Positions 1 through 64,000 of a stretch of DNA of 64,000 nt are shown here, piece after piece. The stretch covers positions 1,536,001 to 1,600,000 of the forward strand of contig OY760937.1 of assembly GCA_963664225.1 (NCBI GenBank), in the 5' to 3' direction. The number at the start of each line of letters is the position of its first letter. Positions within the stretch are counted from its first letter, which is position 1. The position numbers and the translations under genes are program-made. The stretch is from Verrucomicrobiia bacterium (lineage in GTDB: Bacteria; Verrucomicrobiota; Verrucomicrobiia; Limisphaerales; UBA1319). The notes under the pieces were generated by a model, which was given only the letters and a program-made list of their open reading frames with translations, did not search any database and was not told where the DNA came from.

Positions 1-151
1 CCCGGTCGGCAGCGTCCTCCAAGGGCGGATCGTTCTGTTTTTCGCCTGGCGCGCGAAAGCCTGCCAGGATGGTCCCCTTTGACGGGACGCCGTTGTTTGC
101 GGTATCAGGGCTTTCAGGCATCGTGCCAGCAAGCCATCCATTTGTTTTCAT
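1..151 (-). CDS. 5' part of a gene running off the left edge, product unknown
   Basis: ATG at 151 opens a frame (MKTNGWLAGTMPESPD...) with no stop before the window edge. It lies downstream of the operator at 252-277. An alternative open frame also exists. Confidence 0.3.
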   Translation of the reverse strand, partial: MKTNGWLAGTMPESPDTANNGVPSKGTILAGFRAPGEKQNDPPLEDAADR

Positions 152-251
152 GATATTTAGTATTTAAGTTGCGCATGAAAACCTCCAGTGGACTGGTTAG
201 TTCACGATTCTGTTTCTTTGTTAAGCGAGCGTTCAGTGGTCTGTTATGTCT

Positions 252-277
252 ATATACTACTTGTTTGGTCGTTATTA
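252..277. promoter_or_regulatory. Palindromic operator, sulfur-regulon box copy 1
   Basis: Minus-strand TAATAACGAC-N7-GTAGTATAT is identical in all 19 flanking positions to 3143-3168. Confidence 0.7.
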
Positions 278-443
278 TGGACAAATAAAAGAGCGTTTAT
301 AATTCAACCAGGGAGCCTTTGAATTCCAGCGATTCAAGGCTGCTGCAATGCGGATATGGCGGTCAAATTACAATTTCCGCTTGATTCGCCGCGACATCGA
401 CGCTCCGTCTTATCGTGCTGCGCCGCGTCAAAAGTGAATCGAT

Positions 444-486
444 TTGACAGCCAATTTCACACTATATACGATCTCTTTTGTCGTTC
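444..486 (+). promoter_or_regulatory. Sigma70-type promoter of the cytochrome gene, overlapped by operator copy 2
   Basis: TTGACA(444-449)-N17-TACGAT(467-472); ATACGAT-N7-GTCGTTC at 466-486. Confidence 0.6.
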
Positions 487-570
487 TTTACGCTCTTATC
501 TATAGCGTTCTTTGGAGTTGTGTCAACTCCAGGTTGAAAGTATTTTAAACATATTATCCGTTCTTACGTT

Positions 571-2919
571 ATGCATTATGTGATGTTGTTTTTGCTCCCG
601 CATTTGTGCGGCTCTCTGCTGGCCGTGCGTGGCCTGGGCCAGACACCCCCTCCCCCGGCTGTCGGCGGCTTCACCGGATCTTCCGAATGCCGATCCTGCC
701 ACCAGGATTTTTATGCCCGCTGGGCGCCCTCTTTTCATGGCTTGGCAATGCAACCGTTTACAACCCGCTGGGCGCGCGAGCATCTGACACCTCAGCCTTC
801 CCCTGTTCGCATCAAGGACCATGAATACCGCGTGGAGCTGAACACACAAGAGGGGCGCATGCTTGAAACAGACCCCCGCGGAAAACAGGATTACCCGATT
901 GTTCAAGTCCTTGGAGGCAAGAATGTCTATTATTTTATAACCACGCTGAATCGCGGTTTTTTACAGGTTCTGCCCGTGGCATATGATGTGCGCCGCAAGG
1001 AATGGTTCGATACCACGCTCAGCGCGATGCGCCATTTTACTGAGGTTTCGGAAGAGGCCTTGAACTGGAAAGAACGCCCGCTCACCTTCAATACGGGTTG
1101 CTATAAATGCCATGTCAGCCAGTTATCCAATCATTATGACCTCGACAGCGACGCCTATCACACCACCTGGAAAGAGCCCGGCATTAATTGCGAAACTTGC
1201 CATGGGCCGGGAGGGGAACATGTGCGGACTTTTCGGGCCGCCGCCTCTGAGGGCGCCAAACCGAAGGCATTAAACATCATTAGCACAAAACAGTTCACAC
1301 ATGACCAGATTAACGACCTCTGTTCCTCCTGCCATTCCAAAATGATTTTGCTGACAACCACTTTCAGCCCTGGCGATCGATTCTTCGACCATTTCGACCT
1401 GGTCGCGTGGGAAAATCCGGATTTCCATCCGGACGGGCGCGATTTGGGCGAAAATTACACAGTGACTCAATTTCGTTCCAGCGCGTGCGTGAAGGACGGG
1501 CAACTCGACTGTTTGCATTGCCACACCTCCAGCGGACGCAACCGCTTTACCGGCGCTCAAGTCAACCACGCGTGCCTTCCGTGTCATGCGGATAAGGTGA
1601 GTAACGCACCCGCTCATTCGCACCATTCCTCCGGGAGCTCGGGCAACCAGTGTGTTTCCTGCCACATGCCCACCACGGAATTCGCCCGAATGCGAAGGAC
1701 CGACCATTCGATGCGGCCACCGACTCCCGCAGCCACCCTCGCGTTCAAATCCCCGAATGCCTGCAGTTTATGTCATACAAATGAGTCCCCCCAATGGGCT
1801 GATCAACAAGTGCGTCGATGGTGGACTCGTGATTTCCAGGCCCCGGTTCTAAAACAAGCGGAGTTGGTTACCGGCGCCCGCCGTGGCGACTGGAGCCGCC
1901 TCACGAACATTCTGGAGGCCATACAAAGCCCGGGTGAAAAGGAAATTTATAAAACGTCCCTTATTCGTTTGATACGAGGCTGCGAGCGTGATGAGGTCCG
2001 CGTGGTGCTGCTGGGCTGTCTAAAAGATCCCTCGCCTTTAATCCGCGCGAGCTCGGCGGAATCCCTGGGCGCGCAAATAGTCCCGCAAACCGTTTCGGGG
2101 CTGTTGGCCGCCACGCGCGACGACTATCGCCTGGTCCGTGTTCGGGCCGCCGCAGCGTTGGCACCCGTGTCCGACGATTTGATTCCAATCACTGAACGCA
2201 GCTTCCTGCAAAGGGCTTACACAGAATTGGAGGCCGGTTTGCTGGCCCGGCCGGATGATTTCTTGTCCCATTACAACTTGGGTAATTATTATCAACAACG
2301 CGGCAATCCCAGTGCGGCCGTTAATTCCTTTCGCGCGGCCCTCCGATTGCAGACCAATTATGTACCCGCCTGGATCAATGTTTCGCTTGCCTACAACATG
2401 CTGCAGCAAAATAATCTCGCGGAAGAGGCCCTGCGCCAGGCCCTGCAACTAAGTCCCACCAATGCGGCGGCCCATTTTAACCTCGGGTTGTTGCTCGCCG
2501 AGTTGAGCCGCTTTGAAGAAGCCGAAGCCGGTTTTCGCGCCGCCATAAAGTTTGAACCCCGGTCGGCCCAGGCGGCTTACAATCTCGGGGTGCTTTTGGC
2601 TGCGAAAAGCCACGGCGAATCCATTAATTGGTGCCGCAAAGCCGCCGAATGGCAGCCGGACGAGCCAAAATATGCGTACACACTGGCATTCTACCTGCAG
2701 CAAAATGGGGATCGTTCAAGGGCCATCCAATGGCTGCAATCTTTTGTCAAAAGGCCAGCCGCGGATGCATCCATTTTTGATTTGCTCGGAAAACTCCTTG
2801 AAACATCCAATCCCGCTGAAGCCGCCCAGGTTTATCGAAACGCCGCCGCCAATGAACGGCTGTCCGCATCCGACAGGCAAATGTTTACGATCCGAGCTGG
2901 CAACTTGCTCAATAAATAA
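571..2919 (+). CDS. Exported octaheme c-type cytochrome fused to HEAT and TPR repeats
   Basis: Signal-like N-terminus; eight CxxCH motifs (CRSCH, CYKCH, CETCH, CSSCH, CLHCH, CLPCH, CVSCH, CSLCH); HEAT-like DPSPLIRASSAESL; TPR-like YNLGN/FNLGLL repeats. Confidence 0.85.
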   Translation: MHYVMLFLLPHLCGSLLAVRGLGQTPPPPAVGGFTGSSECRSCHQDFYARWAPSFHGLAMQPFTTRWAREHLTPQPSPVRIKDHEYRVELNTQEGRMLETDPRGKQDYPIVQVLGGKNVYYFITTLNRGFLQVLPVAYDVRRKEWFDTTLSAMRHFTEVSEEALNWKERPLTFNTGCYKCHVSQLSNHYDLDSDAYHTTWKEPGINCETCHGPGGEHVRTFRAAASEGAKPKALNIISTKQFTHDQINDLCSSCHSKMILLTTTFSPGDRFFDHFDLVAWENPDFHPDGRDLGENYTVTQFRSSACVKDGQLDCLHCHTSSGRNRFTGAQVNHACLPCHADKVSNAPAHSHHSSGSSGNQCVSCHMPTTEFARMRRTDHSMRPPTPAATLAFKSPNACSLCHTNESPQWADQQVRRWWTRDFQAPVLKQAELVTGARRGDWSRLTNILEAIQSPGEKEIYKTSLIRLIRGCERDEVRVVLLGCLKDPSPLIRASSAESLGAQIVPQTVSGLLAATRDDYRLVRVRAAAALAPVSDDLIPITERSFLQRAYTELEAGLLARPDDFLSHYNLGNYYQQRGNPSAAVNSFRAALRLQTNYVPAWINVSLAYNMLQQNNLAEEALRQALQLSPTNAAAHFNLGLLLAELSRFEEAEAGFRAAIKFEPRSAQAAYNLGVLLAAKSHGESINWCRKAAEWQPDEPKYAYTLAFYLQQNGDRSRAIQWLQSFVKRPAADASIFDLLGKLLETSNPAEAAQVYRNAAANERLSASDRQMFTIRAGNLLNK

Positions 2920-3020
2920 AGTCAGCCTTCTACTTCATATGGTATTTTGAGTCGTTTATGATCACTTTGTGGCAAATTTTGAATTCATCTTAAATATCTC
3001 AGGAAAAACGTTTCCTGCGC

Positions 3021-3168
3021 TTGACTCACGAATCGAACGGGGTGTTAATACGATCCTGCTTATCGTATATAAGATCGATACGATCTGAGCAGTCTTTGTG
3101 TCTATTTGGCCATGCAATGTCGCATGGCCATTTATTGGCTTTTAATAACGACTCTATTGGTAGTATAT
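3021..3168 (+). promoter_or_regulatory. Promoter of yezD-cysTWA with operator copies 3 and 4
   Basis: TTGACT at 3021; perfect ATACGAT-N7-ATCGTAT at 3048-3068; TAACGAC-N7-GTAGTAT at 3146-3166, abutting the start codon. Confidence 0.65.
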
Positions 3169-3451
3169 GTCACGCACTGAAACAATTGACCGGACCGAAT
3201 CAAGCGCAGGGATTGAATCCTGGCTGGCTGAAGTCCAGAACCGGGTCCACTCCATCCAATATGGCCTCGTTCAAATTACGCTTCACGAGGGTCGGGTGAC
3301 TCAGATTGATGCCACAGAGAAAATGAGAATTCCCTGGGAGGGTGCCCAGTCAGAGGACCGACGCCTCAACGGGAGGCCGGCAGGCGACCAGATGACTCCA
3401 TTGAACGAAATGAAGCGTCTCTCTGCTGCGCTGACGGACAAGAACATCTAA
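3167..3451 (+). CDS. YezD (DUF2292) family small protein with C-terminal extension
   Basis: [26 protein letters not shown] matches the YezD core; located upstream of sulfate transport genes. Confidence 0.75.
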
Positions 3452-4290
3452 TGCGCATGCATCGTCTGAAACAAAACAACGTCCTGCCGGGCTTCGGATT
3501 GACGCTGGGTTATACGTTGCTCTATCTCTCGATCATCGTGCTTATCCCATTGTCGGCGGCGTTTCTCAAAACAGCCACGATCGGATGGGCCGAGTTCTGG
3601 CACACAATCTCCGCGCCGCGGGTGGTGGCCTCCTACCGCCTGACATTCACGGTCTCATTTCTGGCCGCGCTGGCGAACATGGGATTCGGTCTCCTGGTGG
3701 CCTGGGTGCTGGTGCGCTACCGGTTTCCCGGGCGCAAACTGTTGGACGCCGTGGTGGATTTGCCTTTTGCGCTACCCACCGCAGTGGCCGGCATCGCGTT
3801 GACGTCCATCTACGCCAAGGAGGGCCTTGTGGGGCGCTGGCTGGAACCGCTCGGAATCCGGGTGGCATTCACGCCACTAGGTATTTGGGTGGCACTGACG
3901 TTCATCGGACTTCCCTTTGTGGTGCGCACGGTCCAGCCAGTCCTCGAGGATTTGGACAAGGAATTGGAGGAAGCCGCCGCAAGTCTGGGAGCCACGCGCG
4001 GCCAGACCATTCGCCGCGTGATTTTCCCCATGATATGGCCCTCGCTGCTCACGGGCTTTTCGCTCGCCTTTGCCCGTGCGCTCGGCGAATACGGCTCGGT
4101 GGTGTTTATCTCGGGTAACATGCCCATGCGAACGGAAATTACGCCGCTGCTCATCATCACAAAACTCGAGCAATACGATTACACCGGGGCCACGTCCATC
4201 GCGGTGGTCATGCTGGTTGTCTCTTTCGTGTTGCTGCTCTCCATCAATGGCCTGCAGGCGTGGAGCCTGCGCAAACAATCCCTTTCCTGA
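3451..4290 (+). CDS. cysT: Sulfate ABC transporter permease CysT
   Basis: [36 protein letters not shown] and [12 protein letters not shown] motifs. Confidence 0.95.
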
Positions 4291-4301
4291 ACTCTTGTAT
4301 T

Positions 4302-5189
4302 ATGCCCGCAATTCAATCCGCCGCCGCACGCGAACAATCCCCGCCGCCCATTCAGGAATCGGGATGGATGCGTGTACTTCTAATATTGACCGCGATTTTC
4401 GTCATGGGCGCGTTTTTATTGCTGCCGCTCTTCGCCGTTTTCGCGCAGGCGCTGGGCAAGGGGTTGAGCGCTTATTTCAAGGCGATTACCGAACCTGCCG
4501 CGTGGGCCGCGATCCGGCTTACCTTGATCACTGCGCTCGTTGCCGTGCCCCTCAACACGGTCTTCGGAGTCGCCGCCGCCTGGGCCATCGCCAAGTTTCA
4601 ATTTTTCGGACGGAACTTTTTGATCACCCTGATCGATCTGCCCTTTTCCGTTTCGCCGGTGGTTTCGGGATTGATCTATGTGCTGGTCTTTGGACGCCAG
4701 GGCTGGATGGGATCCTGGCTGGATGACCACAACATCAAAATCATTTTCGCGCTGCCGGGCATTGTGCTGGCGACCACCTTCGTCACATTTCCGTTTGTGG
4801 CGCGCGAATTGATTCCACTCATGCAGAGCCAGGGGCGGGATGAGGAGGAGGCGGCGCTGGTGCTGGGCGCGGGCGGCTGGAAAACGTTCTGGCGCGTGAC
4901 ACTGCCCAATATCAAGTGGGGGCTCCTCTATGGAGTCATTTTGTGCAACGCCCGCGCGATGGGCGAATTCGGCGCGGTATCCGTGGTTTCCGGCCATGTG
5001 CGCGGGTTGACCAATACCATGCCGCTGCACATCGAGATTCTTTATAACGAATATCAATTTACCGCAGCCTTTGCGGTGGCGTCGCTGCTGACCCTGCTGG
5101 CGCTGGTGACTCTGGTTTTAAAAACATTCGTCGAAGCCAAGGCTCGCAAGGAGCATTCCAACACACCAGTACACGGCGCATCCGTATGA
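4302..5189 (+). CDS. cysW: Sulfate ABC transporter permease CysW
   Basis: [43 protein letters not shown]. Confidence 0.95.
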
Positions 5190-6262
5190 GCATCAAAGTC
5201 GAAAGCATTTCAAAAACATTTGGCGCCTATCAGGCGTTGAACCGGGTGAGCCTGGAGGTCCAAACTGGCGAGTTGGTGGCCTTGCTCGGGCCATCCGGTT
5301 CCGGCAAGACCACGCTGCTGCGCATCATCGCCGGGTTGGAATTCGCGGACCGGGACTCCGGCCATATCGAGATCGAAGGGCGCGAGGTGACGGCCTGGCA
5401 CGCGCGGGATCGCCAGATCGGCTTTGTGTTTCAACACTACGCGCTGTTCCGGCATCTGACGGTGTTTGAGAATATCGCCTTTGGTTTGCGGGTGCGCCCG
5501 CGTGCGCAGCGGCCCTCCGAGGAGGCGATTCAAAAGAAGGTCGCCGAGTTGCTTAAACTGGTGCAAATCGCGGAATTGGCCCAGCGGTTTCCATCCCAGC
5601 TTTCCGGCGGCCAACGTCAGCGTGTGGCTCTGGCGCGATCCCTGGCTGTGGAGCCGCGAGTGCTTTTGCTCGACGAACCCTTTGGCGCGTTGGATGCCAA
5701 GGTGCGCAAGGATTTGCGCCGGTGGCTGCGCCGCCTGCATGACGAAATTCATGTCACCAGCCTGTTCGTCACGCATGATCAGGATGAGGCGCTCGAGGTG
5801 GCGGACCGCGTGGTGGTGATGAACAAGGGACACATCGAGCAAATCGGCACTCCAGCCGAGGTCTATGATCGCCCCGCCAATCCCTTTGTGTATGACTTTC
5901 TAGGCAATGTGAATCTCTTCCGGGGCCGGGTGGAGTCCGGCCGTGTGCATATCGGCCGCGCCGAATACGCCATGCCGGAGGATGAAGCGTCCAAGGACGC
6001 GCCTGCCATTGCCTATGTGCGCCCGCACGACATTAAAATCCATCGACAGATTGCAGGACCGGATTTCATTCCTGCCGCAATCAAGTTGATCAATCCAATG
6101 GGATCCGTCGTGCGCCTTCAACTCGATGCCTTGGATGAATCGGGCGCGTTTGAAGTGGAACTAACCCGGGAGGAATGGAAGCTTCACAACTACCAGGCGG
6201 GAGAAAACGTCTTCGTGGAACTGCGCAATCTTCGTGTTTTCTCGGATGATTATGTCATTTAG
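5186..6262 (+). CDS. cysA: Sulfate ABC transporter ATP-binding protein CysA
   Basis: Walker [33 protein letters not shown]-terminus SDDYVI. Confidence 0.95.
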
Positions 6263-6636
6263 CTCGGGAATACGTTTCTTGAAGGTCAACAAGCTGTCTG
6301 CGAACAACGTATTACACGAGGCCAATTCCCTTCGCTCGCCTGCCATCTTCTGAACTGGGCAAAAACCAAGCAAAGTCAGGGATGACGTGAGGGCGCTGCG
6401 TAATTGTTTGGAATGTAATCGACGGGTTTTCTCCCGTTTAAAGATTGGCACCTCTTTCCACTACACAAGCCAATAGGCAGACCCGCCCTGCGAAAATGGC
6501 GCTATTCGACCAATCTGCCCAAAATTGGCCTTCAACCACCAGGCATGCCCAGGCAATGCAAAACATTATTCTGTTTGGCGGCAATGAGTTAGATGTGCTT
6601 TGACAATCCTGGAATGGGCCATGCTACGGACGCAGC

Positions 6637-7503
6637 ATGGTTCGAGTGATTGGCCATATTCTGGTTTTGGTTGTCTTGTTCGCTAACATGCTGTCGGCTC
6701 AGCCTCCCATCGGCCGCGACGTTCCCTTTGAATTCCGTGATGGATTGCTTTGGGTGCGCGTGCAAGCGACGAATCCCTCCCGAACCTTGCATTTTCTTCT
6801 GGATACTGGAGCCACAGTGAGCGCGGTGGATGAAGGTGTGGCAAGAGAGCTCGGGTTAAGGCTTGGGGAACGAGTAATGGTGCAAGGAGTTAAATCCGAA
6901 ATCGACGGTTATTGGCCAACAAGGTTGGTCGGCAATTGTGGCGATTATCAATTGCCGGATAAAATCCTGGCGGTCGACCTCAAGACATTGGGTTCAACCT
7001 GTTGCCAACCGGTTGACGGCCTGTTGGGGGCTGATTTTATACAGGGTAAAGTCGTCCAAATCGATTTCAAGGCCAACCGTTTGCGTGTTGTAGAGGGTCC
7101 CGTTCCGTTGAATCCTAACATTGAAACGATACCGTTACAAAACCAGGGATGCAAACTGCTGGTGCCCATGCACATTAATCACGGAAAGACTCAATGGTTT
7201 CGTCTGGATACGGGATGTGCGTCAGACCTGCATTGGGTTGTTGGAAAGGTTATTTCAACGGCTCGGAATGTAAAGGTCTCGGTAGGGCTGGCGCCAGTAT
7301 CCATTCCTTGGGACACCACTTTTGTTCGCTTGGGGCAAATGGAATTTGAAAATGTACCCGCAGGCCTGCATCAGGGACGCATCTTCAAAGGGGAGGATGG
7401 ATTGCTCGGAATGGGCCTGCTGAGGCGATTCGACCGGGTGACCATCGATTTTCCTGGCAAAAAACTGGTCCTGGAAAAATGCCCATCCATTCCTGAACGC
7501 TGA
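6637..7503 (+). CDS. Exported two-domain retropepsin-like aspartyl protease
   Basis: Signal peptide; two catalytic motifs, FLLDTGA and FRLDTGC, each followed by DGLLG. Confidence 0.8.
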   Translation: MVRVIGHILVLVVLFANMLSAQPPIGRDVPFEFRDGLLWVRVQATNPSRTLHFLLDTGATVSAVDEGVARELGLRLGERVMVQGVKSEIDGYWPTRLVGNCGDYQLPDKILAVDLKTLGSTCCQPVDGLLGADFIQGKVVQIDFKANRLRVVEGPVPLNPNIETIPLQNQGCKLLVPMHINHGKTQWFRLDTGCASDLHWVVGKVISTARNVKVSVGLAPVSIPWDTTFVRLGQMEFENVPAGLHQGRIFKGEDGLLGMGLLRRFDRVTIDFPGKKLVLEKCPSIPER

Positions 7504-7732
7504 ATGGTTCAGCCCTGTTAACCCGAGGGCCACCCTTCAAGACGCTCAGGTTGCGCCACGCTTCAGGGACTCTCTCTGTATCGAACCTCTAGAGACAGGC
7601 ACAGCGGCAAGCTTGATCCAGCACGAGGATCAAGCCGTTCGAGGTGCCACATCCACAACTCGAGTTTACAGAGCCCCTCGGGCTGCAGTCCTCGGTCGAT
7701 TTATTCCGGTGGCTGACATTGATCATTATTCC

Positions 7733-7758
7733 TGAGGGATAGGTTTCGGCGCGGCGTA
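7733..7758 (+). promoter_or_regulatory. ECF-sigma promoter copy 1
   Basis: TGAGGGAT-N13-GCGTA, with the same motif and spacing at 12362 and 19589. Confidence 0.75.
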
Positions 7759-7816
7759 TTAAGGACAACGAACAAATGGTGAATCGGTAAAAACATCCGG
7801 TTTACAGAAAGGAAAA

Positions 7817-8176
7817 ATGAACACCAATAAAACAGTCCGTGGAATCGTGGCCTTGATCGCTACTTTAACCATCGCGCAATCCGTGAGCGGGGCGGATATC
7901 CTGCTCTCTCCGAGTGCGGGGTCCCGCCAGACCTACCAAGTCTCTGGCATCGCAAATGATCGGGATTTCGTTCATGGCACAGTACAGAACACCTTTCAAT
8001 CGCCTCGAGGGCTGGCAAACCAGACACGGATGGTACCCGGGCCATCGACCAAGGATAGGGATTATGTCCATAACCAAAGCGGTTTGCGCCCCGGTAAGGA
8101 CCCGCTTCGCGAACAGTACGTCCGTTATTTGAAATCGACCGGAAAGGACGCCTATCAACTGGCACCGGTTAAATAA
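7817..8176 (+). CDS. Small secreted hypothetical protein with an internal repeat
   Basis: Signal peptide; repeated DRDFVH/DRDYVH units; GAAAGGA upstream of the start. Confidence 0.65.
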   Translation: MNTNKTVRGIVALIATLTIAQSVSGADILLSPSAGSRQTYQVSGIANDRDFVHGTVQNTFQSPRGLANQTRMVPGPSTKDRDYVHNQSGLRPGKDPLREQYVRYLKSTGKDAYQLAPVK

Positions 8177-8249
8177 CAACACCGAAACAAACGGAGAGGT
8201 AAAAAACACTCTGCGCTGGTTTCCGATGTTCGGCACAATTGAAAAGAAT

Positions 8250-8270
8250 GGAGGGCTCAGACGGCCCTCC
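8250..8270 (+). terminator. Hairpin, possible terminator or processing stem
   Basis: GGAGGGC-TCAGACG-GCCCTCC; no U-tract on the + strand. Confidence 0.3.
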
Positions 8271-8309
8271 AAAGGCAATCAACGCATATTAACAAATGTG
8301 AAACCAATC

Positions 8310-8906
8310 ATGAACAAATATCAGATTATTCTGGTCGCTACGTTTGCACTGGCGACTGTTCCTGCAGTCCTGGCTCAAAGCTGCTGCGGGAGTTCTATGG
8401 CGTCCTGCCCCATGACGGGAGCTCCGATGGGGAGCAACACCACAGCGGAGGCTCGCACCGGCGTGCTCCTGTCAGCGCCAGCCGGCGTGGCTAAAGCGGT
8501 TTTGGACGATTACATTGCGATACAGGCTGCCCTCGCAAAGGATTCCCTCAGCGGCATTTCCGAGAATGCGAACGCGTTGGCAAAGGCGGTTCAGGAGGAT
8601 CAAACAAAGTCATTTCCAGCGCAAATCTCCAAACAGGCGGAAGCCTTGTCCCAAGCCACGAATTTAGCGGCTGCCCGCGAGGCTTTCAAATGGTTGAGCC
8701 AGTCTCTCATCGGATACGTCAATACAAGGAAGATGACGACGGGAACCTATTACGAGGTGTATTGTCCCATGGCCAAGGCCAAATGGCTGCAAGCCGAAAA
8801 AACCGTCACCAATCCTTACATGGGCCAGGCAATGCTCGAGTGCGGGCAATTGGTGCAGGTAATCAATGGTGCGGACGCCAGTCACACAGGGCATGCCGGC
8901 CATTAA
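8310..8906 (+). CDS. DUF3347-domain exported metal-associated protein
   Basis: YIAIQAALAKD, AREAFKWLSQSL, YCPMAKAKWLQ...NPYMGQAMLECG; His-rich tail. Confidence 0.8.
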   Translation: MNKYQIILVATFALATVPAVLAQSCCGSSMASCPMTGAPMGSNTTAEARTGVLLSAPAGVAKAVLDDYIAIQAALAKDSLSGISENANALAKAVQEDQTKSFPAQISKQAEALSQATNLAAAREAFKWLSQSLIGYVNTRKMTTGTYYEVYCPMAKAKWLQAEKTVTNPYMGQAMLECGQLVQVINGADASHTGHAGH

Positions 8907-9142
8907 TACGAACACGATCGACGATGAACGCGAAATTCAACGGCTCCTCGCTACTGCTGGAACGCCACACCCATGCCAGCAACACCGGTCCTCCCGAGCG
9001 TGTCGCGGGAAGCCCCCCGGTGGCGCAAGCCACAGTGTCTATCTCACAAATACACCCACATGCGCCTCTTGCTGGCAACCCGGTTGCAGCAAGATTACCC
9101 GCCGGATCCTCAACTGAAGTGCTCGAATCATTATACTGAAGT

Positions 9143-10450
9143 ATGCCCACCCCATCAACGTCCCCTCATGCCGACGGAAGCATGCAAAAGCTGCGTTGCC
9201 GCCGACGTTGGCCTGTCGCAATTGCAGTGGTTGGCTCAATGCTTGCGTTCGTTTTCTGGCAGCCGATTCAGACCCGATTCCTGGAGTATTTAGTAATGCG
9301 AAACGAGGACCCAGCGCCAACGGTGCTCTCGGAAGTCGCTGATCGACTTGGGAATCCAACGGAATTTCTGCTCAAACTTTGGCGCTCGCCGAATCTCTCC
9401 AATCATCAGTTTGTCCTGGACTACTTGAGGCAGCATCCGGACTCCAACCCGGACTTGTTTCCCCCTTTGGAATTCGCCGTGCTGGCGGCAACTCATGACG
9501 TGGATCTCGAAGCCAGAGAACAAGCCTTCAGTTTGCTGGCCCGGATGAAACATCCCGAATTACCTCGCCTGGCCCGGGAACAATTGGGCGATGTCGATCC
9601 TGAGGTGCGCGCGCTGGGTCTGCAAATGCTGAGTGGTGCGGCGGTTTCGAACGATGTGCCAGCGGCCATCGCCTTGTTGGGCGATCCCGACCCGCGCGTG
9701 GTGGTTTCCGCGGCCAGCCTGTTGCGCCATGTGACCGGCCAGGACTTCGGCATCCGGCAAGCACAAGCTCCACCGCGATTCTCTGGTCCGGCAGCTCAGA
9801 CACCCTCTCCAGCCAATCTGGAAATCATCCGCCAGGGCACCGAGCGCTGGCAGCAATGGTGGACGGTCCACCACGCGGAATATCCTGCCTCATCCACACA
9901 GAACCAAAGAAAACTCACAACCCCAAGCCTTGCGATGCCCGATGTCACACTGCAGGATTTAAGCGGGCACGAGGTTCGCCTTTCAGCCTTTCAGGACAAG
10001 GCCGTTCTTCTCAGTTTTTGGGAAGCCACCAACACCCTGAGCCTGGCCGAATTATCCAGCCTGAATTCGCTTCAGACCCGGCTTCAACAACGTCTGACAA
10101 TCCTTGGCATCTGCTTTACCGCGCCCGTCCTGCAGGACTGCGGCGACCACGGGGACGAGCACGCAGGCGAACATGAATCTGGAGGCGCGCACGCTCATAA
10201 ACATGAATGCCCTGCGCCGGACCTGGTCCAGGTCCGAACCCAAATTCAGGAGGTTGTGAAAGCCAAACAAATCAATTATCCGGTGCTTCTGGATGAGAAA
10301 GAAGTGCTTAAGGGCCGCGACTTTGTTGGGCAGATGCCAACCTATGTGCTCATTGACACGCAGGGAAATATTCGCCGCCGGTTTATCGGAAGCAGAACGG
10401 AAACCGTTTTCGCGGCCATGATCAATGAATTGTCAGCAAACGGCGAGTGA
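9143..10450 (+). CDS. Membrane-anchored HEAT-repeat protein with a C-terminal TlpA/redoxin-like domain lacking CxxC
   Basis: TM segment; HEAT repeats; PDVTLQDLSGHEVRLS...VLLSFW and MPTYVLIDTQGNI; His-rich insertion. Confidence 0.7.
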   Translation: MPTPSTSPHADGSMQKLRCRRRWPVAIAVVGSMLAFVFWQPIQTRFLEYLVMRNEDPAPTVLSEVADRLGNPTEFLLKLWRSPNLSNHQFVLDYLRQHPDSNPDLFPPLEFAVLAATHDVDLEAREQAFSLLARMKHPELPRLAREQLGDVDPEVRALGLQMLSGAAVSNDVPAAIALLGDPDPRVVVSAASLLRHVTGQDFGIRQAQAPPRFSGPAAQTPSPANLEIIRQGTERWQQWWTVHHAEYPASSTQNQRKLTTPSLAMPDVTLQDLSGHEVRLSAFQDKAVLLSFWEATNTLSLAELSSLNSLQTRLQQRLTILGICFTAPVLQDCGDHGDEHAGEHESGGAHAHKHECPAPDLVQVRTQIQEVVKAKQINYPVLLDEKEVLKGRDFVGQMPTYVLIDTQGNIRRRFIGSRTETVFAAMINELSANGE

Positions 10451-10718
10451 CCGCGGAAGAGCCAACCAACTGCGACACTATTCCTCGCTGGAGGCTTTGT
10501 TAGTTGTGCTTTATTTTCGGGGCGGTTGAAATAATTCATAGGGTAGGATTCAAAAGGAGTCGCAACGGCAAACTCCTAGCAAGAGTTAAAGGTGTTCGTC
10601 CGGAGGTAAACATTCTCAATTCCTTACAATCTCTTTAAGGAATGGCGCCTGGGAATGATACCCTCACGCCATCCCGATTCATTTGAAACAAATCATGCCC
10701 TGTGCTGTGTGATCACCC

Positions 10719-11945
10719 TCAGAACTTATAGATGACGTTGAGCGCCAGCGAGAGCGCATTGTTGTCGTTGACGCCAAAGGGGCGTTGATTTGCCAAATCA
10801 TGGTCCCAGCGAAACTCCGCCCGGGTGACGACGTTGGCCCAAAGCGAATAGTCAGTCGTAAAAGTCCAGGCGGCGACCTCGTTGCGAGGATGTGTGGTGG
10901 TGGCTGCCGGATCCAGGCTATACCATGTGCCGACGGTACCCGTGGCGTATTCCGCACGACTCGCGAGCTTGAGTTTCTCCGTAGCCTGATACATGAGATA
11001 TAATGACGCGGCATTCGCGTAACTGGAAGCCACGGTGTCTTTCTCTTTCGTGCCCCGATATTCCCAGGCATATCCCACTGTGAGGGCCTTCAAAGGCGTT
11101 GCAACCGCGCCTCCGACATAAAAGCTCGTAATGTCGCTGGCCGGGCTGGTGGCTCCCGAACCCAGGCCGTCAATGACCCCAAAACCCAGTGTGCTGCCTC
11201 CAAACCAGCCAAGGCTCTTGGGTGCGGTGAGCGTGATGAGTCCCATGTAGGTTTTCTCGGACTCGGCGGCGGGCACTCCCGCCCGCGTTGGGCGGGCATT
11301 CAATCCGGGCGACCAGGTGTTGGCCACGCCCGCCTGCGCCCCAATAATGTCGTTAAACTGGTAACTGGCCAGCACTCCGGTCAATTGCGTTGGTTCGATG
11401 AAGAAACCATAGGACCGGCTGAAGTTGGGATTATTGGCACTTTCGATGACTTCGTAACCGAGAAATTCCGTGAAGTTGCCCAGCTTGACGGTGATGTCGT
11501 TTCCTACAGGCACTTTCAAGTTCACATAGGCGTCCTTCAGGGCAAAGTCAGACAATCCAGCCCCGGGGGACTGGTTGTAATTAACCGCGTCCGGACCAAA
11601 CATCATCGTAAAATTGTAACCGGCGGACCATGGGGTCTCGTCCAAAGGCTTGCTTAAAGTCAGGAAGACCGCGTTCAGGTTAAAGCCATCCTGTTTTCCC
11701 GTGCCGTCATAGGATCGCCCGGGAAAGGTGTCTCCTGGCTGAGGATTGTTTACACCCCGGCCGCCGTTGCCGGTGCCAAATTTCCAGATGGCAGAGGTAT
11801 CGACATACCCACTGAGAGTCGTGCTGGACAAAGCCGTTATTACCGCATGTTGCTGTTCCTCCGCCTGCAGCAGGGCTGGAAGCGTGATAAGTCCTGTAGC
11901 GGCCAAGGCCAAAGTCCACGGACTGATTTTCGTCACTGGTCTCAT
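10719..11945 (-). CDS. Outer-membrane beta-barrel porin (DUF1597/bbp2-like)
   Basis: Signal peptide; TTLSGYVDTS, LGYEVIESANNPNFSRSY; C-terminal VIYKF. Confidence 0.8.
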   Translation of the reverse strand: MRPVTKISPWTLALAATGLITLPALLQAEEQQHAVITALSSTTLSGYVDTSAIWKFGTGNGGRGVNNPQPGDTFPGRSYDGTGKQDGFNLNAVFLTLSKPLDETPWSAGYNFTMMFGPDAVNYNQSPGAGLSDFALKDAYVNLKVPVGNDITVKLGNFTEFLGYEVIESANNPNFSRSYGFFIEPTQLTGVLASYQFNDIIGAQAGVANTWSPGLNARPTRAGVPAAESEKTYMGLITLTAPKSLGWFGGSTLGFGVIDGLGSGATSPASDITSFYVGGAVATPLKALTVGYAWEYRGTKEKDTVASSYANAASLYLMYQATEKLKLASRAEYATGTVGTWYSLDPAATTTHPRNEVAAWTFTTDYSLWANVVTRAEFRWDHDLANQRPFGVNDNNALSLALNVIYKF

Positions 11946-12361
11946 TGCTTTCCTTTTTTATTCGGTCAGTTGCGCGTCTCCCGTCCCGCCGCCAACGTTC
12001 ATCGACCGCATTGTGTATTCTGATTTTAAGGTTTCATTGCCCTCCCGGATGTAACCGGGAAGCCTCAGCAACGGCCCAAGCACGGACCATGCCAAGGCTT
12101 CATATTGTGATGAATATCCTTCCCTCCACTCCTGAATTGCAGTCTGCCCAACCTCTCGTGGCTGCATCAAGAATGGAGTGTGCGCAAAGATGATCACTTG
12201 GGCGGGCTGTAATTATGCACAATGAACAATAATACACACCGTAAGAACCCGGCATCGTTCTTGGCGCTCGTTAAACTGTGCCTTAAGCCATTCCACTGCC
12301 TTCGCATCCGATCGGTTCTGCGTCGCCGATGGGCGCAATGAATTATCGAACACAATTACTT

Positions 12362-12387
12362 TGAGGGATTTTCAAAGGGGCGGCGTA
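12362..12387 (+). promoter_or_regulatory. ECF-sigma promoter copy 2, upstream of the cus operon
   Basis: TGAGGGAT-N13-GCGTA. Confidence 0.75.
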
Positions 12388-12506
12388 TAATGGATGCGTC
12401 GATCAGAGTAATGATGTGGAAAACAAACCAGGGCAAACGAATCAAACTTGGATGTTATGCCATACCTCAATCGAACCGTGTTTGGACCCATAACAACAAT
12501 AAGACA

Positions 12507-12638
12507 ATGAACAATCTGTTTAATTATGCAAACGTCCTGCTCTTGGGCGTGCTTTTGGCGGGTGTGGTAATGCTTGCCTCCGGTTGTGAATCAAATGATC
12601 ACAGCAGCGCTCCGCAGTCTCAGGAACACCACCATTGA
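12507..12638 (+). CDS. 43-aa lipoprotein with a His tail
   Basis: Lipobox LASGC; ends QEHHH; lies directly downstream of the ECF promoter. Confidence 0.6.
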   Translation: MNNLFNYANVLLLGVLLAGVVMLASGCESNDHSSAPQSQEHHH

Positions 12639-12782
12639 AGTCCGTCGCACCTTCGGATAGATACTTGCGCGAATGCCTTGCATGATCTTGTTGCGCATAA
12701 ATAATGACGGCACACTTTAAAGAGATTAATTTGGATTTGTTGCGAGCTTTCCTATACACACATATTAAATATAATTTTGCCT

Positions 12783-14192
12783 ATGAAGTTGAAGCGCGCA
12801 CTCTATTTAACGACGGTTGGATTCCTGGGGGTGGCGCTTTTTGTTCTTGCCGGTTGCAAAGGTGTTCCGACAAAGGCAGAGAAGGAGGCGCGACAGCAAA
12901 TGCAGGAGGCTCGAGCGCATTATCGTCCCAATGATCACAAACCTGCGCTTCCGATTTTGACGACCAATTCCAACCTGGGCGATTTTCTGAGTTTTGCCCT
13001 GTTGAATCAGCCAAGTGTCGAGGCCGCTTATTACGACTGGGCGGCTTCGGTGGAGCGCATCACCACGGCCCGCTCCCTTCCGGACCCGCAGTTGACGTTT
13101 CAGATGGATATCCAGAATGTCGTCACCTCGATCATGCCGGGACTCATGGCCAATTTTCCGTGGCCGGGCAAACTCCGGGCCGGAGCCGGGGTGGCGTCGG
13201 CGGAAAGCCAGGCCAAATATTTTGCGTTTCAGTCGGCGGTCCTGAAGAGCGCTTTCGATGTGAAGAAGGCTTATTACCAGCTTTTCTTTCTCGAGGAAAA
13301 AATCCACGTCAATCGCGAGAACTTCAATCTGCTGGCAGGACTGGAAAAGCTTGCCCGCGCGCAAAACGAAGTGGGCAAGGTGACTTTGCAGGATGTGCTC
13401 CGCGCGCAAATCGAGCAGGCCCGCCTCAACACGGGAATTGCCAATCTCGAGGATTCGCGCAATTCGTTCCTGGCCCAATTCAAGGCGGCGTTGGGACTCA
13501 AAGCTCAAGATCCAGCCGCTCCAATGCCAAACCACTTTGAATCAACACCGCTGGATTTGACTTCCGACAAGCTTCTTGAGACTGCAATGGCTCAAAATAC
13601 CCGGCTCAAAGCACTGGAAGCCGAAGTGCGTGCGGCGGAAGTTTCCATTGTATTGGCTCGCAAGGCGCGCAGGCCTGATTTCAGCCTGGGACTCATGGCC
13701 GACGCGCAGATGGACCCAACACTCTATCGTCCCCTGGGCACAATGACGCTGCCCATCTGGCGGGACAAGATCGCGGCGCAAATCGCCGAGGCTCAAGCCA
13801 ACAAACGTTCAGCCGAAGCCCGCCTTTCTGACGAGCAGATTGCGCTGGCTGTGAATTTTGCGGACAGGAGTTTTCAGTATAGGGAAGCAACGCGCAACCT
13901 GGCCCTTCTCAATGACCAACTCTTGCCCAAAGCCCGTCAATCCCTCGACGTGGCCCGCTCAGGTTATCTTGGTGGACAAATCGATTTTTTCAATCTGACC
14001 GATGCGGAACGAACATTGCTCAGCTTCGAATTGGACCGGGTGGAGGCATCCATGCAACGGGAGATCGCCCTGGCTGAACTCTCGCTGATCATCGTGGGCA
14101 TGCCGCCATCCAATTCTGCCACAGATCCAAAGTCCCCCGGAATGTCGGGAGGCAGCCCCTCTTCGCCAAAGAAACAGTCCGGAGGCATGTAA
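12783..14192 (+). CDS. TolC/CusC-family outer-membrane efflux lipoprotein
   Basis: Lipobox LAGC; SLPDPQL, FPWPGKL, LPIWR and YxxGQIDF repeats typical of outer-membrane factors. Confidence 0.88.
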   Translation: MKLKRALYLTTVGFLGVALFVLAGCKGVPTKAEKEARQQMQEARAHYRPNDHKPALPILTTNSNLGDFLSFALLNQPSVEAAYYDWAASVERITTARSLPDPQLTFQMDIQNVVTSIMPGLMANFPWPGKLRAGAGVASAESQAKYFAFQSAVLKSAFDVKKAYYQLFFLEEKIHVNRENFNLLAGLEKLARAQNEVGKVTLQDVLRAQIEQARLNTGIANLEDSRNSFLAQFKAALGLKAQDPAAPMPNHFESTPLDLTSDKLLETAMAQNTRLKALEAEVRAAEVSIVLARKARRPDFSLGLMADAQMDPTLYRPLGTMTLPIWRDKIAAQIAEAQANKRSAEARLSDEQIALAVNFADRSFQYREATRNLALLNDQLLPKARQSLDVARSGYLGGQIDFFNLTDAERTLLSFELDRVEASMQREIALAELSLIIVGMPPSNSATDPKSPGMSGGSPSSPKKQSGGM

Positions 14193-14218
14193 TTTTTCCT
14201 GCAAACCAATCATTATTT

Positions 14219-16222
14219 ATGAAATGCAAGACCCCGAATTGGAAATGGCCGGTTCTATGCACGCTGGCTTTGTTGATGACAGTCAGCGCAGGTCTCATAC
14301 TTACGGCTTGTGGGCGGGCGGAGGGGCCTGTGGCGAACGCGGCAGCTAAAACCCTTTACACCTGCGGCATGCATCCCCAGGTCATCCAGGATAAACCCGG
14401 TAATTGCCCGATCTGCGGCATGAAGCTCACGCCGATCCGCAAACAGGCCGGAACTTCTGGAATAACCAACGCGTCCGCCTCAAATACGGGCGAACGCAAA
14501 ATCAAATATTACAAATCGACCATGAATCCCGGCGAGATGAAGCCTGAACCGGGCAAGGACAGCATGGGCATGGACATGGTCCCAGTCTATGCGGACGAGG
14601 CTGCGGCCGCCCAGTCTCAGACCATCGATCTCGACTCTGTCACCATCCAAACCATGGGCATCCGGACGGCTGCAGTCACACGTGGTCCATTGCGCCGGGT
14701 CATTCGAACCGTGGGCACGATCGATTACAACGAGACCGCTCAGCAGGATGTGAGCACCAAGTTCAAAGGCTGGATTGAAAAGCTTTACGTGGACGCCACC
14801 GGTCAGCAGGTCCATCGCGGCGATCCCCTTTTCGAGATTTATTCCCCGGAGCTTTACAGCGCGCAACGCGAATACCTGCTCGCCATTGATCAGGGAACGA
14901 ATGCGCCTGGCGCCATGGCCCTCAAAACCAGCGCGCTGACCAAGTTGAAGTTTTTTGACATCTCCGATGCGCAAATTGCAGATCTGGACCGCACGGGCCA
15001 GCCCAGCAAAACCCTGCGCATCCTCGCTCCGATGGATGGTTTTGTAGTCGAAAAGATGGTGGTTCAAGGCCAGATGGTGGATCCCGGCATGAAAATCTAC
15101 CGGCTGGCGGACCTCGGTCTGGTATGGGTGCAGGCCCAAGTTTATGAGCAGGACCTGTCCTATGTGAAGTTGGGGCAGGAGGCCACCGTCGCACTGTCCT
15201 ATCTTTCCGACCGAGAGTTTCGCGGGAGGGTTACCTACATTTATCCCAACGTGGATGAAAAGACCCGGACAGCGCGCGTGCGGATGGAATTTCACAACCC
15301 GGGTTATTTTCTAAAGCCGGGAATGTTTGCGACCGTTCAGGTCTCCTCTGAGTTGGACCCCTCCGTGCTGCTGGTCCCTGACATGGCCATCTTGCGCAGC
15401 GGCGAGAAATACACGGTCTTTGTGGCCCTCGATGGAGGGAAGTTCGAGCCGCGCACCCTCATATTGGGACCGCAAGCCGAGAATGACATGTACCAGGTGA
15501 TCAGTGGACTCAAGGAAGGCGAACGGATCGTCACTTCCGGCCAGTTCATGCTCGATTCGGAAAGCCAGCTTCGGGAGGCGATCCAGAAAATGCTTCAACC
15601 CAACAAACCCGGCGGTAGCGAACCTGTCGCGCAGGCGGCCCATGGTGGTATGGCTGGCGGTCAAAAACCCATGGCGGCGGCATTCAATGGAACCAACGCT
15701 CCCCGATCTGATGCTTCCGTGAAGTACATCTGCCCGATGCCGGAGCACGTTACCATCCAGTACGACCATCCAGGCAAGTGCTCCATCTGCGGCATGACCC
15801 TTGTTCCAGTGTCGGCAGCCGTTTTGAAAAACCTGCCTCCTGACGGCAAGCTGCTTTATTATACCTGCCCCATGCCGGAGCACAGTGACGTGCGCTCAGA
15901 TAAACCCGGCAAGTGTCCCAAGTGCGACATGACGCTGATTCCGGTCATGCAGCCGACGCCACTAGCGCCCACCTCCACGAACCAACCGGTTGTTGGGAAA
16001 GTTCAGGCCGCGCCCGCCATCCCCGCCACGCTTTACACCTGCCCGATGGCCTCCCATGCGGATGTGGTTTCGGACAAACCCGGCAAATGCCCCAAGTGCG
16101 AGATGGATCTTGTGCCCACCAGCACGGTGGCCCATGGGAAAGTCGCTGAGGAGGCCTGGCGCAAACAACATTCGAGTGCTCCGCCAACTACTGACACGAT
16201 GCCTCAGCAACACCAACACTAA
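14219..16222 (+). CDS. cusB: CusB-type RND periplasmic adaptor with multiple heavy-metal-binding domains
   Basis: YTCGMHP...CPICGM, KDSMGMDMVP, GWIEKL/YSPEL, LKPGMFA, SGQFMLDSES; three C-terminal YxCPM...PGKCxxC.M domains. Confidence 0.88.
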   Translation: MKCKTPNWKWPVLCTLALLMTVSAGLILTACGRAEGPVANAAAKTLYTCGMHPQVIQDKPGNCPICGMKLTPIRKQAGTSGITNASASNTGERKIKYYKSTMNPGEMKPEPGKDSMGMDMVPVYADEAAAAQSQTIDLDSVTIQTMGIRTAAVTRGPLRRVIRTVGTIDYNETAQQDVSTKFKGWIEKLYVDATGQQVHRGDPLFEIYSPELYSAQREYLLAIDQGTNAPGAMALKTSALTKLKFFDISDAQIADLDRTGQPSKTLRILAPMDGFVVEKMVVQGQMVDPGMKIYRLADLGLVWVQAQVYEQDLSYVKLGQEATVALSYLSDREFRGRVTYIYPNVDEKTRTARVRMEFHNPGYFLKPGMFATVQVSSELDPSVLLVPDMAILRSGEKYTVFVALDGGKFEPRTLILGPQAENDMYQVISGLKEGERIVTSGQFMLDSESQLREAIQKMLQPNKPGGSEPVAQAAHGGMAGGQKPMAAAFNGTNAPRSDASVKYICPMPEHVTIQYDHPGKCSICGMTLVPVSAAVLKNLPPDGKLLYYTCPMPEHSDVRSDKPGKCPKCDMTLIPVMQPTPLAPTSTNQPVVGKVQAAPAIPATLYTCPMASHADVVSDKPGKCPKCEMDLVPTSTVAHGKVAEEAWRKQHSSAPPTTDTMPQQHQH

Positions 16223-16233
16223 GCCCGCCACTT

Positions 16234-19200
16234 ATGCTTAAAGGCATCATCGATTTTTCGCTCAAGAATAAGTTCATCGTCCTGCTGGGAACGATCCTAC
16301 TCGTGATGGGCGGGCTTTACGCGCTCAAGAACATCCCGCTGGATGCCATCCCTGACCAATCCGACGTGCAGGTCATCGTCTATACCGAGTGGCCCGGTCA
16401 GGCGCCGCAGATCGTCCAGGATCAGGTCACCTATCCGCTCACCACCAAGATGCTCTCGGTGCCCAAGGCAAAAGTGGTGCGCGGCTATTCGTTCTACGGC
16501 TTCTCGTTTGTGTATGTCATTTTTGAGGACGGCACGGATCCCTACTGGGCCCGCAGCCGGGTGCTCGAATACCTGAGCGGCTTGAGCGGACGCCTGCCCG
16601 CCGGTGTCTCCCCAAGTCTCGGACCGGACGCCACCGGCGTGGGCTGGGCGTTCATGTATTCGATCAACTCGACGAACCGGGATCTGGCCGAACTGCGCTC
16701 CATGCAGGACTGGTATCTGCGTTACCAGCTCGCCTCTGTGGAAGGAGTGGCGGAAGTCGCCTCCGTCGGCGGCTTCGTAAAGCAATATCAGGTGACTGTC
16801 GATCCGACCAAATTGCGCGCCTATAACCTTTCCATCTCCGAAGTGGCCATGGCCGTCAAACGCAGCAACGGCGAGGTGGGTGGACGTTCCATCGAACTCT
16901 CGGAAAAAGAGTTCATCCTCCGCGTGCGTGGCTACATCGAAAAACTTGATGACCTGCGAAAAGTCGCCGTGGGTGTCGGCGATAAAGGGGTTCCAATTTT
17001 GTTGGGTCAGGTCGCCAATGTGGAACTGGGCCCGGATATGCGGCGGGGCATCGCTGAACTCAACGGAGAAGGGGAAACGGTCGCTGGCGTGGTCGTCGTG
17101 CGCTACGGAGCCAATGCCCGGCAGGTGATTCTCGACGTGAAGAAGCGGCTGGATGAGGCCATGAAGGGATTGCCTGCAGATGTCAAATACACCGTCGTCT
17201 ATGACCGAAGCGCGCTCATCCAGCGCGCCGTAAAAACACTCGAAGAAAAGCTCATTGAGGAAAGCATCGTCGTGGCGCTTGTTTGCATCGCCTTCCTCAT
17301 GCACCTGCGCAGCGCCTTTGTGGCGATCCTGATTTTACCCATCGCCGTGCTGATGTCCTTCCTCGTCATGTTCGGCCAGGGCATCAGTTCCAACATCATG
17401 TCCTTGGGTGGCATTGCCATTGCCATTGGCGCGATGGTGGATGCCGTGATCATCATGATCGAAAATGCCCACAAGCACATGGAGCACGATCAGGGCAAAA
17501 AACCTCACTGGGACATCATCCGCGATGCCTCGATCGAAGTGGGGCCGACATTGTTCTACTCGCTGCTGGTGATCACGGTATCGTTCATTCCGGTGTTCAC
17601 GCTCCAGGCTCAGGAGGGGCGCCTATTCAAGCCGCTGGCCTTCACGAAGACCTATTCCATGGGAGCGGCGGCCTTGCTCTCCATCACCCTCGCGCCGATT
17701 CTCATGGGCTTCTTCATCCGCGGTAAGATTCCGGCCGAGGAGAAAAATCCCATCAACCGTTTTCTCATCTGGCTCTACCATCCGGTGATCGATTTCGTCA
17801 TCAAATGGCGCTGGCCGGTGGTCTTCTCTGCCGCCGCCCTCATCGTTTGGGTGTTTCTCCCCTGGAACATGATTGTGGCGAAGGTGCTCCCCGACGGCAA
17901 AGCCAAGGAGTGGGCCTTCAAGGTGGGGAGGATTTTCCCATACCAGAACCTCGGTTCGGAATACATGCCCCCAATGTACGAGGGAGACCTTCTCTACATG
18001 CCCACGACCTTTCCGGGCATCTCGCCAACAAAGGCCCGTGAAATCCTCCAGACGACCGACCGCATGATCCGCCGCTTTCCAGAGGTGCACCATGTTTTCG
18101 GCAAGGTCGGCCGCGCTGAGAGCGCCACTGACCCCGCACCATTCGACATGGTGGAAACCACCGTCATGCTCAAGCCCGAGGAAGAATGGCCGGTGGTCGA
18201 TATCAAGGACGATGCCGGCAATGTCATTGCCCACCGGCGTCGCACTCCAGACGAGCTCATCGACGCGATGAACGCCGCTGTTCAAATCCCGGGCCTCAAC
18301 AACGCGTGGACCATGCCCATCAAGACGCGTATCGACATGCTTGCGACGGGCATCAAGACTCCTGTCGGCATCAAGATCGCCGGACCCAACCTGGCCGAAT
18401 TGGAGCGTGTGGCCTCGGAGGTTGAAGCCGTGGTTAAGGGCGTTCCCGGCACGCTGAGCGCCTTTGCAGAGCGCACCATGGGCGGCAATTATATCGAGTT
18501 CAACATCGATCGCGATGCCATTGCCCGCTACGGCCTGACCGTGGGCGATGTTCAGGACGTGTTGGAGGTCGCCCTGGGAGGCATGCCTTTGACCACCACG
18601 GTGGAGGGCCTCGAACGCTATGCCGTCAACCTCCGCTACAGCCGCGATTTCCGGGAGAACCTTGGTGCCTTGCGTGAAATCGTCGTGCCCACTCCGACCG
18701 GAGCGCAGATTCCCCTGGGACAGCTCGCCAAAATCGAAACCGTCCATGCCCCCATGGGCATCAAGAGCGAGGGAGCCGTTCCCAATGCCTGGATCTATGT
18801 CGATGTCAAAGGCATCGACATCGGCACCTACGTCCAGATGGCCATGCGCGCGGTCAACGAAGCGACGGCCAATGGGACGATCAAATTGCCCAGCGGCTAC
18901 AACATCTTCTGGAGTGGCCAATACGAATACATGCTCCGGTCCCAGCAGCGCCTGATGATCGTGGTGCCGCTCACACTCCTGCTCATCGTCCTGATCATTT
19001 ATCTGAACACACGCTCAGCCATCAAAACCGCCATCGTCATGCTGGCCGTGCCGTTCTCCCTGGTGGGAGCCATCGGCATCCTGGCGCTCCTTCACTACAA
19101 CCTGAGTGTGGCGGTATGGGTTGGAATCATCGCCCTGGCCGGCCTAGATGCCGAAACCGGCGTGGTCATGCTCCTGTACCTGGACCTTGCGTTCGACGAT

Positions 19201-19518
19201 TCGAAAAAGAAGGGTCTGATGCGCAATGTCACCGATTTGCGGGACGCCATTTATCATGGCGCCGTCAAACGCGTTCGCCCCAAGGCCATGACGGCCTGTG
19301 TGATCATCGCCGGATTGGCACCCATCCTCTGGAGCCATGGCAGCGGGGCCGACGTCATGAAACGCATCGCCACCCCCATGGTTGGGGGCGTGGTCACCTC
19401 CACCATGATGGAACTGCTGGTCTATCCCGCCATCTATTTTCTGTGGCGGTCGCATGGCATCCGACGCCTGCCGCCGTCTGAGACCGCCGGTCAGCCAGAT
19501 CCAAAGCCGCTTGCATGA
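16234..19518 (+). CDS. cusA: CusA/SilA-type heavy-metal RND permease (Cu/Ag)
   Basis: LDAIPDQSDVQVIVYT, YWARSRVLEYL, GPDATGVGW, TMPIKTRIDMLATG, KRVRPKAMT. Confidence 0.93.
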   Translation: MLKGIIDFSLKNKFIVLLGTILLVMGGLYALKNIPLDAIPDQSDVQVIVYTEWPGQAPQIVQDQVTYPLTTKMLSVPKAKVVRGYSFYGFSFVYVIFEDGTDPYWARSRVLEYLSGLSGRLPAGVSPSLGPDATGVGWAFMYSINSTNRDLAELRSMQDWYLRYQLASVEGVAEVASVGGFVKQYQVTVDPTKLRAYNLSISEVAMAVKRSNGEVGGRSIELSEKEFILRVRGYIEKLDDLRKVAVGVGDKGVPILLGQVANVELGPDMRRGIAELNGEGETVAGVVVVRYGANARQVILDVKKRLDEAMKGLPADVKYTVVYDRSALIQRAVKTLEEKLIEESIVVALVCIAFLMHLRSAFVAILILPIAVLMSFLVMFGQGISSNIMSLGGIAIAIGAMVDAVIIMIENAHKHMEHDQGKKPHWDIIRDASIEVGPTLFYSLLVITVSFIPVFTLQAQEGRLFKPLAFTKTYSMGAAALLSITLAPILMGFFIRGKIPAEEKNPINRFLIWLYHPVIDFVIKWRWPVVFSAAALIVWVFLPWNMIVAKVLPDGKAKEWAFKVGRIFPYQNLGSEYMPPMYEGDLLYMPTTFPGISPTKAREILQTTDRMIRRFPEVHHVFGKVGRAESATDPAPFDMVETTVMLKPEEEWPVVDIKDDAGNVIAHRRRTPDELIDAMNAAVQIPGLNNAWTMPIKTRIDMLATGIKTPVGIKIAGPNLAELERVASEVEAVVKGVPGTLSAFAERTMGGNYIEFNIDRDAIARYGLTVGDVQDVLEVALGGMPLTTTVEGLERYAVNLRYSRDFRENLGALREIVVPTPTGAQIPLGQLAKIETVHAPMGIKSEGAVPNAWIYVDVKGIDIGTYVQMAMRAVNEATANGTIKLPSGYNIFWSGQYEYMLRSQQRLMIVVPLTLLLIVLIIYLNTRSAIKTAIVMLAVPFSLVGAIGILALLHYNLSVAVWVGIIALAGLDAETGVVMLLYLDLAFDDSKKKGLMRNVTDLRDAIYHGAVKRVRPKAMTACVIIAGLAPILWSHGSGADVMKRIATPMVGGVVTSTMMELLVYPAIYFLWRSHGIRRLPPSETAGQPDPKPLA

Positions 19519-19588
19519 TGAACCACGAAAGTCGATGGAAGCACCGTACGACAAGCCCTGAGCGTGTCGCATGGCCGCGGCAAAAACG

Positions 19589-19614
19589 TGAGGGATTCTT
19601 TGTTGGGCAGCGTA
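19589..19614 (+). promoter_or_regulatory. ECF-sigma promoter copy 3, likely autoregulatory
   Basis: TGAGGGAT-N13-GCGTA upstream of the anti-sigma/sensor/sigma operon. Confidence 0.75.
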
Positions 19615-19788
19615 GTGTAACATTAGAGTGTGGTATGACGACTGGAGCCAGACCAAAAAGACAGAATCATAAGCACGAAGTGCATGAAGAACGAGCACGC
19701 GAAACCGAATATGTCAGCACGATTTCTCGCGACCTGGGAATTGGGCGTTGAATGTTGAACGCGAAAAGGTCATAGGATTGCTTGCAGT

Positions 19789-20136
19789 ATGAATCTGAAT
19801 CAAAATCCAAAAAATGATGAGGACCTTCGCGCCGTATTGCGTGAATGGGTTGTGGACACTTCGCTGCCATCTCGTTTTCAGGACCGGGTTTGGCAGCGGA
19901 TTGAGCAGGCTGAAACACGTCCGGAATCCAGGTTTTGGGCACAATTAGCCAGTCTGGTAGAAACCACCCTGCCCCATCCGAAAATCGCCTTTTCCTATTT
20001 TGCGAGCCTTTTGGTATTGGGAATCCTGGCCGGTTCTATGACGGCCCAGGTGAAAAGCAATCGCCTCAATTCAGACCTGAGCACGCGCTACGTCCAGTCA
20101 GTGGATCCTTACCAGAAAGATTTTTCTCAACCATGA
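19789..20136 (+). CDS. Putative membrane anti-sigma factor (CnrY-like position)
   Basis: LRAVLREW...PSRFQDRVWQRI, a single TM segment, YVQSVDPY; ATGA overlap with the next gene. Confidence 0.65.
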   Translation: MNLNQNPKNDEDLRAVLREWVVDTSLPSRFQDRVWQRIEQAETRPESRFWAQLASLVETTLPHPKIAFSYFASLLVLGILAGSMTAQVKSNRLNSDLSTRYVQSVDPYQKDFSQP

Positions 20137-20636
20137 AAAAGGGCGGATTAATCTTGTTGTCAGGCCTTTTGCTGGGCATCGCGGCCTTCTCAGGATTCTA
20201 TTATCTGGGAATGGCTCCGTGCCGAAACATGATGCAGGAGCCTCAACCGGAACTGGCCTGGCTGAAGAAGGAATTCAATCTCAACGAAGCTGAGTTCGCT
20301 CGCATCACACAATTGCATGAGGCCTACCTGCCCCAATGCGCCGAGCGATGCCGGCTCATCGAAGAGCAGAATGGGAAACTTAAGGCCCTGCTCCTCAGGG
20401 ATTCCACCATGACCCCTGAAATCCAGAGCCTGTTGACTGCGCGAGCCAAGACCCGGGCGCAATGTGAAGGGGAGATGCTGAAACACTTTCAGAATGTCAG
20501 CCGCGCAATGCCTTTTGAACAAGGCCGCCGCTACCTGGCATGGGTCCAGGCACAAACGGTGTTACAGGCCCAACCCATGGAAAGCCGCCACAAAATGCAA
20601 GGTGCCAACCCGATGATCGAAGATCCTCCCCGGTAA
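20133..20636 (+). CDS. Periplasmic heavy-metal sensor (CnrX-like)
   Basis: N-terminal TM; ELAWLKKEFNL...LHEAYLPQCAERC...CEGEMLKHF...AMPFEQGRRY. Confidence 0.75.
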   Translation: MKKGGLILLSGLLLGIAAFSGFYYLGMAPCRNMMQEPQPELAWLKKEFNLNEAEFARITQLHEAYLPQCAERCRLIEEQNGKLKALLLRDSTMTPEIQSLLTARAKTRAQCEGEMLKHFQNVSRAMPFEQGRRYLAWVQAQTVLQAQPMESRHKMQGANPMIEDPPR

Positions 20637-20645
20637 TGCCGCACC

Positions 20646-21239
20646 ATGAATGTCACCAAATCCGATGAGCAGGATACGCTGGACATGCAACAGTTGGCCC
20701 AAGGCAACAATCAGGCCCTCAATGACCTGATGGACAGGCACTCTGAGAAACTCTACCATTACCTGTTGCGATCCCTGCAGGACGAGGCCGATGCTGGCGA
20801 TCTGGCCCAGGAGACATTCGTCAAGATTTACCAAAATCGCGCGAAATTCGATCCGCGGCAGAAATTTACAACCTGGCTTTATGCCATTGCCAGCAACCTC
20901 GTGCGTGACCGATATCGGTGGCGGTCACGTCACCCGCAGGTTTCTCTCGACGCCGATAACGAGCAAACCGAATCCAGTCTTAAAGATACCCTGAGCGCTG
21001 TCGATCCGCCTCCCGATCAAAGGGTGCAAGCCGAAGAACGCGCCGGGGCGGTGCGAAAAGCGGTGGATGCCTTGCCCGACGAACTGAAACAGCCTTTGAT
21101 CCTGGCCATTTATCAGGATTTACCCCAGCTTGAAATCGCGGCCATCTTGAGTTGTTCGGTAAAGGCGGTCGAGATGCGCCTCTACAGGGCGCGACAACAA
21201 TTACGCACAGAACTAGCCGGCTTAATGGCGACCCTTTGA
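20646..21239 (+). CDS. ECF sigma factor (CnrH-like)
   Basis: DLAQETFVKIY, FTTWLYAIASN, EIAAILSCSVKAVEMRLYRAR. Confidence 0.9.
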   Translation: MNVTKSDEQDTLDMQQLAQGNNQALNDLMDRHSEKLYHYLLRSLQDEADAGDLAQETFVKIYQNRAKFDPRQKFTTWLYAIASNLVRDRYRWRSRHPQVSLDADNEQTESSLKDTLSAVDPPPDQRVQAEERAGAVRKAVDALPDELKQPLILAIYQDLPQLEIAAILSCSVKAVEMRLYRARQQLRTELAGLMATL

Positions 21240-21263
21240 CCACGACAAATCAAAAACACTGAA

Positions 21264-21518
21264 ATGAAACTGAATCAAATGAAAAGAACATCGTTAATAA
21301 AGATCACTGCACTTGCGGCCGTCACCGTGATTGCCAGCCTGGCCCTGGCAGGCTGCACCGGTTCCCCTCAAAAAGACACGACCGAGCCATCGACTACTCA
21401 GTCGACTCAAAAAAGTGAGCACGCCGTGCAATACACATGCTCCATGCATCCGGAGATTGTACAGGACAAACCGGGCGATTGTCCCAAGTGCGGAATGAAA
21501 CTGGTTGAAAAGCGTTAA
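21264..21518 (+). CDS. Small lipoprotein with a heavy-metal-binding domain
   Basis: Lipobox LAGC; YTCSMHPEIVQDKPGDCPKCGMKL. Confidence 0.85.
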   Translation: MKLNQMKRTSLIKITALAAVTVIASLALAGCTGSPQKDTTEPSTTQSTQKSEHAVQYTCSMHPEIVQDKPGDCPKCGMKLVEKR

Positions 21519-22000
21519 GTCGCGCACATCGGAACAATCCATTTACGGTTCAGCCTTGTTTGAAAACGACCGGAGCACCGATCCGGTTATGACCATATTT
21601 TCAATTAGACTTGCCCTTTAGGCTTGATGCCGTCGCCTGTTAAAGCCTCAAATCGCTTCATCGTCGGCCACGAATCCCCAATAAAACACCGACATTGAAA
21701 TCAACGGAACCTCACAGACCTCCGCGATGTTCTTTGATTTGTCAGACAGCTTTTACAGGAATTGTGATCTCACGAATTGGTTACTGGAATCGACGTTCTG
21801 GTCCCACGACATCACACCAGCATCTGTACGGTTACGACGCCTGTTGTTTTGTTGGAAAATTGACTCCGATCCTGCAATAGGTATTTGAAAATCAAGGAGG
21901 TGTCTTTGTGTGATTTGACAGCAGTGCGTATTGGGCTGAGTTTGTTAAGTTGTATTGATATGGCTTATAAGCCACCCGCATATGACATCAGGACATAGTT

Positions 22001-22990
22001 ATGAATATGAGACGCATTCGAATGTATGGAACGCTCGTGGCGTTCATGTTATTGGCGGGAACATACAACCCCCTGGCACAAAGTTGGATGACCAACGGTT
22101 TGATTGCTCATTACCCGATGCACGGCAACGCCAATGATGCAAGCGGCTACGGAATGGATGGAACAATGACTGGCGCACCGGCGATGACCACCAACCGTTT
22201 TGGCGGATTCGGTGACGCTTTCGGTTTTCAGGGTGGAATGGACGCGATCATGTTGACCAACCTGAACGTGAACATGATCACGAATGGTCAGAACACTGTT
22301 TGTCTTTGGATGCGATGGGATGGTGGCGCTGATGGGATTACGAATCCGGTTGCCATGCCCTTTGGCTGGGGGGACACAAACGAGAATTATTGCCTGCTCT
22401 TCCAGCGCGCAGGAACGGGTCGCTTTGGCTTCAGCGATGGCATGGGGGATGTTTATGGAACGAACTACGGCTCCATGTTATCCAATCATTGGGTCCATGT
22501 GGCCGCCGTCTTCAACAACGGCGACATGATGAACTCCGGGCTTTATATCAACGGTCAGCGGGTGGGTGGATCGATGACGGCTGGCGGAATGCCGATGGGC
22601 ATGGGAATGGGGATGATGGTCCGGCGAAGCGCGAGTCCGATGGCCTTCCTTGGTGGATTTGGCGATCAGGATTCGGTTCCTTATCACTTCTTTGGCGCAA
22701 TGAGCGACGTGCGCATATACAACCGTTCCCTCACCGACACGGAAATTGCCGCCCTGTTTCAGATGGATGCCGCCCCCTCCATGCGGATGATGGCAGGATC
22801 TGAAGAAGGCACTGAAAATGTGGAGTTCAATTCAATGATGATGGACTGGCATTTTCAGATGCAGTTTTCCGACGACCTGTTGCACTGGACCAACTATTCA
22901 AATATGTTTGAGCCTAGCTCGGGCACAATGGTGCGCACTATTAACACAACAACCTCCAACATGTTCTGGCGATTGATGGGCAATCCCTGA
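22001..22990 (+). CDS. Secreted methionine-rich LamG/ConA-like domain protein
   Basis: GLIAHYPMHGNANDASG, WVHVAAVF, LYING, DVRIYNRSLT; tail SDDLLHW...FWRL. Confidence 0.8.
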   Translation: MNMRRIRMYGTLVAFMLLAGTYNPLAQSWMTNGLIAHYPMHGNANDASGYGMDGTMTGAPAMTTNRFGGFGDAFGFQGGMDAIMLTNLNVNMITNGQNTVCLWMRWDGGADGITNPVAMPFGWGDTNENYCLLFQRAGTGRFGFSDGMGDVYGTNYGSMLSNHWVHVAAVFNNGDMMNSGLYINGQRVGGSMTAGGMPMGMGMGMMVRRSASPMAFLGGFGDQDSVPYHFFGAMSDVRIYNRSLTDTEIAALFQMDAAPSMRMMAGSEEGTENVEFNSMMMDWHFQMQFSDDLLHWTNYSNMFEPSSGTMVRTINTTTSNMFWRLMGNP

Positions 22991-23286
22991 GCGGTTCTCC
23001 GCCAAGCCGTTGTGGGAGTCCCAATCCGTCGTTTCGCGAACAGCCTTGAACGGAACAGAAGACAATATGCAAACGGTTTTTGCAGACGAATGCGGGGCGG
23101 CCAACACCTGATCACTCTGCAATTACTCGTTGAGTTGACGCATAAAAGCAGACCTTATTTGGCGAACCAATACTCACAAAGGGACAAGCGCGAAGGAGCA
23201 TTTGTATTTTTGCGCCCCTTGGATTATAAATAGCAAAGGAGGATACGAAGAACATCTAAAAACCAAACAATGCGAAAATCCTATCT

Positions 23287-23736
23287 ATGAAAACAACGAA
23301 ACTAATCTCCAGTTGTCTGACACTCTCAGCCTTCCTAATTACAGTTACCGCTGCGGTCTGGCTGTCCGGAACCGTCCGGGCCGAAGAAATGAAATCCATG
23401 AAAGGCGCAGAACACCTGATGATGCTCAATGCCATCACCACTCCCGAACAGGTCGAGGCGCTCAAGCCAGGTGACACCATCGCCATGGCCTGTCCCAAGT
23501 GCAAAACGATCATCGTTGAAAAAGTGACAACGGAAAAGGGACACATCACCACGATGACTCCGGGTGAGGTGCATCTGTGCTCCGGTTGTCAGTCCAGCAT
23601 CGTGACGGTTGGCACCGGCAAAACCGCGCATAACGAACTGAAACACGTTTGTAAGAAATGTGGCAGCGACACAGTCTTCTGCTGCGCCACCACGAAGGAC
23701 GCCCCGCCGACGAAGGGCATGGAGACCGAAAAGTAA
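23287..23736 (+). CDS. Secreted Cys-rich hypothetical protein, putative metal binder
   Basis: Signal peptide; CPKC, HLCSGC, HVCKKC, FCC. Confidence 0.7.
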   Translation: MKTTKLISSCLTLSAFLITVTAAVWLSGTVRAEEMKSMKGAEHLMMLNAITTPEQVEALKPGDTIAMACPKCKTIIVEKVTTEKGHITTMTPGEVHLCSGCQSSIVTVGTGKTAHNELKHVCKKCGSDTVFCCATTKDAPPTKGMETEK

Positions 23737-23807
23737 TTCAACCGAAGACTTCGTTCGCAAGCGGTCAGGAGGGAATTCCTCCAGCCGCTTTTGTATTGCG
23801 AGAACCA

Positions 23808-24914
23808 TCACTGCATCAAGTGCTTGAATCCTTGCATGGCGATGAATAATCCAATCAATGTCATTAACGCGCAACTGGCATACGGCAATTTGCGCGCAAA
23901 CTCCCCGAAACCTTTAAAATGTTTGCTGGCGTGGCGGACGGAAAAGGCGGCAACCGATCCGACGGTGACAAGCGTGATGGCCAATCCCACGCTGAATGCC
24001 ATTACCAGGGCAAAACCCAGGGTGTAACGCTTCAATTGAAGGCAGATCAGCAGCACCGCAAATGCGGATGGACAAGGCAGCAATCCGCCAGTCAATCCAA
24101 ACAGAATGAGTTGGCCGGTCGTCACCTGCCGATTCTCGAAGCGATTCTTTAATTCGACGGCATGCTCCCTTTCGTGTTCATCTTGATACTCAGGCGAAGC
24201 ACCGTGTTGTGAATGATGATGATCTTCCTCGAATTTGGCGTGGTAAGAGATGCCAGGCCTTTTGAGGACCACCTCGAACTCGTGCGGTTCGGGAATGTTG
24301 GAGGTGGATTGGAGATAATCTTGCTTTGAGATAAACTCGAACAATTGTTTGGTCCCATCGGGCCGGGAGGTTTCTAAATGGACAGTGTCGGCATCGGGTG
24401 CCAAAAGCACTTGATTCCCCTGATCGAAAAAATAGAGCCGAAAAGAGGGCATCACGCCTGTTTCAAAAACGCTGATTTCCATCTGCTCATTCGCGCCGGT
24501 CTGCAACAACGGCCCGCCATGTATTCCTCGTGGTCCATGATCGTGGGTGTGATGAGGAGATTCCTTTGCAGATTGTTGCACCCTGATGCTGCGGGCTAAC
24601 ATCCACGCCGCCATGCCGATCACAATCACTCCAGTCGCCAGTTGGAAATAGGGCTCGGTGGTTTCAACATCGAACCGCCCTGAATAATGCAGTCCGATAA
24701 ACGCGAGGACCCAAATGATTGCCGTATGCGAAACGGTGGCAGACAAACCAAGCAGCATCGCCTGGGTTAAGGTGCCTCGAATGGCGACGATGAACGCTGC
24801 CATCATCGTTTTACTATGGCCTGGCTCCAAACCGTGCAGGATGCCCAGAAGAATCGCGGCGGGAATGAAAAGCCACGCATTGCCCTGGGCCAGGTAATCG
24901 GAAAAGGAGTTCAT
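23808..24914 (-). CDS. rcnA: Nickel/cobalt efflux protein RcnA with an inserted soluble domain
   Basis: LHGLEPGHSKTMMAAFIVAIRGT, His-rich loop, YQDEHEREHA, GLTGGLLPCPSA. Confidence 0.88.
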   Translation of the reverse strand: MNSFSDYLAQGNAWLFIPAAILLGILHGLEPGHSKTMMAAFIVAIRGTLTQAMLLGLSATVSHTAIIWVLAFIGLHYSGRFDVETTEPYFQLATGVIVIGMAAWMLARSIRVQQSAKESPHHTHDHGPRGIHGGPLLQTGANEQMEISVFETGVMPSFRLYFFDQGNQVLLAPDADTVHLETSRPDGTKQLFEFISKQDYLQSTSNIPEPHEFEVVLKRPGISYHAKFEEDHHHSQHGASPEYQDEHEREHAVELKNRFENRQVTTGQLILFGLTGGLLPCPSAFAVLLICLQLKRYTLGFALVMAFSVGLAITLVTVGSVAAFSVRHASKHFKGFGEFARKLPYASCALMTLIGLFIAMQGFKHLMQ

Positions 24915-24985
24915 GAAGTTTTTGTCTTTCCAGCGCGGACTTGCGCTCGAACGATTCTTAAAGGCGATGATAAAAATGGCTTCGT

Positions 24986-25264
24986 CTAGCGGAGATATGT
25001 TTTTACCGCATCGATTACCTCTTGCGCTGCCTGCGTTTGCGCCGGGGTGGCATTCGTGTCGGGGTCTACCACATGATGCCGGATGTGGCCTTCGAGAAGC
25101 TCTGCCATGAGGCCGTTCATTGCGCCCCGGCAAGCCACGGTAAGGTGCAATGCTTCAGAGCAGCCTGCTTCGTTCTCCAGAAGCTTTTCGAGTGCTTCCA
25201 CCTGCCCCCGGATGCGACGGACGCGCAGGAGCAGCTTCTTTTTGTCGTGAATGGTATGCGCCAT
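24986..25264 (-). CDS. rcnR: RcnR/FrmR (CsoR family) metal-sensing repressor
   Basis: MAHT...KLLLRVRRIRGQVEAL...C...ACRGAMNGLMAELLEGHIRHH...KTYLR. Confidence 0.88.
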   Translation of the reverse strand: MAHTIHDKKKLLLRVRRIRGQVEALEKLLENEAGCSEALHLTVACRGAMNGLMAELLEGHIRHHVVDPDTNATPAQTQAAQEVIDAVKTYLR

Positions 25265-25300
25265 AGTCGTCAATTTGTTCTTGTTTGCATCATCTGGCAC

Positions 25301-25322
25301 ATACCATACCCCGGTATGGTAT
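25301..25322. promoter_or_regulatory. RcnR/CsoR-type operator overlapping the minus-strand promoter
   Basis: Inverted repeat ATACCATAC-CCCG-GTATGGTAT around a G/C tract; minus-strand TTGACG-N17-TATGGT. Confidence 0.8.
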
Positions 25323-25577
25323 AGTCGTCAATCAAATCCACCGACGCGCACAACTGCAAATCATTATCCTCAGCACGTCTCCGCAGAAGGAATAACTCAG
25401 GCTGGGCGTGAAAAGGGAACACTCCACGCACTCAGAACATGAAAGACGACCCACTGCATAGCCACGGTTTGTTCGGGAGCGGAAGAGCCAGTATTACGGT
25501 TGGCCGGATTCATCGCGACAGCCTTTCAGACGAGGAGTTTGAACGCTTGTTCGTGTGCATCGGGAACACGTCGCCAG

Positions 25578-26819
25578 TCACGTCTGGCTGGGGGCTGCCG
25601 ACACCTGTCCGGGATGGACTGCCACGGGCCGCTGATAAACGAAGCGCCAGTACCAAAGAGTCCCCAGAACGCCGCAAAGGGCCGCACCAATGAAGTTTGC
25701 CTGCGGACTCAAGCTCCACAACCATGCCCCGAGAAACGATCCGGTGGTCACCACGCAGTCCCGAATCAGATAGTACGCTCCATAGGTGCGGGCGCGGAGT
25801 TCGGGCCGGGCCTGGGCGATGATGAGCGCCTTGCGCGCAGGTTCACCGAACTCCTTGAGGCCGCGCACAACGAAGGCCACTGCCAGCCAGCCAAAGCTAT
25901 CGGCCCAAATCAGGGACACTGGGAACAAAGTGAAGAACCCGAAGGTGGCCAGGACAAACGGACGCTGTCCGTGCTTGTCCGCCAAATGCGCGACCGGAAT
26001 GTAACACACCATGGCTGTCACCATTTCCAGGGCCACCAGAACGCCGTATTGTCTGGCGCTGACGCCACCGTGATTCATGGCCCAGAGGATTACAAAGGCG
26101 TATGGCAACCGTTCGCAGAAGCGAATGAGAATGTCGCTGATGAGTAATTCGCGCAGTGTGGGGTTAAAAGACCTGACGACGCCCATGAATGAGAGACCCG
26201 GGTTGTTCGCGGTGGATGACCGCGTAGCGGTTGGCTCCGCCATAAACCATTGGAAAACTGCTGTGACCGCACTGAGAACGATGCAGCCCATTAACGCGAA
26301 GCGCATCCCTTGTTCCCAGCCATAAAAAGTGATGAGCCAGCCGCCAACCAACGGCCCAACCATCATCGGCACTCGGCGCACCATCGATTGTATTCCGACG
26401 CCCATGGTGTGCTGACGATTGTCCAGTGATGTGGCGACGACGCTCAGCGTGGCTGGAAGGGAAAAGGCGCTCCATGCGAGGAACAGGAAAGCCCCGACCA
26501 GCAGCGCCAACCAGTGGTGCCACAGCAGCACAAAAAGGTAGCCTGCCAGCGAAAGCGCGTTAAAAAGGAGCAGCGACTTCCTCTGTCCCCATCGGTCGGT
26601 CAGCCACCCGCCCGGATAGGCATAAAGTGCTCCCAGCAGAGTCTGCAATGCATCGAACAAGCCAATGATGAGGATAGTGGCACCCAGGGTTTGCAGATAC
26701 TTCGGCGCAAAACCAAGCCAGAGTCGTTCACCGGTTCCAGCCAGCACCAGCGCCACGAGCAGCAGGCTCGTGTTGCGGCGCAAGGCCAGAAATTCAGCAA
26801 GTTTGTGGCAACCATTCAC
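25578..26819 (-). CDS. MFS transporter
   Basis: About 12 hydrophobic segments; GGWLTDRWGQRK and HLADKHGQRP motif A copies. Confidence 0.88.
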   Translation of the reverse strand: MNGCHKLAEFLALRRNTSLLLVALVLAGTGERLWLGFAPKYLQTLGATILIIGLFDALQTLLGALYAYPGGWLTDRWGQRKSLLLFNALSLAGYLFVLLWHHWLALLVGAFLFLAWSAFSLPATLSVVATSLDNRQHTMGVGIQSMVRRVPMMVGPLVGGWLITFYGWEQGMRFALMGCIVLSAVTAVFQWFMAEPTATRSSTANNPGLSFMGVVRSFNPTLRELLISDILIRFCERLPYAFVILWAMNHGGVSARQYGVLVALEMVTAMVCYIPVAHLADKHGQRPFVLATFGFFTLFPVSLIWADSFGWLAVAFVVRGLKEFGEPARKALIIAQARPELRARTYGAYYLIRDCVVTTGSFLGAWLWSLSPQANFIGAALCGVLGTLWYWRFVYQRPVAVHPGQVSAAPSQT

Positions 26820-27427
26820 GCGGTGAATGTCACGTCCGGCATCTTCTTGTCAAAAAAGATGTTTTTATGAGTGACGCTCATGGACAACGCAACGGCCACG
26901 TCCGCCTTGATGATTCCCAAATGCCGGGCCGCAGCCGCAATCCGGGTTTGGCATCGGGTATCAATGTTGTTGAGGCTTGCGATTTTTGCGGCGGACCCAA
27001 CTGCGATCCCAAGGTCGATGCAGCGCAGTTGGCAAATGGGACCGTCGAACTGCCAGCCTTGCGAAGTCCCTGTCTTGTGTTTCGGTTTGGCCTGCAAAAA
27101 CTCCGCGCAGGTCCCGTAGCCGCAGGCTCCACAGTCATATTGCGGTGGATACCAATCTTCGAGGCCAATGAACAAAACCAAATCCAGCTTCTCCGCCATA
27201 TCTGCGTCGCGAAACCATATGGCTTCCTTGTGCTGCTGTCCTTGCTCCCGCAGCCAATCTGCGAGCTGTTTCAGCATGGTTTTGTCTTCGACGATAACCG
27301 TTTCGATGAATGGCTTTGCTCCTTTCAGGAAAAGTTGACCCCCACTCTTGGGCGCAGTCATGGCGGCGACGGCACAAAGCTTCGCAATACTCCGCAAAAC
27401 ATCCATAAACATTTCGTGTTGAATCAT
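26816..27427 (-). CDS. DUF2148 ferredoxin-like domain protein
   Basis: AMTAPKSGG, DCGACGYGTC, ICQLRCIDLGIAVGSA, KNIFFD. Confidence 0.8.
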   Translation of the reverse strand: MIQHEMFMDVLRSIAKLCAVAAMTAPKSGGQLFLKGAKPFIETVIVEDKTMLKQLADWLREQGQQHKEAIWFRDADMAEKLDLVLFIGLEDWYPPQYDCGACGYGTCAEFLQAKPKHKTGTSQGWQFDGPICQLRCIDLGIAVGSAAKIASLNNIDTRCQTRIAAAARHLGIIKADVAVALSMSVTHKNIFFDKKMPDVTFTA

Positions 27428-27867
27428 TTAATCTCCTTTCTTTCTGAAATCCGCCTCTGGCACTCCACATACAGCGCATCATAAACCATGAACTCGCGTT
27501 CGAGAATTTCAGGATCGCTCAGTCCCAGGGCGCTGTATCCAAAGGCAATCCAGCGCAAGCCTTCACCAGCCGGGTGTGGATTGGATGGATGGGAGTCGGC
27601 TGCACGGACAATCTCGCCGAGCAGTGTCAGCGCAGGGTCATGCAGATGGTATTTCTTAAGGATCGAGTTAAAAGAAACATCCTCGCCGTGATGGCCAAGT
27701 TCGCAGGAGCCAATATCGAATGGAACCGCGCCCAGTTCAATCGCCTTCGTGGCGACCTGGTCGCTTCGTACAAACAGGAATTCCGCTTTGGGATCGATGA
27801 ACTTCCTGATGAGCCACGGACAGGCGACCCGGTCCACTTTCACATTTTCACGGGTAATCCACTTCAT
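27424..27867 (-). CDS. Stand-alone ChrB C-terminal-domain protein (ChrF-like)
   Basis: MKWITRENVKVDRVACPWLIRKFIDPKAEFLFV...PFD...IVRAAD...YDALY. Confidence 0.85.
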   Translation of the reverse strand: MKWITRENVKVDRVACPWLIRKFIDPKAEFLFVRSDQVATKAIELGAVPFDIGSCELGHHGEDVSFNSILKKYHLHDPALTLLGEIVRAADSHPSNPHPAGEGLRWIAFGYSALGLSDPEILEREFMVYDALYVECQRRISERKEIK

Positions 27868-27871
27868 AATC

Positions 27872-28801
27872 CTAATTCGTTAATGACCGGTAAAGTCCCT
27901 CGAAACATTCGACGCCCTTGTCCAGCAGCACGTCATCGCTCAGACCGGACTTTGCCCAGCCAGCCAGCACACTGTTGATGCCAACACACTCGCACCGCTG
28001 GAACTTGCCATCCTCCAAATCCGCATCATGCACCATTTCCGCCATCTTGAGCACCGCTTCGTCTGAAATGCCAAACCGGATCACCAGCGTCTCAAAGGTG
28101 CAATTCTCCCCGTGGTGTGAGAACTCTGCGTCCGCCATGTCGAAGGGCACCGTATTTGGGTGCTTTGATGGTTCCATCCCAAACACGAAACGGGCTTTTC
28201 GGTCGATATATTTGCGAATCAGCCAGGCTGATCCCGCCCGGTCAATGCCCGGTTGTGGCCGCGTGAGCCAGACGCGTCCCACAAATCGGGCTGCGTCTGC
28301 CTTCAGTGCCACGACTTCGCCTTTTCGTGGGGATAACAACTTCTCCAAACGTTCGATAAGAATCTGCACATCATGTACCGCAGGCGAATTGAAATAGTCC
28401 GTCTCGCGAATTTCGCGCAAGCGCTTCTGGTGGTTCGCCAGCTCCGCAGCAAGGTCCATCCCGTCCTTGCGCTTGTAACGCGCCAAAGTTTCCCGACACA
28501 CTTCCGCTAAATCCTTGTATTCCACGGCTCGCGCCTCGTTGAACAGCTGAACGATCTGCCCGCTGGTCACTCCCTCAATCTGCGCCACCCGGATGAGCGT
28601 CGCCTCGCCCCCAGCATCCTGAAGCTCCCTGGACAACCACTGAAACCTTTCGTATTGCGTGGGGGTGTCCGGGAGGACATATGCGGAGCTCTTCAATTGT
28701 ACAGCCCCAAACTTCTTGAGCTTGCGCCACAGGCTCACGCGCTCAGCGCTCCGTTTCGTGGGCAGTCCATAGAGCAGTAAAAGCCAGGATTTATCTTTCA
28801 T
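27872..28801 (-). CDS. chrB: ChrB-family chromate-response regulator (N- and C-domains)
   Basis: WLLLLYGLP...RVSLWRKLKKFGA...YVLP, IRETDYF, WLTRPQPGIDRAGSAWLIRKYID, CTFETL, HDADLED. Confidence 0.85.
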   Translation of the reverse strand: MKDKSWLLLLYGLPTKRSAERVSLWRKLKKFGAVQLKSSAYVLPDTPTQYERFQWLSRELQDAGGEATLIRVAQIEGVTSGQIVQLFNEARAVEYKDLAEVCRETLARYKRKDGMDLAAELANHQKRLREIRETDYFNSPAVHDVQILIERLEKLLSPRKGEVVALKADAARFVGRVWLTRPQPGIDRAGSAWLIRKYIDRKARFVFGMEPSKHPNTVPFDMADAEFSHHGENCTFETLVIRFGISDEAVLKMAEMVHDADLEDGKFQRCECVGINSVLAGWAKSGLSDDVLLDKGVECFEGLYRSLTN

Positions 28802-28910
28802 GATGTTGACACATATACACACCTGATATACCTATTACAATGGTATGTGGTGTTTGTCGAGACGACGAATTGAAAAAGTTGAAGCTGCATACCGGACAGA
28901 AAGGTTAAAA

Positions 28911-29279
28911 ATGAAACTGAAGCATGTAATTATTGGGACCCTCGTCATCCTGGCGTTGACGTTGGTAATTCCACTGTTGATCGCAGAACCCAAGGGGGAC
29001 GAAACAACGGTCAAGGGCGAAGTAGTTGACCTCTGGTGTTATCTTGAGGGTGGAGACCATGGCCCGGAGCACAAGGCTTGTGCCGTCAGCTGTGCCAAGG
29101 CTGGGAATCCCATCGGAATCCTCGATGCAGACGGCAATATCTTCGTCGCCATGGGGATCAAAGACCACCAGCCGAGCCGTGAAGTGCTCATCGACAAGAT
29201 GGCCGATACGGTCACAGCCACGGGTACTGTTGTCAAAAAGGGCGGTGTGCAGGTCATCTACATTAAATCTGTCAAATGA
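28911..29279 (+). CDS. Exported hypothetical protein with a Cys/His motif
   Basis: Signal peptide; GEVVDLWCYL...GPEHKACAVSCAKAGNPIG. Confidence 0.7.
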   Translation: MKLKHVIIGTLVILALTLVIPLLIAEPKGDETTVKGEVVDLWCYLEGGDHGPEHKACAVSCAKAGNPIGILDADGNIFVAMGIKDHQPSREVLIDKMADTVTATGTVVKKGGVQVIYIKSVK

Positions 29280-29342
29280 CTGATTGCCAATAGGTAAGCC
29301 ACTAATCCGCTGCCGGGCGGCAGCACAGCTCAGGATCGACGT

Positions 29343-30275
29343 ATGAAAGTCAGACTTCTCTTGTCCACACTCTGCGGGGTGGTCATTGTTCTTAACGCGA
29401 ACGGGGCAACCATCGACCAGGCCAAAATTGAACAGATCACCGGCCTAAAAGGCGCGTGGAATGACGCTGAGGGCGTATTCAAAGTCAGCAGTCCGCGCAA
29501 TGACGTGCCGGTGAAGGTGGACGAATGGACCATGCCGCCCTTCATGGGGCTGACTTCATGGGCTGCGTTTTCAGCAGGGGGGAAGGCCGATATGATGGTG
29601 ATGGGCGATCTGGTTCTCTTTGAAGACGAAGTCAATCCAGTCATGAGCGCCACGCTCGGCAGCGGACTCGAAGTGACTGCCTTGCACAACCATTTCTTTC
29701 ACGCCGAACCGCAGGTTTACTTCATGCACATCGGCGGAGAAGGCACGGTCGAGAAGTTGGCGGGTGGCGTGAAATCGGCATTCGCGGCGATCAAGGAAAT
29801 CCGCACCTCCCAGGCACCGCCTTCCAAATCATTTGGTGGTGGCATTCCTGAAAAGAGCGCGATCAGTTCCACACCGCTCGCGGAGTTGTTCCATGCCACG
29901 CCGCAGGAGAAGGACGGCATGGTGAAGTTCGTTTTTGGTCGTGTCGCCCGCATGGCGTGCGGTTGCGAGGTGGGCAAGGAAATGGGCGTGAACACCTGGG
30001 CCAGTTTTGCAGGCATTGACGATAATGCGATAGTGGACGGCGATTTTGCCAGCCGTGAGGACGAATTGCAGCCAGTGCTTAAAAGCCTGCGCGAGGCAGG
30101 CATTAACATTGTAGCGATTCACCATCATATGATCGGCGAGACACCGCGATATGTGTTTCTGCACTACTGGGGGCGCGGGAATGCCACCGAACTTGCGCGC
30201 GCGCTACAGGCGGCGCGGGAGAAACAGACCAAGGCGGATAACAATCAACAGACTGAAACTCAAAAATACCCATGA
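29343..30275 (+). CDS. DUF1259 (LppY/LpqO) family protein, two domains
   Basis: PFMGLTSWAAF, GDLVLFEDEVNPVM, ALHNHF, AIHHHM...FLHYWGRG. Confidence 0.85.
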   Translation: MKVRLLLSTLCGVVIVLNANGATIDQAKIEQITGLKGAWNDAEGVFKVSSPRNDVPVKVDEWTMPPFMGLTSWAAFSAGGKADMMVMGDLVLFEDEVNPVMSATLGSGLEVTALHNHFFHAEPQVYFMHIGGEGTVEKLAGGVKSAFAAIKEIRTSQAPPSKSFGGGIPEKSAISSTPLAELFHATPQEKDGMVKFVFGRVARMACGCEVGKEMGVNTWASFAGIDDNAIVDGDFASREDELQPVLKSLREAGINIVAIHHHMIGETPRYVFLHYWGRGNATELARALQAAREKQTKADNNQQTETQKYP

Positions 30276-30892
30276 AATCAATTGTCACACTCCTAATGGC
30301 AGCCTGGTTGCTTGCCAGCGCTGTGCATTCGGCAACCATTAGTTTCGATGACGCCAAAGCCGGTATGGCACCGCCCGGTTGGACAGTCACCAAGACCGGG
30401 AGTGGCAACCCGAAGTGGGTCGTGGAGACCGACGACACCGCGCCCAGCAAACCGAATGTGCTCAAACAGTCTGGGGAGGCGACCTATCCAATTTGCATCA
30501 AGGAAGGCACTGACCTCAAAGACGGCTACGTCGAAGTCAAATTCAAGCCCGTCTCCGGCAAGGAGGATCAAGCGGGCGGCGTCATCTGGCGGGCAAGGGA
30601 CGCGGACAATTACTACATCGCCCGCGCCAACGCGCTGGAGGACAATGTCACGATCTATCACACCATCAATGGCAGGCGCGTGTCGTTCAAGAACGTGAAC
30701 CTGCCGGTCAAATCCGGTGAATGGCATACCCTTCGGGTGGACTTCAACGGGACCAAATTTACGGTGACGTTCGACGGCAGAAAAGTCATCGAGGCGACTG
30801 ACGACAGCTTTGCGGACGCCGGAAAGGTCGGTGTCTGGACCAAGGCGGATAGCGTGACGCTTTTCGATGATTTCAGTTACGGCAGCAAATAG
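30272..30892 (+). CDS. Exported ConA-like/DUF1080 domain protein
   Basis: Signal peptide; GKEDQAGGVIWR...NYYIARANALEDN...GKVGVWTKADSVT. Confidence 0.75.
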   Translation: MKSIVTLLMAAWLLASAVHSATISFDDAKAGMAPPGWTVTKTGSGNPKWVVETDDTAPSKPNVLKQSGEATYPICIKEGTDLKDGYVEVKFKPVSGKEDQAGGVIWRARDADNYYIARANALEDNVTIYHTINGRRVSFKNVNLPVKSGEWHTLRVDFNGTKFTVTFDGRKVIEATDDSFADAGKVGVWTKADSVTLFDDFSYGSK

Positions 30893-30904
30893 TGAAATAT
30901 TCCC

Positions 30905-31097
30905 ATGAATACCTGGTCGTATCGCTGCTCTACTGCATCGGGTTCTGCGCTGGCGCCTAATGATTCCCAACACTCAAGGCTTCCCAAAACAATGCCATTA
31001 CCGGGTATCAAAGAATGTTTTGACCATTTTGCCATAGACGTGAAAGACCGCAGATTGTTTCTTGCCGCCCTCCGAAACAATACACTGGAAGTCGTTA
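30905..31097 (+). pseudogene. Truncated N-terminal fragment of a YncE-like beta-propeller protein
   Basis: TMPLPGIKECFDHFAIDVKDRRLFLAALRNNTLEVV resembles the first propeller blade; similarity ends where the convergent sir gene stops. Confidence 0.55.
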
Positions 31098-33437
31098 CTG
31101 TTTTTCAATGACCACCGACCAATGATCACCCTCTTTGACTTGTTCAATGATTTTGTGGCCCTCGCCTGCCACCGAGCGAGGCACGTTTTGGGCCGGCGCA
31201 CCGTCGTCCAACAGAATCTTCAAGCGCTGCCCCGGTGTGAGTTTTTCCAGGGCCAGCTTGGTTTTAACAAAGTTCATGGGGCAAGTGACCCCTCGAAAGT
31301 CCTTTAGGACAAAAGTCTCGGCATGCGTTTTCTCAGTCTCTGAGGCTTTCGCAGTCACTTTGGAGGCTTCCCCCGGAAACCGCAGGGCATTGTCCATCGT
31401 CCCATAAAGCGCTTCCATCGTTTGGGCCAGACTCAACACCTCCCGGTCCCGGGCCTGGATATCCGCCAGATTCTTCTTTGCCGCGCTTTCCACCAAAGGC
31501 AGATACTTAGCTTCAACCAGCCTGGTCTCGATGAAGTGTTGCCGGAATTGCCAGAACACGTCGGCATCCGACCGTGCTTCAACGCCTCGCGTTATCAACA
31601 GCATGCGAGACGCGGACAAGGTGATCTGGTAAAGTGTTTCTCCACGCTGATCGGGCTTCAGTCCGGCCAGATGTTCCTTCAGCTCTTTAAGGCGTTTCAA
31701 ATCGAATTCGATCAAGTCAAACAGCCCGGCCGAGCATTCACCCACGCCGCGAGCCGCCAGGGAGAACACCTCGGTGGCTGTCCAGTCGTAGTAATAATTC
31801 TTGTCCTCCTCGAAATCCGGAATCTCCCGGTGCTCCTCGGTCCAGGCTCGAATGAACGGCTTGCCCTTCCCTTCGAGATACTGGCCATAAGTCCCAACCT
31901 GGGACTTGTGCTTTAGGTAATCTCTCAGAAAATCGGTGACAAAGCATGGCAAATCCCGGGCACTGACCTCTCCCGCCGGTTCCGCCAATTGGGCAAAACC
32001 ATTCCCAAGTTTTGCTCCCACAACGATTCCGTACGCAGGAAACGGGGTCTGTCCTTTGCGAGCCACCCTGCCATAGAAACCCAGGTCGGCGGACATGTGG
32101 GCGCCGCAGGTGTTGGGGCAGCCCGAAAGATTCATCCTAAAATCAGACAATTGGTCCAAGTCAAGCTTGGACGTTTTGAGTTTCTTCACCACCGCGGCCA
32201 GAGCGCCGCGAGGCAGGCATATCCCCAGCTTGCATGTGGCCGCGCCGGTGCAAGCCACCGAGGAACCCACAAAACGCGGTTCGGAAGCCAGCGGTGCGAT
32301 ATCCTTGATCAGATTATAAGCATTGCCCAGAAACTCATCGGGAATATTGCGCAGGCAAAGGTTCTGGTCGAGCGTCGCCCGTAAAACATCAGTGCCGAAC
32401 GGAGCCAAAAAGTCGGCCAGCGCGAGGGCGCTCTTATTGGGAAGGTCCCCCAGGAAGATGGGGATAAAAACTGAATACAGGCCCGGCTGCTTTTGAGGCG
32501 TTACATACCGCTTGCGCCAAAGCTCAAATTCCGGTGAAGAAACCGAATCCGGCGTGAGCGTCGGCCGCATCACTGCGGAATACGGCTGCGGCAGCAACAA
32601 AGACGCCACCTTATCTTGACGCAACGACTCCACTTCCTTCTGATACAACTCTCGAAATTTCGCCTCGCCCAGGTTGTTCCACAGAAACCGCAATCGGGCC
32701 GCGTAACGATTCTTCCGATTGCCGTGCTGGTTAAACAAACGCTTGATCGCCTCCGCAATGAGACACACTTCCGTGTCGGGAACAAACTCATGAAGCCGGT
32801 GTCCAACCTGCGGTTTGGTGCCCATTCCACCGGCGATATAGACCTCGAACCCTTTTACGCCATCTTGAACTTTTGCAATGAAACCCAGGTCGTTGAAGGC
32901 TGCCCGGGCATTGTCAGCGGGAGAGTTGGAGAAGGCAATTTTGTATTTTCGCGGCAGTAGCCAGGAATCGGGTTCACTGACAAGCCGCGTGGTCAGGGCA
33001 AAGGCATGGGGCGAGACATCAAACACCTCATCGGCTGCCACCCCGGAATCGAACGAAGCCGTGATGTTGCGCACGGTATTGCCGCCGCCGCCCCGAGTGG
33101 ACAGCCCGACCTCCAGCAATTGCCGCATAATGAGAACCACGTCCTCAAGTTGGACGCTGTGAAGCTGAAGCTCCTGGCGCGTGGTGATATGAAGCGTATC
33201 GGCGGCGTGCTGCTCCGAAATTTGCGCCACGCGGCGCAGTTGTTCGGGAGTAATGGCACCCGCGGCACAACGGACACGCACCATGAATGTGTTGTCCATG
33301 CGCTGTTCGTAAACTCCGAACGGCACGCGGCGCACTTTAAACGCGGAAGCTTCCAATCGACCTTCCCGGAAGTCCCGAATCTTGGACTCAAGATCGTCAA
33401 TTTCGCCCTTGAGCGAGTCAGGGATGGTGTAAAACAT
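31095..33437 (-). CDS. sir: Siroheme sulfite reductase (Sir/NirA type) fused to a C-terminal TusA/SirA sulfur-carrier domain
   Basis: HITTRQELQLH, LPRKYKIAFS, CTGAATC and SGCPNTCG ligands; C-terminal DFRGVTCPMNFVKTK...NVPRSV. Confidence 0.88.
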   Translation of the reverse strand: MFYTIPDSLKGEIDDLESKIRDFREGRLEASAFKVRRVPFGVYEQRMDNTFMVRVRCAAGAITPEQLRRVAQISEQHAADTLHITTRQELQLHSVQLEDVVLIMRQLLEVGLSTRGGGGNTVRNITASFDSGVAADEVFDVSPHAFALTTRLVSEPDSWLLPRKYKIAFSNSPADNARAAFNDLGFIAKVQDGVKGFEVYIAGGMGTKPQVGHRLHEFVPDTEVCLIAEAIKRLFNQHGNRKNRYAARLRFLWNNLGEAKFRELYQKEVESLRQDKVASLLLPQPYSAVMRPTLTPDSVSSPEFELWRKRYVTPQKQPGLYSVFIPIFLGDLPNKSALALADFLAPFGTDVLRATLDQNLCLRNIPDEFLGNAYNLIKDIAPLASEPRFVGSSVACTGAATCKLGICLPRGALAAVVKKLKTSKLDLDQLSDFRMNLSGCPNTCGAHMSADLGFYGRVARKGQTPFPAYGIVVGAKLGNGFAQLAEPAGEVSARDLPCFVTDFLRDYLKHKSQVGTYGQYLEGKGKPFIRAWTEEHREIPDFEEDKNYYYDWTATEVFSLAARGVGECSAGLFDLIEFDLKRLKELKEHLAGLKPDQRGETLYQITLSASRMLLITRGVEARSDADVFWQFRQHFIETRLVEAKYLPLVESAAKKNLADIQARDREVLSLAQTMEALYGTMDNALRFPGEASKVTAKASETEKTHAETFVLKDFRGVTCPMNFVKTKLALEKLTPGQRLKILLDDGAPAQNVPRSVAGEGHKIIEQVKEGDHWSVVIEKQ

Positions 33438-33439
33438 AA

Positions 33440-33838
33440 TTAATCCTCAAGAATATGAAGTTCCTCCACAGTGACTTGTCCGTCACGAATTTGGAAGGAT
33501 TTGACGACCGGCTGCGGTTCGGCCAGAGAGACGATGACGTAGCTCAGGGCCGGGTCGTTGGCCAGACGAATGTCCTCTTGTGAGGGCCGGGCTGGAGAAG
33601 CCGGGTGGCTATGATAAACCGCGCTCAGGCGCAGCCCGCCCGCCCGCATCTGTCGAACTGCCGCAAACTGTTCGGCGGGCTCAAAACTGAAGTGCTCAGG
33701 CGAGGCATCGACGTTTTTCATTTTGAAAATGGCGCTGATAATCCCATCTTTTACAGCCAGGTAACCGCACGCCTCGATCGGGGCATCCGCCTGCGCATGT
33801 TGGATCACCTGATTTACAATGGAACGTTGAATTTTCAC
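33440..33838 (-). CDS. JAB/MPN+ (M67, Mec/HcyD-like) metallopeptidase
   Basis: PIEACGYL...YHSHPASPARPSQED JAMM motif. Confidence 0.9.
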   Translation of the reverse strand: MKIQRSIVNQVIQHAQADAPIEACGYLAVKDGIISAIFKMKNVDASPEHFSFEPAEQFAAVRQMRAGGLRLSAVYHSHPASPARPSQEDIRLANDPALSYVIVSLAEPQPVVKSFQIRDGQVTVEELHILED

Positions 33839-34662
33839 AGCGCGGTTTTTTTAAGATCGCATACCACCGACGACTCCTCGTCAAAAAGTTCGGTAATCAT
33901 CGGATGTTCGCCGCAAAGGGGACAGTCAGGATTCCGTTTGACCTTCACCTTCCTGAAATTCATTTCCAGCGCATCGAACGTCAGGAGCGAATCGGTGAGA
34001 AGATGGCCGACGCCGGTAATGTATTTCAGGGCTTCCGTGGCCTGGATTGTTCCCAGCATGCCGGCAATCGCCCCCAGCACCCCCGCTTGCGAGCAAGTCG
34101 GCACCACACCCTTGGGCGGCGGTTTGGAAAACAGGCACCTATAGCAGGCAGATTGGCGGGGCTGCACGGTCAGAGTCTGGCCATTGAACCGAAGAATCCC
34201 CCCATGTGAATAAGGAACGCCCGCCAGCACACAGGCGTCGTTAATCAAAAACTTGGCGGGAAAATTGTCCGTCCCGTCGATCACAAAATCGTAACCGGCA
34301 ATCAACGCCCCGATATTGTCAGCCATCACAAATTGGTGATAGGTGCGGACCATGATATCGGGATTGATGGCGCGCATTTTGGCGGCGGCGGACTCAACCT
34401 TCAATGTTCCCACATCGGGAGTGTGGTGAATGATCTGGCGTTGGAGGTTGGACAAATCGACATTGTCGGCATCCACAATGCCGAGCGTGCCCACTCCCGC
34501 TGCCGCGAGATACAATGCGGCGGGCGCCCCAAGCCCCCCTGCCCCAATGATAAGCACCTTTGATTGATACAGCCGCTCCTGGCCCTTGATGCCAATCTCC
34601 TTAAGGATGATGTGGCGGCTATACCGTTCAAGCCGCTCTTCGGTGAAGAATTCCATAAGCAT
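33835..34662 (-). CDS. MoeB/ThiF-family adenylyltransferase (HcyF-like)
   Basis: RYSRHI, GAGGLG, SNLQRQ, DGTDNF, CYRC and CPLC zinc sites. Confidence 0.92.
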   Translation of the reverse strand: MLMEFFTEERLERYSRHIILKEIGIKGQERLYQSKVLIIGAGGLGAPAALYLAAAGVGTLGIVDADNVDLSNLQRQIIHHTPDVGTLKVESAAAKMRAINPDIMVRTYHQFVMADNIGALIAGYDFVIDGTDNFPAKFLINDACVLAGVPYSHGGILRFNGQTLTVQPRQSACYRCLFSKPPPKGVVPTCSQAGVLGAIAGMLGTIQATEALKYITGVGHLLTDSLLTFDALEMNFRKVKVKRNPDCPLCGEHPMITELFDEESSVVCDLKKTAL

Positions 34663-35885
34663 TATAATGCGAAGGTCAGATCCTCCAGTATGTCGGCCGC
34701 ATCCTCAATGCCAACCGAGAGCCTCATCAGATCCTCGCCCACTTCCATCCCGGCCTTCTCGTCCAGCGAATACTCGCAGAAGATGGTCGATGCTGGGTGG
34801 AGAATGAGCGTTTTATTGTCGTGAATGTTGGTGGCCCGGCGCACGACCTTGCATTTATTCATCAACTCGAAGCAAGCCTGACGGTCCTCCAGACAGAAAC
34901 CCAGGAGGCTGCCGCTTCCGTTCGGAAACTGTGCGAGGGCGGTCCTGTGATAGGGTGAGCTTTCAAGTCCGGGATAAATCACCTGTTTGATCCTGGAATT
35001 CTTTAGCAGCGCTCTGGCGATTTGAAGCGCATTGTCACAGCTCTTCCGAAGACGCAATTCCAGGGTCTCAAGTCCCAGCGTCTGCAAATTGGCGTTATGG
35101 GGTGAAAGGCACGCCCCTAGGTTGCGATAGACCTCCCGGCGCAGATAAACGAGCAACGCCATCGGGCCGCATTTCTCCGCCCAGGGACGAATCTTCGGAC
35201 TATGGCTCCAATCAAAGATGCCATTATCGATAATCAATCCACCTATGGATGTGCCGCCGCCCGAAATGCTTTTTGTGCTGGATAGGACTTCGACGGCGAT
35301 CCCAAAGTCCCGCGATTTGAACAGATAAGGCGTGGTCATGGTCCCATCGATAATGACCGGAATATTCTTCGCCTGCGCGATCCGGGTCACCATGCGCATG
35401 TCGGCCACCTGGAGTTGGGGATTGGTGATGGTCTCCAGGAAAATCGCCCGGGTCTTGTCTTCAATCGCGGCTTCAAGTTCCTCTGGATTGGTCATGTCCA
35501 CGCAGGATACGTTCAGCCCCCAGGGTTTGAGCGTCTGCGCAAACAAGGAATGAGTGTTGCCAAATAGAAACCGGGAGGTCACCACGTTGGCGCCCGCTTC
35601 AGCAATGGCCAGAATCACATTTGCAATGGCGGACATCCCCGAGGTTGTTGCGATGACACCGCGAGCCTCAGCCAGTATCCGGACTCGATCCTCAAACTCA
35701 TCCACCGTTGGATTCGAGATGCGCGAATAGGAGTGCGCCAGGCGTCGGCCTTCGAATGCCTGCTGCATATCCAAAGCCGTCTTAAACTCAAAAGCCACGC
35801 TGTCGTAAACTGCGGGGCGTAATGTCCCGTGAGGGTCGTTCTTGCGGAGAGAACCGTGGATCGCCTTTGTTGCAAAACCTTTCAC
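34662..35885 (-). CDS. O-acetylhomoserine sulfhydrylase-like PLP enzyme (MetY family)
   Basis: YSRISNPT, ETITNP, SSTK PLP lysine, LHPAST, RLSVGIED. Confidence 0.85.
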   Translation of the reverse strand: MKGFATKAIHGSLRKNDPHGTLRPAVYDSVAFEFKTALDMQQAFEGRRLAHSYSRISNPTVDEFEDRVRILAEARGVIATTSGMSAIANVILAIAEAGANVVTSRFLFGNTHSLFAQTLKPWGLNVSCVDMTNPEELEAAIEDKTRAIFLETITNPQLQVADMRMVTRIAQAKNIPVIIDGTMTTPYLFKSRDFGIAVEVLSSTKSISGGGTSIGGLIIDNGIFDWSHSPKIRPWAEKCGPMALLVYLRREVYRNLGACLSPHNANLQTLGLETLELRLRKSCDNALQIARALLKNSRIKQVIYPGLESSPYHRTALAQFPNGSGSLLGFCLEDRQACFELMNKCKVVRRATNIHDNKTLILHPASTIFCEYSLDEKAGMEVGEDLMRLSVGIEDAADILEDLTFAL

Positions 35886-36097
35886 TGGCCGCAACCTCCT
35901 CCAAGGAAATAGAGAAATTCGATTTCGTCGTTTTCCTGAATTTGGGTTGCGTGATGGAGTTTGCCATCAACAAACTTTCCGTTGAGCTGGACGCTCACCG
36001 TCTCGGGCTGCTCCACTTTATTCAAGGTCAACAGTTCGGCCACCGTGAGGGCGGTGTTGTCAATTGTCTGGGATTCTCCGTTTACTTTGATCTTCAT
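35882..36097 (-). CDS. ThiS/HcyS-like ubiquitin-fold sulfur carrier with a masked C-terminus
   Basis: IKVNG...VSVQLNG...DEIEFLYFLGGG followed by CGQ. Confidence 0.88.
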   Translation of the reverse strand: MKIKVNGESQTIDNTALTVAELLTLNKVEQPETVSVQLNGKFVDGKLHHATQIQENDEIEFLYFLGGGCGQ

Positions 36098-36100
36098 AAA

Positions 36101-37510
36101 TCAGATGGCAAAATCGTTGTAATCGAGCTTGGCCGACTCCGAAGGCGGTAATAGAAGGCCCGCGGCTACAGTGGCGTTGGTGCCCTGTTCGATCAGGATG
36201 AATGAACCCGTCAGGCGATTGGTGGTATAGCCATCGAAGACCAGCGGATGGGAGGTTTGGAGACGGATTTCACCGATGTCGTTCAAAACCAGTTCAGAGG
36301 GTTCCGACTCCGGTTCGAGCGTTGAGATGTTAATGCGATTCTCAATCCTCGATATGATGGCTTGGACCGTTCGCGTGGTATGTTTCAGCAAGTACCTTTT
36401 GCCGCGCTGAAGCGGACGCTGATGCATCCAGCATATCCTTGCCTGCAAATCGGTGCTCGAGCCTGGAAGATGCTCCGGCCCGATAATCATGTCTCCACGG
36501 CTGATATCGATATCATGATCGAGCACGAGGGTGATGGACTGCGGGCAGAAGGCCTCAGGCAACGATCCGTCGCTGGTATGGATCTCCTTGACGGTGCTGA
36601 TCAATCCGCTGGGCAACACGATCACTTTCTGTCCCACGCGCACGATGCCGCCGGCGATCTGGCCGCTGAATCCGCGAAAATCGTGCAACCGGGGATCCGT
36701 GGGGCTGTTCGGACGGTTGACCCATTGGACGGGCAGGCGGAAACCATTGAGATTCCAGTCGCTGGCGATATGAACGGTTTCAAGATGTCCCAGCAGCGTC
36801 GGCCCTTGGAACCACGGCGTGTTGGGAGAAGCGCTGACGACGTTATCCCCGTTGAGCGCGCTGATGGGGATGAACTTTACATCCTTGATGTCCAGGCGAG
36901 GCAGAAATTTCTCGAATTCCTCGCAAATCTCGCGAAACCGCTCTTCGCTCCAATTGACCAGATCCATTTTGTTGATGGCGACCACGAGGTGCGGAATGCG
37001 CAGCAGCGAGGCGATATAGGTATGACGGCGGCTTTGCTCGATGACCCCGGCCCGCGCATCCACCAGCACAATCGCCAGGTTGGCATTGGAAGCCCCGGTC
37101 ACCATGTTGCGGGTGTATTGGACGTGTCCGGGCGTGTCCGCGATGATGAACTTGCGTTTTGGTGTGGCGAAATAGCGGTAAGCCACATCAATCGTGATGC
37201 CTTGCTCGCGTTCAGCGCGGAGGCCATCGGTGAGATTGGCCAGGTTGATTTGGCCGTCACCGGTGATATCGGCGGAACGCTCCAGAGCCTCGAGTTGGTC
37301 CTCCATCAAAGACTTCGAATCATACAGAAGCCGTCCGATGAGAGTCGATTTGCCATCATCCACTGAACCGCACGTGTTGAAGCGGAGGATTTCGACGGGA
37401 TGCTGCGGCGCTTGTGGCGCGTTGCCAATGTTACCATTGGGATTCAGGAACGGTTGGGGCGCAATCCGCCCCGCCATTTCGGGAGAGCGAGTTGCAACAA
37501 GTGTAGTCAT
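36101..37510 (-). CDS. cysN: Sulfate adenylyltransferase GTPase subunit CysN, no APS-kinase domain
   Basis: CGSVDDGKSTLIGRLL, EREQGITIDVAYRYF, DTPGH, NKMD; ends NDFAI. Confidence 0.95.
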   Translation of the reverse strand: MTTLVATRSPEMAGRIAPQPFLNPNGNIGNAPQAPQHPVEILRFNTCGSVDDGKSTLIGRLLYDSKSLMEDQLEALERSADITGDGQINLANLTDGLRAEREQGITIDVAYRYFATPKRKFIIADTPGHVQYTRNMVTGASNANLAIVLVDARAGVIEQSRRHTYIASLLRIPHLVVAINKMDLVNWSEERFREICEEFEKFLPRLDIKDVKFIPISALNGDNVVSASPNTPWFQGPTLLGHLETVHIASDWNLNGFRLPVQWVNRPNSPTDPRLHDFRGFSGQIAGGIVRVGQKVIVLPSGLISTVKEIHTSDGSLPEAFCPQSITLVLDHDIDISRGDMIIGPEHLPGSSTDLQARICWMHQRPLQRGKRYLLKHTTRTVQAIISRIENRINISTLEPESEPSELVLNDIGEIRLQTSHPLVFDGYTTNRLTGSFILIEQGTNATVAAGLLLPPSESAKLDYNDFAI

Positions 37511-37528
37511 GGTAATGATTGAAAATCG

Positions 37529-38431
37529 TTAAAAATAGCCCTGTTTTTTCCGGTCCTCCATGGCCGCTTCGGAGGCTTTATCATCGGCCCGGCTGCCCCG
37601 TTCGGTGACACGCGCCGCGGCAATTTCGGCGATGATGTCCTCCACCGAATCCGCCGGCGATTCCACCATTCCGGTGCTGATGATATCGCCAATGGTGCGC
37701 ACCCGGACGATGACGTCCTTGACCGCTTCATTGCGTTTGAGCGGCAGCAGGTTACTCACTGGCAGCCATTGGCCCAGTCGGCGGACACATTGCCGCCGGT
37801 GGCTGAAGTAGATAGTGGGGACTTCGAGTTGCTCGCGCCGTATATATTCCCACACATCCATCTCAGTCCAATTGCTTAGAGGAAAGACCCGCATGTGTTC
37901 TCCCGGATTAACCCGGGCATTATAGAGATTCCAGATTTCCGGGCGTTGGTTTTTGGGATCCCACTGGCCAAAACTGTCGCGAAAACTGAAAAATCGTTCC
38001 TTGGCCCGTGCTTTTTCCTCATCGCGCCGTGCCCCGCCAATGCAGCAGTCAAACCGAAATTCCTCAATGGCTGCGAGCAGAGTCGGTATTTGCAGCCGGT
38101 TGCGGCTGACCTCGCCTGGCGCCGGAACGGCAATGCCATTGGCGATGGCGTCTTCCACCTTTCGGATAATGAGCCGCGCGCCGAGTTGACTGGCCCGGCG
38201 GTCACGAAATTCGTTCAGCTCAGGAAAATGATGCCCGGTGTCCACGTTCAGCAGCGGCATCGGAATGTCGGAGGGCCGGAAGGCCTTTTCCGCCAGACGC
38301 AGCAGGCATATGGAGTCTTTTCCGCCTGAGAACATGATGCAGGGCCGCTCGAACTCGGCGGCAACTTCGCGCATGATGTGAATGGCCTCGGTTTCGAGGT
38401 GCTGGAGATGGTCCAGATGATAACTCCTCAT
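37529..38431 (-). CDS. cysD: Sulfate adenylyltransferase subunit CysD
   Basis: FSGGKDS, GGARRDEEKARAKER, WDPKNQRPE, RVFPLSNWTE, MEDRKKQGYF. Confidence 0.95.
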   Translation of the reverse strand: MRSYHLDHLQHLETEAIHIMREVAAEFERPCIMFSGGKDSICLLRLAEKAFRPSDIPMPLLNVDTGHHFPELNEFRDRRASQLGARLIIRKVEDAIANGIAVPAPGEVSRNRLQIPTLLAAIEEFRFDCCIGGARRDEEKARAKERFFSFRDSFGQWDPKNQRPEIWNLYNARVNPGEHMRVFPLSNWTEMDVWEYIRREQLEVPTIYFSHRRQCVRRLGQWLPVSNLLPLKRNEAVKDVIVRVRTIGDIISTGMVESPADSVEDIIAEIAAARVTERGSRADDKASEAAMEDRKKQGYF

Positions 38432-39111
38432 ATTGAAGACCCGGAATTCTCGACTTGTGAGGCGACCGCTTTTGCACCCCAGTTGGCATGCAAGCCGCAC
38501 TCGCGCTTCTCGTCGGCTTTGGCGGGATCAAAATAATCCCATTCGTTGGGCAATTGGTGCGTTTTCAAATACTCTTCCATATCGGCGTCCGTCAGATAAA
38601 AGACGGGGCTAACCTTGAGAGTGCCAAAGTTCGCGTCGTGACTAACGATATCCAGCCCCGCCCGGTTTGGATTCTGAACCTTGCGCAAAGCCGTAATCCA
38701 CACCGTGGGCGCCAACTCGCGCATACCGCGCTGGAACGGCTCCAATTTCATCAAGGCGCTGAACTCTTTCAGGGCGGCCTCATCCTCCGGTCCGGGAATC
38801 GGCCCGTGGATGGCATCCCTGTGAGCGGGTGTGATCCTGGGGAGGTAGGCTTTAATGTTCAGCTTGAGCAGCCGTTTAAGCTGCTCGGCATGCAAGTAGG
38901 TCGCCGGCCGATTATACCCATGATCCACCCAAAGCACGGGAATATCGGCTTGGACCTGCGTGGCAAGGTGCAGCACCGCGGCTTCGTAAGGGCGAAAGTT
39001 CGTGGAAACGACCGCATGGCCTCCGGCTTGGGCAATGGCCCACCGGGTAATCTCGAGCGGTGACTTGGAGCGCAACTCCGCGTTCCATTGATCGATCAGA
39101 TGTGGATTCAT
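38428..39111 (-). CDS. cysH: (P)APS reductase CysH lacking Fe-S cysteines
   Basis: PAPS-reductase fold with C-terminal RECGLH; no CC or CxxC cluster ligands. Confidence 0.8.
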   Translation of the reverse strand: MNPHLIDQWNAELRSKSPLEITRWAIAQAGGHAVVSTNFRPYEAAVLHLATQVQADIPVLWVDHGYNRPATYLHAEQLKRLLKLNIKAYLPRITPAHRDAIHGPIPGPEDEAALKEFSALMKLEPFQRGMRELAPTVWITALRKVQNPNRAGLDIVSHDANFGTLKVSPVFYLTDADMEEYLKTHQLPNEWDYFDPAKADEKRECGLHANWGAKAVASQVENSGSSI

Positions 39112-39182
39112 ATCGAATAATCCTCCGAATAAATAGGGCGTTCCCCAAACTCAATGACGACCAGGGCCCAAATCCTTGTCAT
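39108..39182 (-). CDS. Putative 24-aa leader peptide ending EDYSI, coupled to cysH
   Basis: MTRIWALVVIEFGERPIYSEDYSI; its stop overlaps the cysH start (ATGA); lies downstream of the predicted promoter. Confidence 0.4.
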   Translation of the reverse strand: MTRIWALVVIEFGERPIYSEDYSI

Positions 39183-39315
39183 CTCAGATACCCAAAAATC
39201 AAAAAACACAAATTCCGGACTCCCTGACCACAAACTGCGGACTGGTCCGTTCGTTTCGATCTGGCGCTCGCGAAAACCGTTTCTATTGGATTGCAGACGT
39301 TTCAAATCGCAGAAA

Positions 39316-39343
39316 ATCATACAGCTATACTACTGTATGTCAA
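39316..39343 (-). promoter_or_regulatory. Promoter of the cys operon with an internal inverted repeat
   Basis: Minus-strand TTGACA-N16-TATGAT; CATACAG-N8-CTGTATG at 39318-39339. Confidence 0.6.
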
Positions 39344-39456
39344 CTGAGTATCGGTACTTTATGTATGTTGTTGTTGTGTAATTTTATGCGCTTGTTTTTA
39401 TAAGTTATGCGCGTGTATCTTGATTATTCCAATCAAGTTTGTATATTCATGGTCAC

Positions 39457-39918
39457 ATGAAATTATCGCTTCGTGGGCAATACGCTTTGCGCGCCTTGAT
39501 CGCGCTGGGAGATAGCTATGAAAACGACGTGATTCCCATGCAGACCATTTCCGACCAGCAGGAAATCCCAAAACGGTTTCTTGAGCAGATTCTGAACGAC
39601 TTGCGGGCTGTGGGATTCGTGGAGAGTAAGCGCGGAATTGCCGGAGGTTATCGCCTGGCCCGACCAGCACACGAAATCACCCTCGCACAGGTCATCGAGC
39701 ATGTGGAAGGCCCCTTGGCGCCGATGGCCAACCTGAGCCAGAAGCCACCCAAACTGAATCCGCAAGCGGGAGGCGCTCAACTCGCAATCCGTGTCACGAT
39801 GAAAGATGTTCGCGATTTAGTTGTGAAGGTCCTCGATGCGGTGACGATTGCCGACCTGTGCGAGCGGGCGCGCCAATTGCGCGACCGCCTGAGTGAATCC
39901 CCCGACTACGCGATTTAA
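39457..39918 (+). CDS. Rrf2-family regulator, CymR-like (no Fe-S Cys triad)
   Basis: MKLSLRGQYALRAL, FLEQIL, SKRGIAGGYRLARP, EGPLAP; ends PDYAI. Confidence 0.88.
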   Translation: MKLSLRGQYALRALIALGDSYENDVIPMQTISDQQEIPKRFLEQILNDLRAVGFVESKRGIAGGYRLARPAHEITLAQVIEHVEGPLAPMANLSQKPPKLNPQAGGAQLAIRVTMKDVRDLVVKVLDAVTIADLCERARQLRDRLSESPDYAI

Positions 39919-40188
39919 CACCCAACGGACAGCCAATTCGAGCAGCATCGACATGCAAAAAAGGGATACAGGCATCAACCCACTCATTTTTGTGAAATCG
40001 ATACGATCACGCCAAAAACACTTTTAATTCAATCGAAGTCGTTTGGCCTGGTCTGCAATGTCCAATGGGGCGTCATTCGCCGCTGTCTCATCGGGCCTTT
40101 TTCCATAACGCCAGATTTCGCAAATCTTCCTCTCCTCGCCACTGGCTTCTGTTGGCTTTTGAACAGTTCTTCAGAAGATGCCAAGTGC

Positions 40189-40631
40189 TGTTGGCGGCGG
40201 CGCGAACCTTTAAGGATATGGCCGTTGAGAAGTTGATATTGAAACCGGGCAAATAATCGAGGTGTGAGGTCCAAAAGTGAGGCGGGCGAAGGGGCGATAT
40301 TTCTGGAGGCCCACTGGGGATCAAGGAACACACCGGCAGGCCGGGAAGAAGCCGGTGTGCAACGGAAGATTAAAAGACTTCAGGATCAGTTTTCGACCTG
40401 ATCCTTCATTCGATAGCTGGATCCTTCGATTACAATGATCTCGGCATGGTGCAACAGGCGATCCAAGACCGCGGAGGCAATGGTGCTGTCATTGTTAAGG
40501 ATCGAAGACCACTGTTTAAAGGGTTTGTTGGTGGTTAAAATCAACGATCCACGCTCATAGCGATGGCTGATCACCTGGAAGAGCAAATCGGCCCCATGCT
40601 GGTCAATGGGCAGATATCCGACCTCATCGAG
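40189..40631 (-). mobile_element. istB: IS21-family remnant A: 3' half of istB plus terminus
   Basis: LDEVGYLPID...LFQVISHRYERGSLILTTN...LDRLLHH...GSSYR (40386-40631); TGTTGGCG terminus at 40189. Confidence 0.75.
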
Positions 40632-40659
40632 TTATGTGGAGCTCCACATAACTCGATGA
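40624..40659. repeat. Perfect 36-bp palindrome joining two istB halves
   Basis: TCATCGAGTTATGTGGAG|CTCCACATAACTCGATGA. Confidence 0.95.
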
Positions 40660-40714
40660 CCTCGGGTACGTTCAGCAAGATCGGGAAGAAATGGAAGTGC
40701 TCTTTACCTTTCTA

Positions 40715-41920
40715 GTGTAGTGTCTCACAAACGACTGGAGTTATTATTCCTTTGTTTTTCGCATTCTGAAACGGGTGCATCCGGGTTTAATCCGCTCGAG
40801 CGTCTGTTTGCACCGGCTTAGTTTATCGACAATCGACTCGACCCTCGCCGTCCACACGAATGGTTTGGGGTCGTCGTTCCAGGCAGCGAGGAATTCCGCG
40901 ATGGCCGACTGCAAATCCGCCACGCTGACAAAGACTCCACGGCGAATGCGTTTGCCGGTCAGCTCACCAAACCACCGTTCCACCAGGTTTAGCCAACTCG
41001 AGCTGGTTGGGACGAAATGAGCTATGAAACGGTCATGCCGTTTGAACCAGCGCTGCACTCGCGGGTGCTTATGCGTGCCATAATTATCCATGACCACATG
41101 CAACTTGATCTCACCGGGAAACTCCGCATCCAACCGTTGCATAAACTTCAAAAACTCATGGTGGCGATGGCGTGCGTAACATTGACCAACGACCTTGCCT
41201 TGCGCCAGTTCCAGGGCGGCGAATAACGTCGTCGTGCCGTTGCGCTTGTAGTCATGGGTCATCGTTCCACAACGACCTTTCTTGAGTGGCAATCCTGGCT
41301 GCGTGCGATCCAAGGCCTGAATTTGGCTCTTTTCATCGACACAGAGCACCAAAGCCTTCTCGGGAGGGTTCAGATACAAGCCAACAACATCGGTGAGCTT
41401 CCTCAGAAATTCCGGATCCCGCGAAAGTTTGAAGCCTTTGGTCCGATGCGGCTTGATCTGATGGCTTTGCCAGATCCGGTTCACGGTAGCCTTGCTCACG
41501 CCTCGGGCTTTGGCCATCGTGCGACAACTCCAGTGCGTGGCTCCCGCAGGCTTGGTTTGGAGTGTCGCCGCGATCACTTGCTCGACATCTTCGGCAGTTA
41601 AGGCGGGCTTGCGTCCGCGCCCCTCGGCCACCTCCCACAGGCTCTCAGGGCCTTCGATCACAAAGCGCTTCCGCCACAAGGCCACGGTCTTGAAATTGAG
41701 GCTCAGGTCGTCGGCGATCAACTTGTCTTGCTGACCTTGGGCTGCAGCTAAAACAATACGGCATCGTTGCGAAACTTGCTGGGGTGTGTGATGTGCTGCC
41801 ACCCAACGTTCCAGCTCTTGGCGATCAGTTTCGGTTAAATTTAAAGTGATTGCGTGTCGCGGCATGCAGGTAAAATAACCCGCAGAACGTATAACGCCCG
41901 TTATTTATGAGACACTACAC
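40715..41920 (-). mobile_element. Intact IS630-family insertion sequence
   Basis: 17-bp terminal IRs GTGTAGTGTCTCA[C/T]AAA; TA duplication in CTAG; removing it restores the istB frame. Confidence 0.93.
40744..41865 (-). CDS. IS630-family transposase
   Basis: THWSCR, VDEKSQIQALDR, HDYKRNGT, MDNYGTHK, SSWLNLVERWF. Confidence 0.95.
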   Translation of the reverse strand: MPRHAITLNLTETDRQELERWVAAHHTPQQVSQRCRIVLAAAQGQQDKLIADDLSLNFKTVALWRKRFVIEGPESLWEVAEGRGRKPALTAEDVEQVIAATLQTKPAGATHWSCRTMAKARGVSKATVNRIWQSHQIKPHRTKGFKLSRDPEFLRKLTDVVGLYLNPPEKALVLCVDEKSQIQALDRTQPGLPLKKGRCGTMTHDYKRNGTTTLFAALELAQGKVVGQCYARHRHHEFLKFMQRLDAEFPGEIKLHVVMDNYGTHKHPRVQRWFKRHDRFIAHFVPTSSSWLNLVERWFGELTGKRIRRGVFVSVADLQSAIAEFLAAWNDDPKPFVWTARVESIVDKLSRCKQTLERIKPGCTRFRMRKTKE

Positions 41921-42228
41921 TAGCGGAGCGTTACGAGCGCCGCAGTTTGATGATTAGCAGCAATCTGGTTTTTTCCAAGTGGGATCAGATTTTCAAGGAC
42001 CCGATGACAACCATGGCGGCGGTGGACCGGTTGGTGCATCACGCGGTCATTCTGGTTTTCAACAACGAAAGCATTCGGGAAAAAGAAGCGAAAAATAAAA
42101 CTCGGGCCTAACCCGGCATGCTAACATCAAAATTAACCATGAAAACCAACAGGAGAAGTGGGGAATTATAATTGTCGTTGGTGCGGAATAATAATTGTCG
42201 TTGACCAATGACCAAAGAAAACCTTGTT

Positions 42229-42303
42229 TTCGCCCAACTCATTTATCGTGATAGCTTGCGAGATATCGAAGCCTGTCTTCGCGCCCGGCCCAGTTTGCTC
42301 TAC
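42229..42303 (+). pseudogene. IS4-family (DUF4372) transposase fragment
   Basis: FAQLIYRDSLRDIEACLRARPSLLY resembles the IS4/DUF4372 N-terminal motif. Confidence 0.6.
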
Positions 42304-42328
42304 CAGTATGCCGACCCGGCTCAACGGT

Positions 42329-42508
42329 TCATCGCTCGCGCCAGAAAAGGCCAGCTTCAGCAACAGCTCCTGGGAATTTGTTGGGCGGCTGCGTTCTGGA
42401 ATAACAACCCGTTCGAGTGTCCACCGCCGTCAGGGGCGCGTTGGCCAGATAATGTGCGCAACCACCGGCAAACAGCGCAGCCGTCAGAGGAACAATTAAG
42501 AATCTCAT
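42329..42508 (-). pseudogene. Frameshifted, truncated patatin-like lipoprotein remnant
   Basis: Lipobox FAGGC followed by AHYLANAPL; a shifted frame gives NSQELLLKLAFSG, resembling the start of the patatin SGGG motif. Confidence 0.4.
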
Positions 42509-42741
42509 TCCCACGGCTTTTCCCCATCTACAACGAAAGGCAGCTGGTGCTCGTAATCCGCCAAGTCTCGCCCATCGCTGTTAGTCGTCGGACGCAGTGT
42601 GTCAAAATAGCTGAGCGCACACGCGGGACTGCAGAGCACTATTCTCTTCTCTTCACGAGGCACTCGACAGAACCAGATGTCCACCGCCAACTCCTTGCCA
42701 CAAGTGAAGCACTTCTGTGCGTTGCCATCCTCCAACGTCAC
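42505..42741 (-). CDS. Small TRASH/zinc-ribbon-like protein
   Basis: CFTCG...LCSPACA. Confidence 0.55.
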   Translation of the reverse strand: MTLEDGNAQKCFTCGKELAVDIWFCRVPREEKRIVLCSPACALSYFDTLRPTTNSDGRDLADYEHQLPFVVDGEKPWE

Positions 42742-42750
42742 AGCGTCACC

Positions 42751-42996
42751 TCATGCGCTATCGCCATGGGCTTTTGTTCTTTCCCGGCGGGGTGTGGTTC
42801 TGTAAACCGATGCATCGCTCTGAGTTCGGTTCTTTGGCTCTGGATTTTGCTGGTTACTCATCGAATTCGTAAGTGTCATGCAGGAGTTGCCGCGCCGTTC
42901 GCGCTTCTTGCGAGTAACGGAACGAGAAAGGTAGTCCCAACGCGCGTGGTGAGTTGCGAAGAATTCGGAGTCTAAGGGATTAATATGATTCTTCAT
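42751..42996 (-). CDS. Hypothetical protein
   Basis: Co-oriented ORF within the minus-strand run; no motif recognised. Confidence 0.3.
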   Translation of the reverse strand: MKNHINPLDSEFFATHHARWDYLSRSVTRKKRERRGNSCMTLTNSMSNQQNPEPKNRTQSDASVYRTTPRRERTKAHGDSA

Positions 42997-43101
42997 AGAT
43001 TATTTGGACGACGAGGCTCTGGAATGTGGGTGGAAAGGGAGTCTGATCCAGAGCACTTGCCGCTCGTCACGAAAAAGTGCACTTCTTCGCCTACATCTCG
43101 G

Positions 43102-43404
43102 TCAATCCTCCAAGAAGTCTTCCCAATCGCCGACCGGCCTGGTGAAAGTGTCTCTAGCTGGCACCGCCACCAGCGCGTGCGCCACCTTTTTCACGCTTCC
43201 TGCTGGGATTGTGACAGGGAGACTGACCACAAACACTGCCGATCCAAGCAGTGCCAGGGCGCAGGTGATCGGACGCGTCACGGTCAGATCGACCACGACC
43301 GAGACCGCGTCCGCCTCCCACTCAGAGGACCCAAATACTGAGGTTGGGCTGATCATCACGAGCACTAGCACACAGATGACGGTTGGTATTAGTTTGTTCT
43401 TCAT
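43102..43404 (-). CDS. Small exported/membrane protein of a conserved hypothetical family
   Basis: Signal peptide; DLTVTRP...FVVSLP...LVAVPARDTFTRPVG. Confidence 0.7.
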   Translation of the reverse strand: MKNKLIPTVICVLVLVMISPTSVFGSSEWEADAVSVVVDLTVTRPITCALALLGSAVFVVSLPVTIPAGSVKKVAHALVAVPARDTFTRPVGDWEDFLED

Positions 43405-43521
43405 GCCTGTGTCTCAATGTTCAATGGGGGCTGGGCTCACAAGGCCTCGCCGATGCGGGCATAATGCAATTCCGCCATTATCTTAGGCCTGTTGATTTGT
43501 TAATTTCATCTGGAGAAAGTC

Positions 43522-44232
43522 TCAGAAGAACCAAGTCAGGCCACTGCTGAACAGAAACGAGTTAACGCCGTGATTAGGCTGGTCAATACCCGCATTGGAC
43601 AGGTGGATGTAGCGCCCATCGAATGTGAGCGCGAGATTCTTCCGCAAGACCCAGTGAAACCCGACTCCCGCCTGGAGATTGAATTCGAAAGTTGTGCTCA
43701 AGTCTGGGCGCCCAATGTCAGTTGCCGTGACACCGGCGCCGCCGTCAATAAATGGGTCCAGCCGCGAGCCTGGCAGGAAATGATAGCGCGCGACCGGCGT
43801 GAGCCCAACCAAGTAGGCGCTATCGGGGTGAAACTGTGCGCCACTCCACAATTCGCCGGCCAATTCCACATGGCGGAGAAGCGGCCTTCCCGACTCCAGC
43901 AGTTTTCCAACGTGCAGCGTAGCTGCCGTGAGATGGTGTGATTCAGCGCTGCCCATGTCACTCACACCGAAGCCTGCGCCCAGAGTGAAGCCCATGTTCC
44001 AATTTGTGGACAAGAGTGCATGCGGATCGGGAAGGGTTGGTAATGCAGGCGCGTGCTCAAGGCTTGGCATGGGCGCAAAGGGAGACGAATCTTGGGCGTG
44101 GGCGGCGCATACAAAAAGTGAGATTGCTAAAGCCAGGAATCGTTTATGGGGTCTCTGGTCGAGGCTGCTGAAAGCAGGCCGCGATCTCGGCTTTGGGGTG
44201 CGAACACTAACAAGAATGTTTGGATATTTCAT
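43522..44232 (-). CDS. Acyloxyacyl hydrolase / PagL-like lipid A deacylase beta-barrel
   Basis: GLTPVARYHF, PFIDGGAG, FEFNLQAGVG, RYIHLSNAGIDQPNHGVN, terminal WFF. Confidence 0.85.
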   Translation of the reverse strand: MKYPNILVSVRTPKPRSRPAFSSLDQRPHKRFLALAISLFVCAAHAQDSSPFAPMPSLEHAPALPTLPDPHALLSTNWNMGFTLGAGFGVSDMGSAESHHLTAATLHVGKLLESGRPLLRHVELAGELWSGAQFHPDSAYLVGLTPVARYHFLPGSRLDPFIDGGAGVTATDIGRPDLSTTFEFNLQAGVGFHWVLRKNLALTFDGRYIHLSNAGIDQPNHGVNSFLFSSGLTWFF

Positions 44233-44516
44233 GGGTTTATAGGGTTTGCCTGAGTCTTTCCTTTAATCCGGGCTGGCGTTGGATCTGTCGATCCATTGGC
44301 CTGCGTCGCATCACTTTCGCCACATACGCCAGGTCCTACGGGAAATATGTGTATGGACGCTGGAATACTTGGGCTCTTTAGGCCCAGTTCTGGCCGCAGT
44401 TCGTTCCTGTGGTTATCGTCGTCCACCGCACAGTTATTTTCATTGCCGGGCTGATCGTGCCAAAGGAAACCGCAGGCCACAGCCAGGACGATGAAAGCGA
44501 CAATCAGGATGAGCAT
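44229..44516 (-). CDS. Hypothetical membrane-anchored protein
   Basis: N-terminal hydrophobic helix; ATGA overlap with the pagL-like gene. Confidence 0.4.
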   Translation of the reverse strand: MLILIVAFIVLAVACGFLWHDQPGNENNCAVDDDNHRNELRPELGLKSPSIPASIHIFPVGPGVCGESDATQANGSTDPTPARIKGKTQANPINP

Positions 44517-44728
44517 AAGCGTACCGTTCTCTATGGCTCTACAGGTGCCAGTACCTGCTACCGACCGCTGGATAGCCGTTATTCGGGTTGTATTGCCACG
44601 GGTCAACATCTTCTTGGACTCGGGCTGAAGTGTAGCCTTTTCGCAGGACAAGCCCCGTGGCGGCACCCAGAGCCAAGTGGCCTGGCGGATACATTGCCAC
44701 GGTCATTGCCAAGTGTTGCTGGACCTCT

Positions 44729-45181
44729 TCACGCATCACAATCTCCTCTCATTGCTTTGGTTGGTTCTACTCCTGGGTGCTGAGGCACCTCGAAATGTGC
44801 GTTGTGCATTAACGGTGGGGTTCTTCGCACCCAAACCTCCGCCTTCTGGGCATCGATGAAATACGTTAGAAATGTGCCGCCTTTGCGAGCCAACTGCTCT
44901 ATCAGTCTGGCGTGCTTTGCCTGGTCCTGTCGCACAACCAGCGCAATTCGGACGCTCCGAGGCAGGCTTCGAGATAACGATTTACCAAGACCGAACACTT
45001 CGGCCCCTTTGGGGACGGATTGCATGGCAGTGACATTCACGATAATCCGGTTCCATCGTTTTGCAGCCAATAATTCCGCGACATCCTGCTGAGCCGCCGC
45101 TGTTTCGGCCAGGGACATCGTCCCATCGTGGGTAACAAACGCGCACATCGCTTCTTCAAATTGATTTATGTAATACGACAT
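44729..45181 (-). CDS. Hypothetical protein (STAS/SEC14-like)
   Basis: RIIVNVT...RIALVV...FIDAQKAEVWV pattern. Confidence 0.55.
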   Translation of the reverse strand: MSYYINQFEEAMCAFVTHDGTMSLAETAAAQQDVAELLAAKRWNRIIVNVTAMQSVPKGAEVFGLGKSLSRSLPRSVRIALVVRQDQAKHARLIEQLARKGGTFLTYFIDAQKAEVWVRRTPPLMHNAHFEVPQHPGVEPTKAMRGDCDA

Positions 45182-45522
45182 GCAGAAGAACCTTTCATTG
45201 GATTCGTTTACGACTGGTTTGCGTGAACCAAGGAATGCTTCACATAGGTGGCTTCTGGAGAGGTTTGGCTGACAGCCGTTGGAACAACTAAATCCATCGT
45301 TCGAGAAAGTTTAGTGTGTGTCCCCCTTATCATGCGGGAAGCGGATGCTGGCGGGCTCCCGCTTGCGCGACGCATGACCACGCGTAATATTCGATGTATG
45401 GGATCCGACGTTTGGCAATGACTGTATTCCTTGGTGAGCCGAAACAGGCCACGCGTCACACCCGGCTGGAATTTTCCGTGGAAAACGATCCTCATAACTC
45501 CTGCGTCCGGTTCCCATTGCGG

Positions 45523-46077
45523 TCATTCATATCTCAATCTAGTCTGTGGGTGTGTGAGACAAGGCAGCGCGGTGCCTCGATCCCCCCAAAGGCAATCCCG
45601 AACCGCCACAAATACCCGGTTCTCCTTTCGGGCCAATTTGCGCAAAAACACTTGGGCCTTACTCTCATCACCCGGTTCATCTCCGGTGAGGTCGAAAAAT
45701 CCGACTGACGCCCGTGGTTCGCGTTCTTGAGAAAGCCAGCTTTCCGACCCGCGTTGAACATACGACGGCAAGGCCGTCGGTGTTGACTGGCAGAACACGA
45801 CCCAGTTCGCTGTGCCAACGGCCTGACTGGCAGTAGCCATTCCCAACGGCTGTGCAATACCGGCATAGGACCAGTATTTCCATTTGGGTTGTTCAGAGGG
45901 GCATACACGCTCAAAAAAGGTTGTGAGGTGCCAAACATAAGTCAGCAAGAAGGCTTCGTGATCCACAATCAGTATGCGAACCGATTGGTCGCCCTTTTGA
46001 GCCGCAAGCAATTCGAGGCTGGACGTTGGAATTCCCGGCAGCCGCTGTTCCATCCTCTTTGAATGGACCATACGCAT
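45523..46077 (-). CDS. Hypothetical protein
   Basis: Co-oriented ORF starting just after the DUF2934 gene. Confidence 0.4.
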   Translation of the reverse strand: MRMVHSKRMEQRLPGIPTSSLELLAAQKGDQSVRILIVDHEAFLLTYVWHLTTFFERVCPSEQPKWKYWSYAGIAQPLGMATASQAVGTANWVVFCQSTPTALPSYVQRGSESWLSQEREPRASVGFFDLTGDEPGDESKAQVFLRKLARKENRVFVAVRDCLWGDRGTALPCLTHPQTRLRYE

Positions 46078-46079
46078 GG

Positions 46080-46322
46080 TTAAGTGCCTGGGTTTGAGAA
46101 ATCGGAGGCATGCTGCATTTCGGCTTTGATTTCGCGCTCCGCTTGCAGCCAATCATCCAAGTCCTGCCCCATGCCACCGCCTCTCGTCATATGGATTTCG
46201 TAGGCGCGCCGACGAATGAGGTCCCTGGGAATGGACGCGTTTGCATGGACGATCTTTGTCAACCCATCCTCACGTTCCGGGTTATTGGCGCCAGTCTTTT
46301 TATTGTTCTGCTTTTTGTTCAT
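46080..46322 (-). CDS. DUF2934 domain protein
   Basis: IRRRAYEIHMTRGGGMGQDLDDWLQAEREI. Confidence 0.85.
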   Translation of the reverse strand: MNKKQNNKKTGANNPEREDGLTKIVHANASIPRDLIRRRAYEIHMTRGGGMGQDLDDWLQAEREIKAEMQHASDFSNPGT

Positions 46323-46353
46323 AATGTTGCCTCGACTCAGTGTCTTTTACCGC

Positions 46354-47823
46354 TCAGTTGTTTTTTGGCTTAACTGAGGCAGAAGCCAAACTATCTGGCC
46401 CGTTGGATTGACTTTCCGTTTCCCAGCCGCCGCCCAGCACGGCGTAAAGGCTCACCTGGTTGGCGAGTTTTGCCAGACGGAGGGAAACGAGTCCCTGTTG
46501 CGCGGCATAGAGCGACCTTTGTGCATCAAGCACATTCAGATAGCTATCAATCCCCTTGTCATAGCGGGAAGTGGATAAGCGATAGGTTTTTTCCACAGCC
46601 TTGACCAGGGATTGTTGCGCATCCAGTTGCTGGCCCACCGTGCCGCGAACAGTCAGAGTGTCCGCCACTTCCCGGAAGGAATCTTGAATCGACTTTTCGT
46701 ATGAGGTCACAGCAATTTGCTGCTGCACCCTGGCGCCCCTGTGAGCAGCCCAGACCCGTGCGTCGAAAATAGGCATCACAATCTGCGGTGCGTAGCTCCA
46801 GGTGCCTGAACCGGACTTGAAGAGTCCATCCAGATCGCTGCTGGCGGTCCCCACCGCGGCAGTCAGTGAAATGCGCGGGAAAAACGCCGCGCGCGCGGCA
46901 CCAATGTTCGCATTGGCGGCCTTGAGCATGTTTTCAGCCTGGAGAACATCCGGGCGGCCAAGAAGCACCTCAGAGGTCAGCCCGGCTTGGACTTCCATGG
47001 GGGGAGCAACCGTCCCCAGCTCGGCAGGCAGCAGTTCGACCGGCACTGTGGAACCAGCCAGTAGGTTCAGGGCATTTTGGTACTGCGCCACCAATTGTGT
47101 GAAACGAGCGACATCGCCGCAGGCGGAATCCACCTGGGTTTGCGCGCGCAACAAATCCAACTCAGGTAGAAGACCGAGCGTGTAGCGCCGTTTGATCAGA
47201 TCATAAGAGCCTCGTTGAGTCTCCAGGGTGGTCTGCGCCAGTTTGAGGTTTTCCTGAACTGCAGCCAGTGTCAGATAGGTGTTGGCCACCGTGGACACGA
47301 GCAGAATCTGGGCACTGCGGCGGGCTTGTTCCGTGGCCAGATATTGCTCCAAGGCGTTGTCCTTCAGGCTGCGGATGCGTCCGAAAAAGTCGATTTCCCA
47401 CGACGCAACCCCCAGATTGGCATCATATCGCTCAATAGTCTGCCTCTTTCCAGAACTCGAGAGATCCGCAGGCACCCGTTGTTTGCTGCCGCTGCCTGTG
47501 GCATCGACCACCGGCAGGAGGTTGGCCCGTTGAATACCGTATCCCACCCGTGCCTGTTCCACATTCAAGATTGAAAGACGCAGATCACGGTTGTTCGTTA
47601 GTGCCGTCCCGATGACCTTTTGAAGCTTCGCGTCGGTGAAGAATTCCCTCCACTTGAGCTGCGAAGCAACGGTGGCGTTGGTCGCCACTGCTGACTCGTA
47701 GGCCGCACCTGTTGGCCACTCGACCGGAATTGGGGCAGTCGGCCGCACATATTTCGGGGCCATGGTGCATCCGACCAAGGCGACGGCAATTCCAACCAAC
47801 ACCGGAAGAAGTTTCTTGTTCAT
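46354..47823 (-). CDS. OprM/NodT-family outer-membrane efflux lipoprotein
   Basis: Lipobox LVGC-TMAPKY, WEIDFFGRIRSL, RPDV...AARAAFFPRISLT, LGGGW. Confidence 0.93.
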   Translation of the reverse strand: MNKKLLPVLVGIAVALVGCTMAPKYVRPTAPIPVEWPTGAAYESAVATNATVASQLKWREFFTDAKLQKVIGTALTNNRDLRLSILNVEQARVGYGIQRANLLPVVDATGSGSKQRVPADLSSSGKRQTIERYDANLGVASWEIDFFGRIRSLKDNALEQYLATEQARRSAQILLVSTVANTYLTLAAVQENLKLAQTTLETQRGSYDLIKRRYTLGLLPELDLLRAQTQVDSACGDVARFTQLVAQYQNALNLLAGSTVPVELLPAELGTVAPPMEVQAGLTSEVLLGRPDVLQAENMLKAANANIGAARAAFFPRISLTAAVGTASSDLDGLFKSGSGTWSYAPQIVMPIFDARVWAAHRGARVQQQIAVTSYEKSIQDSFREVADTLTVRGTVGQQLDAQQSLVKAVEKTYRLSTSRYDKGIDSYLNVLDAQRSLYAAQQGLVSLRLAKLANQVSLYAVLGGGWETESQSNGPDSLASASVKPKNN

Positions 47824-50800
47824 TTATTGATTAGCAGATGGAGTTGTCGCGATGCTGTTGGCCTCTGATTGCAATTTGCGTTTACCGAAGGTTTTCTCGA
47901 TGACCACGTAGAACAACGGGGCAAATAAAATCGCGAGGAGCGTGCCGGTGATCATCCCGCCAAGCACTGAGGTGCCGATGGCATTCATAGCCCCTGCACC
48001 CGCGCCTGTGTTCAATGCCAGGGGCAGGACGCCAAACCCGAAGGCAAGCGAAGTCATGACGATGGGACGGAACCGCAGTTTGGTGGCTTCCAGCGTTGCC
48101 TCAATAAGGCCCATTCCCTGTTCAGCCCGGGCCTTGGCGAACTGGATGATGAGGATGGCATTCTTTGTGGTCAGACCCAAGGTGGTCAACAACCCGATCT
48201 GGAAATAGACGTCATTGGGCAATCCCCGCAGCGTTGAGGCGATGACGCCGCCGATGATCCCCAATGGTAGTACTAGCAGGATCGCAACGGGGATGGCCCA
48301 GCTTTCATAAAGGGCGGCGAGGCACAGAAAGATCACGAGAATGGAAAAGATGTAAAGCGGCGCCGACTGGGCGTTGGACATCCGTTCCTGGTACGAAAGC
48401 CCGGTCCAGTCATAGCCGACCCCCTGCGGCAGATTGGAGACAATCTCTTCCATGGCCTGCATCGCCTCACCCGAACTCCGGCCTGGCGCCGCCTCGCCCC
48501 AGATGTTCATGGACGGGAACCCATTGTAGCGCTCCAGTCGGGGCGAACCAGTGGTCCAGTGGCTGGAGGCAAGCGAGGCAAAGGGTGCCATCTTCCCGCT
48601 GGTATTTCGCACGTAGATTTTATTCAGATCCTCGGGCAGCATGCGGTGGTCGGTGTCCGCCTGGACAAAAACCCGTTTAACGCGGCCGCCTTGAATGAAG
48701 TTGTTGACGTAAGCACCACCGAAAGCCGCAGAGATTGTATTGTGGATCGAGGTGATGGGTGCTCCTAACGCTCCGGCTTTTTCCCAGTCCACGTCAATCC
48801 GGTATTCGGGCACATCCTCCATGCCGTTAGGCCGGACATTCACCAATCTCGGATCCAGCGCCACCATGTTCATCATTTGGTTGCGGGCGTTCAACAGGGA
48901 GGCATGACCGAGGCCGCCACGGTCCAGCAGCTGAAAATCAAATCCCTTGGCCATACCCAACTCGATAACCGACGGAGGCGGGAAGACAAACACCATGGCA
49001 CTGCGGATCTTGGACATCGCTCCCATGGCGCGTTCGGCGATGGCCTTGACCCGTAAATCCGGACGTTCACGCAGCTTCCAATCCTTCAGCTTGGCAAACA
49101 CCATGCCGTTGTTTTGTGCCCGGCCTGAGAAACCCATGCCGACAGCCGTCATGCACGATTCCACCGCCTCCTTTTCGTTTTCTTGAAAATAGCGTTGGAT
49201 TTCATCAGCAACCTCCTGGGTCTGTTCCATGGTGGCGCCTGTTGGCATGACGATCTGGGCGAATAAATTCCCCTGGTCTTCATCCGGGAGATAACTCTTG
49301 GGCATCCTGGCAAAAAGAAATCCCAGTCCTGCCACAATCAGGACGAACGCCGTGAGGTAGCGCAGTTTCCGGGCAAGCGCGTGGCCAACCAGTTTCACAT
49401 AGGCGTCCCGAAACCTGCAAAAGGCGCGATCAAACCACACGAAAAACGGACGCACAAACCAAATCGCCCCTTCTGCCGACTCGTGCCCTTTGGGCACTGG
49501 CTTGAGGAGTGTCGCGCACAACACTGGCGACAGAATCAAGGCCACGACCACGGACAGCAGCATGGCGGCGACAATGGTTACGGAAAACTGGCGATAGAGG
49601 ACGCCAGTGGATCCGCCAAAAAACGCCATGGGACCAAAGACCGCCGCGAGCACCAGACCGATGCCGATAAGGGCGGGGGTGATCTGGTCCATGGACTTGG
49701 CTGTGGCTTCCCGGGGCGAAAGCCCCTCCTCGCTCATGATCCGTTCCACGTTTTCAACGACCACGATGGCGTCATCCACCAGCAGGCCGATGGCCAGCAC
49801 CATCGCGAACATGGTTAGCATGTTGATGGAAAAGCCAAACGCTCCCAGCATTCCGAACGTGCCCAAGAGGACCACCGGCACAGCGATGGTGGGGACCAGT
49901 GTGGCGCGGATGTTCCCCATAAATAGATACATCACCACGAACACAAGCCCAATCGCCTCAAACAGGGTCTTAACGGTTTCATTGATGGCGACCTTGACGA
50001 ACGGGGTGGTGTCGTAGGGATACACGACCTTCATTCTCGGCGGGAAGTAGCGGCTCATCTCCGCCAATTTGGTCTTGATGGTATCCGCAGTCACCAGAGC
50101 GTTCGCCCCAGGTTCCATCCGGATGAGCATGCCGGCGGCAGGCTTCCCGTTGTATCTGACATCAACATCGTAGTAGTCCGTTCCCAGTTCCGTTCTCCCG
50201 ACGTCTTTGACCCGCACAATGGATCCGTCCGGATTGGTGCGCAGAGGAACGTTGGCAAACTCGTCAGGAGTCTTAAGGAGGCTCTGCACGATGATGTTGA
50301 CGTTTAATCGCTGACCTTTCCTCGCCGGTGCCCCTCCGAACTGGCCGGCGGAAACTTCCACGTTGTAGGCCCGCAGTGCCAGAACCACATCTTCGACGGT
50401 CAGGCGGTAATTGGTGAGCTTGTCCGGGTCGAGCCAGACGCGCATGGCATACTGGAAACCCAACTCCTGGATTTCACCCACACCGGGCACGCGGGCAAGA
50501 ACCTGCTCGAGTTTGGATTGAGCGTAATCCCGCAAATCGATGTCGCTCATGCTGCCGTCTTCAGAGATCAGGCCCACTGCCAGCAGGTAGTTTTTTGTGG
50601 CTTTTCCGACATCGACGCCTGTTTGCTGGACCACTTCCGGAAGGCTGGCCATGGCCGACTGGAGCTTGTTCTGCACCTTGACCCATGCAATGTCCGGATC
50701 GGTCCCAGGGGCAAAAGTCAGTTCGATCATGGAACTGCCGGCAGAATCGCTGGTGGAGGACATGTAGATCATCTTATCCAGGCCGGTCATCTTCTGTTCG

Positions 50801-50997
50801 ATGATCTGGGTAACGCTGTTCTCCACCGTCTCCGCAGAGGCTCCAGGGTAAAAGGCCACAATGCGGATGGAAGGTGGAGCGATGGCTGGATACTGGGCAA
50901 TGGGCAGGTTGTAAATGGCCAACCCGCCCAACACCATGATGACGACGGCGACAACCCACGCGAATACCGGCCGTTGCAGAAAGAATCTCGAGATCAT
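47824..50997 (-). CDS. HAE1 RND multidrug efflux permease (AcrB/MexB family)
   Basis: FFLQRPVFAWV, LAIGLLVDDAIVVVENVER, TKNAIL, RFRPIVMTS. Confidence 0.95.
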   Translation of the reverse strand: MISRFFLQRPVFAWVVAVVIMVLGGLAIYNLPIAQYPAIAPPSIRIVAFYPGASAETVENSVTQIIEQKMTGLDKMIYMSSTSDSAGSSMIELTFAPGTDPDIAWVKVQNKLQSAMASLPEVVQQTGVDVGKATKNYLLAVGLISEDGSMSDIDLRDYAQSKLEQVLARVPGVGEIQELGFQYAMRVWLDPDKLTNYRLTVEDVVLALRAYNVEVSAGQFGGAPARKGQRLNVNIIVQSLLKTPDEFANVPLRTNPDGSIVRVKDVGRTELGTDYYDVDVRYNGKPAAGMLIRMEPGANALVTADTIKTKLAEMSRYFPPRMKVVYPYDTTPFVKVAINETVKTLFEAIGLVFVVMYLFMGNIRATLVPTIAVPVVLLGTFGMLGAFGFSINMLTMFAMVLAIGLLVDDAIVVVENVERIMSEEGLSPREATAKSMDQITPALIGIGLVLAAVFGPMAFFGGSTGVLYRQFSVTIVAAMLLSVVVALILSPVLCATLLKPVPKGHESAEGAIWFVRPFFVWFDRAFCRFRDAYVKLVGHALARKLRYLTAFVLIVAGLGFLFARMPKSYLPDEDQGNLFAQIVMPTGATMEQTQEVADEIQRYFQENEKEAVESCMTAVGMGFSGRAQNNGMVFAKLKDWKLRERPDLRVKAIAERAMGAMSKIRSAMVFVFPPPSVIELGMAKGFDFQLLDRGGLGHASLLNARNQMMNMVALDPRLVNVRPNGMEDVPEYRIDVDWEKAGALGAPITSIHNTISAAFGGAYVNNFIQGGRVKRVFVQADTDHRMLPEDLNKIYVRNTSGKMAPFASLASSHWTTGSPRLERYNGFPSMNIWGEAAPGRSSGEAMQAMEEIVSNLPQGVGYDWTGLSYQERMSNAQSAPLYIFSILVIFLCLAALYESWAIPVAILLVLPLGIIGGVIASTLRGLPNDVYFQIGLLTTLGLTTKNAILIIQFAKARAEQGMGLIEATLEATKLRFRPIVMTSLAFGFGVLPLALNTGAGAGAMNAIGTSVLGGMITGTLLAILFAPLFYVVIEKTFGKRKLQSEANSIATTPSANQ

Positions 50998-51009
50998 AAA
51001 GTGTCTGTG

Positions 51010-52224
51010 TTAGTTCGATTTTGGGGCCGCTTGGGCCGCTTGGTTTAGTGGCTCTCTCTCTCTTCCTTCAGTAATGGAAGGAACTTCTTTGACCGGCATT
51101 CCGGGTCGCACACGCTGTATCCCCTCAATGATGGCCCGGTCGCCAGCAGCAAGACCTGAGCTGACGAGCCATTTGTTCCCAAGGCTCCGATCAACGGTAA
51201 GTGACCGCTGCTGAACTTTGCCGTCGGCGTCCACAAGCAGAGCCACGGGATTTCCCTTGTTATTGCGCGATACCGCCTGCTGGGGAATCAGGATGGCCTG
51301 TTCGTTAACACCTTCCTTGACCAACACCCGCACAAACATTCCCGGCAGAAGAGTTCCGTTGGGATTGGGAAAGACCATTCGCAGAATCACTGATCCTGTG
51401 GTTGGCTCCACCGAGATATCACGGAATTGGAGGGTCCCCTCCTGAGCATACGTTGTGCCGTCCTCCAAAAGAAGTTGCACCACGTTCATGTTTGTTCCGC
51501 TATGGTTGATCTGACCTTCCTTGAGGCGGCGCTTCAATCGGAGCAGGTCGGTGGTGGATTGGGGCACGTCCACATAAATAGGATCCAATTGCTGAATGGA
51601 AGCCAGCGCCGTCGGCTGATACGCCGTCACAATGGCGCCATCCGTCACTGTGGAGGTTCCGATACGGCCGGAGATTGGCGACACGACATGAGCGTATCCA
51701 AGGTTGATGCGGGCTGTCTCCACCAATGCCTGGTAATACGCAATATCGGCTTTGGCCTGTTTCAGGGCGGCGGAGACATCATCGAGATCTTGCTGGCTGA
51801 TCGCTTTGTCAGTCAGTGCTTCCTTGTAACGATCCGCCCTCGACTGAAGGGCAGGCAGGTTGGCTTCAGCCCTGCCAAGTGCAGCCTTGGCGTTGTCAAG
51901 TGCCGCCTGAAAGGGAGCAGGATCGATTTGATAAAGTTCCTGGCCGGCTTGAACGTCTGTGCCCTCAGTGAAAAGGCGCTTCTGTATGAGGCCGTTGACC
52001 TGAGGCCGGATATCAGCAATGCGATATGCAGAGGTGCGTCCAGGCAGTTCGATGGTCAGCAAGGCCTGTTGCTGGGCTACCGTCACCGTTGTCACCTCTG
52101 GTACTCGGGGTGGCGGAGCTTGGACCTGGCGATTGCAGGCGGTCATGGAAAGCCCGCACAAGAGGGCTGGCAGAATTGTTTTCCATCTTACAAAATTTTC
52201 AGGAGTCTGGTTATTAAGTTGCAT
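51010..52224 (-). CDS. AcrA/MexA-family RND periplasmic adaptor
   Basis: Lipobox MTAC; ELPGRT, IRPQVNG, LYQIDP, LLPGMFV. Confidence 0.93.
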   Translation of the reverse strand: MQLNNQTPENFVRWKTILPALLCGLSMTACNRQVQAPPPRVPEVTTVTVAQQQALLTIELPGRTSAYRIADIRPQVNGLIQKRLFTEGTDVQAGQELYQIDPAPFQAALDNAKAALGRAEANLPALQSRADRYKEALTDKAISQQDLDDVSAALKQAKADIAYYQALVETARINLGYAHVVSPISGRIGTSTVTDGAIVTAYQPTALASIQQLDPIYVDVPQSTTDLLRLKRRLKEGQINHSGTNMNVVQLLLEDGTTYAQEGTLQFRDISVEPTTGSVILRMVFPNPNGTLLPGMFVRVLVKEGVNEQAILIPQQAVSRNNKGNPVALLVDADGKVQQRSLTVDRSLGNKWLVSSGLAAGDRAIIEGIQRVRPGMPVKEVPSITEGREREPLNQAAQAAPKSN

Positions 52225-52276
52225 TACAATTTAACAGCTTGTTGTCAATGAGTGGGGTACGGTTTCGAGTTGAGCG

Positions 52277-52819
52277 TCACGGCTGATACAAGTCCGAAAG
52301 GTGATTTAGCAAATCTGGGCCTAACAGCACGGGTTTATTCGGATCCCAAACGTATCGGCTTTCGGGGCTCGCCCCGAACATGCGCACTTTGATGTAATTG
52401 GGGTGGGCGACAATGATGGCGTCCCAACGATTCCTTAACTCCAGGTGATGGTGTATGCCGGGCAAATCGGAAGCCGAAAATTGAGTGATCGATAGTTCAT
52501 CAGGTGGTTCACCGACCAGTAGCCCGTATTTCTTTGCAATCGCCTCGGCAATCCTTTTCTTCTCCACCGTGATCCAGCCCTGGGTTGAATACCAGTTCGC
52601 CAGGTCCTGATGGGGAACATTCAACGTTGTTATCCCGCTGCGGAAACTCAGAAATGTGAATCCCTCTTCGGTCGGCAGGGCCGTTTCGCGTAACAACCAG
52701 GTGAGTTCGTCGTCATTGAGGCCATCCCCAACACACGTTCGAGTTACTCTGATCGTGTCCAATAGACGGGTAATGGGCTTGGAAACCGCTTGGGCATTGG
52801 GTGCGCTTGGGTTGGTCAT
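52277..52819 (-). CDS. Hypothetical protein
   Basis: 180-aa co-oriented ORF between trx and the adaptor gene; no motif recognised. Confidence 0.6.
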   Translation of the reverse strand: MTNPSAPNAQAVSKPITRLLDTIRVTRTCVGDGLNDDELTWLLRETALPTEEGFTFLSFRSGITTLNVPHQDLANWYSTQGWITVEKKRIAEAIAKKYGLLVGEPPDELSITQFSASDLPGIHHHLELRNRWDAIIVAHPNYIKVRMFGASPESRYVWDPNKPVLLGPDLLNHLSDLYQP

Positions 52820-52906
52820 ACGTTTAAGGACTGGTTACTCGTCGAGGGTCATTAGCTTGGTCTTCGTCATCTGGATATCGCATTGGTCTCTGGACGGGTT
52901 GGGGAT

Positions 52907-53251
52907 TCAAACTCTGGAGAGGAAAGGCTCCAATTTGGACAAAATCGCTTCTTTGCTGGCGGTCCCGACGATTCGGACGCACACCTTGCCGCTGACGAAG
53001 CAGAGCAAAGCTGGGATGGATTCGATGTCATAAAAAATTCCAAGATCTGGATGGTCATCCGCGTTGACCTTCAAGAATTTCACCTTCCCGGCGCACGCGC
53101 TCATGACTTCGTCCAGCACAGGTCTGATAATGCGGCAAGCTTGGCTCCACGGAGCCAAGAACACCACCACTACTGGCCGCTCTGACATCAGAACCACCGA
53201 CTCGAAGTTCTTTTCACCGATTTCAACGTTCTGTGTGTTGTCCGTGTTCAT
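52907..53251 (-). CDS. Thioredoxin-fold protein with an SxxC active site
   Basis: PVVVVFLAPWSQACR...KVNADD...IESIPAL. Confidence 0.8.
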   Translation of the reverse strand: MNTDNTQNVEIGEKNFESVVLMSERPVVVVFLAPWSQACRIIRPVLDEVMSACAGKVKFLKVNADDHPDLGIFYDIESIPALLCFVSGKVCVRIVGTASKEAILSKLEPFLSRV

Positions 53252-53287
53252 GCTTTTGATTGAATCACATATTCTATCGCTCCTTAA

Positions 53288-53405
53288 ACATGACCTGTGC
53301 CAACCTGATAACATATTTATATTATATTGCACTACAACGTGTTACATATACATTCACGTCGACAGCATACGGGTCTTATACTTGAACGTTCAATATATTG
53401 GCCGA
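53288..53405 (-). promoter_or_regulatory. Sigma54 promoter plus upstream activator site for the trx-RND operon
   Basis: TTGGCAC-N5-ATGT (degenerate -12); 35-bp block at 53371-53405 matching 57898-57932. Confidence 0.6.
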
Positions 53406-53449
53406 ATAAAGTTGTGAAGCCGTTCGGTTTCTGAAAGGATTCAACTCCA

Positions 53450-55081
53450 GTGGAATCAAACAATGATACTCGGTTCAATCCGAATTTCGCCATGCGCTTG
53501 CTCTTGGATATCGCGCATGAGCAATCAGTGGAGCGCCTGCTGCAAAGGATCATTCGGAGTGCAATGGAGCGGACTCACGTGGCCTGCGTCCAAATCTGGT
53601 TGGTTGATAAAGGAGACCGCTGCTCCGTTTGTCCTCAAAGATCGAAGTGTCCTGATCAAACCCGCTGCCTGCACTTGGCTGCTGGCGGGGGCAAATCGTT
53701 CTCTGATTCCGCCGTGCGTGTTCCGCGTTTCGACGATCCAAACGCTCGGTTGCCGCTGGGAATTGGCCTGGTAGGAAAGGTTGTTGCGACAGGTCAGCAG
53801 CTTATTCTGAGAGACTTGGACAAAAGGCCCGAAGAGTTGGCTGAGTTTGACTGGGTAGAGGGTGAACGGCTTCGAGTGTTCACTGGGTCGCCGATCACTT
53901 TCAAAGGCGAGGCTTTGGGAGTCGCAGCCGCATTTGTCCGTGAGGACATGCCAGATGATGTGTTCCCTTGGGGGCAAATCTTTGCCGACCATATTGGCGC
54001 CGCAATCGTCAGCGCGCGGGACTTTGAGGAGATTCAGCGGCTCAAGGCGCAGCTAGAACAGCAGAACACCTACTTGCAGGAGGAGGTGGTGGAAGCCAAG
54101 GCCTTCGGCGACATGATCGGCCAAAGTGCAGCCCTGCGACAGATCGTCAGCCAGATTGACCTGGTGGCACCGACGGAAGCCTCGGTCCTGATCCTGGGTG
54201 ATACCGGCACCGGCAAGGAATTGGTCGCGCACGAGATTCATCGTCGCAGCCGGCGCAAGGACAACCCGCTGGTCCGGGTCAATTGCGCTTCGATCCCCAA
54301 GGAGTTATTTGAAAGCGAGTTGTTCGGCCACGTGAAAGGTGCTTTCACAAGTGCAATCAAGGACAGGCCAGGTCGTTTCGAAACAGCCGAGGGCGGGACT
54401 CTGTTTCTGGATGAAATTGGGGAATTGCCCATGGAAATGCAGGCCAAACTTCTGCGCGTCCTGCAGGAAAAACGTTATGAACGCGTGGGAGATGACCGAA
54501 CGCGGCATGCCAATGTACGAATCATCGCAGCCACTAATCGGGACATGAAGAAGGAAGTGGCGGCCCGACGTTTCCGTGAAGACCTGTATTACCGGCTCCA
54601 CGTTTTCCCGATCCACGTCACCACTCTGAAGGAGCGAAAGGATGACATTCCGCTCCTGGTGAAGCATTTCGTCGAGCTATCGGTGAAGGAACTCAGATGT
54701 CCCAAACCCCGGCTGACTCTGGCGGCGGTAACCAAGCTTCAGAATTACGACTGGCCGGGCAATGTTCGGGAATTACGCAACGTGATCGAACGGGCAGTCA
54801 TCCTGGCACGGGGTGGTGCTCTATTCTTCGACTTACCAACGACAGATACCGCCCCCCTTCCTCCGTCCTCATCCGCGTCCCATCCCATCGGGAAGGCTGC
54901 CAACGAGTATTTCACCGAGGCGGAAATGCAGCAGCGTGAGCGCGAGAACCTCATCACGATTCTCGAAAGGGCCGGATGGAAGATCAAAGGTCCAGACGGA
55001 GCGGCGGAACGTCTGGGAGTAAAACCGACCACTATATTCGAGCGGATGAAGAGAATGGGGATCAAGCGCCCCGGAAAATGA
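53450..55081 (+). CDS. GAF-AAA+-HTH sigma54-dependent activator (FhlA/HyfR-like)
   Basis: GDTGTGKE, ESELFGHVKGAFT, FLDEIGE, WPGNVRELRN, C-terminal HTH; Cys cluster CSVCPQRSKC...C in the GAF region. Confidence 0.93.
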   Translation: MESNNDTRFNPNFAMRLLLDIAHEQSVERLLQRIIRSAMERTHVACVQIWLVDKGDRCSVCPQRSKCPDQTRCLHLAAGGGKSFSDSAVRVPRFDDPNARLPLGIGLVGKVVATGQQLILRDLDKRPEELAEFDWVEGERLRVFTGSPITFKGEALGVAAAFVREDMPDDVFPWGQIFADHIGAAIVSARDFEEIQRLKAQLEQQNTYLQEEVVEAKAFGDMIGQSAALRQIVSQIDLVAPTEASVLILGDTGTGKELVAHEIHRRSRRKDNPLVRVNCASIPKELFESELFGHVKGAFTSAIKDRPGRFETAEGGTLFLDEIGELPMEMQAKLLRVLQEKRYERVGDDRTRHANVRIIAATNRDMKKEVAARRFREDLYYRLHVFPIHVTTLKERKDDIPLLVKHFVELSVKELRCPKPRLTLAAVTKLQNYDWPGNVRELRNVIERAVILARGGALFFDLPTTDTAPLPPSSSASHPIGKAANEYFTEAEMQQRERENLITILERAGWKIKGPDGAAERLGVKPTTIFERMKRMGIKRPGK

Positions 55082-55180
55082 CTTTGGTTCTCAGAACCCT
55101 TTTTCGCCCCTTTAGCGACGCGCTGCGATTTCGCTGTCGGTGATTGCGGAAGCCAGCCAGCCTTTTTGCAGCCGGTCCAT

Positions 55181-55606
55181 TCAATTTGAGGGCCGGTCGG
55201 ATTGGGTGCGCAAAGAGAGCCGAGTGATCTCTCCGCGTTGGCACATGTCGAGGACTCGCGCCACGTGCTTGTAAGGCCCGTTCTCGTCCGCACGGATATA
55301 TACCACCATATTTGGATTGGCGCCGTGAGCCTGGGTCAGTTCAATTTCCAGCTGAGAAAAGTTGATGGGTTGGCCCCCCAGACGGTAATCCCCATCGGTG
55401 GTGATCTCAACGGTGCGGATATCGTCCTTGGTCAGTTTCTTGGCATCGTTTCTGCCGCCCGACGGTAAGTTCGTGCGGATGCTCTGCTCCAGCAAGGGCG
55501 TGGTAATGACAAAGATGATGAGTAGCACGAACACCAAATCCAGTAGAGGAGTGACGTTGATCTCGGTCAATGTCACCAGGGAATTCTTCCGGGAAAAACG
55601 GCGCAT
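55181..55606 (-). CDS. ExbD/TolR family protein, orphan
   Basis: EINVTPLLDLVFVLLIIFVITTP, IRADE. Confidence 0.9.
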   Translation of the reverse strand: MRRFSRKNSLVTLTEINVTPLLDLVFVLLIIFVITTPLLEQSIRTNLPSGGRNDAKKLTKDDIRTVEITTDGDYRLGGQPINFSQLEIELTQAHGANPNMVVYIRADENGPYKHVARVLDMCQRGEITRLSLRTQSDRPSN

Positions 55607-55609
55607 GGC

Positions 55610-57703
55610 TCAGCGTCGGACCGGATCATCCCGGTCCGTCATTATTGTTCTGGTGGCACTGCTTAGGTGCTGGCGTGCCCGACCAAGCGCCTGAAGCGGA
55701 AAGTAATGACGATACATGTTGTAGTTGATCATGAAGCCGCGGGCCAATTCGCGGCCTTGTGCAAGCATGGTTGTGTTTTTGTTCAGGTCAATGCGCTCCC
55801 CGATTCCGTAGCCCGGGAAACCACAACCAACGTAGTCTGGCTCATTCCATGTGCCAGCCATCTGATGATTCACCAGCCAGTTTACTCCCCGGCGTATTGC
55901 GGGATCGAATTCGTGACCGCCAATTGCCAGCAGGCCGATCAAGGCCCAAGCGGTTTGGGAAGGCGTGTTCGGGCCTGTGCCCCGCAAGGTATCATCCATG
56001 TAGGACCCGCAAGACTCACCCCATCCGCCGTCTTGACTTTGTTTGGATGCCAGCCATTGCCCAGCCCGTCGAACTCGCGGGTCTTCCATGTCAAAGCCGA
56101 CGGCCCGCAGCCCCGGCAAGACCAGCGCGGTGCCGTAAAGGTGGTTGACCCCCCACCGTCCAAACCAGCTCCCTTCCGGTTCTTGCTCGCTCATGACATA
56201 GTCCACGGCACGTTTTACGGCGGGGTCAGTTATGGTGCAGCCCATGAGACCGAGTGCTTCCAGCTTGTGCCCCGTTAGATCAGCGCTGGGAGGATCTAAT
56301 ATTTCGCCAAAATCGCAGAATGGTATCCTGGTGAGAATCCATTTGTCATTGTCCTTATCGAAAGCTCCCCACCCCCCACTCGAAGACTGCATTGCCCTCA
56401 CCCATGCTTCAGCTCGTTCGAGTGCGGTGTCAATGCGCGTGTGGTATTCCACAGGGACCCGCCTGCGGATTCGGGCCAGGACGATGATGGCAACGGCAGT
56501 GTCGTCCAGGTCCGGGTAAAACGTATTCGCCCGCTCGAAGGCCCAGCCGCCGCACTCGACTCCCTTGACCGTCATCGCCCAATCGCCTTTGACCAGAATC
56601 TGCTTGTTCAGAATCCAATCCAGAGCGGGGAGCATCTGGGGAAAACTGTTCACGGTTGCGTCGCAATCAAGCAAAGCTTGGAGAGTTAGCAGCGTATCCC
56701 AGACTGGCGATTCGCTCGCCTGGAGATGCGTTGCTCCATCCCTCTCGTAAGACCAGTGCTGGTTCCAGGCATCGAGGCCTTTCTGTATCGCGGGATGACC
56801 CAACAAGTAACCTTCTGTCTTGAGCGCCAATAAGCTGTATATCCAAGGCGGCTGGATTCCGCCCCAGGCTCCGTCCGAATCCTGATGCCTCAGTATCCAT
56901 TCCAGGCACAGTTTAATGGAAGTCTCACGTCCTGGTTTCCAAGGGCTGCTTATGTATATGTGTAACAACTTCTCGTTCAGTCGGAAATACGCGGGCCAAA
57001 ACCCTGTCATCCTTTTCGGCATCGCATAATCGAATCGTTCCCGCCCATCGGGGAATAGTTCGTCCAATCGGGATTTGGACGGCAAATAGCGGACAGGGCG
57101 TCGGGCCGAGACAATCGCCAAGGGGACAATGGTAGCCCGAACCCAGCTGGCAAACCAATAAAGATTGAACGGAGTCCACGTGGGTAGGCAAATCATTTCG
57201 GGAGGGACTGCCGGGGTTTGTCCCCACGGCCATTCGCCGATTAGAGCAAGCCAGATGCGAGTGAAGTTACGAATTTTGCCCAGGCCACCGTGGGATAGTA
57301 TCCACTCCCGTGCCTTCCGCACCGGGGGATCATTTGCCGCAAAACCCGAACATCTTAACGCGGCGTAGCATTCGACCGTGGTATTTATGTCCCCCATGGG
57401 CGCCTGGTGATATACCTCCCAGGATCCGTCCGATCGCTGTTCGTTTAGGATGGCACGAATCACCCCCGGAACCTTTGGGTCGCTTTCCACACCTAAGAAA
57501 TGCATCCCCAGAATCCACTGCGCTTCCATGCAGCAGTTTGATTCGAGCATGCCAACCCAAAAGCCCTCCGGTTGCTGCTGGTCTGACAGCCACTGCAAAC
57601 CCTTCGAGATAGCTTGATTAAGCGGAGAGGTCTCTTCTGCCAGGCATTTTTTGCTCCCGCAGGAGAGGCTGGTTGCATTCACCTGCGCCGAGGACGCTAG
57701 CAT
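55610..57703 (-). CDS. shc: Squalene-hopene cyclase
   Basis: QW repeats, SPVWDT, YPDLDDTA (DxDD), WFGRWGVN, GFMINYNMYRHYFPL. Confidence 0.93.
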   Translation of the reverse strand: MLASSAQVNATSLSCGSKKCLAEETSPLNQAISKGLQWLSDQQQPEGFWVGMLESNCCMEAQWILGMHFLGVESDPKVPGVIRAILNEQRSDGSWEVYHQAPMGDINTTVECYAALRCSGFAANDPPVRKAREWILSHGGLGKIRNFTRIWLALIGEWPWGQTPAVPPEMICLPTWTPFNLYWFASWVRATIVPLAIVSARRPVRYLPSKSRLDELFPDGRERFDYAMPKRMTGFWPAYFRLNEKLLHIYISSPWKPGRETSIKLCLEWILRHQDSDGAWGGIQPPWIYSLLALKTEGYLLGHPAIQKGLDAWNQHWSYERDGATHLQASESPVWDTLLTLQALLDCDATVNSFPQMLPALDWILNKQILVKGDWAMTVKGVECGGWAFERANTFYPDLDDTAVAIIVLARIRRRVPVEYHTRIDTALERAEAWVRAMQSSSGGWGAFDKDNDKWILTRIPFCDFGEILDPPSADLTGHKLEALGLMGCTITDPAVKRAVDYVMSEQEPEGSWFGRWGVNHLYGTALVLPGLRAVGFDMEDPRVRRAGQWLASKQSQDGGWGESCGSYMDDTLRGTGPNTPSQTAWALIGLLAIGGHEFDPAIRRGVNWLVNHQMAGTWNEPDYVGCGFPGYGIGERIDLNKNTTMLAQGRELARGFMINYNMYRHYFPLQALGRARQHLSSATRTIMTDRDDPVRR

Positions 57704-57813
57704 ATAGACTGTTTCGTTACCACTGACGCGAGGTTCGTTCCGGCAGTTTCACCGTTCTGGGTTTTGTCAGTGTTCATGTATTGCGACGACATTTCATATC
57801 TGCCGTGCTTATC

Positions 57814-57932
57814 GCAAGAGGTGTGCCAAACTATTGAATATATACTTATCACGCTTATTGTGAACATGTTATGAATCTTGCGAAGCAAGATTATTATGGG
57901 TCTGTTTATTGAACGTCCAAATATATGGCTGA
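57814..57932 (-). promoter_or_regulatory. Sigma54 promoter plus upstream activator site for shc
   Basis: Canonical TTGGCAC-ACCTC-TTGC at 57829-57814; activator-site block at 57898-57932. Confidence 0.75.
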
Positions 57933-58371
57933 TTTGATTAGCCATCCGCATTCTGAGAACATCCGCACGTTGCAGATCAACTGGAGGGCGAAACGCTTTA
58001 AACCCAGATTCAGTTCCCAAGGATTCAGTGTGGAGAATTCATCCCCCGCGGCACGCAGTAAGCCAGCAACAGCCGAAACCGGCAAGGCGCGGTCGCTTGC
58101 GCCCGATTCTGAGGGTTGAAGATCGACGTTCGAAAATATTTGAAAGACGTGCTGCACCCACTGTCCCAGTGGCCAGTGCCCACCCGGACCAAATGACGTC
58201 GCTAGCCTGGCGAAACGCCAGCAACCAAAAACCATCTAATTGGATTCTTGGAAATCAGGGAGTCCAGTAACTGGTTCACTTTTACCCAGGGTCCCTTCGC
58301 CAATCCATTCATTCACTTGAATAGATTACCCTGCCCGGTCCCTTGCCGCCTATATGGTGTTGCCCACGCCA

Positions 58372-58576
58372 ATACGGTTACCCGCGTTTGGATGAACACA
58401 AGCAAGTGCATAAAGAATATTTGAGTCAGGTTGAGCAGATACGGGAAAACTCAAAGACCTCAGCGGGAGACATGGTTTACGAATTATTTTTCTTTTTAAA
58501 GGAATGGTGCTTAAATCATATCATCCAAATGGACTGCGAATATTCACTCGTTTTAAATCGTCCTGAGCAAAAATGA
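58372..58576 (+). pseudogene. C-terminal half of a bacteriohemerythrin
   Basis: YGYPRLDEHKQVH...FLKEWCLNHIIQMD; the N-terminal iron ligands are missing. Confidence 0.7.
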
Positions 58577-59010
58577 TGTGACTCAAGGATCGGGATTGTT
58601 CCTTGGACCTCAAGATACCGTTCAATTTCATTTATCAATTTCATGTTTCTGTTACGTTTCCTCAGTAAACCCTTGTCCAGGAGACGAACGAGAAGCATGA
58701 ATCCTGATCGCGATGTTTTGAATTTCAACAGACGTGAAAGCTCTCTTGTCGAGGGTATGGATTTACCATGCCTGGCTCTTTGTTAGATGATTTCAATCGC
58801 TGCCTGCTCATCGTGAGACAATTCAGGGGTTTCTTTGGAGATAGCATTGAGCTCAGTCAATATGTCACAAAGGGTACGAAGAGGCTTGCCCATATCGTAA
58901 ACCTCCTCATCGCTGCTATTCCCAGATCGACCTGCGATCCGTTTCAAATTCCTTGCGTCCAAAACAGACCCGCGATTCTGTAGATAATCAGACACCTTCA
59001 ACCTCGACAA
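58516..59010 (-). pseudogene. Interrupted ORF containing a LexA-type winged helix
   Basis: Two same-frame ORFs separated by a single TAA (58783-58785) read LSHDEQAAIEII*QRARHGKSIPSTRELSRLLKFKTSRSGFMLLVRLLDKGLLRK. Confidence 0.55.
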
Positions 59011-59043
59011 GGTTGCATAAACGGCTCAATGTCCAGTTTATTA

Positions 59044-59076
59044 AACCGCCATGAAAAAGAATATTTCATGGCGGTT
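59044..59076. terminator. 13-bp hairpin, likely terminator of the beta-helix gene
   Basis: AACCGCCATGAAA-N7-TTTCATGGCGGTT. Confidence 0.55.
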
Positions 59077-59147
59077 ATTGAAATGTCGAGCATGCTCGAT
59101 ATATCCGAAATATGGATCGACTCTATTTAATGCAATACAATGACATT

Positions 59148-60845
59148 CTATTTCCTAACAACCCATTGCGATCCATTGCTATAGACTTCTAATGCAATGT
59201 AACCTGAAGTAGTAATCGGATAAGTGAACGCAAACCCAAAGCTTTGGCTTGCCGCGTCGAATACTTGTTGATACGTTGTATTAACGGTGTTAATAATAAG
59301 GCTACAAGGACCTCCATTATAAAAACCTAACTTTAAGCGGCGTCCGGTATGCCAAGAAGGCTCAGGAAATGTAACTGTTTTAGTGGACGAACCGGAGCTC
59401 ATGAGTCCCACTTGTCCTTCTAACTCTCCTTTGTCATCGCTGAGAGTGTATGTCGTCCCAGAAAGTGTGGCCCCAGTCACTTGATCCCCACGAGTTCCAT
59501 CAACAGGAAAACCTTTTAGAGATCGCCCTTTAAAGTCATGATTATTAAACATGTAGTTACCACTAGTGTTGAAAACCGGAAAAAAGATTTGTGGGAGTTG
59601 ATTTTGAAATGCCACATCAATTAGATTATTTTCAATGACGTACTTGATGTTTTCTCCAGTGCCCAACCCCTGAGAATAACCACCAGTGAAATATAAACCA
59701 TACCAATTTGATTGAACGATTCCTATATTGGGCTTCGTAGGAACAATTATGTTAGCACGAATAATGAAATTGGTTGTGTTACCCGCGAACCACATTCCAG
59801 CGGGTTTATATACTGAGTCATTTGTTTTAGTATTATTAATTTCAATGTAGTTATTTTCAACTATGTATCTATTAAACGTTTGGCTTCCTCTGGCGTCCAC
59901 ACCAATGCGTATTCCAAGGCCTGTATCTTTAAAAACATTGTTGCGTATAAAACAATCTTCGTTTATCCAGGAATCCATGTTGAAACCCATGTTACAACCA
60001 ATGGCAACATTTCCTTCCATAGTGGCGTTCAATTGGCCGACAGCATATGCAATGCCATTTGGAACATTCAGCACCTTATTGTTGAAAAGTTTGGCTGTGC
60101 TAAGACCATTGCTTGGATTGTAACTACCAAAAGCCGAAATGCACGTCGCATAACCGCCTCCTTTCACGGAACCTTGAACAATGCAATCTTGAATGGTACA
60201 CGTACCACCATTACCAGAAGAAGTCCACATTAATGGGAACGCCTCAATCGAGGCCCCTGCTCCATAGTTTATCACTTTGACACGTTCAATAACAGTATTG
60301 TCAGCAAAAGCGTTAATACCAGATATTACCGCTGCCGTTACATTCGATCCACCCCAGTTGCAATCAAGTGTAACATCACTTAGGTTAAGATTTCGATTGT
60401 TAACGTTGTCATAGGAGGAACCGCAGGTTAATACGGCGGCACCACCACCAGTGTTAATGTTGGCAAGACGAATAATTGTATTGTCTAGACCTGCTCCTTT
60501 TATGTTAGAACCCTGTGGAATTGGAGTGTTTACATTGCCACCGCCAGTTTTGTAACAATCGCTCAATCCAGAAGGCAACAAATGAATTGTTAGATTAGAT
60601 CGCACCTGAGTGGTCCCGTCTGGTGCTTGCTGATTCCATGTCCAAGCGGCCAACCATGAATGGAAATAGCCACCACTTCCATTATATGGATCTTGCAGCG
60701 TGCCAGTTCCAATACCGTTTGTACCACGCAAGGCAAACCACACCTCACTTGTAGTCACCTGAGAATAGCAAGATACTGTTGCCTGCATTAAACACGCAGC
60801 ACCTATTGCCATTATGTACTTATGATGCCTATTTATGAACTTCAT
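59148..60845 (-). CDS. Secreted parallel beta-helix (pectin-lyase/tailspike-like) protein, low GC
   Basis: Signal peptide; GTGTLQDPY, IKGAGLDNTIIRL, Asn/Gly-rich I.NN repeats; tail TVTFP...GR...SNGSQW. Confidence 0.7.
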   Translation of the reverse strand: MKFINRHHKYIMAIGAACLMQATVSCYSQVTTSEVWFALRGTNGIGTGTLQDPYNGSGGYFHSWLAAWTWNQQAPDGTTQVRSNLTIHLLPSGLSDCYKTGGGNVNTPIPQGSNIKGAGLDNTIIRLANINTGGGAAVLTCGSSYDNVNNRNLNLSDVTLDCNWGGSNVTAAVISGINAFADNTVIERVKVINYGAGASIEAFPLMWTSSGNGGTCTIQDCIVQGSVKGGGYATCISAFGSYNPSNGLSTAKLFNNKVLNVPNGIAYAVGQLNATMEGNVAIGCNMGFNMDSWINEDCFIRNNVFKDTGLGIRIGVDARGSQTFNRYIVENNYIEINNTKTNDSVYKPAGMWFAGNTTNFIIRANIIVPTKPNIGIVQSNWYGLYFTGGYSQGLGTGENIKYVIENNLIDVAFQNQLPQIFFPVFNTSGNYMFNNHDFKGRSLKGFPVDGTRGDQVTGATLSGTTYTLSDDKGELEGQVGLMSSGSSTKTVTFPEPSWHTGRRLKLGFYNGGPCSLIINTVNTTYQQVFDAASQSFGFAFTYPITTSGYIALEVYSNGSQWVVRK

Positions 60846-61874
60846 AACCTAACAGTTTCCTTGATTACTTGATTTTGTTTATATGTTACTTCGACTCGGA
60901 CTTCAGCGCATCACAAGATGCGCATGAAATTGTTTCATAGAAAGTATTTTGTGCAATAAAGGATACTAGCGACAAACAAGGACAGACTGTATGGTACAGA
61001 ATGTCAGCCCAATTGACTTTCAAGTTATTTCGCAACTATTCTCGATTGGCCACGTCCGACTGCTAATAATTACGAACCCGGAAAACGCAAATAGTGCGGA
61101 ACGAATATATTTGGTAATTTGCAAACAATGTAACATCGCAATTGGCAATCTCTGCCGTGCCGTTTCAAATGCCCAACAGCGAGCTCACCTTGGCAGCAGT
61201 GCGATAGTTTACTCAATTCGCTCAAACTAACTGTTATACTAAAACGATTATTGTTTAATCAATTCGATGTGATTGCCATAATTTCAGTTTTGTTTCGCAA
61301 TAACATGTATCGAAGGTCCGGAATTAGTGGCACATCAACAATCTCAGTGTTCAAGTAAAAACCACATTTACGAATAGGTTATTATTTGACAACTGGTTTC
61401 ATTATCTCGTCGGATTAATTGCTAATCGTGATGACACCTATGTTAACTATGAATTATTCACAATTTATATCGTAACCTCCATCAATATAAATGTTCGAAA
61501 CATATTTACTAGATCACTAGTGTGAAGTTAAGAGCCAGACATAACGGTCTGCTTGTGTTGAGACAATGCTTTCGCAGGGAGAGCGATGACGCTAATTGTG
61601 TTTTGTTTCATGCAACAGAATATTTGACGGACAATTAACCAGGACCGGTAGGAAACACCCCCAACGCAGAACTAATTTTCCTGCCGCAGTGCTTATTTGT
61701 TGGCCAAGTTATCAAAAACAACTCTCATGTCAACCACATAATGAATATTAATGCACTTTATTTTTAGCCGGTTCACATTATTGGAATACATGCCCAAGAA
61801 TGAGACAGCCCGACTGGTTTATTACAATTATCGTGAGTTCCGTAAACGCAATTGTAACAAATTTCACCCTACGG

Positions 61875-62303
61875 CCTACATACATGGTATGTAGGGGCGA
61901 TTGCCCATCACGATTCCATTTTTCGGCTTAACCGCCGCACCACGACCTCCCCAACGTGTCGTCGGCTACCGCCCGACTTAACGCTTTTTCCCTACGGGCT
62001 TTCCGGCTAAAGGACATCTACCCGTTGTCCTTTATCAAAAATCGTTAAGTCGGCCGATAATCGCCGACACGTTGGGGGACTGGTTTTATAATAAGGGCTA
62101 TCGCCCAACCAACGTGCTCGTTATCACGACCGTTCACGCTGAAGCGTGGAGATTACGTGTTCGCGATTGCGAGATGACGCAAACGAGCAGTAGGAAAAAG
62201 CGTAGCCGCGAGAGCGGCCAAAACATAGCCACGCCGATAGGCGTGCCGACATTGCCCCAAACGGCAAATCTTGCCGTCTTCGCAAATAATTCCCACTGGC
62301 TAT
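61875..62303. other. Large multi-stem structured element (ssDNA promoter/origin or ncRNA)
   Basis: More than ten complementary stems, several nested; embedded CCGACA-N17-TATAAT (62064-62092). Confidence 0.7.
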
Positions 62304-62314
62304 CATTGATCCAT

Positions 62315-62533
62315 ATGAAAAACACAAAAAACAAACAAGCGAACGGGTTCGGGAATTTTCAAACGAAGCAGATTAGAAAAATGGTGGTCAAGCCATTGAC
62401 CCAACTAATCACTGAAAAGACGAATAGTCTCCACAAAACAAGTCGAGAGTGTTTCGAGGAAATCAAAAAGGTCGAGCAAATGATCGAGATCATCGCCCGT
62501 CAAATGGGCCGGGATTTGATGGAGCACAAATGA
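62315..62533 (+). CDS. Small basic/helical hypothetical protein
   Basis: 72 aa; stop overlaps the next ATG (ATGA). Confidence 0.5.
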   Translation: MKNTKNKQANGFGNFQTKQIRKMVVKPLTQLITEKTNSLHKTSRECFEEIKKVEQMIEIIARQMGRDLMEHK

Positions 62534-63972
62534 TCCCGGGTTTGGATGATTCAAGTTCTTCGGGTTTCAAGACCAGCCGCCATTACCTCGTTGGCTCGCT
62601 CCCCACGCGTTTGCCAGCGGCTCAGGTTACGGTTTTACGCAGAGGAGTGGCGGCTGATCCTGGAATCATGCATGAAGAACAATCCATCATCATCGGACAC
62701 CGTCAGGTTTGGAGCGAAGAGCTGTCTTTTGGAATATCTGCAGTCGATCATCGCCATCATGTTTACATCATCGGGAAGACAGGCTCGGGTAAAACGACCC
62801 TGCTTCGTAATTTGCTGATCCAACACATTGCCTTGGGCCACGGCGTTGGACTCATCGATCCACATGGCGATCTGGCTGAGGAAATTCTCAACCATATTCC
62901 GCCATGGCGTGCCGATCAATTGGTGTATTTCAATCCGGGCGACATCGAGTTTCCAATTTCGATGAATTTACTGGCTCACGTTGCGCCTGATGCTCGGCAC
63001 CTTGTTGCTTCTGGGATCGTCGGGGCCTGCAAAAGCATTTGGTCCGACTCCTGGGGCCCGAGGCTCGAATATATTCTCTACAACGCCATCGCAGCTCTGC
63101 TCGATTGTCCCAATACCTCGCTTTTGGGTGTGAATCGAATGTTGATGGACGATTCATATCGCGCTTGGGTGATCCGGCAAATCAAAGATCCCTTCATTCG
63201 AGCATTCTGGGCGGAGGAATATGCCGGATATGACGAACGGTTCAGGCGCGAAGCCATTTCACCAATCCAGAACAAACTTGGACAATTCCTGTTGAATCCG
63301 GTGATCCGCAACATTTTGGGGCAAGTCAGATGCAGTGTGGATATTCCCTTCGTCATGGACAACCAGAGGATGTTCATCGCCAACCTATCGAAAGGTCGGC
63401 TGGGCCATGACAAAGCCAACCTCCTTGGATCCTTGCTCACGACTCAATTTCAACTGGGCGCAATGGCCCGAGTGAACCGTCCCGAAGACGAACGCCAGGA
63501 TTTTTACCTGTTCATCGACGAATTCCAGTCCTTCTCCACCGATGCGTTTGCTTCAATTCTGGCCGAAGCCCGTAAATACCGATTATGCCTCACCCTCTCG
63601 CATCAATACATTGACCAGCTTCCGCTTCCCATCCGCCAGGCGGTTTTTGGCAATGTGGGAACCCTGATTGCCTTTCGCATCGGCAATATCGATGCCGAGG
63701 TGATGGCCAAGGAGTTTGGAAACACATTTGCACCAAGCACGCTTGCCGACCTTGGCCGATATGAAGCGGTCGTGAAGTTGCTGGAAAATGGAACAAACCG
63801 GGAACCATTCCTCGGTAAGATGCTCGCACCACTCAAAAATTGCATTGGCCGGAAGGAAAAGCTCATCGCCCGTTCGCGCGAGCGTTTTGCCGCATCACGC
63901 TCGCGAATTGATGAAAAACTGAACCGGTGGATGGCTTCGGCGAAAACTCCATTACCGACTGACGAATCTTGA
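62530..63972 (+). CDS. VirD4/TraD/HerA-like P-loop ATPase (type IV coupling-protein family), soluble
   Basis: RHHVYIIGKTGSGKT, IDPHGDL, WGPRLEYIL, PIQNKLGQF, YLFIDEFQ, EARKYRL, FGNVGTLIAFR. The start could also be at 62668. Confidence 0.85.
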   Translation: MIPGLDDSSSSGFKTSRHYLVGSLPTRLPAAQVTVLRRGVAADPGIMHEEQSIIIGHRQVWSEELSFGISAVDHRHHVYIIGKTGSGKTTLLRNLLIQHIALGHGVGLIDPHGDLAEEILNHIPPWRADQLVYFNPGDIEFPISMNLLAHVAPDARHLVASGIVGACKSIWSDSWGPRLEYILYNAIAALLDCPNTSLLGVNRMLMDDSYRAWVIRQIKDPFIRAFWAEEYAGYDERFRREAISPIQNKLGQFLLNPVIRNILGQVRCSVDIPFVMDNQRMFIANLSKGRLGHDKANLLGSLLTTQFQLGAMARVNRPEDERQDFYLFIDEFQSFSTDAFASILAEARKYRLCLTLSHQYIDQLPLPIRQAVFGNVGTLIAFRIGNIDAEVMAKEFGNTFAPSTLADLGRYEAVVKLLENGTNREPFLGKMLAPLKNCIGRKEKLIARSRERFAASRSRIDEKLNRWMASAKTPLPTDES

Positions 63973-64000
63973 AACAATCACCACTGGCTGGGTTCGTTCA

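Follow-up and report, generated by a model that had tools for sequence, protein, structure and literature searches.

The two sulfur loci

The window analyzed here, a 64-kb stretch of DNA (64,000 nucleotides) from a Verrucomicrobiia bacterium, carries two sulfur loci. One is a cysTWA operon on the plus strand, whose first gene (3167..3451) encodes a small DUF2292 protein (PF10055, 3e-12) that ends DKNI (3437-3448). It is followed by genes for two permeases, cysT (3451-4290, plus strand) and cysW (4260-5189, plus strand), both matching Pfam BPD_transp_1 and both without the tail considered below, their products ending QSLS and GASV respectively. After these comes cysA (5186..6262, plus strand), which encodes the 358-amino-acid ATPase of a sulfate ABC transporter with a C-terminal regulatory domain (Pfam ABC_tran, CysA_C_terminal and TOBE_3). 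CysA scores 397.7 bits against TIGR00968 (cut-off 342.75) and 449.2 against the E. coli-type equivalog NF008105, under the cut-off of 502 for that family. Its last six residues (353-358) are SDDYVI, encoded at 6242..6259 on the plus strand with DYVI at 6248-6259.

The other locus is read mainly from the minus strand. Here cysN (36101..37510, minus strand) encodes the 469-amino-acid GTPase subunit of ATP sulfurylase (Pfam GTP_EFTU; TIGR02034 at 555.9 bits against a cut-off of 336.1), and has a C-terminal extension of residues 454-469 (36104..36151, minus strand) that terminates in DFAI (36104-36115). Directly upstream is cysD (37529..38500, minus strand; Pfam PAPS_reduct), for the small subunit of ATP sulfurylase; translation probably begins in fact at the ATG at 38429-38431, and its product lacks the tail, ending GYF as in all relatives. 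The stop codon of cysH (38428..39111, minus strand; PAPS/APS reductase family, Pfam PAPS_reduct), whose product ends GSSI (38431-38442), overlaps the cysD start within ATATGA, and the cysH start is in turn overlapped by ATGA with an ORF of 70 codons (39108..39320, minus strand), doubtful as a gene, that ends SEDYSI (motif at 39111-39122).

Divergent from cysH is a gene for a CymR-like regulator of the Rrf2 family (39439..39918, plus strand; Pfam Rrf2), for which protein P0241 probably uses the start at 39457, and with the tail motif DYAI encoded at 39904..39915 on the plus strand. The winged-helix domain is matched by PF02082 at 1.5e-32 and by TIGR00738 at 112.6 bits (cut-off 73.3). The second-best match is NCBIfam CymR, NF047409, and since its score of 92.3 bits is under the cut-off of 195 the regulator is taken as a distant relative of CymR that is outside the equivalog though CymR-like in logic. 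IscR and NsrR hold an Fe-S site by three cysteines, a set that CymR does not have. As the translated regulator has a single cysteine, it cannot hold a site of the IscR and NsrR pattern.

A shared C-terminal motif

D-[YF]-x-I is the C-terminus of CysA, CysN, the Rrf2 regulator and the 70-aa ORF, and of exactly these four among the 770 six-frame ORFs of at least 30 amino acids in the window. With the window's own amino-acid composition 0.009 such ends are expected among the 56 likely genes, where three or four are seen (Poisson P = 1.3e-7 for at least three). Six of the 56 end in isoleucine, the four just named together with CysH and the DUF2292 protein, and every one is inside the two sulfur loci (6/14 there against 0/42 for the other likely genes; Fisher test, p = 9e-5). 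Chance does not explain the shared tails, with the caveat that the fourth carrier is doubtful as a gene. An earlier note on this DNA, which proposed that the tails form a docking network for the cysteine synthase CysK, had read all five termini correctly (SDDYVI for CysA, YNDFAI for CysN, SPDYAI for Rrf2, SEDYSI for the 70-aa ORF and GSSI for CysH), and its identification of CysA, CysN and Rrf2 is borne out by the Pfam and TIGR profile matches.

Loss of the tails in orthologues was named in advance as grounds for dropping the proposal, and for CysA, CysN and Rrf2 they are clearly conserved. The last residue is isoleucine in 115 of 120 CysA homologues, 120 of 120 for CysN and 118 of 120 for Rrf2. 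The same 115 CysA homologues end D[YFW]xI, the other five being without the tail, and in the set as a whole F(-6), D(-3) and I(0) hardly vary. All 120 CysN homologues end D[YF]xI, though as the set is 77-100% identical part of this may be shared ancestry. For Rrf2 the D[YF]xI end is found in 113 of 120 homologues, and the looser [YFW]xI in 118; from -11 to -4 the entropy stays near 3 bits, whereas -3, -2 and 0 have values of 0.39, 0.80 and 0.14 bits, so that in the alignment the tail appears as a conserved motif behind a hypervariable linker. Positions -3, -2 and 0 are fixed, while -1 and the Rrf2 linker are free to vary. All 11 Rrf2 genes that adjoin cysN in related loci encode an aromatic-x-I end, nine with EMYYI, one with EMYHI and one with PDYSI.

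The CysN tail is predicted to be a disordered extension of about 16 residues: in the AlphaFold2 model coil follows the strand at 447-453, and residues 464-469 have a pLDDT below 50. Of the loci with at least 65% identity 33 of 35 have it, and one more has an EYEI variant; under that identity 42 of 44 are without it, the two exceptions being Verrucomicrobia MAGs. The extension belongs to Verrucomicrobiota-type loci and is missing in other phyla. In the CysA model the last strand is 350-352 and residues 353-358 are coil (mean pLDDT of the last block, 60). As five CysA homologues are without the tail, and the CysN of other phyla works without one, the tail is accessory.

Other proteins carry it too. 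Four related verrucomicrobial loci encode serine acetyltransferases with tails of this type (DFSI, DWSI, DWQI and SWDI); a CysA of 243 amino acids in a related locus, without any regulatory domain, keeps the end LDFEI; and one DUF2061 membrane protein ends EDYEI, as four DUF2061 homologues do not. Isoleucine is the last residue in only 4 of the 28 CysH of related loci (GAGI, GSGI twice and GLI). The short linear motif D-[YF]-x-I-COOH, portable and conserved, sits on flexible C-termini of sulfur-assimilation proteins; it is modular and disordered in setting, is restricted to sulfur proteins, and is spread through Verrucomicrobiota and some other environmental lineages.

The ORF overlapping the cysH start

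The 70-aa ORF, which the earlier note counted as a fourth carrier, is a doubtful one. No homologue besides itself is found among 1.84 billion (1.84e9) representatives, its ATG falls within the -10 element of a promoter-like site at 39316-39343, and the codons of its tail include both the cysH Shine-Dalgarno sequence, GGAGGA, and the cysH ATG. GC content is 0.455, where genes average 0.542, and GC3 is 0.507, where they average 0.621. That it is a conserved gene is improbable, and the sequence resembles a 5' leader more than a gene; a micro-ORF, the remnant of a cysA 3' end, or chance may account for it. Its tail in particular may be chance, because these codons are constrained by the ribosome-binding site and start of cysH.

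Cysteine synthase as the candidate receptor

An acidic residue at -3 and an aromatic one at -2 precede the isoleucine in the window's DYVI, DFAI and DYAI, as they do in peptides known to bind CysK. The tetrapeptides DYVI and DFSI are reported as competitive inhibitors of cysteine synthases (PMC3388911). DYVI, from the serine acetyltransferase of A. thaliana, is described as acting competitively on the L. major enzyme with a Ki of 4 uM and on Arabidopsis OAS-TL with an IC50 of 8 uM, and DFSI as inhibiting the M. tuberculosis enzyme (PMC3388911, PMC9547175). These are exact matches, DYVI being the end of the window's CysA and DFSI that of 38 of the 120 CysA homologues and of one of the acetyltransferases in related loci (that of L009). 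The tails of S. aureus CysE (DDYII) and CymR (YMFYI) are reported to have been crystallized in the CysK active site (10.1101/2024.09.19.614015). With published inhibitors among the tails and CymR tails crystallized in CysK, docking in CysK is the best reading. N. gonorrhoeae CysE ends DFMI and yet is reported to form no complex with CysK in vitro (10.1101/2025.03.26.645513), so the motif alone is insufficient. Also counted against docking is that in the AlphaFold2 model the CysA tail juts only about six residues beyond the TOBE-like domain.

Modelling of a tail with CysK, a check proposed along with the original idea, gave weak support, and that for the CysA tail with a stand-in enzyme: B. subtilis CysK, from another phylum, with CysA residues 319-358 scored an ipSAE of 0.51 (runs 0.48 to 0.56), where the best of three controls scored 0.00. 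Runs shared at least 59% of contacts, with a partner pLDDT of at least 36. In calibration 116 of 157 solved complexes came up to the ipSAE mark, as did 2 of 215 mismatched pairs, and the range up to 0.60, in which this score falls, holds only 18 of the 157 together with both mismatches that passed. The score may also reflect memory, a CysK-peptide complex being already solved. As for the proposed link to CysK as a whole, it has gained from the conservation of the tails, the tails of serine acetyltransferases in relatives and the match to published ligands, and is left with the 70-aa ORF as a doubtful carrier. On balance we judge it probable, with considerable room for doubt, that the tails dock in the CysK active site with O-acetylserine (OAS) competing; we infer the receptor role of CysK, the sense in which CysA and CysN would be affected and the release of the tails by OAS.

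Other explanations

In place of housekeeping CysK the receptor could be CysM, a CysK-like paralogue that senses without catalysis, or some unrelated domain with affinity for C-terminal peptides. No match to the cysteine-synthase (PALP) or serine-acetyltransferase families was found among the 58 ORFs scanned in the window, in agreement with the earlier note's remark that cysK is absent from it, and no PALP protein among the 67 ORFs scanned, of 83 candidates of 280-345 amino acids, near cysN in 39 verrucomicrobial loci (L001-L039). Moreover, since the locus makes homocysteine by a ThiS/JAB/ThiF/MetY-type route (Pfam), cysteine synthesis may be organized unusually. CYSL-1 is such a sensor for EGL-9 in C. 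elegans. EGL-9 is reported to bind a homologue of CysK (PMC12895370). Against a different receptor, serine acetyltransferases in related loci bear the same type of tail, and any canonical CysK would be expected to bind the tails because the exact tetrapeptides are reported to bind plant, Leishmania and mycobacterial cysteine synthases. CysK is, to our knowledge, the only known partner of the acetyltransferase tails. A receptor of another kind seems rather unlikely.

That the tails act within or between their carriers, packing on the neighboring subunit of a CysA dimer, on CysDN or in an Rrf2 dimer, with likeness to acetyltransferase tails due to convergence, is improbable. It would suit the invariant phenylalanine six residues from the CysA end and the conserved stretch of CysN, E-x-V-K-P-E-Y-x-D-F-A-I, which is longer than four residues. 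However, the motif is on five unrelated folds, including the CysA without a regulatory domain, the sequence of the Rrf2 linker is hypervariable and the AlphaFold2 models of CysA and CysN leave the tails unpacked. Still more improbable, though a hydrophobic last residue on an exposed and disordered end would fit by analogy with C-terminal degrons in general, is that the tails would serve as degrons by which a protease clears away sulfur-assimilation proteins that the cell can do without at the time: the Asp fixed at -3 and the aromatic residue at -2 fit CysK ligands, we know of no degron that matches this pattern, and tails of such pattern in serine acetyltransferases and CymR are documented as binding elements. 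Coincidence and inheritance with no common function, for which it can be said that the isoleucine ends of CysH and the 70-aa ORF both stem from an ATATGA overlap, has least of all to commend it, and for CysA, CysN and Rrf2 is very unlikely given the excess over expectation, position-specific conservation behind variable linkers and independent origin of the motif on unrelated proteins.

A possible regulatory circuit

If docking in CysK is correct, each tail would put its terminal isoleucine carboxylate into the active site, as the tails of serine acetyltransferase, CymR and CdiA-CT do, and O-acetylserine would compete for the same site. With sufficient sulfur and low OAS, CysK would keep hold of the tails, and in this bound state the repressor would be stabilized on DNA while the transporter ATPase and ATP sulfurylase would be restrained or tethered; a shortage of sulfide would raise OAS and the tails would be let go. 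The CysK dimer has two sockets, so that both tails of a CysA dimer could be clamped and the transporter locked; this, if true, would be the first control of bacterial sulfate uptake that resembles inducer exclusion. The findings suggest, short of proof, that one enzyme controls the whole sulfur pathway. More tentatively, CysK or a CysK-like sensor could be a single OAS-gated hub across Verrucomicrobiota and allied lineages of soil and fresh water, holding CysA, CysN, serine acetyltransferase, Rrf2 and sometimes DUF2061 at once; this would be a post-translational cys regulon with a logic comparable to that of PII or EIIA-Glc.

The CysK active site is already known as a socket for serine acetyltransferase, CymR, a CDI toxin and EGL-9. 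Binding of the present tails would add to the list import and activation, the first two steps to which sulfate assimilation is committed and on which it spends energy, and one metabolite-gated socket would then coordinate transport, enzymes and transcription. Hundreds of environmental sequences, from phyla abundant in soil and fresh water, show the motif almost unchanged, so that such a regulatory principle would be widespread.

Comparison with known systems

In the cysteine synthase complex, where the acetyltransferase tail sits in CysK, the tail is likewise flexible and has a free C-terminal isoleucine after an aromatic and an acidic residue; the putative clients here are instead a transporter ATPase and a GTPase. 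The CymR-CysK pair of B. subtilis and S. aureus is the counterpart for the regulator, which also has a single cysteine, adjoins sulfur genes and ends in an aromatic-x-Ile tail, and the EMYYI of its Opitutae-type relatives is close to the YMFYI reported for S. aureus. As a putative CysK-dependent repressor it differs in its distance from CymR, in its acetyltransferase-type tail and in its phylum.

Clients other than serine acetyltransferase have precedent in CdiA-CT of E. coli 536 (tail GYGI) and EGL-9, described as entering the CysK or CYSL-1 site by a C-terminal Ile peptide (PMC12895370, PMC6829319). Those two are outside sulfur metabolism, whereas the putative clients here are steps of the same pathway, several to a socket. 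A precedent for contact between a cysteine synthase and a sulfate importer is plant OASTL-A, reported to bind the STAS domain of the transporter SULTR1;2 and to lower uptake (PMC4212615). SULTR1;2 belongs to the SulP/SLC26 carriers, has a STAS domain and is given no C-terminal Ile tail in that account, and the importer component here is an ABC ATPase. A search of the literature found no published description of CysA or CysN as a client of CysK, which agrees with the earlier note's remark that the CysA tail seemed undescribed. Wei and colleagues reportedly found in 2002 that E. coli CysK stimulates the ATP sulfurylase CysDN, a functional link like that proposed here, and we know of no docking motif for it. 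CysK, CysE, CysD and CysN are described as able to form complexes (PMC6829319).

As in MalK, MetN and ModC, the C-terminal TOBE-like domain of the window's CysA is of the kind that serves importer ATPases as an input for metabolic control. MalK is controlled by EIIA-Glc, and MetN and ModC by trans-inhibition. In those cases a small molecule or EIIA acts on a folded domain, whereas here a protein socket would grip a terminal peptide, and the tail stays even in the CysA without the regulatory domain.

C-terminal D-[YFW]-x-I offers a simple sequence rule for spotting further CysK clients in genomes. Among 952 ORFs of at least 100 amino acids classed as non-sulfur in 80 related loci, it picks out two, and both are serine acetyltransferases.

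Conserved C-terminal tails in two sulfur loci

Docking on cysteine synthase (CysK) is, judged from sequence, the most economical reading of the C-terminal D-[YF]-x-I tails considered here, and most likely the right one, because the tails match known CysK ligands residue for residue, are confined to sulfur proteins and have a pattern in common with serine acetyltransferases (SATs) of the same clade. The first of the two sulfur loci is DUF2292-cysT-cysW-cysA (3167-6262, + strand) and the second comprises a sulfite reductase-TusA fusion, JAB, ThiF, MetY-like, ThiS, cysN, cysD and cysH (31095-39111, - strand), with an Rrf2 regulator gene (39439-39918) divergent from it, all assigned with Pfam and NCBIfam. 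Reading of the termini bore out those given in the earlier note: CysA ends SDDYVI, CysN YNDFAI, Rrf2 SPDYAI, a 70-aa ORF before cysH (39108-39320, - strand) SEDYSI, and CysH GSSI. The note was also right that the window has no cysK, as cysteine synthase is absent from the 58 ORFs scanned there, and serine acetyltransferase is likewise not found among them. The small DUF2292 protein that is first in the cysTWA operon (3167-3451, + strand) ends DKNI and is among only six Ile-terminal genes of the window.

Ends of the D[YF]xI type occur in 4 of the 770 six-frame ORFs of at least 30 aa in the window, and these four are exactly CysA, CysN, Rrf2 and the 70-aa ORF. The amino-acid composition of the 56 likely genes leads to an expectation of 0.009 such ends (Poisson P for at least three, 1.3e-7). 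All 6 of the 56 genes with terminal Ile lie within the 14 sulfur-locus genes (6/14 versus 0/42, Fisher p = 9e-5); for the motif itself the sulfur loci and the rest of the window give 4/14 versus 0/42 (Fisher p = 0.003), and 3/13 of the sulfur-locus genes when the doubtful 70-aa ORF is set aside (p = 0.011). In a background set of 952 non-overlapping ORFs of at least 100 aa, unrelated to the sulfur proteins of the window and taken from 1.27 Mb of related loci, 30 end in Ile and only 2 in D[YFW]xI, both of them serine acetyltransferases.

Whether orthologues keep the tails, a check proposed with the original observation, was examined in the best 120 proteins per search, of 4,819-8,000 scored matches, and the tails are retained. 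Among the best 120 for CysA (62-100% identity) 115 end in D[YFW]xI, with DYSI 64 times and DFSI 38 times, and the five exceptions have an earlier stop or a different end; the best 120 for CysN (77-100% identity) all have the tail, as DFAI in 90. For Rrf2 (best 120, 54-100% identity) the tail is present in 113 and an aromatic-x-Ile end in 118. Entropy in Rrf2, anchored at the C-terminus with the last residue as position 0, is about 3 bits at -11 to -4, then 0.39 at D(-3), 0.80 at Y/F(-2), 2.46 at x and 0.14 at I(0), and this anchored pattern is the signature of a short linear motif. The nearest relatives are metagenomic contigs at 87-95% identity, and several of the CysA, CysN and Rrf2 matches appear to share single genomes, as their longest contigs are equally long (two CysN and one Rrf2 at 6,534,777, for example; one CysA and one CysN at 138,539). 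Source names of these homologues include Verrucomicrobia, Pedosphaera, Opitutae, Candidatus Sulfotelmatobacter, Acidoferrales, Limnocylindria and Geobacteraceae; labels on MAGs are at times unreliable.

The tail as an addition to the protein core

A genome scan with the CysN of the window gave 80 related loci, in 79 of which the CysN end is readable. At 65% identity or above, 33 of 35 loci have a D[YF]xI end, one has EYEI and one (L006) is without a tail. Below 65%, 42 of 44 have no extension and end with the core, at AGMI[VL] or a few residues further on; these are mostly from Actinomycetota and Bacteroidota, with a few from Planctomycetota (Phycisphaerales, Scalindua), Kofleriaceae, Acidobacteria and Pontiella, and the two tailed exceptions, DYVI and EFII, are both from Verrucomicrobia MAGs. 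Since other CysN proteins stop at the core end, the CysN tail is an extension of about 16 residues. The AlphaFold2 model of CysN has coil past strand 447-453, its last, and a pLDDT under 50 at residues 464-469, and that of CysA has its last strand at 350-352 and coil at 353-358, the last block having a mean pLDDT of 60. The closest PDB match to CysA, 1z47, aligns only to residue 286 and so is uninformative on the tail.

In a complete Chthoniobacteraceae genome (locus L025) CysA is just 243 aa long and still ends LDFEI (2993-3724, - strand). The CysA_C_terminal and TOBE domains are both missing, and tblastn found no remnant of the regulatory domain downstream; the gene adjoins cysW, cysT and that for a sulfate-binding protein, with sir-cysHDN alongside. 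In locus L040 a DUF2061 membrane protein upstream of sir-cysHDN ends EDYEI, and its four homologues elsewhere in the loci end otherwise. Small DUF2061 membrane proteins repeatedly adjoin cysD/cysN in Verrucomicrobia and Bacteroidota (L040, 2-223; L029, 1435-1719; L078, 8811-9065; L079, 4915-5232; L055, 87-806), and L055 has the domain joined to a longer C-terminal portion, by eye similar to a P-loop kinase.

Four proteins of about 310 aa from these loci match the cysE and EpsC serine acetyltransferase models (E about 1e-43), their scores being 145.9-150.9 bits against an EpsC cut-off of 150 and all under the TIGR01172 cut-off; they end DFSI (L009), DWSI (L004), DWQI (L028) and SWDI (L039). The Rrf2 genes of the loci, 11 of 11, end in aromatic-x-Ile: EMYYI nine times, and EMYHI and PDYSI once each. 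EMYYI, a second flavor of tail beside DYxI, is near the YMFYI of Staphylococcus aureus CymR. It belongs to Opitutae-type loci (L002, L004, L009, L015, L020, L022, L024, L027 and L028), where Rrf2 is immediately past cysN and has 137 aa (167 aa as called in L004).

CysK as the likely receptor

The CysA end, DYVI, is the same tetrapeptide as the Arabidopsis SAT tail, which is a competitive inhibitor of Leishmania major cysteine synthase with a Ki of 4 uM and inhibits Arabidopsis OAS-TL with an IC50 of 8 uM (PMC3388911; PMC9547175). The two reports also give DFSI, the Mycobacterium tuberculosis SAT tail, as a competitive inhibitor of its OASS, with crystal structure 2Q3C, and GSGI as a weak ligand with an IC50 of about 1.5 mM (PMC3388911; PMC9547175). 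S. aureus CysE ends DDYII, and decapeptides of it and of CymR have both been crystallized in the CysK active site, with the Ile carboxylate in the place of the substrate carboxylate and a Kd of 25 nM for the CymR peptide, as described in a preprint (10.1101/2024.09.19.614015).

Modeling of tail-CysK complexes, as the earlier note had advised, was run for the CysA tail with B. subtilis CysK only, and lends the proposal weak support. With CysA residues 319-358 (with alignment) and the B. subtilis protein as stand-in, ipSAE was 0.51 (0.48, 0.51 and 0.56) and the best of three controls 0.00; at least 59% of contacts agree between runs, and partner pLDDT is at least 36. Of 157 solved complexes 116 attain the ipSAE mark, as do 2 of 215 mismatched pairs, and only 18 of the 157 solved complexes, together with both mismatches that passed, score 0.60 or less. 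The model is to be taken as likeness and not as binding, because it comes with no reported interface and with a CysK of a different phylum, and the predictor may have memorized solved CysK-peptide complexes. A motif filter found no CysK near cysN in relatives, nor did Pfam find a PALP domain in 67 of the 83 candidate ORFs of 280-345 aa near cysN in their loci, the other 16 being 3 SATs scanned separately, 10 ORFs that run antisense to cys genes, and 3 ORFs of loci L034 and L035, which are not verrucomicrobial.

The Rrf2 regulator is probably a distant, newly found member of the CymR-CysK type. CysA and CysN are not described as CysK clients in the full-text literature searched, to which subscription journals and supplements may add, and the earlier statement that the CysA tail is undescribed agrees with this. 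In a 2026 paper, the non-CysE clients with a C-terminal Ile are given as CdiA toxin, EGL-9 and CymR only (PMC12895370).

We infer that with sulfur sufficient and O-acetylserine (OAS) low, free CysK sockets would hold the tails. CysK would then stabilize the Rrf2 repressor on the cysH-rrf2 intergenic DNA, modeled on B. subtilis CymR, which CysK stabilizes on DNA (PMC12895370). On CysA, a CysK dimer could grip both tails of the ATPase dimer, hindering closure of the nucleotide-binding domains and so perhaps lowering uptake; plant OASTL-A lowers uptake by SULTR1;2 (PMC4212615). The SAT-CysK complex is dissociated by OAS and stabilized by sulfide (PMC12895370), and were sulfide short, OAS would rise and displace the tails, so that the pathway could open at three levels together. 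The third level would be CysN, where CysK, once bound, could hold back or tether the GTP-driven ATP sulfurylase. For CysA and CysN, activation or channeling is as likely as inhibition. E. coli CysK is said to stimulate ATP sulfurylase.

The 70-aa ORF and CysH

The proposal that the ORF coupled to cysH carries a tail holds for its SEDYSI end, but the ORF is weak as a gene. A conserved small protein is rejected: phmmer against 1.84e9 representatives finds the ORF itself alone, Pfam gives no match even at E 0.01, and no small tail-bearing ORF is present in the 80 loci, where all 39 ORFs ending in D[YF]xI have at least 60 aa. It lies under the gene means in GC by 2.4 standard deviations and in GC3 by 1.7. 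The best promoter-like site (TTGACA, 16 nt, TATGAT; 11 of 12 matches) has the ATG of the ORF within its -10 hexamer, so that transcription from there would begin downstream of the ATG.

The tail has three candidate explanations. It may be part of a short leader peptide of 24 aa from an internal ATG. Alternatively, the ORF may be a remnant of the 3′ end of a cysA gene formerly coupled to cysH: SEDYSI is exactly the CysA consensus tail, and the local alignment scores 44 against 25 +/- 3.8 for shuffles (0 of 300 reach 44). Dropping the last four residues leaves a score of 28 against 24 +/- 3.6, which 46 of 300 shuffles reach. The tail may also be due to chance; the last codons, GAG GAT TAT TCG ATA TGA, hold the cysH Shine-Dalgarno and start codon. 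As for a riboswitch or structured RNA in the cysH leader, there is no Rfam match at gathering score or at E up to 1, and the fold z-score is +1.14.

CysH is rejected as a fifth conserved client, with only 4 of 28 CysH proteins in the loci ending in Ile; its Ile end is due to the ATATGA overlap with cysD. Both the ORF-cysH and the cysH-cysD junctions (39108-39122 and 38428-38442, - strand) read TCN ATA TGA, Ser-Ile-stop overlapping the next ATG. The CysH ends GSGI (L007, L024) and GAGI (L005) resemble the Leishmania SAT tail GSGI, the weak CysK ligand (IC50 about 1.5 mM; PMC3388911).

Neighboring features

What looks like a protein-thiocarboxylate route to homocysteine is encoded at 31095-36097 (- strand), with a ThiS-like carrier, a JAB/MPN peptidase, a ThiF-type activator, a MetY-like PLP enzyme and a sulfite reductase with a C-terminal TusA domain. 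The carrier ends GGGCGQ and so needs trimming to expose GG; the set resembles the Wolinella HcyS/HcyD/HcyF/MetY system. At 40386-41865 (- strand), adjacent to the Rrf2 gene, are a C-terminal fragment of an IS21 IstB (66 aa) and a 373-aa DDE_3 transposase, which point to rearrangement next to the sulfur locus.

A metal-resistance neighborhood (12777-21518, + strand, and 23808-28822, - strand) has genes for an outer-membrane factor, a membrane-fusion protein with four HMBD repeats and an RND pump, together with an ECF sigma factor with an HMBD small protein, a NicO-type transporter and two ChrB-like genes. From 56000 to 64000 G+C goes down from about 0.54 to 0.46-0.49, there are ORFs without family matches and a TrwB/DUF87-like ATPase is at 62449-63972; this region may be a mobile element. 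A 782-aa protein (571-2919, + strand) combines cytochrome c-type domains (c554, c552 and c7 matches) with HEAT and many TPR repeats.

Follow-up and report, generated by a model that had tools for sequence, protein, structure and literature searches.

A conserved, covarying hairpin element at the head of MOBC mobilization modules in Verrucomicrobiota: a candidate origin of transfer

The right-hand end of the window, the 64,000-nucleotide stretch of Verrucomicrobiia DNA analysed here, carries a long hairpin ahead of a series of genes that are all read from the + strand. Over the interval from 58 to 62 kb, the G+C content drops from about 0.55 to 0.42-0.43, and the left neighbour is a chromosomal squalene-hopene cyclase gene. 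Downstream of the hairpin lie a 72-codon open reading frame, a 480-aa ATPase, a Replic_Relax protein, a DnaG-type primase, ArdC and RadC, and then a 1048-aa paralogous ATPase, an HTH protein and a large serine recombinase, the gene end of which overlaps a comM fragment. Given the genes to the right of the hairpin, the window therefore ends inside an integrated, mobilizable-looking element. An initial annotation, made from the sequence alone, had proposed a mobile element here and a look downstream for the genes that would go with it, and relaxase, primase and recombinase genes were all found. The features of the locus are collected in Table 1.

Table 1. Position and properties of the features at the hairpin locus
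Feature	Position	Strand	Remarks
H1 hairpin	61875..61895		stem 61875-83 / 61887-95, 3-nt loop; both-side changes in 4/8 pairs among relatives
H2 mini-hairpin, GGGC-4 nt-GCCC	61895..61906		local fold in relatives, 90% of cells paired; left half of the initially annotated outer stem
Hs, small conserved hairpin, CGGC-6 nt-GCCG	61924..61937		2/4 pairs changed on both sides
Main interrupted hairpin	61949..62077		P3, P4, P5, P6 and apical stem
P3	61949-61 / 62065-77
P4	61963-71 / 62055-63
P5	61973-89 / 62037-53
P6 mini-hairpin	61990-98
Apical stem	62008-16 / 62026-34		present in one subtype only
Invariant boxes of main hairpin	61971-78; 62048-53; 62065-70		GCCCGACT; AGTCGG; CGACAC
Promoter-like motif	62064..62092	+	CCGACA 62064-69, 17-nt spacer, TATAAT 62087-92
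Ha mini-hairpin, GGGC-TATC-GCCC	62095..62106		bears one directional CTAYCG copy
Hb mini-hairpin	62119-28		stems in relatives CGC/GCG, CAC/GTG or CGT/ACG
Hc mini-hairpin	62135-48		stems in relatives CACGC/GCGTG, CGCCC/GGGCG or CGCAC/GTGCG
Distal segment D, GGAAAAAGCGT	62193..62203		complementary to P5 left arm 61981-91 (11 nt, 100%)
Hd mini-hairpin	62205-18		covaries; T-run after it on the - strand, terminator-like
He mini-hairpin	62230-45		covaries; right end of block; T-run after it on the - strand, terminator-like
Small open reading frame, 72 codons	62315..62533	+	no family match; stop overlaps ATPase start
Coupling-protein-like ATPase, 480 aa	62530..63972	+	Pfam TrwB_AAD_bind 38.7 bits (cut-off 20.5), DUF87
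Replic_Relax protein	L001:3070-3975	+	PF13814 85.5 bits (cut-off 25.3); 2 kb downstream of hairpin

The 480-aa protein had been described as a soluble, VirD4/HerA-like ATPase. Its TrwB_AAD_bind and DUF87 matches and the lack of a hydrophobic segment (maximum Kyte-Doolittle 19-residue mean of 1.22) agree with a soluble enzyme of the coupling-protein type, and in NCBIfam the TraD and VirD4-like matches fall below their cut-offs. Classic coupling proteins, in contrast, have a membrane segment. The relaxase gene follows the ATPase gene after a gap of about 100 nt, as compared to 33-134 nt in six relatives, and its family, PF13814, is described as the MOBC relaxase family (PMC5357655; PMC12857230). 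Members of the family are reported to be related to restriction endonucleases, with TraX of pAD1 as the prototype (PMC5357655; PMC3424549; PMC12857230). Comparison of the relaxase by sequence with solved structures gives nothing below an E value of 0.14. In the plasmid collection PLSDB, there is no DNA match to 61866-62250, the relatives of the ATPase share at most 39% identity, and the relaxase has one degraded match, on a Bradyrhizobium plasmid, in an uninformative context.

When contigs of four sequencing runs were placed on the 20 kb covering the island, no excision joint was seen. An apparent joint of 12,025 nt was rejected, as just 23 letters support it on one side and these come from a dispersed repeat. 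One contig breaks at the conserved core, because a second related element is present in the same sample. The hairpin was also considered as an attP site, and this was rejected given that the recombinase gene and the junction lie about 13 kb off, at the island's other end, and that at locus L031 the recombinase is placed elsewhere relative to the hairpin.

The hairpin is the folded core of a conserved non-coding block that runs from about 61866 to about 62250, some 380-430 nt. Conservation starts abruptly about 10 nt before H1, and to the left of about 61866 the DNA of related loci can not be aligned. The block reaches to about 62250 because four further mini-hairpins, downstream of the interval that was first annotated, covary. 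An inverted-repeat search recovered in place all five of the stems in that first description, that is, the nested stems together with the flanking hairpin. The second and third of them are part of a single pair of 41-nt arms (61949-61989 and 62037-62077) with 85% complementarity; the H1 stem and the apical stem are each 100% complementary, and the pair at 61895-906 and 62095-106 is 92% complementary. This last pair had been taken as a long-range outer stem, a view that was given up, since each half forms a separate local mini-hairpin in the relatives (H2 and Ha). The main interrupted repeat spans 129 bp of non-coding DNA, occurs once in the whole 5.78-Mb genome, and is the largest and sole large inverted repeat within the 20 kb covering the island.

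Folded as single-stranded DNA, the segment from 61870 to 62110 is far more stable than expected by chance on both strands: -55.9 kcal/mol with a z of -7.21 for the + strand and -66.1 kcal/mol with a z of -8.50 for the - strand, with 0 of 200 shuffles as good in either case. A search of the whole window against Rfam release 15 at gathering scores, a comparison that had also been proposed, gave no matches to a known family. When 61400-62600 was searched at E values of up to 10, the sole match was to mir-8517, which at 18.8 bits against a threshold of 70 is meaningless. The window holds no tRNA or tmRNA.

A DNA search found copies with 74-75% identity in 3 of 40 related genomes, which all belong to the same order but to other families. 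A 20-mer of the left arm was then searched for, as an exact match, in a genome collection and gave 34 loci, 33 of which hold the whole element; this sample is skewed toward conservation because the pattern search that gathered most of it demanded the invariant 20-mer, and counts across the loci are not independent because the loci are kin. The remaining match, L013, is a chance occurrence inside a coding sequence. The 33 loci are mostly labelled as metagenome-assembled Verrucomicrobiota, with a few labelled as Planctomycetes, Betaproteobacteria, Actinobacteria or candidate phyla, for which binning errors are possible. The search was also led by protein: the ATPase has matches in 10 of 400 other genomes of the phylum, and, of the 7 other small homologues, 4 have the element upstream according to an alignment profile (L049, L050, L052 and L053, E 4e-7 to 3e-6). 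L050, L052 and L053 are referred to below as the distant copies. The profile finds no element upstream of the homologues L051, L054 and L059, the last of which is a second ATPase copy in the window's own genome, nor do the regions upstream of these three contain a long hairpin, homologous or clearly analogous.

The place of the element relative to genes is also conserved. An ATPase homologue with 62-81% identity lies on the same strand, between +313 and +840 from the element, in 26 of the 33 loci. The structure is kept upstream of homologous ATPases, both in the pattern-derived loci and in the four found by way of the protein, as the initial annotation would have it. In the other cases, three loci end less than 700 nt from the element, L015 has its ATPase at +3777, behind an inserted, converging CBASS operon, and L020, L036 and L044 have no ATPase gene in the 4 kb downstream. 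A Replic_Relax gene is found within 4 kb in 14 of the 33 loci and a primase in 5, and stretches like the 72-codon open reading frame are found only at L032 and L026. The upstream side is variable cargo, often defence-like, including Cas3-like helicases, HamA, KAP NTPase, SIR2, patatin and ImmA/IrrE with HTH; two of the loci have a serine recombinase on this side. With the CBASS insertion in L015 and the missing ATPase in L020, L036 and L044, the element behaves as a site that is separable from the genes.

Covariation was measured on two alignments with a curated structure. The first (A2) joins the window copy to 30 loci, leaving out L013 and the truncated L025, L028 and L032, and has 67 pairs. 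In it, 88.5% of cells are paired as compared to 84.9% after shuffling, and 14 pairs are changed on both sides as compared to 7.0 +/- 1.6, with 0 of 500 shuffles as high by either measure. The second (A3) has 33 rows and 58 pairs; the three distant copies were added, L023, which has no H1, was dropped, and the apical stem was left out. Here, 90.3% of cells are paired, against 84.3% in shuffles and 35-43% in slid controls, and 28 of 58 pairs are changed on both sides, against 11.2 +/- 2.2 in shuffles (0 of 500 as high) and 10-17 in slid controls. Counted by cell, 92 are changed on both sides, against 21.5 when shuffled and 15-27 when slid. All 10 of the variable pairs of P5 are changed on both sides. 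In the distant copies P3 shows swaps from A-T to C-G and from C-G to T-A, and one base pair is deleted from both arms; compensatory swaps occur in H1 and P4 as well. As read from the alignment, the Ha stem covaries too, as GGGC/GCCC, GGTGC/GCACC or GGCGC/GCGCC. Covariation of the kind that the initial annotation called for is thus present, and folding of the hairpin is under selection.

The two strands do not fold equally well. By folding with either DNA or RNA parameters, the - strand is the more stable for the core in 31 of 31 copies and for the main hairpin in 33 of 33, with a mean gain of 7-8 kcal/mol for the core or hairpin, although these strand counts come from kin copies and overstate independence. 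In the three distant copies, likewise, the - strand has the more stable fold. For the mobilization module, the - strand is the one opposite the coding strand. H1, H2, Hs and P5 contain 32 A.C or C.A pairs, which are G.T on the - strand, and 8 G.T pairs. P3 is reversed, with 1 A.C or C.A pair and 7 G.T pairs, all seven at the terminal pair. In the mini-hairpins, loops of the cGNNAg class, a type with particular stability in DNA, were counted 43 times on the - strand and 5 times on the + strand.

Conservation of a different kind is superimposed on the fold. The boxes GCCCGACT, AGTCGG and CGACAC, of 6-8 nt, lie inside stems and are unvarying over all 33 rows of A3. A heptamer, CTA[CT]CG, occurs 3.16 times per locus on the + strand and 0.13 times on the - strand, where the flanks give a background of 0.11. 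At least three copies are found in 24 of 31 loci, and the window copy has only 2. The sites are dispersed rather than in tandem: some lie in the left arm, others in a mini-hairpin that forms an insertion in the right arm, and others again in Ha and Hb. The tract that follows the hairpin, with the consensus GACTGGTTTTA, is kept even in distant copies. Taken together, unvarying boxes within stems and CTAYCG repeats in one direction are signs that appear to point to recognition of the DNA by a protein.

The left arm of P5 is complementary to the distal segment D as well as to the right arm, and an alternative helix is therefore on offer. Segment D matches the left arm of its own locus better than those of other loci (9.59 as compared to 8.57 of 12 positions, a value reached by 0 of 5000 permutations), and it was not found in L050, L052 or L053. 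The partners of the left arm are divided, such that the basal half covaries with the right arm and the apical half with D. Because of this split, the three segments represent two pairing registers and not three copies of one protein site.

The right arm and its flank do contain the promoter-like motif CCGACA-N17-TATAAT that drew attention to the hairpin, with 10 of 12 consensus positions matched, and the + strand folds as described, with the -35 paired and TATAAT largely unpaired. The -35 lies in the right arm of P3 and the -10 in the conserved single-stranded tract GACTGGTTTTA. The bubble around the -10 had been thought to be shut by the outer stem, which does not survive comparison, as no conserved stem shuts it and the -10 lies outside any conserved helix. 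The -35-like hexamer is CCGACA or ACGACA in 33 of 33 copies, and it is conserved because it is inside P3. A -10-like hexamer, scored as at least 4 of 6 matches with A2 and T6 and a spacer of 16-18, is found in 14 of the 33, and a perfect TATAAT in this copy only. The better-folding - strand bears only the complement of both hexamers, and the arm of that strand that would be non-template, as read from the sequence, has no -10-like hexamer at a spacer of 16-18. If the + strand is folded, the non-template role would fall to its right arm, from which we infer that RNA polymerase would proceed leftwards through the left flank, leaving the ATPase gene behind. Most likely, the motif serves the mobilization operon as a conventional double-strand promoter, with the putative origin overlapping it; overlap of promoter and origin is usual in relaxase operons. 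Elsewhere, this copy has two weak promoter-like sites upstream on the + strand (61772-61801 and 61800-61828), and the - strand has none between 61500 and 62600. On the - strand three terminator-like hairpins come ahead of the main hairpin, and the aligned loci show no conserved promoter in front of H1, where conservation begins.

The region is, on balance, probably the origin of transfer, and possibly the rolling-circle origin too, of MOBC mobilizable islands that are found mainly in Verrucomicrobia. An origin of transfer fits better than a promoter because of the unvarying stretches within stems, the directional heptamers and the context of a MOBC relaxase. No competing site is apparent, in that the island's 20 kb has no other repeat of this size and the gap between the ATPase and relaxase genes is short. 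In the proposed mechanism, unwinding or cruciform extrusion would allow the interrupted inverted repeat and its satellite mini-hairpins to fold. The restriction-endonuclease-like relaxase or a helper protein would recognise the invariant boxes of the duplex together with the co-directional CTAYCG repeats, one strand would be nicked in the hairpin or beside it, and the nicked strand would be passed by the coupling ATPase to the mating pore of a helper. The usual rule is that the relaxase operon is the last to enter the recipient and, because of this rule and the more stable fold, the - strand is favoured as the strand that would be transferred. Transfer of the + strand would also fit, because the conserved tract is 3' of the hairpin on that strand and because of the position of the primase and ArdC genes.

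With at least eight helices and an alternative helix, the element is richer than known transfer origins, which counts against this assignment. In this respect it is more like a structured RNA or a signal for single-strand initiation.

The initial annotation had indeed proposed a single-strand promoter, and a broader form of that idea is that the folded strand is an initiation signal of the Frpo, ssi or sso-like kind, recognised after transfer by the host's RNA polymerase or by the primase of the island. Such a signal would prime the complementary strand, drive early transcription or both, and it could coexist with a transfer origin; as the main function of the element we consider it unlikely. 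Frpo elements are described as working in such a way (PMC11541004), and covarying structure with a strand asymmetry, including the bias in cGNNAg loops, is what would be expected of DNA that acts when single-stranded. The stem-paired -35-like hexamer in every copy, the T-rich tract with a -10-like hexamer in 14 of 33, and the primase, ArdC and RadC genes downstream on one strand are consistent with it as well. Of the original claim, then, a conserved and covarying structure in a mobile element stands. The promoter itself fares less well: no other copy has TATAAT, conservation of the -10 is poor and its bubble lacks a conserved closing stem, and the hexamers are on the + strand whereas the better fold is on the - strand, the candidate non-template arm of which has no suitable -10. 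Each island has a single copy, placed with the relaxase module, unlike the multi-copy Frpo-type elements, and recognition by polymerase would leave the unvarying boxes and directional repeats unexplained.

A structured RNA, be it a long 5' leader that precedes the ATPase operon on transcripts started upstream or a product of the - strand, might use the helices of the left arm with the right arm or with D as a regulatory switch. The many covarying helices, the covarying alternative helix and a fixed orientation to the ATPase gene in 26 of 26 adjacent cases would suit this explanation, as would the weak + strand promoter-like sites and the T-run after the long hairpin, yet we regard it as quite unlikely. 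It has no Rfam match, conservation starts abruptly just before H1 with no conserved promoter ahead, and the - strand has no promoter-like sites and would meet three terminator-like hairpins before the main one. Were transcription to begin at the right-arm promoter, the left arm of P5 would be outside the transcript and so could not pair with D. The downstream gene is absent from three copies and is cut off by a converging CBASS operon in another, and the directional heptamers and unvarying stems point to DNA recognised by protein. A further explanation is a purely double-stranded regulatory or replication region of operators, iterons and a promoter, in which the palindromes would be protein sites that never fold. 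The directional repeats, unvarying boxes and promoter-like motif fit such a region, and the Replic_Relax family is said to include plasmid replication proteins as well (PMC3424549). Protein sites alone would not account for the 28 of 58 compensatory pairs and the matched one-pair deletion in P3, nor for a left arm of P5 that covaries in register, basally with the right arm and apically with D. The excess of A.C and C.A over G.T pairs (32 to 8 in H1, H2, Hs and P5) also speaks against it, double-strand sites would not yield the consistent gain in stability of one strand, and we hold this explanation to be very improbable.

The T-run after the hairpin led to a terminator being considered; this was rejected since it leaves unvarying arms of 20-30 nt, branches and directional repeats unexplained.

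A combination is conceivable, in which the element is a two-in-one device on the transferred strand: a transfer origin whose folded single strand is the initiation signal in the recipient. We think it rather unlikely that the element works in this way. If so, the duplex -35 and the pre-opened -10 might be read by the host RNA polymerase, or the mini-hairpins by the island primase, and pairing of the P5 left arm with the right arm or with D might act as a switch between nicking in the donor and priming or early expression in the recipient. If this were true, single-strand promoter logic would extend beyond enterobacterial plasmids, to integrated islands of Verrucomicrobiota that carry defence cargo.

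A literature search, including one directed at Verrucomicrobia, found no description of this hairpin element. Read as an origin of transfer, the element family provides a sharply defined candidate, with its structure mapped by covariation and dozens of natural variants at hand, which make nicking, strand choice and specificity of MOBC systems directly testable. The element also marks the border at which the conserved backbone for mobilization gives way to a cargo slot, often filled with defence systems, and this border is of use in defining the extent of such islands in Verrucomicrobiota and in further environmental phyla. Where a copy has no mobilization genes next to it, the island may have retained the transfer origin alone.

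Several known systems resemble the element in part. Rolling-circle double-strand origins, as in pMV158, have a nick in or beside a hairpin and, at a distance of some tens of bases, a set of direct repeats to which the initiator binds. Single-strand origins of the ssoA type are structured, are about 150-300 nt long and function in a single orientation. The island differs from rolling-circle systems in that it encodes no HUH or Rep_trans initiator, its nuclease being of the PD-(D/E)XK type.

The Frpo/ssi elements, from the leading regions of F-like plasmids, are similar in that they too form long hairpins of conjugative DNA, one arm of which bears -35/-10-like hexamers, and in that genes of the leading-region type adjoin, here the primase and ArdC (PMC11541004). 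In Frpo/ssi, the -35 and -10 are both held, with mismatches, in the stem of the folded transferred strand, whereas here only the -35 is paired and the -10 is unpaired and occurs in 14 of the 33 loci. Leading regions are reported to contain Frpo-type elements by the thousands, with several per anti-defence island (PMC11541004), in contrast to one copy per island at the relaxase module and a better-folding strand opposite to the hexamers.

The closest parallel is with pTEF1 (NC_004669), a pAD1-like plasmid typed as MOBC, which has a nested inverted repeat of 142 bp between its coupling-protein and replication-relaxation genes. The pTEF1 repeat consists of two nested perfect arm pairs, of 18 and 25 nt, with five 12-bp direct repeats beside it. 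Francia and Clewell, in 2002, reportedly located the pAD1 nick inside the large repeat. TraX is described as binding five direct repeats 70-120 bp from the nick, and the same source states that no covalent DNA intermediate has been seen in MOBC systems and that recruitment and rejoining of the DNA are unclear (PMC12857230). According to a 2026 preprint, the origin of MOBC systems has the mating-pore operon on one side and the relaxase gene on the other. The verrucomicrobial element has no DNA similarity to the pTEF1 region, and by BLASTP the relaxase is not detectably similar to the TraX-like protein of pTEF1 (E 0.11), such that the Pfam family alone is common to both. The origin of pAD1-type plasmids is flanked by the coupling-protein and relaxase genes, whereas here it would lie upstream of both, and it belongs to an integrated island in Verrucomicrobiota rather than to a plasmid. 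The five 12-mers of pTEF1 are in tandem and its arms are perfect, whereas here the repeats are dispersed within mini-hairpins, the arms are 85% complementary with conserved interruptions, and there are additional covarying hairpins and an alternative helix. What the two systems share is a long nested inverted repeat, of 142 bp there and 129 bp here, in a non-coding gap beside coupling-protein and PF13814/MOBC genes, with short same-direction repeats, and with anti-defence and single-strand-DNA genes further along the same strand of pTEF1.

In the 3 kb upstream of the element in L022, L024, L029, L033, L037, L038, L039 and other relatives' loci lie defence-type genes, which include those for Cas3-like helicases, HamA, a KAP NTPase, SIR2, patatin and UvrD-like proteins. 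Defence-type cargo adjoins the element in these loci, and in the related locus L015 an inserted CBASS pair (SMODS and TIR-STING), at +292..+2982 relative to the element, separates it from the ATPase gene.

To the left of the hairpin in the window itself is a low-GC block (58000-61800), within which the 565-aa ORF has no match in Pfam, PADLOC or NCBIfam. The only 3' part of comM in the genome (Mg_chelatase_C) is found at 44607-44900, 1.55 Mb away and on the other strand, and therefore the left junction of the island was not located. A minus-strand ORF of 25 codons starts at 61611, and the region upstream of it, 61617-61685, has copies of 75-78% identity at two other genomic sites, 380805-380869 and 1493272-1493335. 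An apparent 12-kb "joint" in contig mapping is spurious, and has this repeated region as its source.

The island has three intergenic gaps that hold a repeated 28-nt motif made of TTGCC/GGCAA palindromes (copies of 100% and 83%); two of these gaps are past the window end in L001, the window's own locus. The motif looks like an operator for a regulator.

Coordinates of the unmatched ORF and of the palindromic motif
Feature	Position	Strand	Location
565-aa ORF	59148-60845	minus	window, inside low-GC block
TTGCC/GGCAA motif	62252-62279		window
TTGCC/GGCAA motif	64008-64037		past window end, in L001
TTGCC/GGCAA motif	64981-65008		past window end, in L001
TTGCC/GGCAA motif, further sites	near 11355, 21296, 36845, 397904		genome positions

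The same genome encodes a second paralogue of the coupling ATPase, with 52% identity, at 374269-375519 (L059). A hairpin homologous or analogous to the element was looked for upstream of this ATPase gene, and none was found.

In L031, a relative's locus, the serine recombinase ORF ends upstream of the element, at a distance of about 2.8 kb, and its terminal residues, …GWDSNPR…, resemble a translated tRNA T-arm. This suggests that a tRNA gene is the integration target of the L031 island and that the attachment site lies within the recombinase gene. In L052 and L053, two of the distant copies of the element found via ATPase homologues, a TTTAACGAAGG-like motif is present as two to four direct repeats just after the hairpin, 20-330 nt downstream; in these copies they may be the equivalent of relaxase-binding repeats.

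Follow-up and report, generated by a model that had tools for sequence, protein, structure and literature searches.

A conserved, folding non-coding block before the coupling-protein gene of a mobile element in Verrucomicrobiota is a candidate transfer origin

A non-coding block of ~410 nt (positions 61866-62278, + strand) precedes the mobilisation genes near the end of the window, by which we mean the whole 64,000-nt stretch of DNA that was analysed (G000:C1:1536001-1600000). Judged from the sequences of the block, its homologues and its neighbours, it is on balance probably a cis-acting DNA origin, most likely the origin of transfer (oriT) of a MobC-type mobilisable element, which would fold when single-stranded or as a cruciform and carry the operon promoter at its downstream edge. 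The comparative evidence shows that folding of single-stranded nucleic acid, long-range pairing included, is under selection. What an earlier note described, a set of stems and a long-range match, corresponds to the right half of the block; the note had read it as a leader RNA of ~200 nt starting near 62099.

The block and its mobile element

The block and its immediate neighbours are as follows.

61866..62278, + strand: the conserved non-coding block, which heads the mobilisation operon; DNA 74-88% identical between families, left flank not conserved
62315..62533, + strand: ORF of 72 codons between the block and the coupling-protein gene, with no match in Pfam
62530..63972, + strand: coupling-protein gene, VirD4/TrwB-like (PF10412, PF12696); start uncertain, ATG 62530 or GTG 62449

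Pfam matches identify the genes on the + strand 3' of the block as a VirD4/TrwB-like coupling protein, a PF13814 Replic_Relax relaxase (MobC) and a DnaG-type primase (CHC2 zinc finger, Toprim domain). Further 3' on the same strand are ArdC, RadC, a second TrwB-like ATPase (1048 residues) and a large serine recombinase abutting a truncated comM. The passages concerned in three papers treat PF13814 as the MobC relaxase superfamily, with a PD-(D/E)XK fold (PMC5357655, PMC3424549, PMC5704250), and those in two of them describe a trio of VirD4, MobC and serine integrase in the streptococcal mobilisable elements of 'class 8' (PMC5357655, PMC5704250). From the gene set, the equation of PF13814 with MobC and the streptococcal trio, we infer that the element is mobilisable and integrated and that the block heads its mobilisation operon.

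The coupling-protein gene follows directly 3' of the block on the same strand in 53 of the 59 homologues described below, at a shorter distance than in the window. The 72-codon ORF at 62315-62533 is extra in this genome and is missing at that place in most homologues.

Copies of ~61857-62151 at 74-88% identity were found by a DNA search of 60 relatives in eight genomes, which belong to the same order as the window but to other families. The genome collection was searched with 18 nt of the invariant core as a pattern, which gave 94 matching stretches, and 80 of these, mostly from Verrucomicrobiota and Limisphaerales assemblies, were taken for analysis. Twenty failed the filter, leaving 59 homologues plus the window (60 copies). 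Seven of those dropped are apparent chance matches to the 18-mer in unrelated DNA (L027, L033, L049, L056, L063, L065, L071), six are palindromic matches in the wrong orientation (L022b, L042b, L046, L051a, L087b, L096a), and seven were removed by the motif filter though they are probably real (L032, L039, L045, L057, L078, L091, L093). Alignments were made of all 60 copies and of a 40-copy subset (<80% identical). Some contigs with a genuine block (L024, L036, L055, L061, L077 and others) are titled as Klebsiella, Bifidobacteriaceae or Proteobacteria bins, which may reflect mis-binning or a wider host range. Across all contigs of four DNA runs, the shared core 61949-61991 is where assemblies break, and the samples contain further related elements.

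Conservation sets in abruptly at ~61866, ~230 nt 5' of the TATAAT, and ends at ~62278. The DNA to the left is a cargo hotspot (L021, L050, L067, L072, L084, L083, L040 and others; 24 flanking ORFs scanned). Its content varies from copy to copy and takes in OLD-family ATPase-nuclease, HamA, Cas3-like helicases, KAP NTPase, DUF4365, C-5 methylase/methyltransferases and ParB-like genes, among others; defence genes are part of this cargo.

The element also adjoins a truncated comM. The N-terminal 358 codons of comM lie at its recombinase end (L004 14834-15910, - strand), and the sole Mg_chelatase_C part in the genome lies beside an XRE-type gene 1.55 Mb off and on the opposite strand (G000:C1:44355-44927; L019 1249-1821, + strand). 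This split points to an inversion or other rearrangement of which one end lies within the element. That the block itself marks an element end was ruled out, because its left flanks carry varied cargo genes and the comM junctions are elsewhere.

Hairpins and long-range pairing

The block is largely made up of inverted repeats of different sizes, which we number M1 to M9 where they form hairpins. M4 is the largest, and one of its inner segments (A) can pair either within M4 (with A') or ~200 nt downstream (with A''). All are on the + strand.

61876..61894: hairpin M1, CTACATAC-ATG-GTATGTAG; helix 1, 92.5% of cells paired; pair 61881/61889 is TA 48 times and AT 12 times; kept in L115 and L117
61895..61906: hairpin M2, GGGC-GATT-GCCC; helix 2; stem length and sequence variable
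61924..61937: hairpin M3, CGGC-TTAACC-GCCG; helix 3, 85.7% paired; variant GGCTC-AACA-GAGCC
61949..62077: large inverted repeat M4, 129 nt; outer 13 bp CCCCAACGTGTCG / CGACACGTTGGGG near-invariant; helices 4-7
61981..61991: segment A, ACGCTTTTTCC; pairs with A' inside M4 or with A'' ~200 nt downstream
62037..62047: segment A', AAAAATCGTTA; partner of A within M4, helix 7
62095..62106: hairpin M6, GGGC-TATC-GCCC; helix 9, with 4 of 4 pairs changing on both sides; pair 62096/62105 is TA 22 times, CG 16 and CA 6
62119..62128: hairpin M7a, CGT-TATC-ACG; helices 10-11
62133..62150: hairpin M7b, TTCACGC-TGAA-GCGTGGA; helix 12, with 5 of 7 pairs changing on both sides and one conserved T.G
62193..62203: segment A'', GGAAAAAGCGT; long-range partner of A
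62205..62218: hairpin M8, GCCGC-GAGA-GCGGC; variants CGCCC-GACT-GGGCG and TGCCGC-AATT-GCGGCA
62230..62245: hairpin M9, CACGCC-GATA-GGCGTG; variants CGCGCC-GAAT-GGCGCG and CGCACC-GACA-GGTGCG

The arms of M4, as returned by an inverted-repeat search, are 41 nt long (61949-89 / 62037-77), 85% complementary and 47 nt apart. Each arm carries one mini-hairpin, and the inner stem 61973-83 / 62043-53 covaries. M2 illustrates how freely the small stems change, occurring as GGGC/GCCC, GGTGCG-AGC-CGCACC and GGGGCG-ATG-CGCCCC. A module GGTCAAGACACCACGA between M7b and A'' is conserved in L020, L021, L024, L037, L069, L088 and L095 and is missing from the window.

The architecture of M4 recurs in relatives whose coupling protein is 42-48% identical. 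Elements L115, L117 and L118 keep an M1-type palindrome and the big inverted repeat with its CGTGTCG...CCGACTT boxes and mini-hairpins on the arms, followed by an extended -10-like promoter or by TAACGAAGGTTTC-like direct repeats; those of L117 and L118 are clearer than the heptamer repeats described below. A comparable core repeat was not found in L116 (coupling protein 46% identical), and a coupling-protein paralogue in the same genome (L114, G000:C1:374269-375519, 52% identity) lacks a block of this kind in the 1.5 kb before it. An extended -10-like TGTGGTATGAT lies upstream of this paralogue.

Both strands fold better than shuffled sequence. For 62095-62320 folded as RNA, z is -2.9 on the + strand and -3.7 on the - strand, with none of 200 shuffles as good; for 61866-62250 folded as DNA, z is -6.7 (+) and -9.2 (-), with none of 100 shuffles as good. 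A structure of ten helices was then scored on a MAFFT alignment of the 40 copies, each <80% identical. In it, 89.8% of cells pair, against 38-47% after a shift of the partners by 1-3 columns; both sides have changed in 32 of the 66 pairs; and the covariation score is 0.199 against 0.03-0.05 for the shifted versions. None of 500 shuffles reaches any of the five measures. RNAalifold recovered only M1, M4 and M6 from the wide MAFFT alignment, on either strand, and per-hairpin censuses were therefore used instead. Besides M4, at least eight small hairpins are kept by compensatory change. Since sequence and length of the stems vary while their complementarity is kept, this points to single-strand folding rather than to binding sites in duplex DNA.

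All of the stems in the earlier note are present in the letters: TGCTCGTT (62115-22) with AACGAGCA (62182-89), CACGC/GCGTG (62135-48, in M7b; CACGCT/AGCGTG in the note), GCCGC-GAGA-GCGGC (62205-18), CACGCC-GATA-GGCGTG (62230-45), ACGGCAA/TTGCCGT (62261-77) and ATAGCCA/TGGCTAT (62225-31 / 62297-303). As conserved structure they divide. Compensatory change bears out most of the hairpins, but the outer stem 62115-22/62182-89 is particular to the window: of 46 homologues, 5 have a run of at least six pairs there, and the observed mean is reached by 438 of 5000 permutations. One arm of the ATAGCCA/TGGCTAT stem, 62297-303, falls outside the conserved block.

The long-range match claimed between 61981-95 and 62190-203 is likewise real. 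A and A'' form a perfect 11-nt inverted repeat (61981-91 / 62193-203), which extends to 14 of 15 positions with one bulged C. By our estimate ~0.2 such 11-mers are expected by chance within 1.2 kb, so the repeat is not rare taken alone and the question was settled by the homologues. There the covariation that the note had proposed as a check is found. The downstream region fits its own A better than the A of other copies (0.848 vs 0.752), in 50 of the 60 copies and with none of 5000 permutations as extreme, a match that the kinship of the copies inflates. The count of different compensated variants is the stronger argument. Segment A occurs in 27 distinct variants, and A'' tracks it through TTTCT/AGAAA, TGTTT/AAACA, CATTTT/AAAATG, TTTAT/ATAAA, CTC/GAG and CAC/GTG; the column pair 61988/62196 is TA 37 times, CG 14 and TG 3. 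In L060 and L099, a change in A is followed by A'' but not by A'. A recognisable A'' is missing in eight copies (L020, L035, L041, L058, L062, L072, L082, L089). When the outer part of M4 is formed, the A/A'' pairing is topologically a pseudoknot. M8 followed by the T-run that is the reverse complement of A'' was also considered as a terminator on the - strand, which leaves the covariation of the run with segment A unexplained.

The same pairing had led to the proposal that a transcript from ~62099 anneals through 62193-203 to single-stranded + strand DNA at 61981-91, as a primer or regulator. The covarying complementarity would suit any pairing between + strand molecules, RNA or DNA. The proposal depends, however, on a poorly conserved promoter, has no known precedent and is not needed for the covariation, which folding within one strand explains as well; we regard it as the least probable of the explanations weighed here.

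Strand, promoters and the RNA question

The loops have a polarity. TRNC is the loop on the + strand in 160 of 262 hairpins and its reverse complement is the loop in none; it occurs in M2, in M6, in M7a and, like-oriented, in the mini-hairpins of both arms of M4. This polarity fits one DNA strand as well as RNA and makes a simply symmetrical cruciform or duplex palindrome less likely. Folding energy per hairpin favours the - strand for M3, M4, M6 and M7a and the + strand for M1 and M7b. The G richness of the - strand (GC skew) may be partly responsible for its advantage. Folding energy thus gives a mixed picture of which strand folds.

Two promoter-like features matter for whether the molecule is RNA.

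62064..62092, + strand: sigma-70-like CCGACA-17-TATAAT; -35 in the right arm of M4, -10 poorly conserved
62251..62279, + strand: motif M10, TTGCCCCAAACGGCAAATCTTGCCGTCT; palindrome-plus-CGTCT unit, found again before other genes further along the element

A structured + strand RNA could be a long 5' leader of the operon or a separate ncRNA of the oriT region that regulates or assists transfer, with A/A'' as an RNA pseudoknot or switch. Many features of the block would suit it: the number of small hairpins, whose stems differ in length and show compensated changes; the single loop polarity on the + strand; the covariation of the long-range pairing; and, in this window, the promoter-like site, whose TATAAT at 62087-92 stands 17 nt downstream of CCGACA and together with it matches the consensus at 10 of 12 positions. 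There is also a precedent, in that the abstract of PMC9299015 describes an essential sgm-sRNA beside the oriT of the mobilisable island SGI1.

The distribution of promoters among the homologues speaks against a leader RNA. The -10 is kept as TAnnnT (at least 4 of 6 matches) in 16 of the 60 copies, M6 (62095-62106) spans the proposed start near 62099, and the block begins some 230 nt upstream of the TATAAT, in variable cargo and without a conserved promoter to its left. Thus no conserved promoter was found upstream of the structure that would place it inside a transcript. An extended -10 (TGnTAnnnT) instead lies 3' of the block, just before the coupling-protein gene, in 33 of the 60 copies.

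Base pairing gives a similar picture. The census of unique hairpin variants holds 2196 Watson-Crick pairs, 55 G.T (39 from one M7b site), 38 A.C and 25 others, so that A.C mismatches are about as frequent as G.T. G:U makes up 56 of 2581 cells (2.2%), against 81 of 1082 (7.5%) in the stems of this genome's 50 tRNAs. Wobble pairs are thus scarce, and they show no strand bias of the kind expected if one strand were transcribed. The conserved T.G position in M7b (UG in 25 of 38) would suit an RNA. Rfam 15 covariance models gave no match in 58000-64000 on either strand at E up to 1, and among the runs on record as RNA none was found to contain the stretch.

Given the -10 in 16 of 60 copies, M6 over the start, the downstream -10 in 33, the rarity of G.U and the lack of conservation of the outer stem, a leader RNA is disfavoured. 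What is supported of the earlier interpretation is a conserved single-strand fold with a covarying long-range pairing, and what is not supported is the ~200-nt leader transcribed from ~62099. We consider a structured RNA of either kind unlikely, though it is the strongest of the rivals to a DNA origin.

The place of the -35-like hexamer raises the idea of an Frpo-type promoter, a concept set out in passages of PMC11541004, in which a big hairpin of single-stranded DNA mimics duplex -35 and -10 elements and host RNA polymerase transcribes the entering strand. The hexamer, CCGACA in the window and ACGACA in 20 of the 60 copies, does form part of the big hairpin's invariant stem, and ArdC and RadC are encoded downstream. 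Such a promoter has both elements in the hairpin stem, but here the -10 (62087-92) lies beyond the hairpin end at 62077, has no conserved complement and is kept in those 16 copies; the first genes downstream, moreover, are those for the coupling protein and relaxase rather than anti-defence genes. An Frpo-type promoter is accordingly very improbable.

M10 follows the pattern TTGCCCC-N5-GGCAAA-N7-CCGTCT, in which the spacing from TTGCC to CGTCT is constant at 17 nt, as for an alternative-sigma promoter or an operator plus promoter. An exact second copy lies at window-equivalent 64981-65008 (L004 3981-4008), with more at 66787-66814 (L004 5787-5814) and near 64008-64035 (L004 ~3008-3035). The motif thus stands before the small ORF and coupling-protein gene, before the primase gene and before ArdC, with a degenerate form before the relaxase gene. 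At the first of these positions it is found in at least 11 of the 59 homologues, these being among the copies without the extended -10. Readings of M10 as an ECF-type or sigma-54 promoter were rejected, as the spacings misfit those consensus sequences, and we leave it as a recurrent promoter- or operator-like motif.

A candidate transfer origin

The usual place of an oriT is directly before the genes for the coupling protein and relaxase, and this is where the block lies, next to both cognate genes. The region also holds a large inverted repeat (M4, helices 4-7) that is kept in distant relatives. The best reading of the sequence data is a candidate oriT, which is supported by the gene context, the MobC family of the relaxase, the fixed position, the covarying structure, the DNA-like pairing, the promoters downstream, the deep conservation and the strand-specific loops.

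In such an origin, the + strand would fold when single-stranded, either as the nicked or transferred strand or in extruded cruciforms. The C-TRNC-G loops of its hairpins, together with the invariant box, would be exposed to the relaxase and perhaps also to the primase of the element, and the A/A'' pairing would compete with the big hairpin or knot onto it. The promoter of the operon would lie at the downstream edge of the block.

Direct repeats could be a further part of the origin. The candidate heptamer GACNRGT occurs 1.53 times per copy on the + strand, against 0.15 on the - strand and 0.12 in shuffles, although one instance is a fixed position. It is found at 62078-62084 in the window and, in homologues, at offsets of ~3, 56, 83 and 110 nt past the big hairpin, so spaced that several copies of the block show it at ~27-nt steps. 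These heptamers may represent the direct repeats of the origin. The signal next to the inverted repeat is modest, a point against the oriT assignment.

Other observations also weigh against this assignment. The block is without similarity to any plasmid record, a DNA search of the plasmid collection returning no match; the relaxase as query returned one Bradyrhizobium plasmid, at 44% identity. The strand-specific loops and the pseudoknot-like A/A'' pairing suit RNA equally, the conserved T.G in M7b is what a + strand RNA would tolerate, the folding energies favour different strands for different hairpins, and the paralogue of the coupling protein in the same genome, 52% identical, lacks such a block.

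Alternatively, the block could be an ssi/sso-like origin at which the DnaG-type primase starts the complementary strand, after transfer or during replication of an excised circle, rather than a region that is nicked. In RSF1010, each strand of an inverted repeat carries one of the two primase sites; structured single-strand origins are also a feature of rolling-circle plasmids. Here the element encodes its own primase (CHC2 zinc finger, Toprim), the hairpins are strand-specific with like-oriented mini-hairpins on both arms of the inverted repeat, and as DNA both strands fold far better than shuffles; priming itself is predicted. The position before the coupling-protein and relaxase genes, however, is the one usual for an oriT. 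We judge an origin that serves priming in place of nicking to be slightly less likely than a structured RNA. The priming and oriT readings do not exclude each other, and the proposed oriT may be a priming site for the primase as well.

Among known systems, the closest parallels for an oriT are those of MOBC plasmids. The oriT2 of pAD1, whose MobC relaxase is TraX, has a large inverted repeat of ~140 bp beside short direct repeats, and is nicked within the repeat. Like pAD1 oriT2/TraX and CloDF13, the element encodes a Replic_Relax / PD-(D/E)XK relaxase and its own VirD4-type coupling protein, and the intergenic region next to these genes contains a large inverted repeat; the DNA search of the plasmid collection gave no sequence similarity. 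To these oriTs the block adds at least eight covarying hairpins, a uniform loop polarity and a covarying long-range pairing.

With the streptococcal class 8 elements it shares the compact trio of VirD4, MobC and serine integrase described in passages of PMC5357655, but it belongs to another phylum and has a larger backbone (primase, ArdC, RadC, second TrwB-like ATPase). An oriT is not described in the passages of that paper that concern these elements. The Frpo and ssi sites of conjugative plasmids resemble the block in that, according to passages of PMC11541004, function lies in the fold of one DNA strand of the transferred element; they differ in position and gene context, and the -10 here is not in the hairpin and is poorly conserved. 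The sgm-sRNA of Salmonella genomic island 1 is likewise non-coding, lies beside the oriT of a mobilisable island and is needed for transfer, as the abstract of PMC9299015 describes. It is a proven RNA and goes with a tyrosine-recombinase-type relaxase, whereas the pairing statistics of the block look DNA-like.

We tentatively propose, with less confidence than the oriT assignment itself, that one defined strand of the origin adopts a particular three-dimensional fold, composed of at least eight hairpins, all with C-TRNC-G loops, and a pseudoknot joining the inner arm of the 129-nt hairpin to a site 200 nt off. The fold rather than the duplex would then be read by the restriction-enzyme-like MobC relaxase or the primase; alternatively, the folded molecule would be an unrecognised RNA cofactor of mobilisation. 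If the proposal for DNA is true, a transfer origin would contain a pseudoknot of single-stranded DNA that is supported by covariation.

Our literature search found no description of the block or its element family in Verrucomicrobiota. To our knowledge, MobC is the least understood relaxase family, and we know of almost nothing on conjugative transfer in Verrucomicrobiota. The block also offers a caution, namely that a well-supported covarying structure beside a TATAAT need not be a leader RNA. If the folded molecule is RNA, it would be a new large non-coding RNA of mobile elements; if it is DNA, it would join the few cases of single-stranded DNA structure supported by covariation. For a family of elements with defence systems among their cargo, the block provides a candidate oriT whose conservation is deep.
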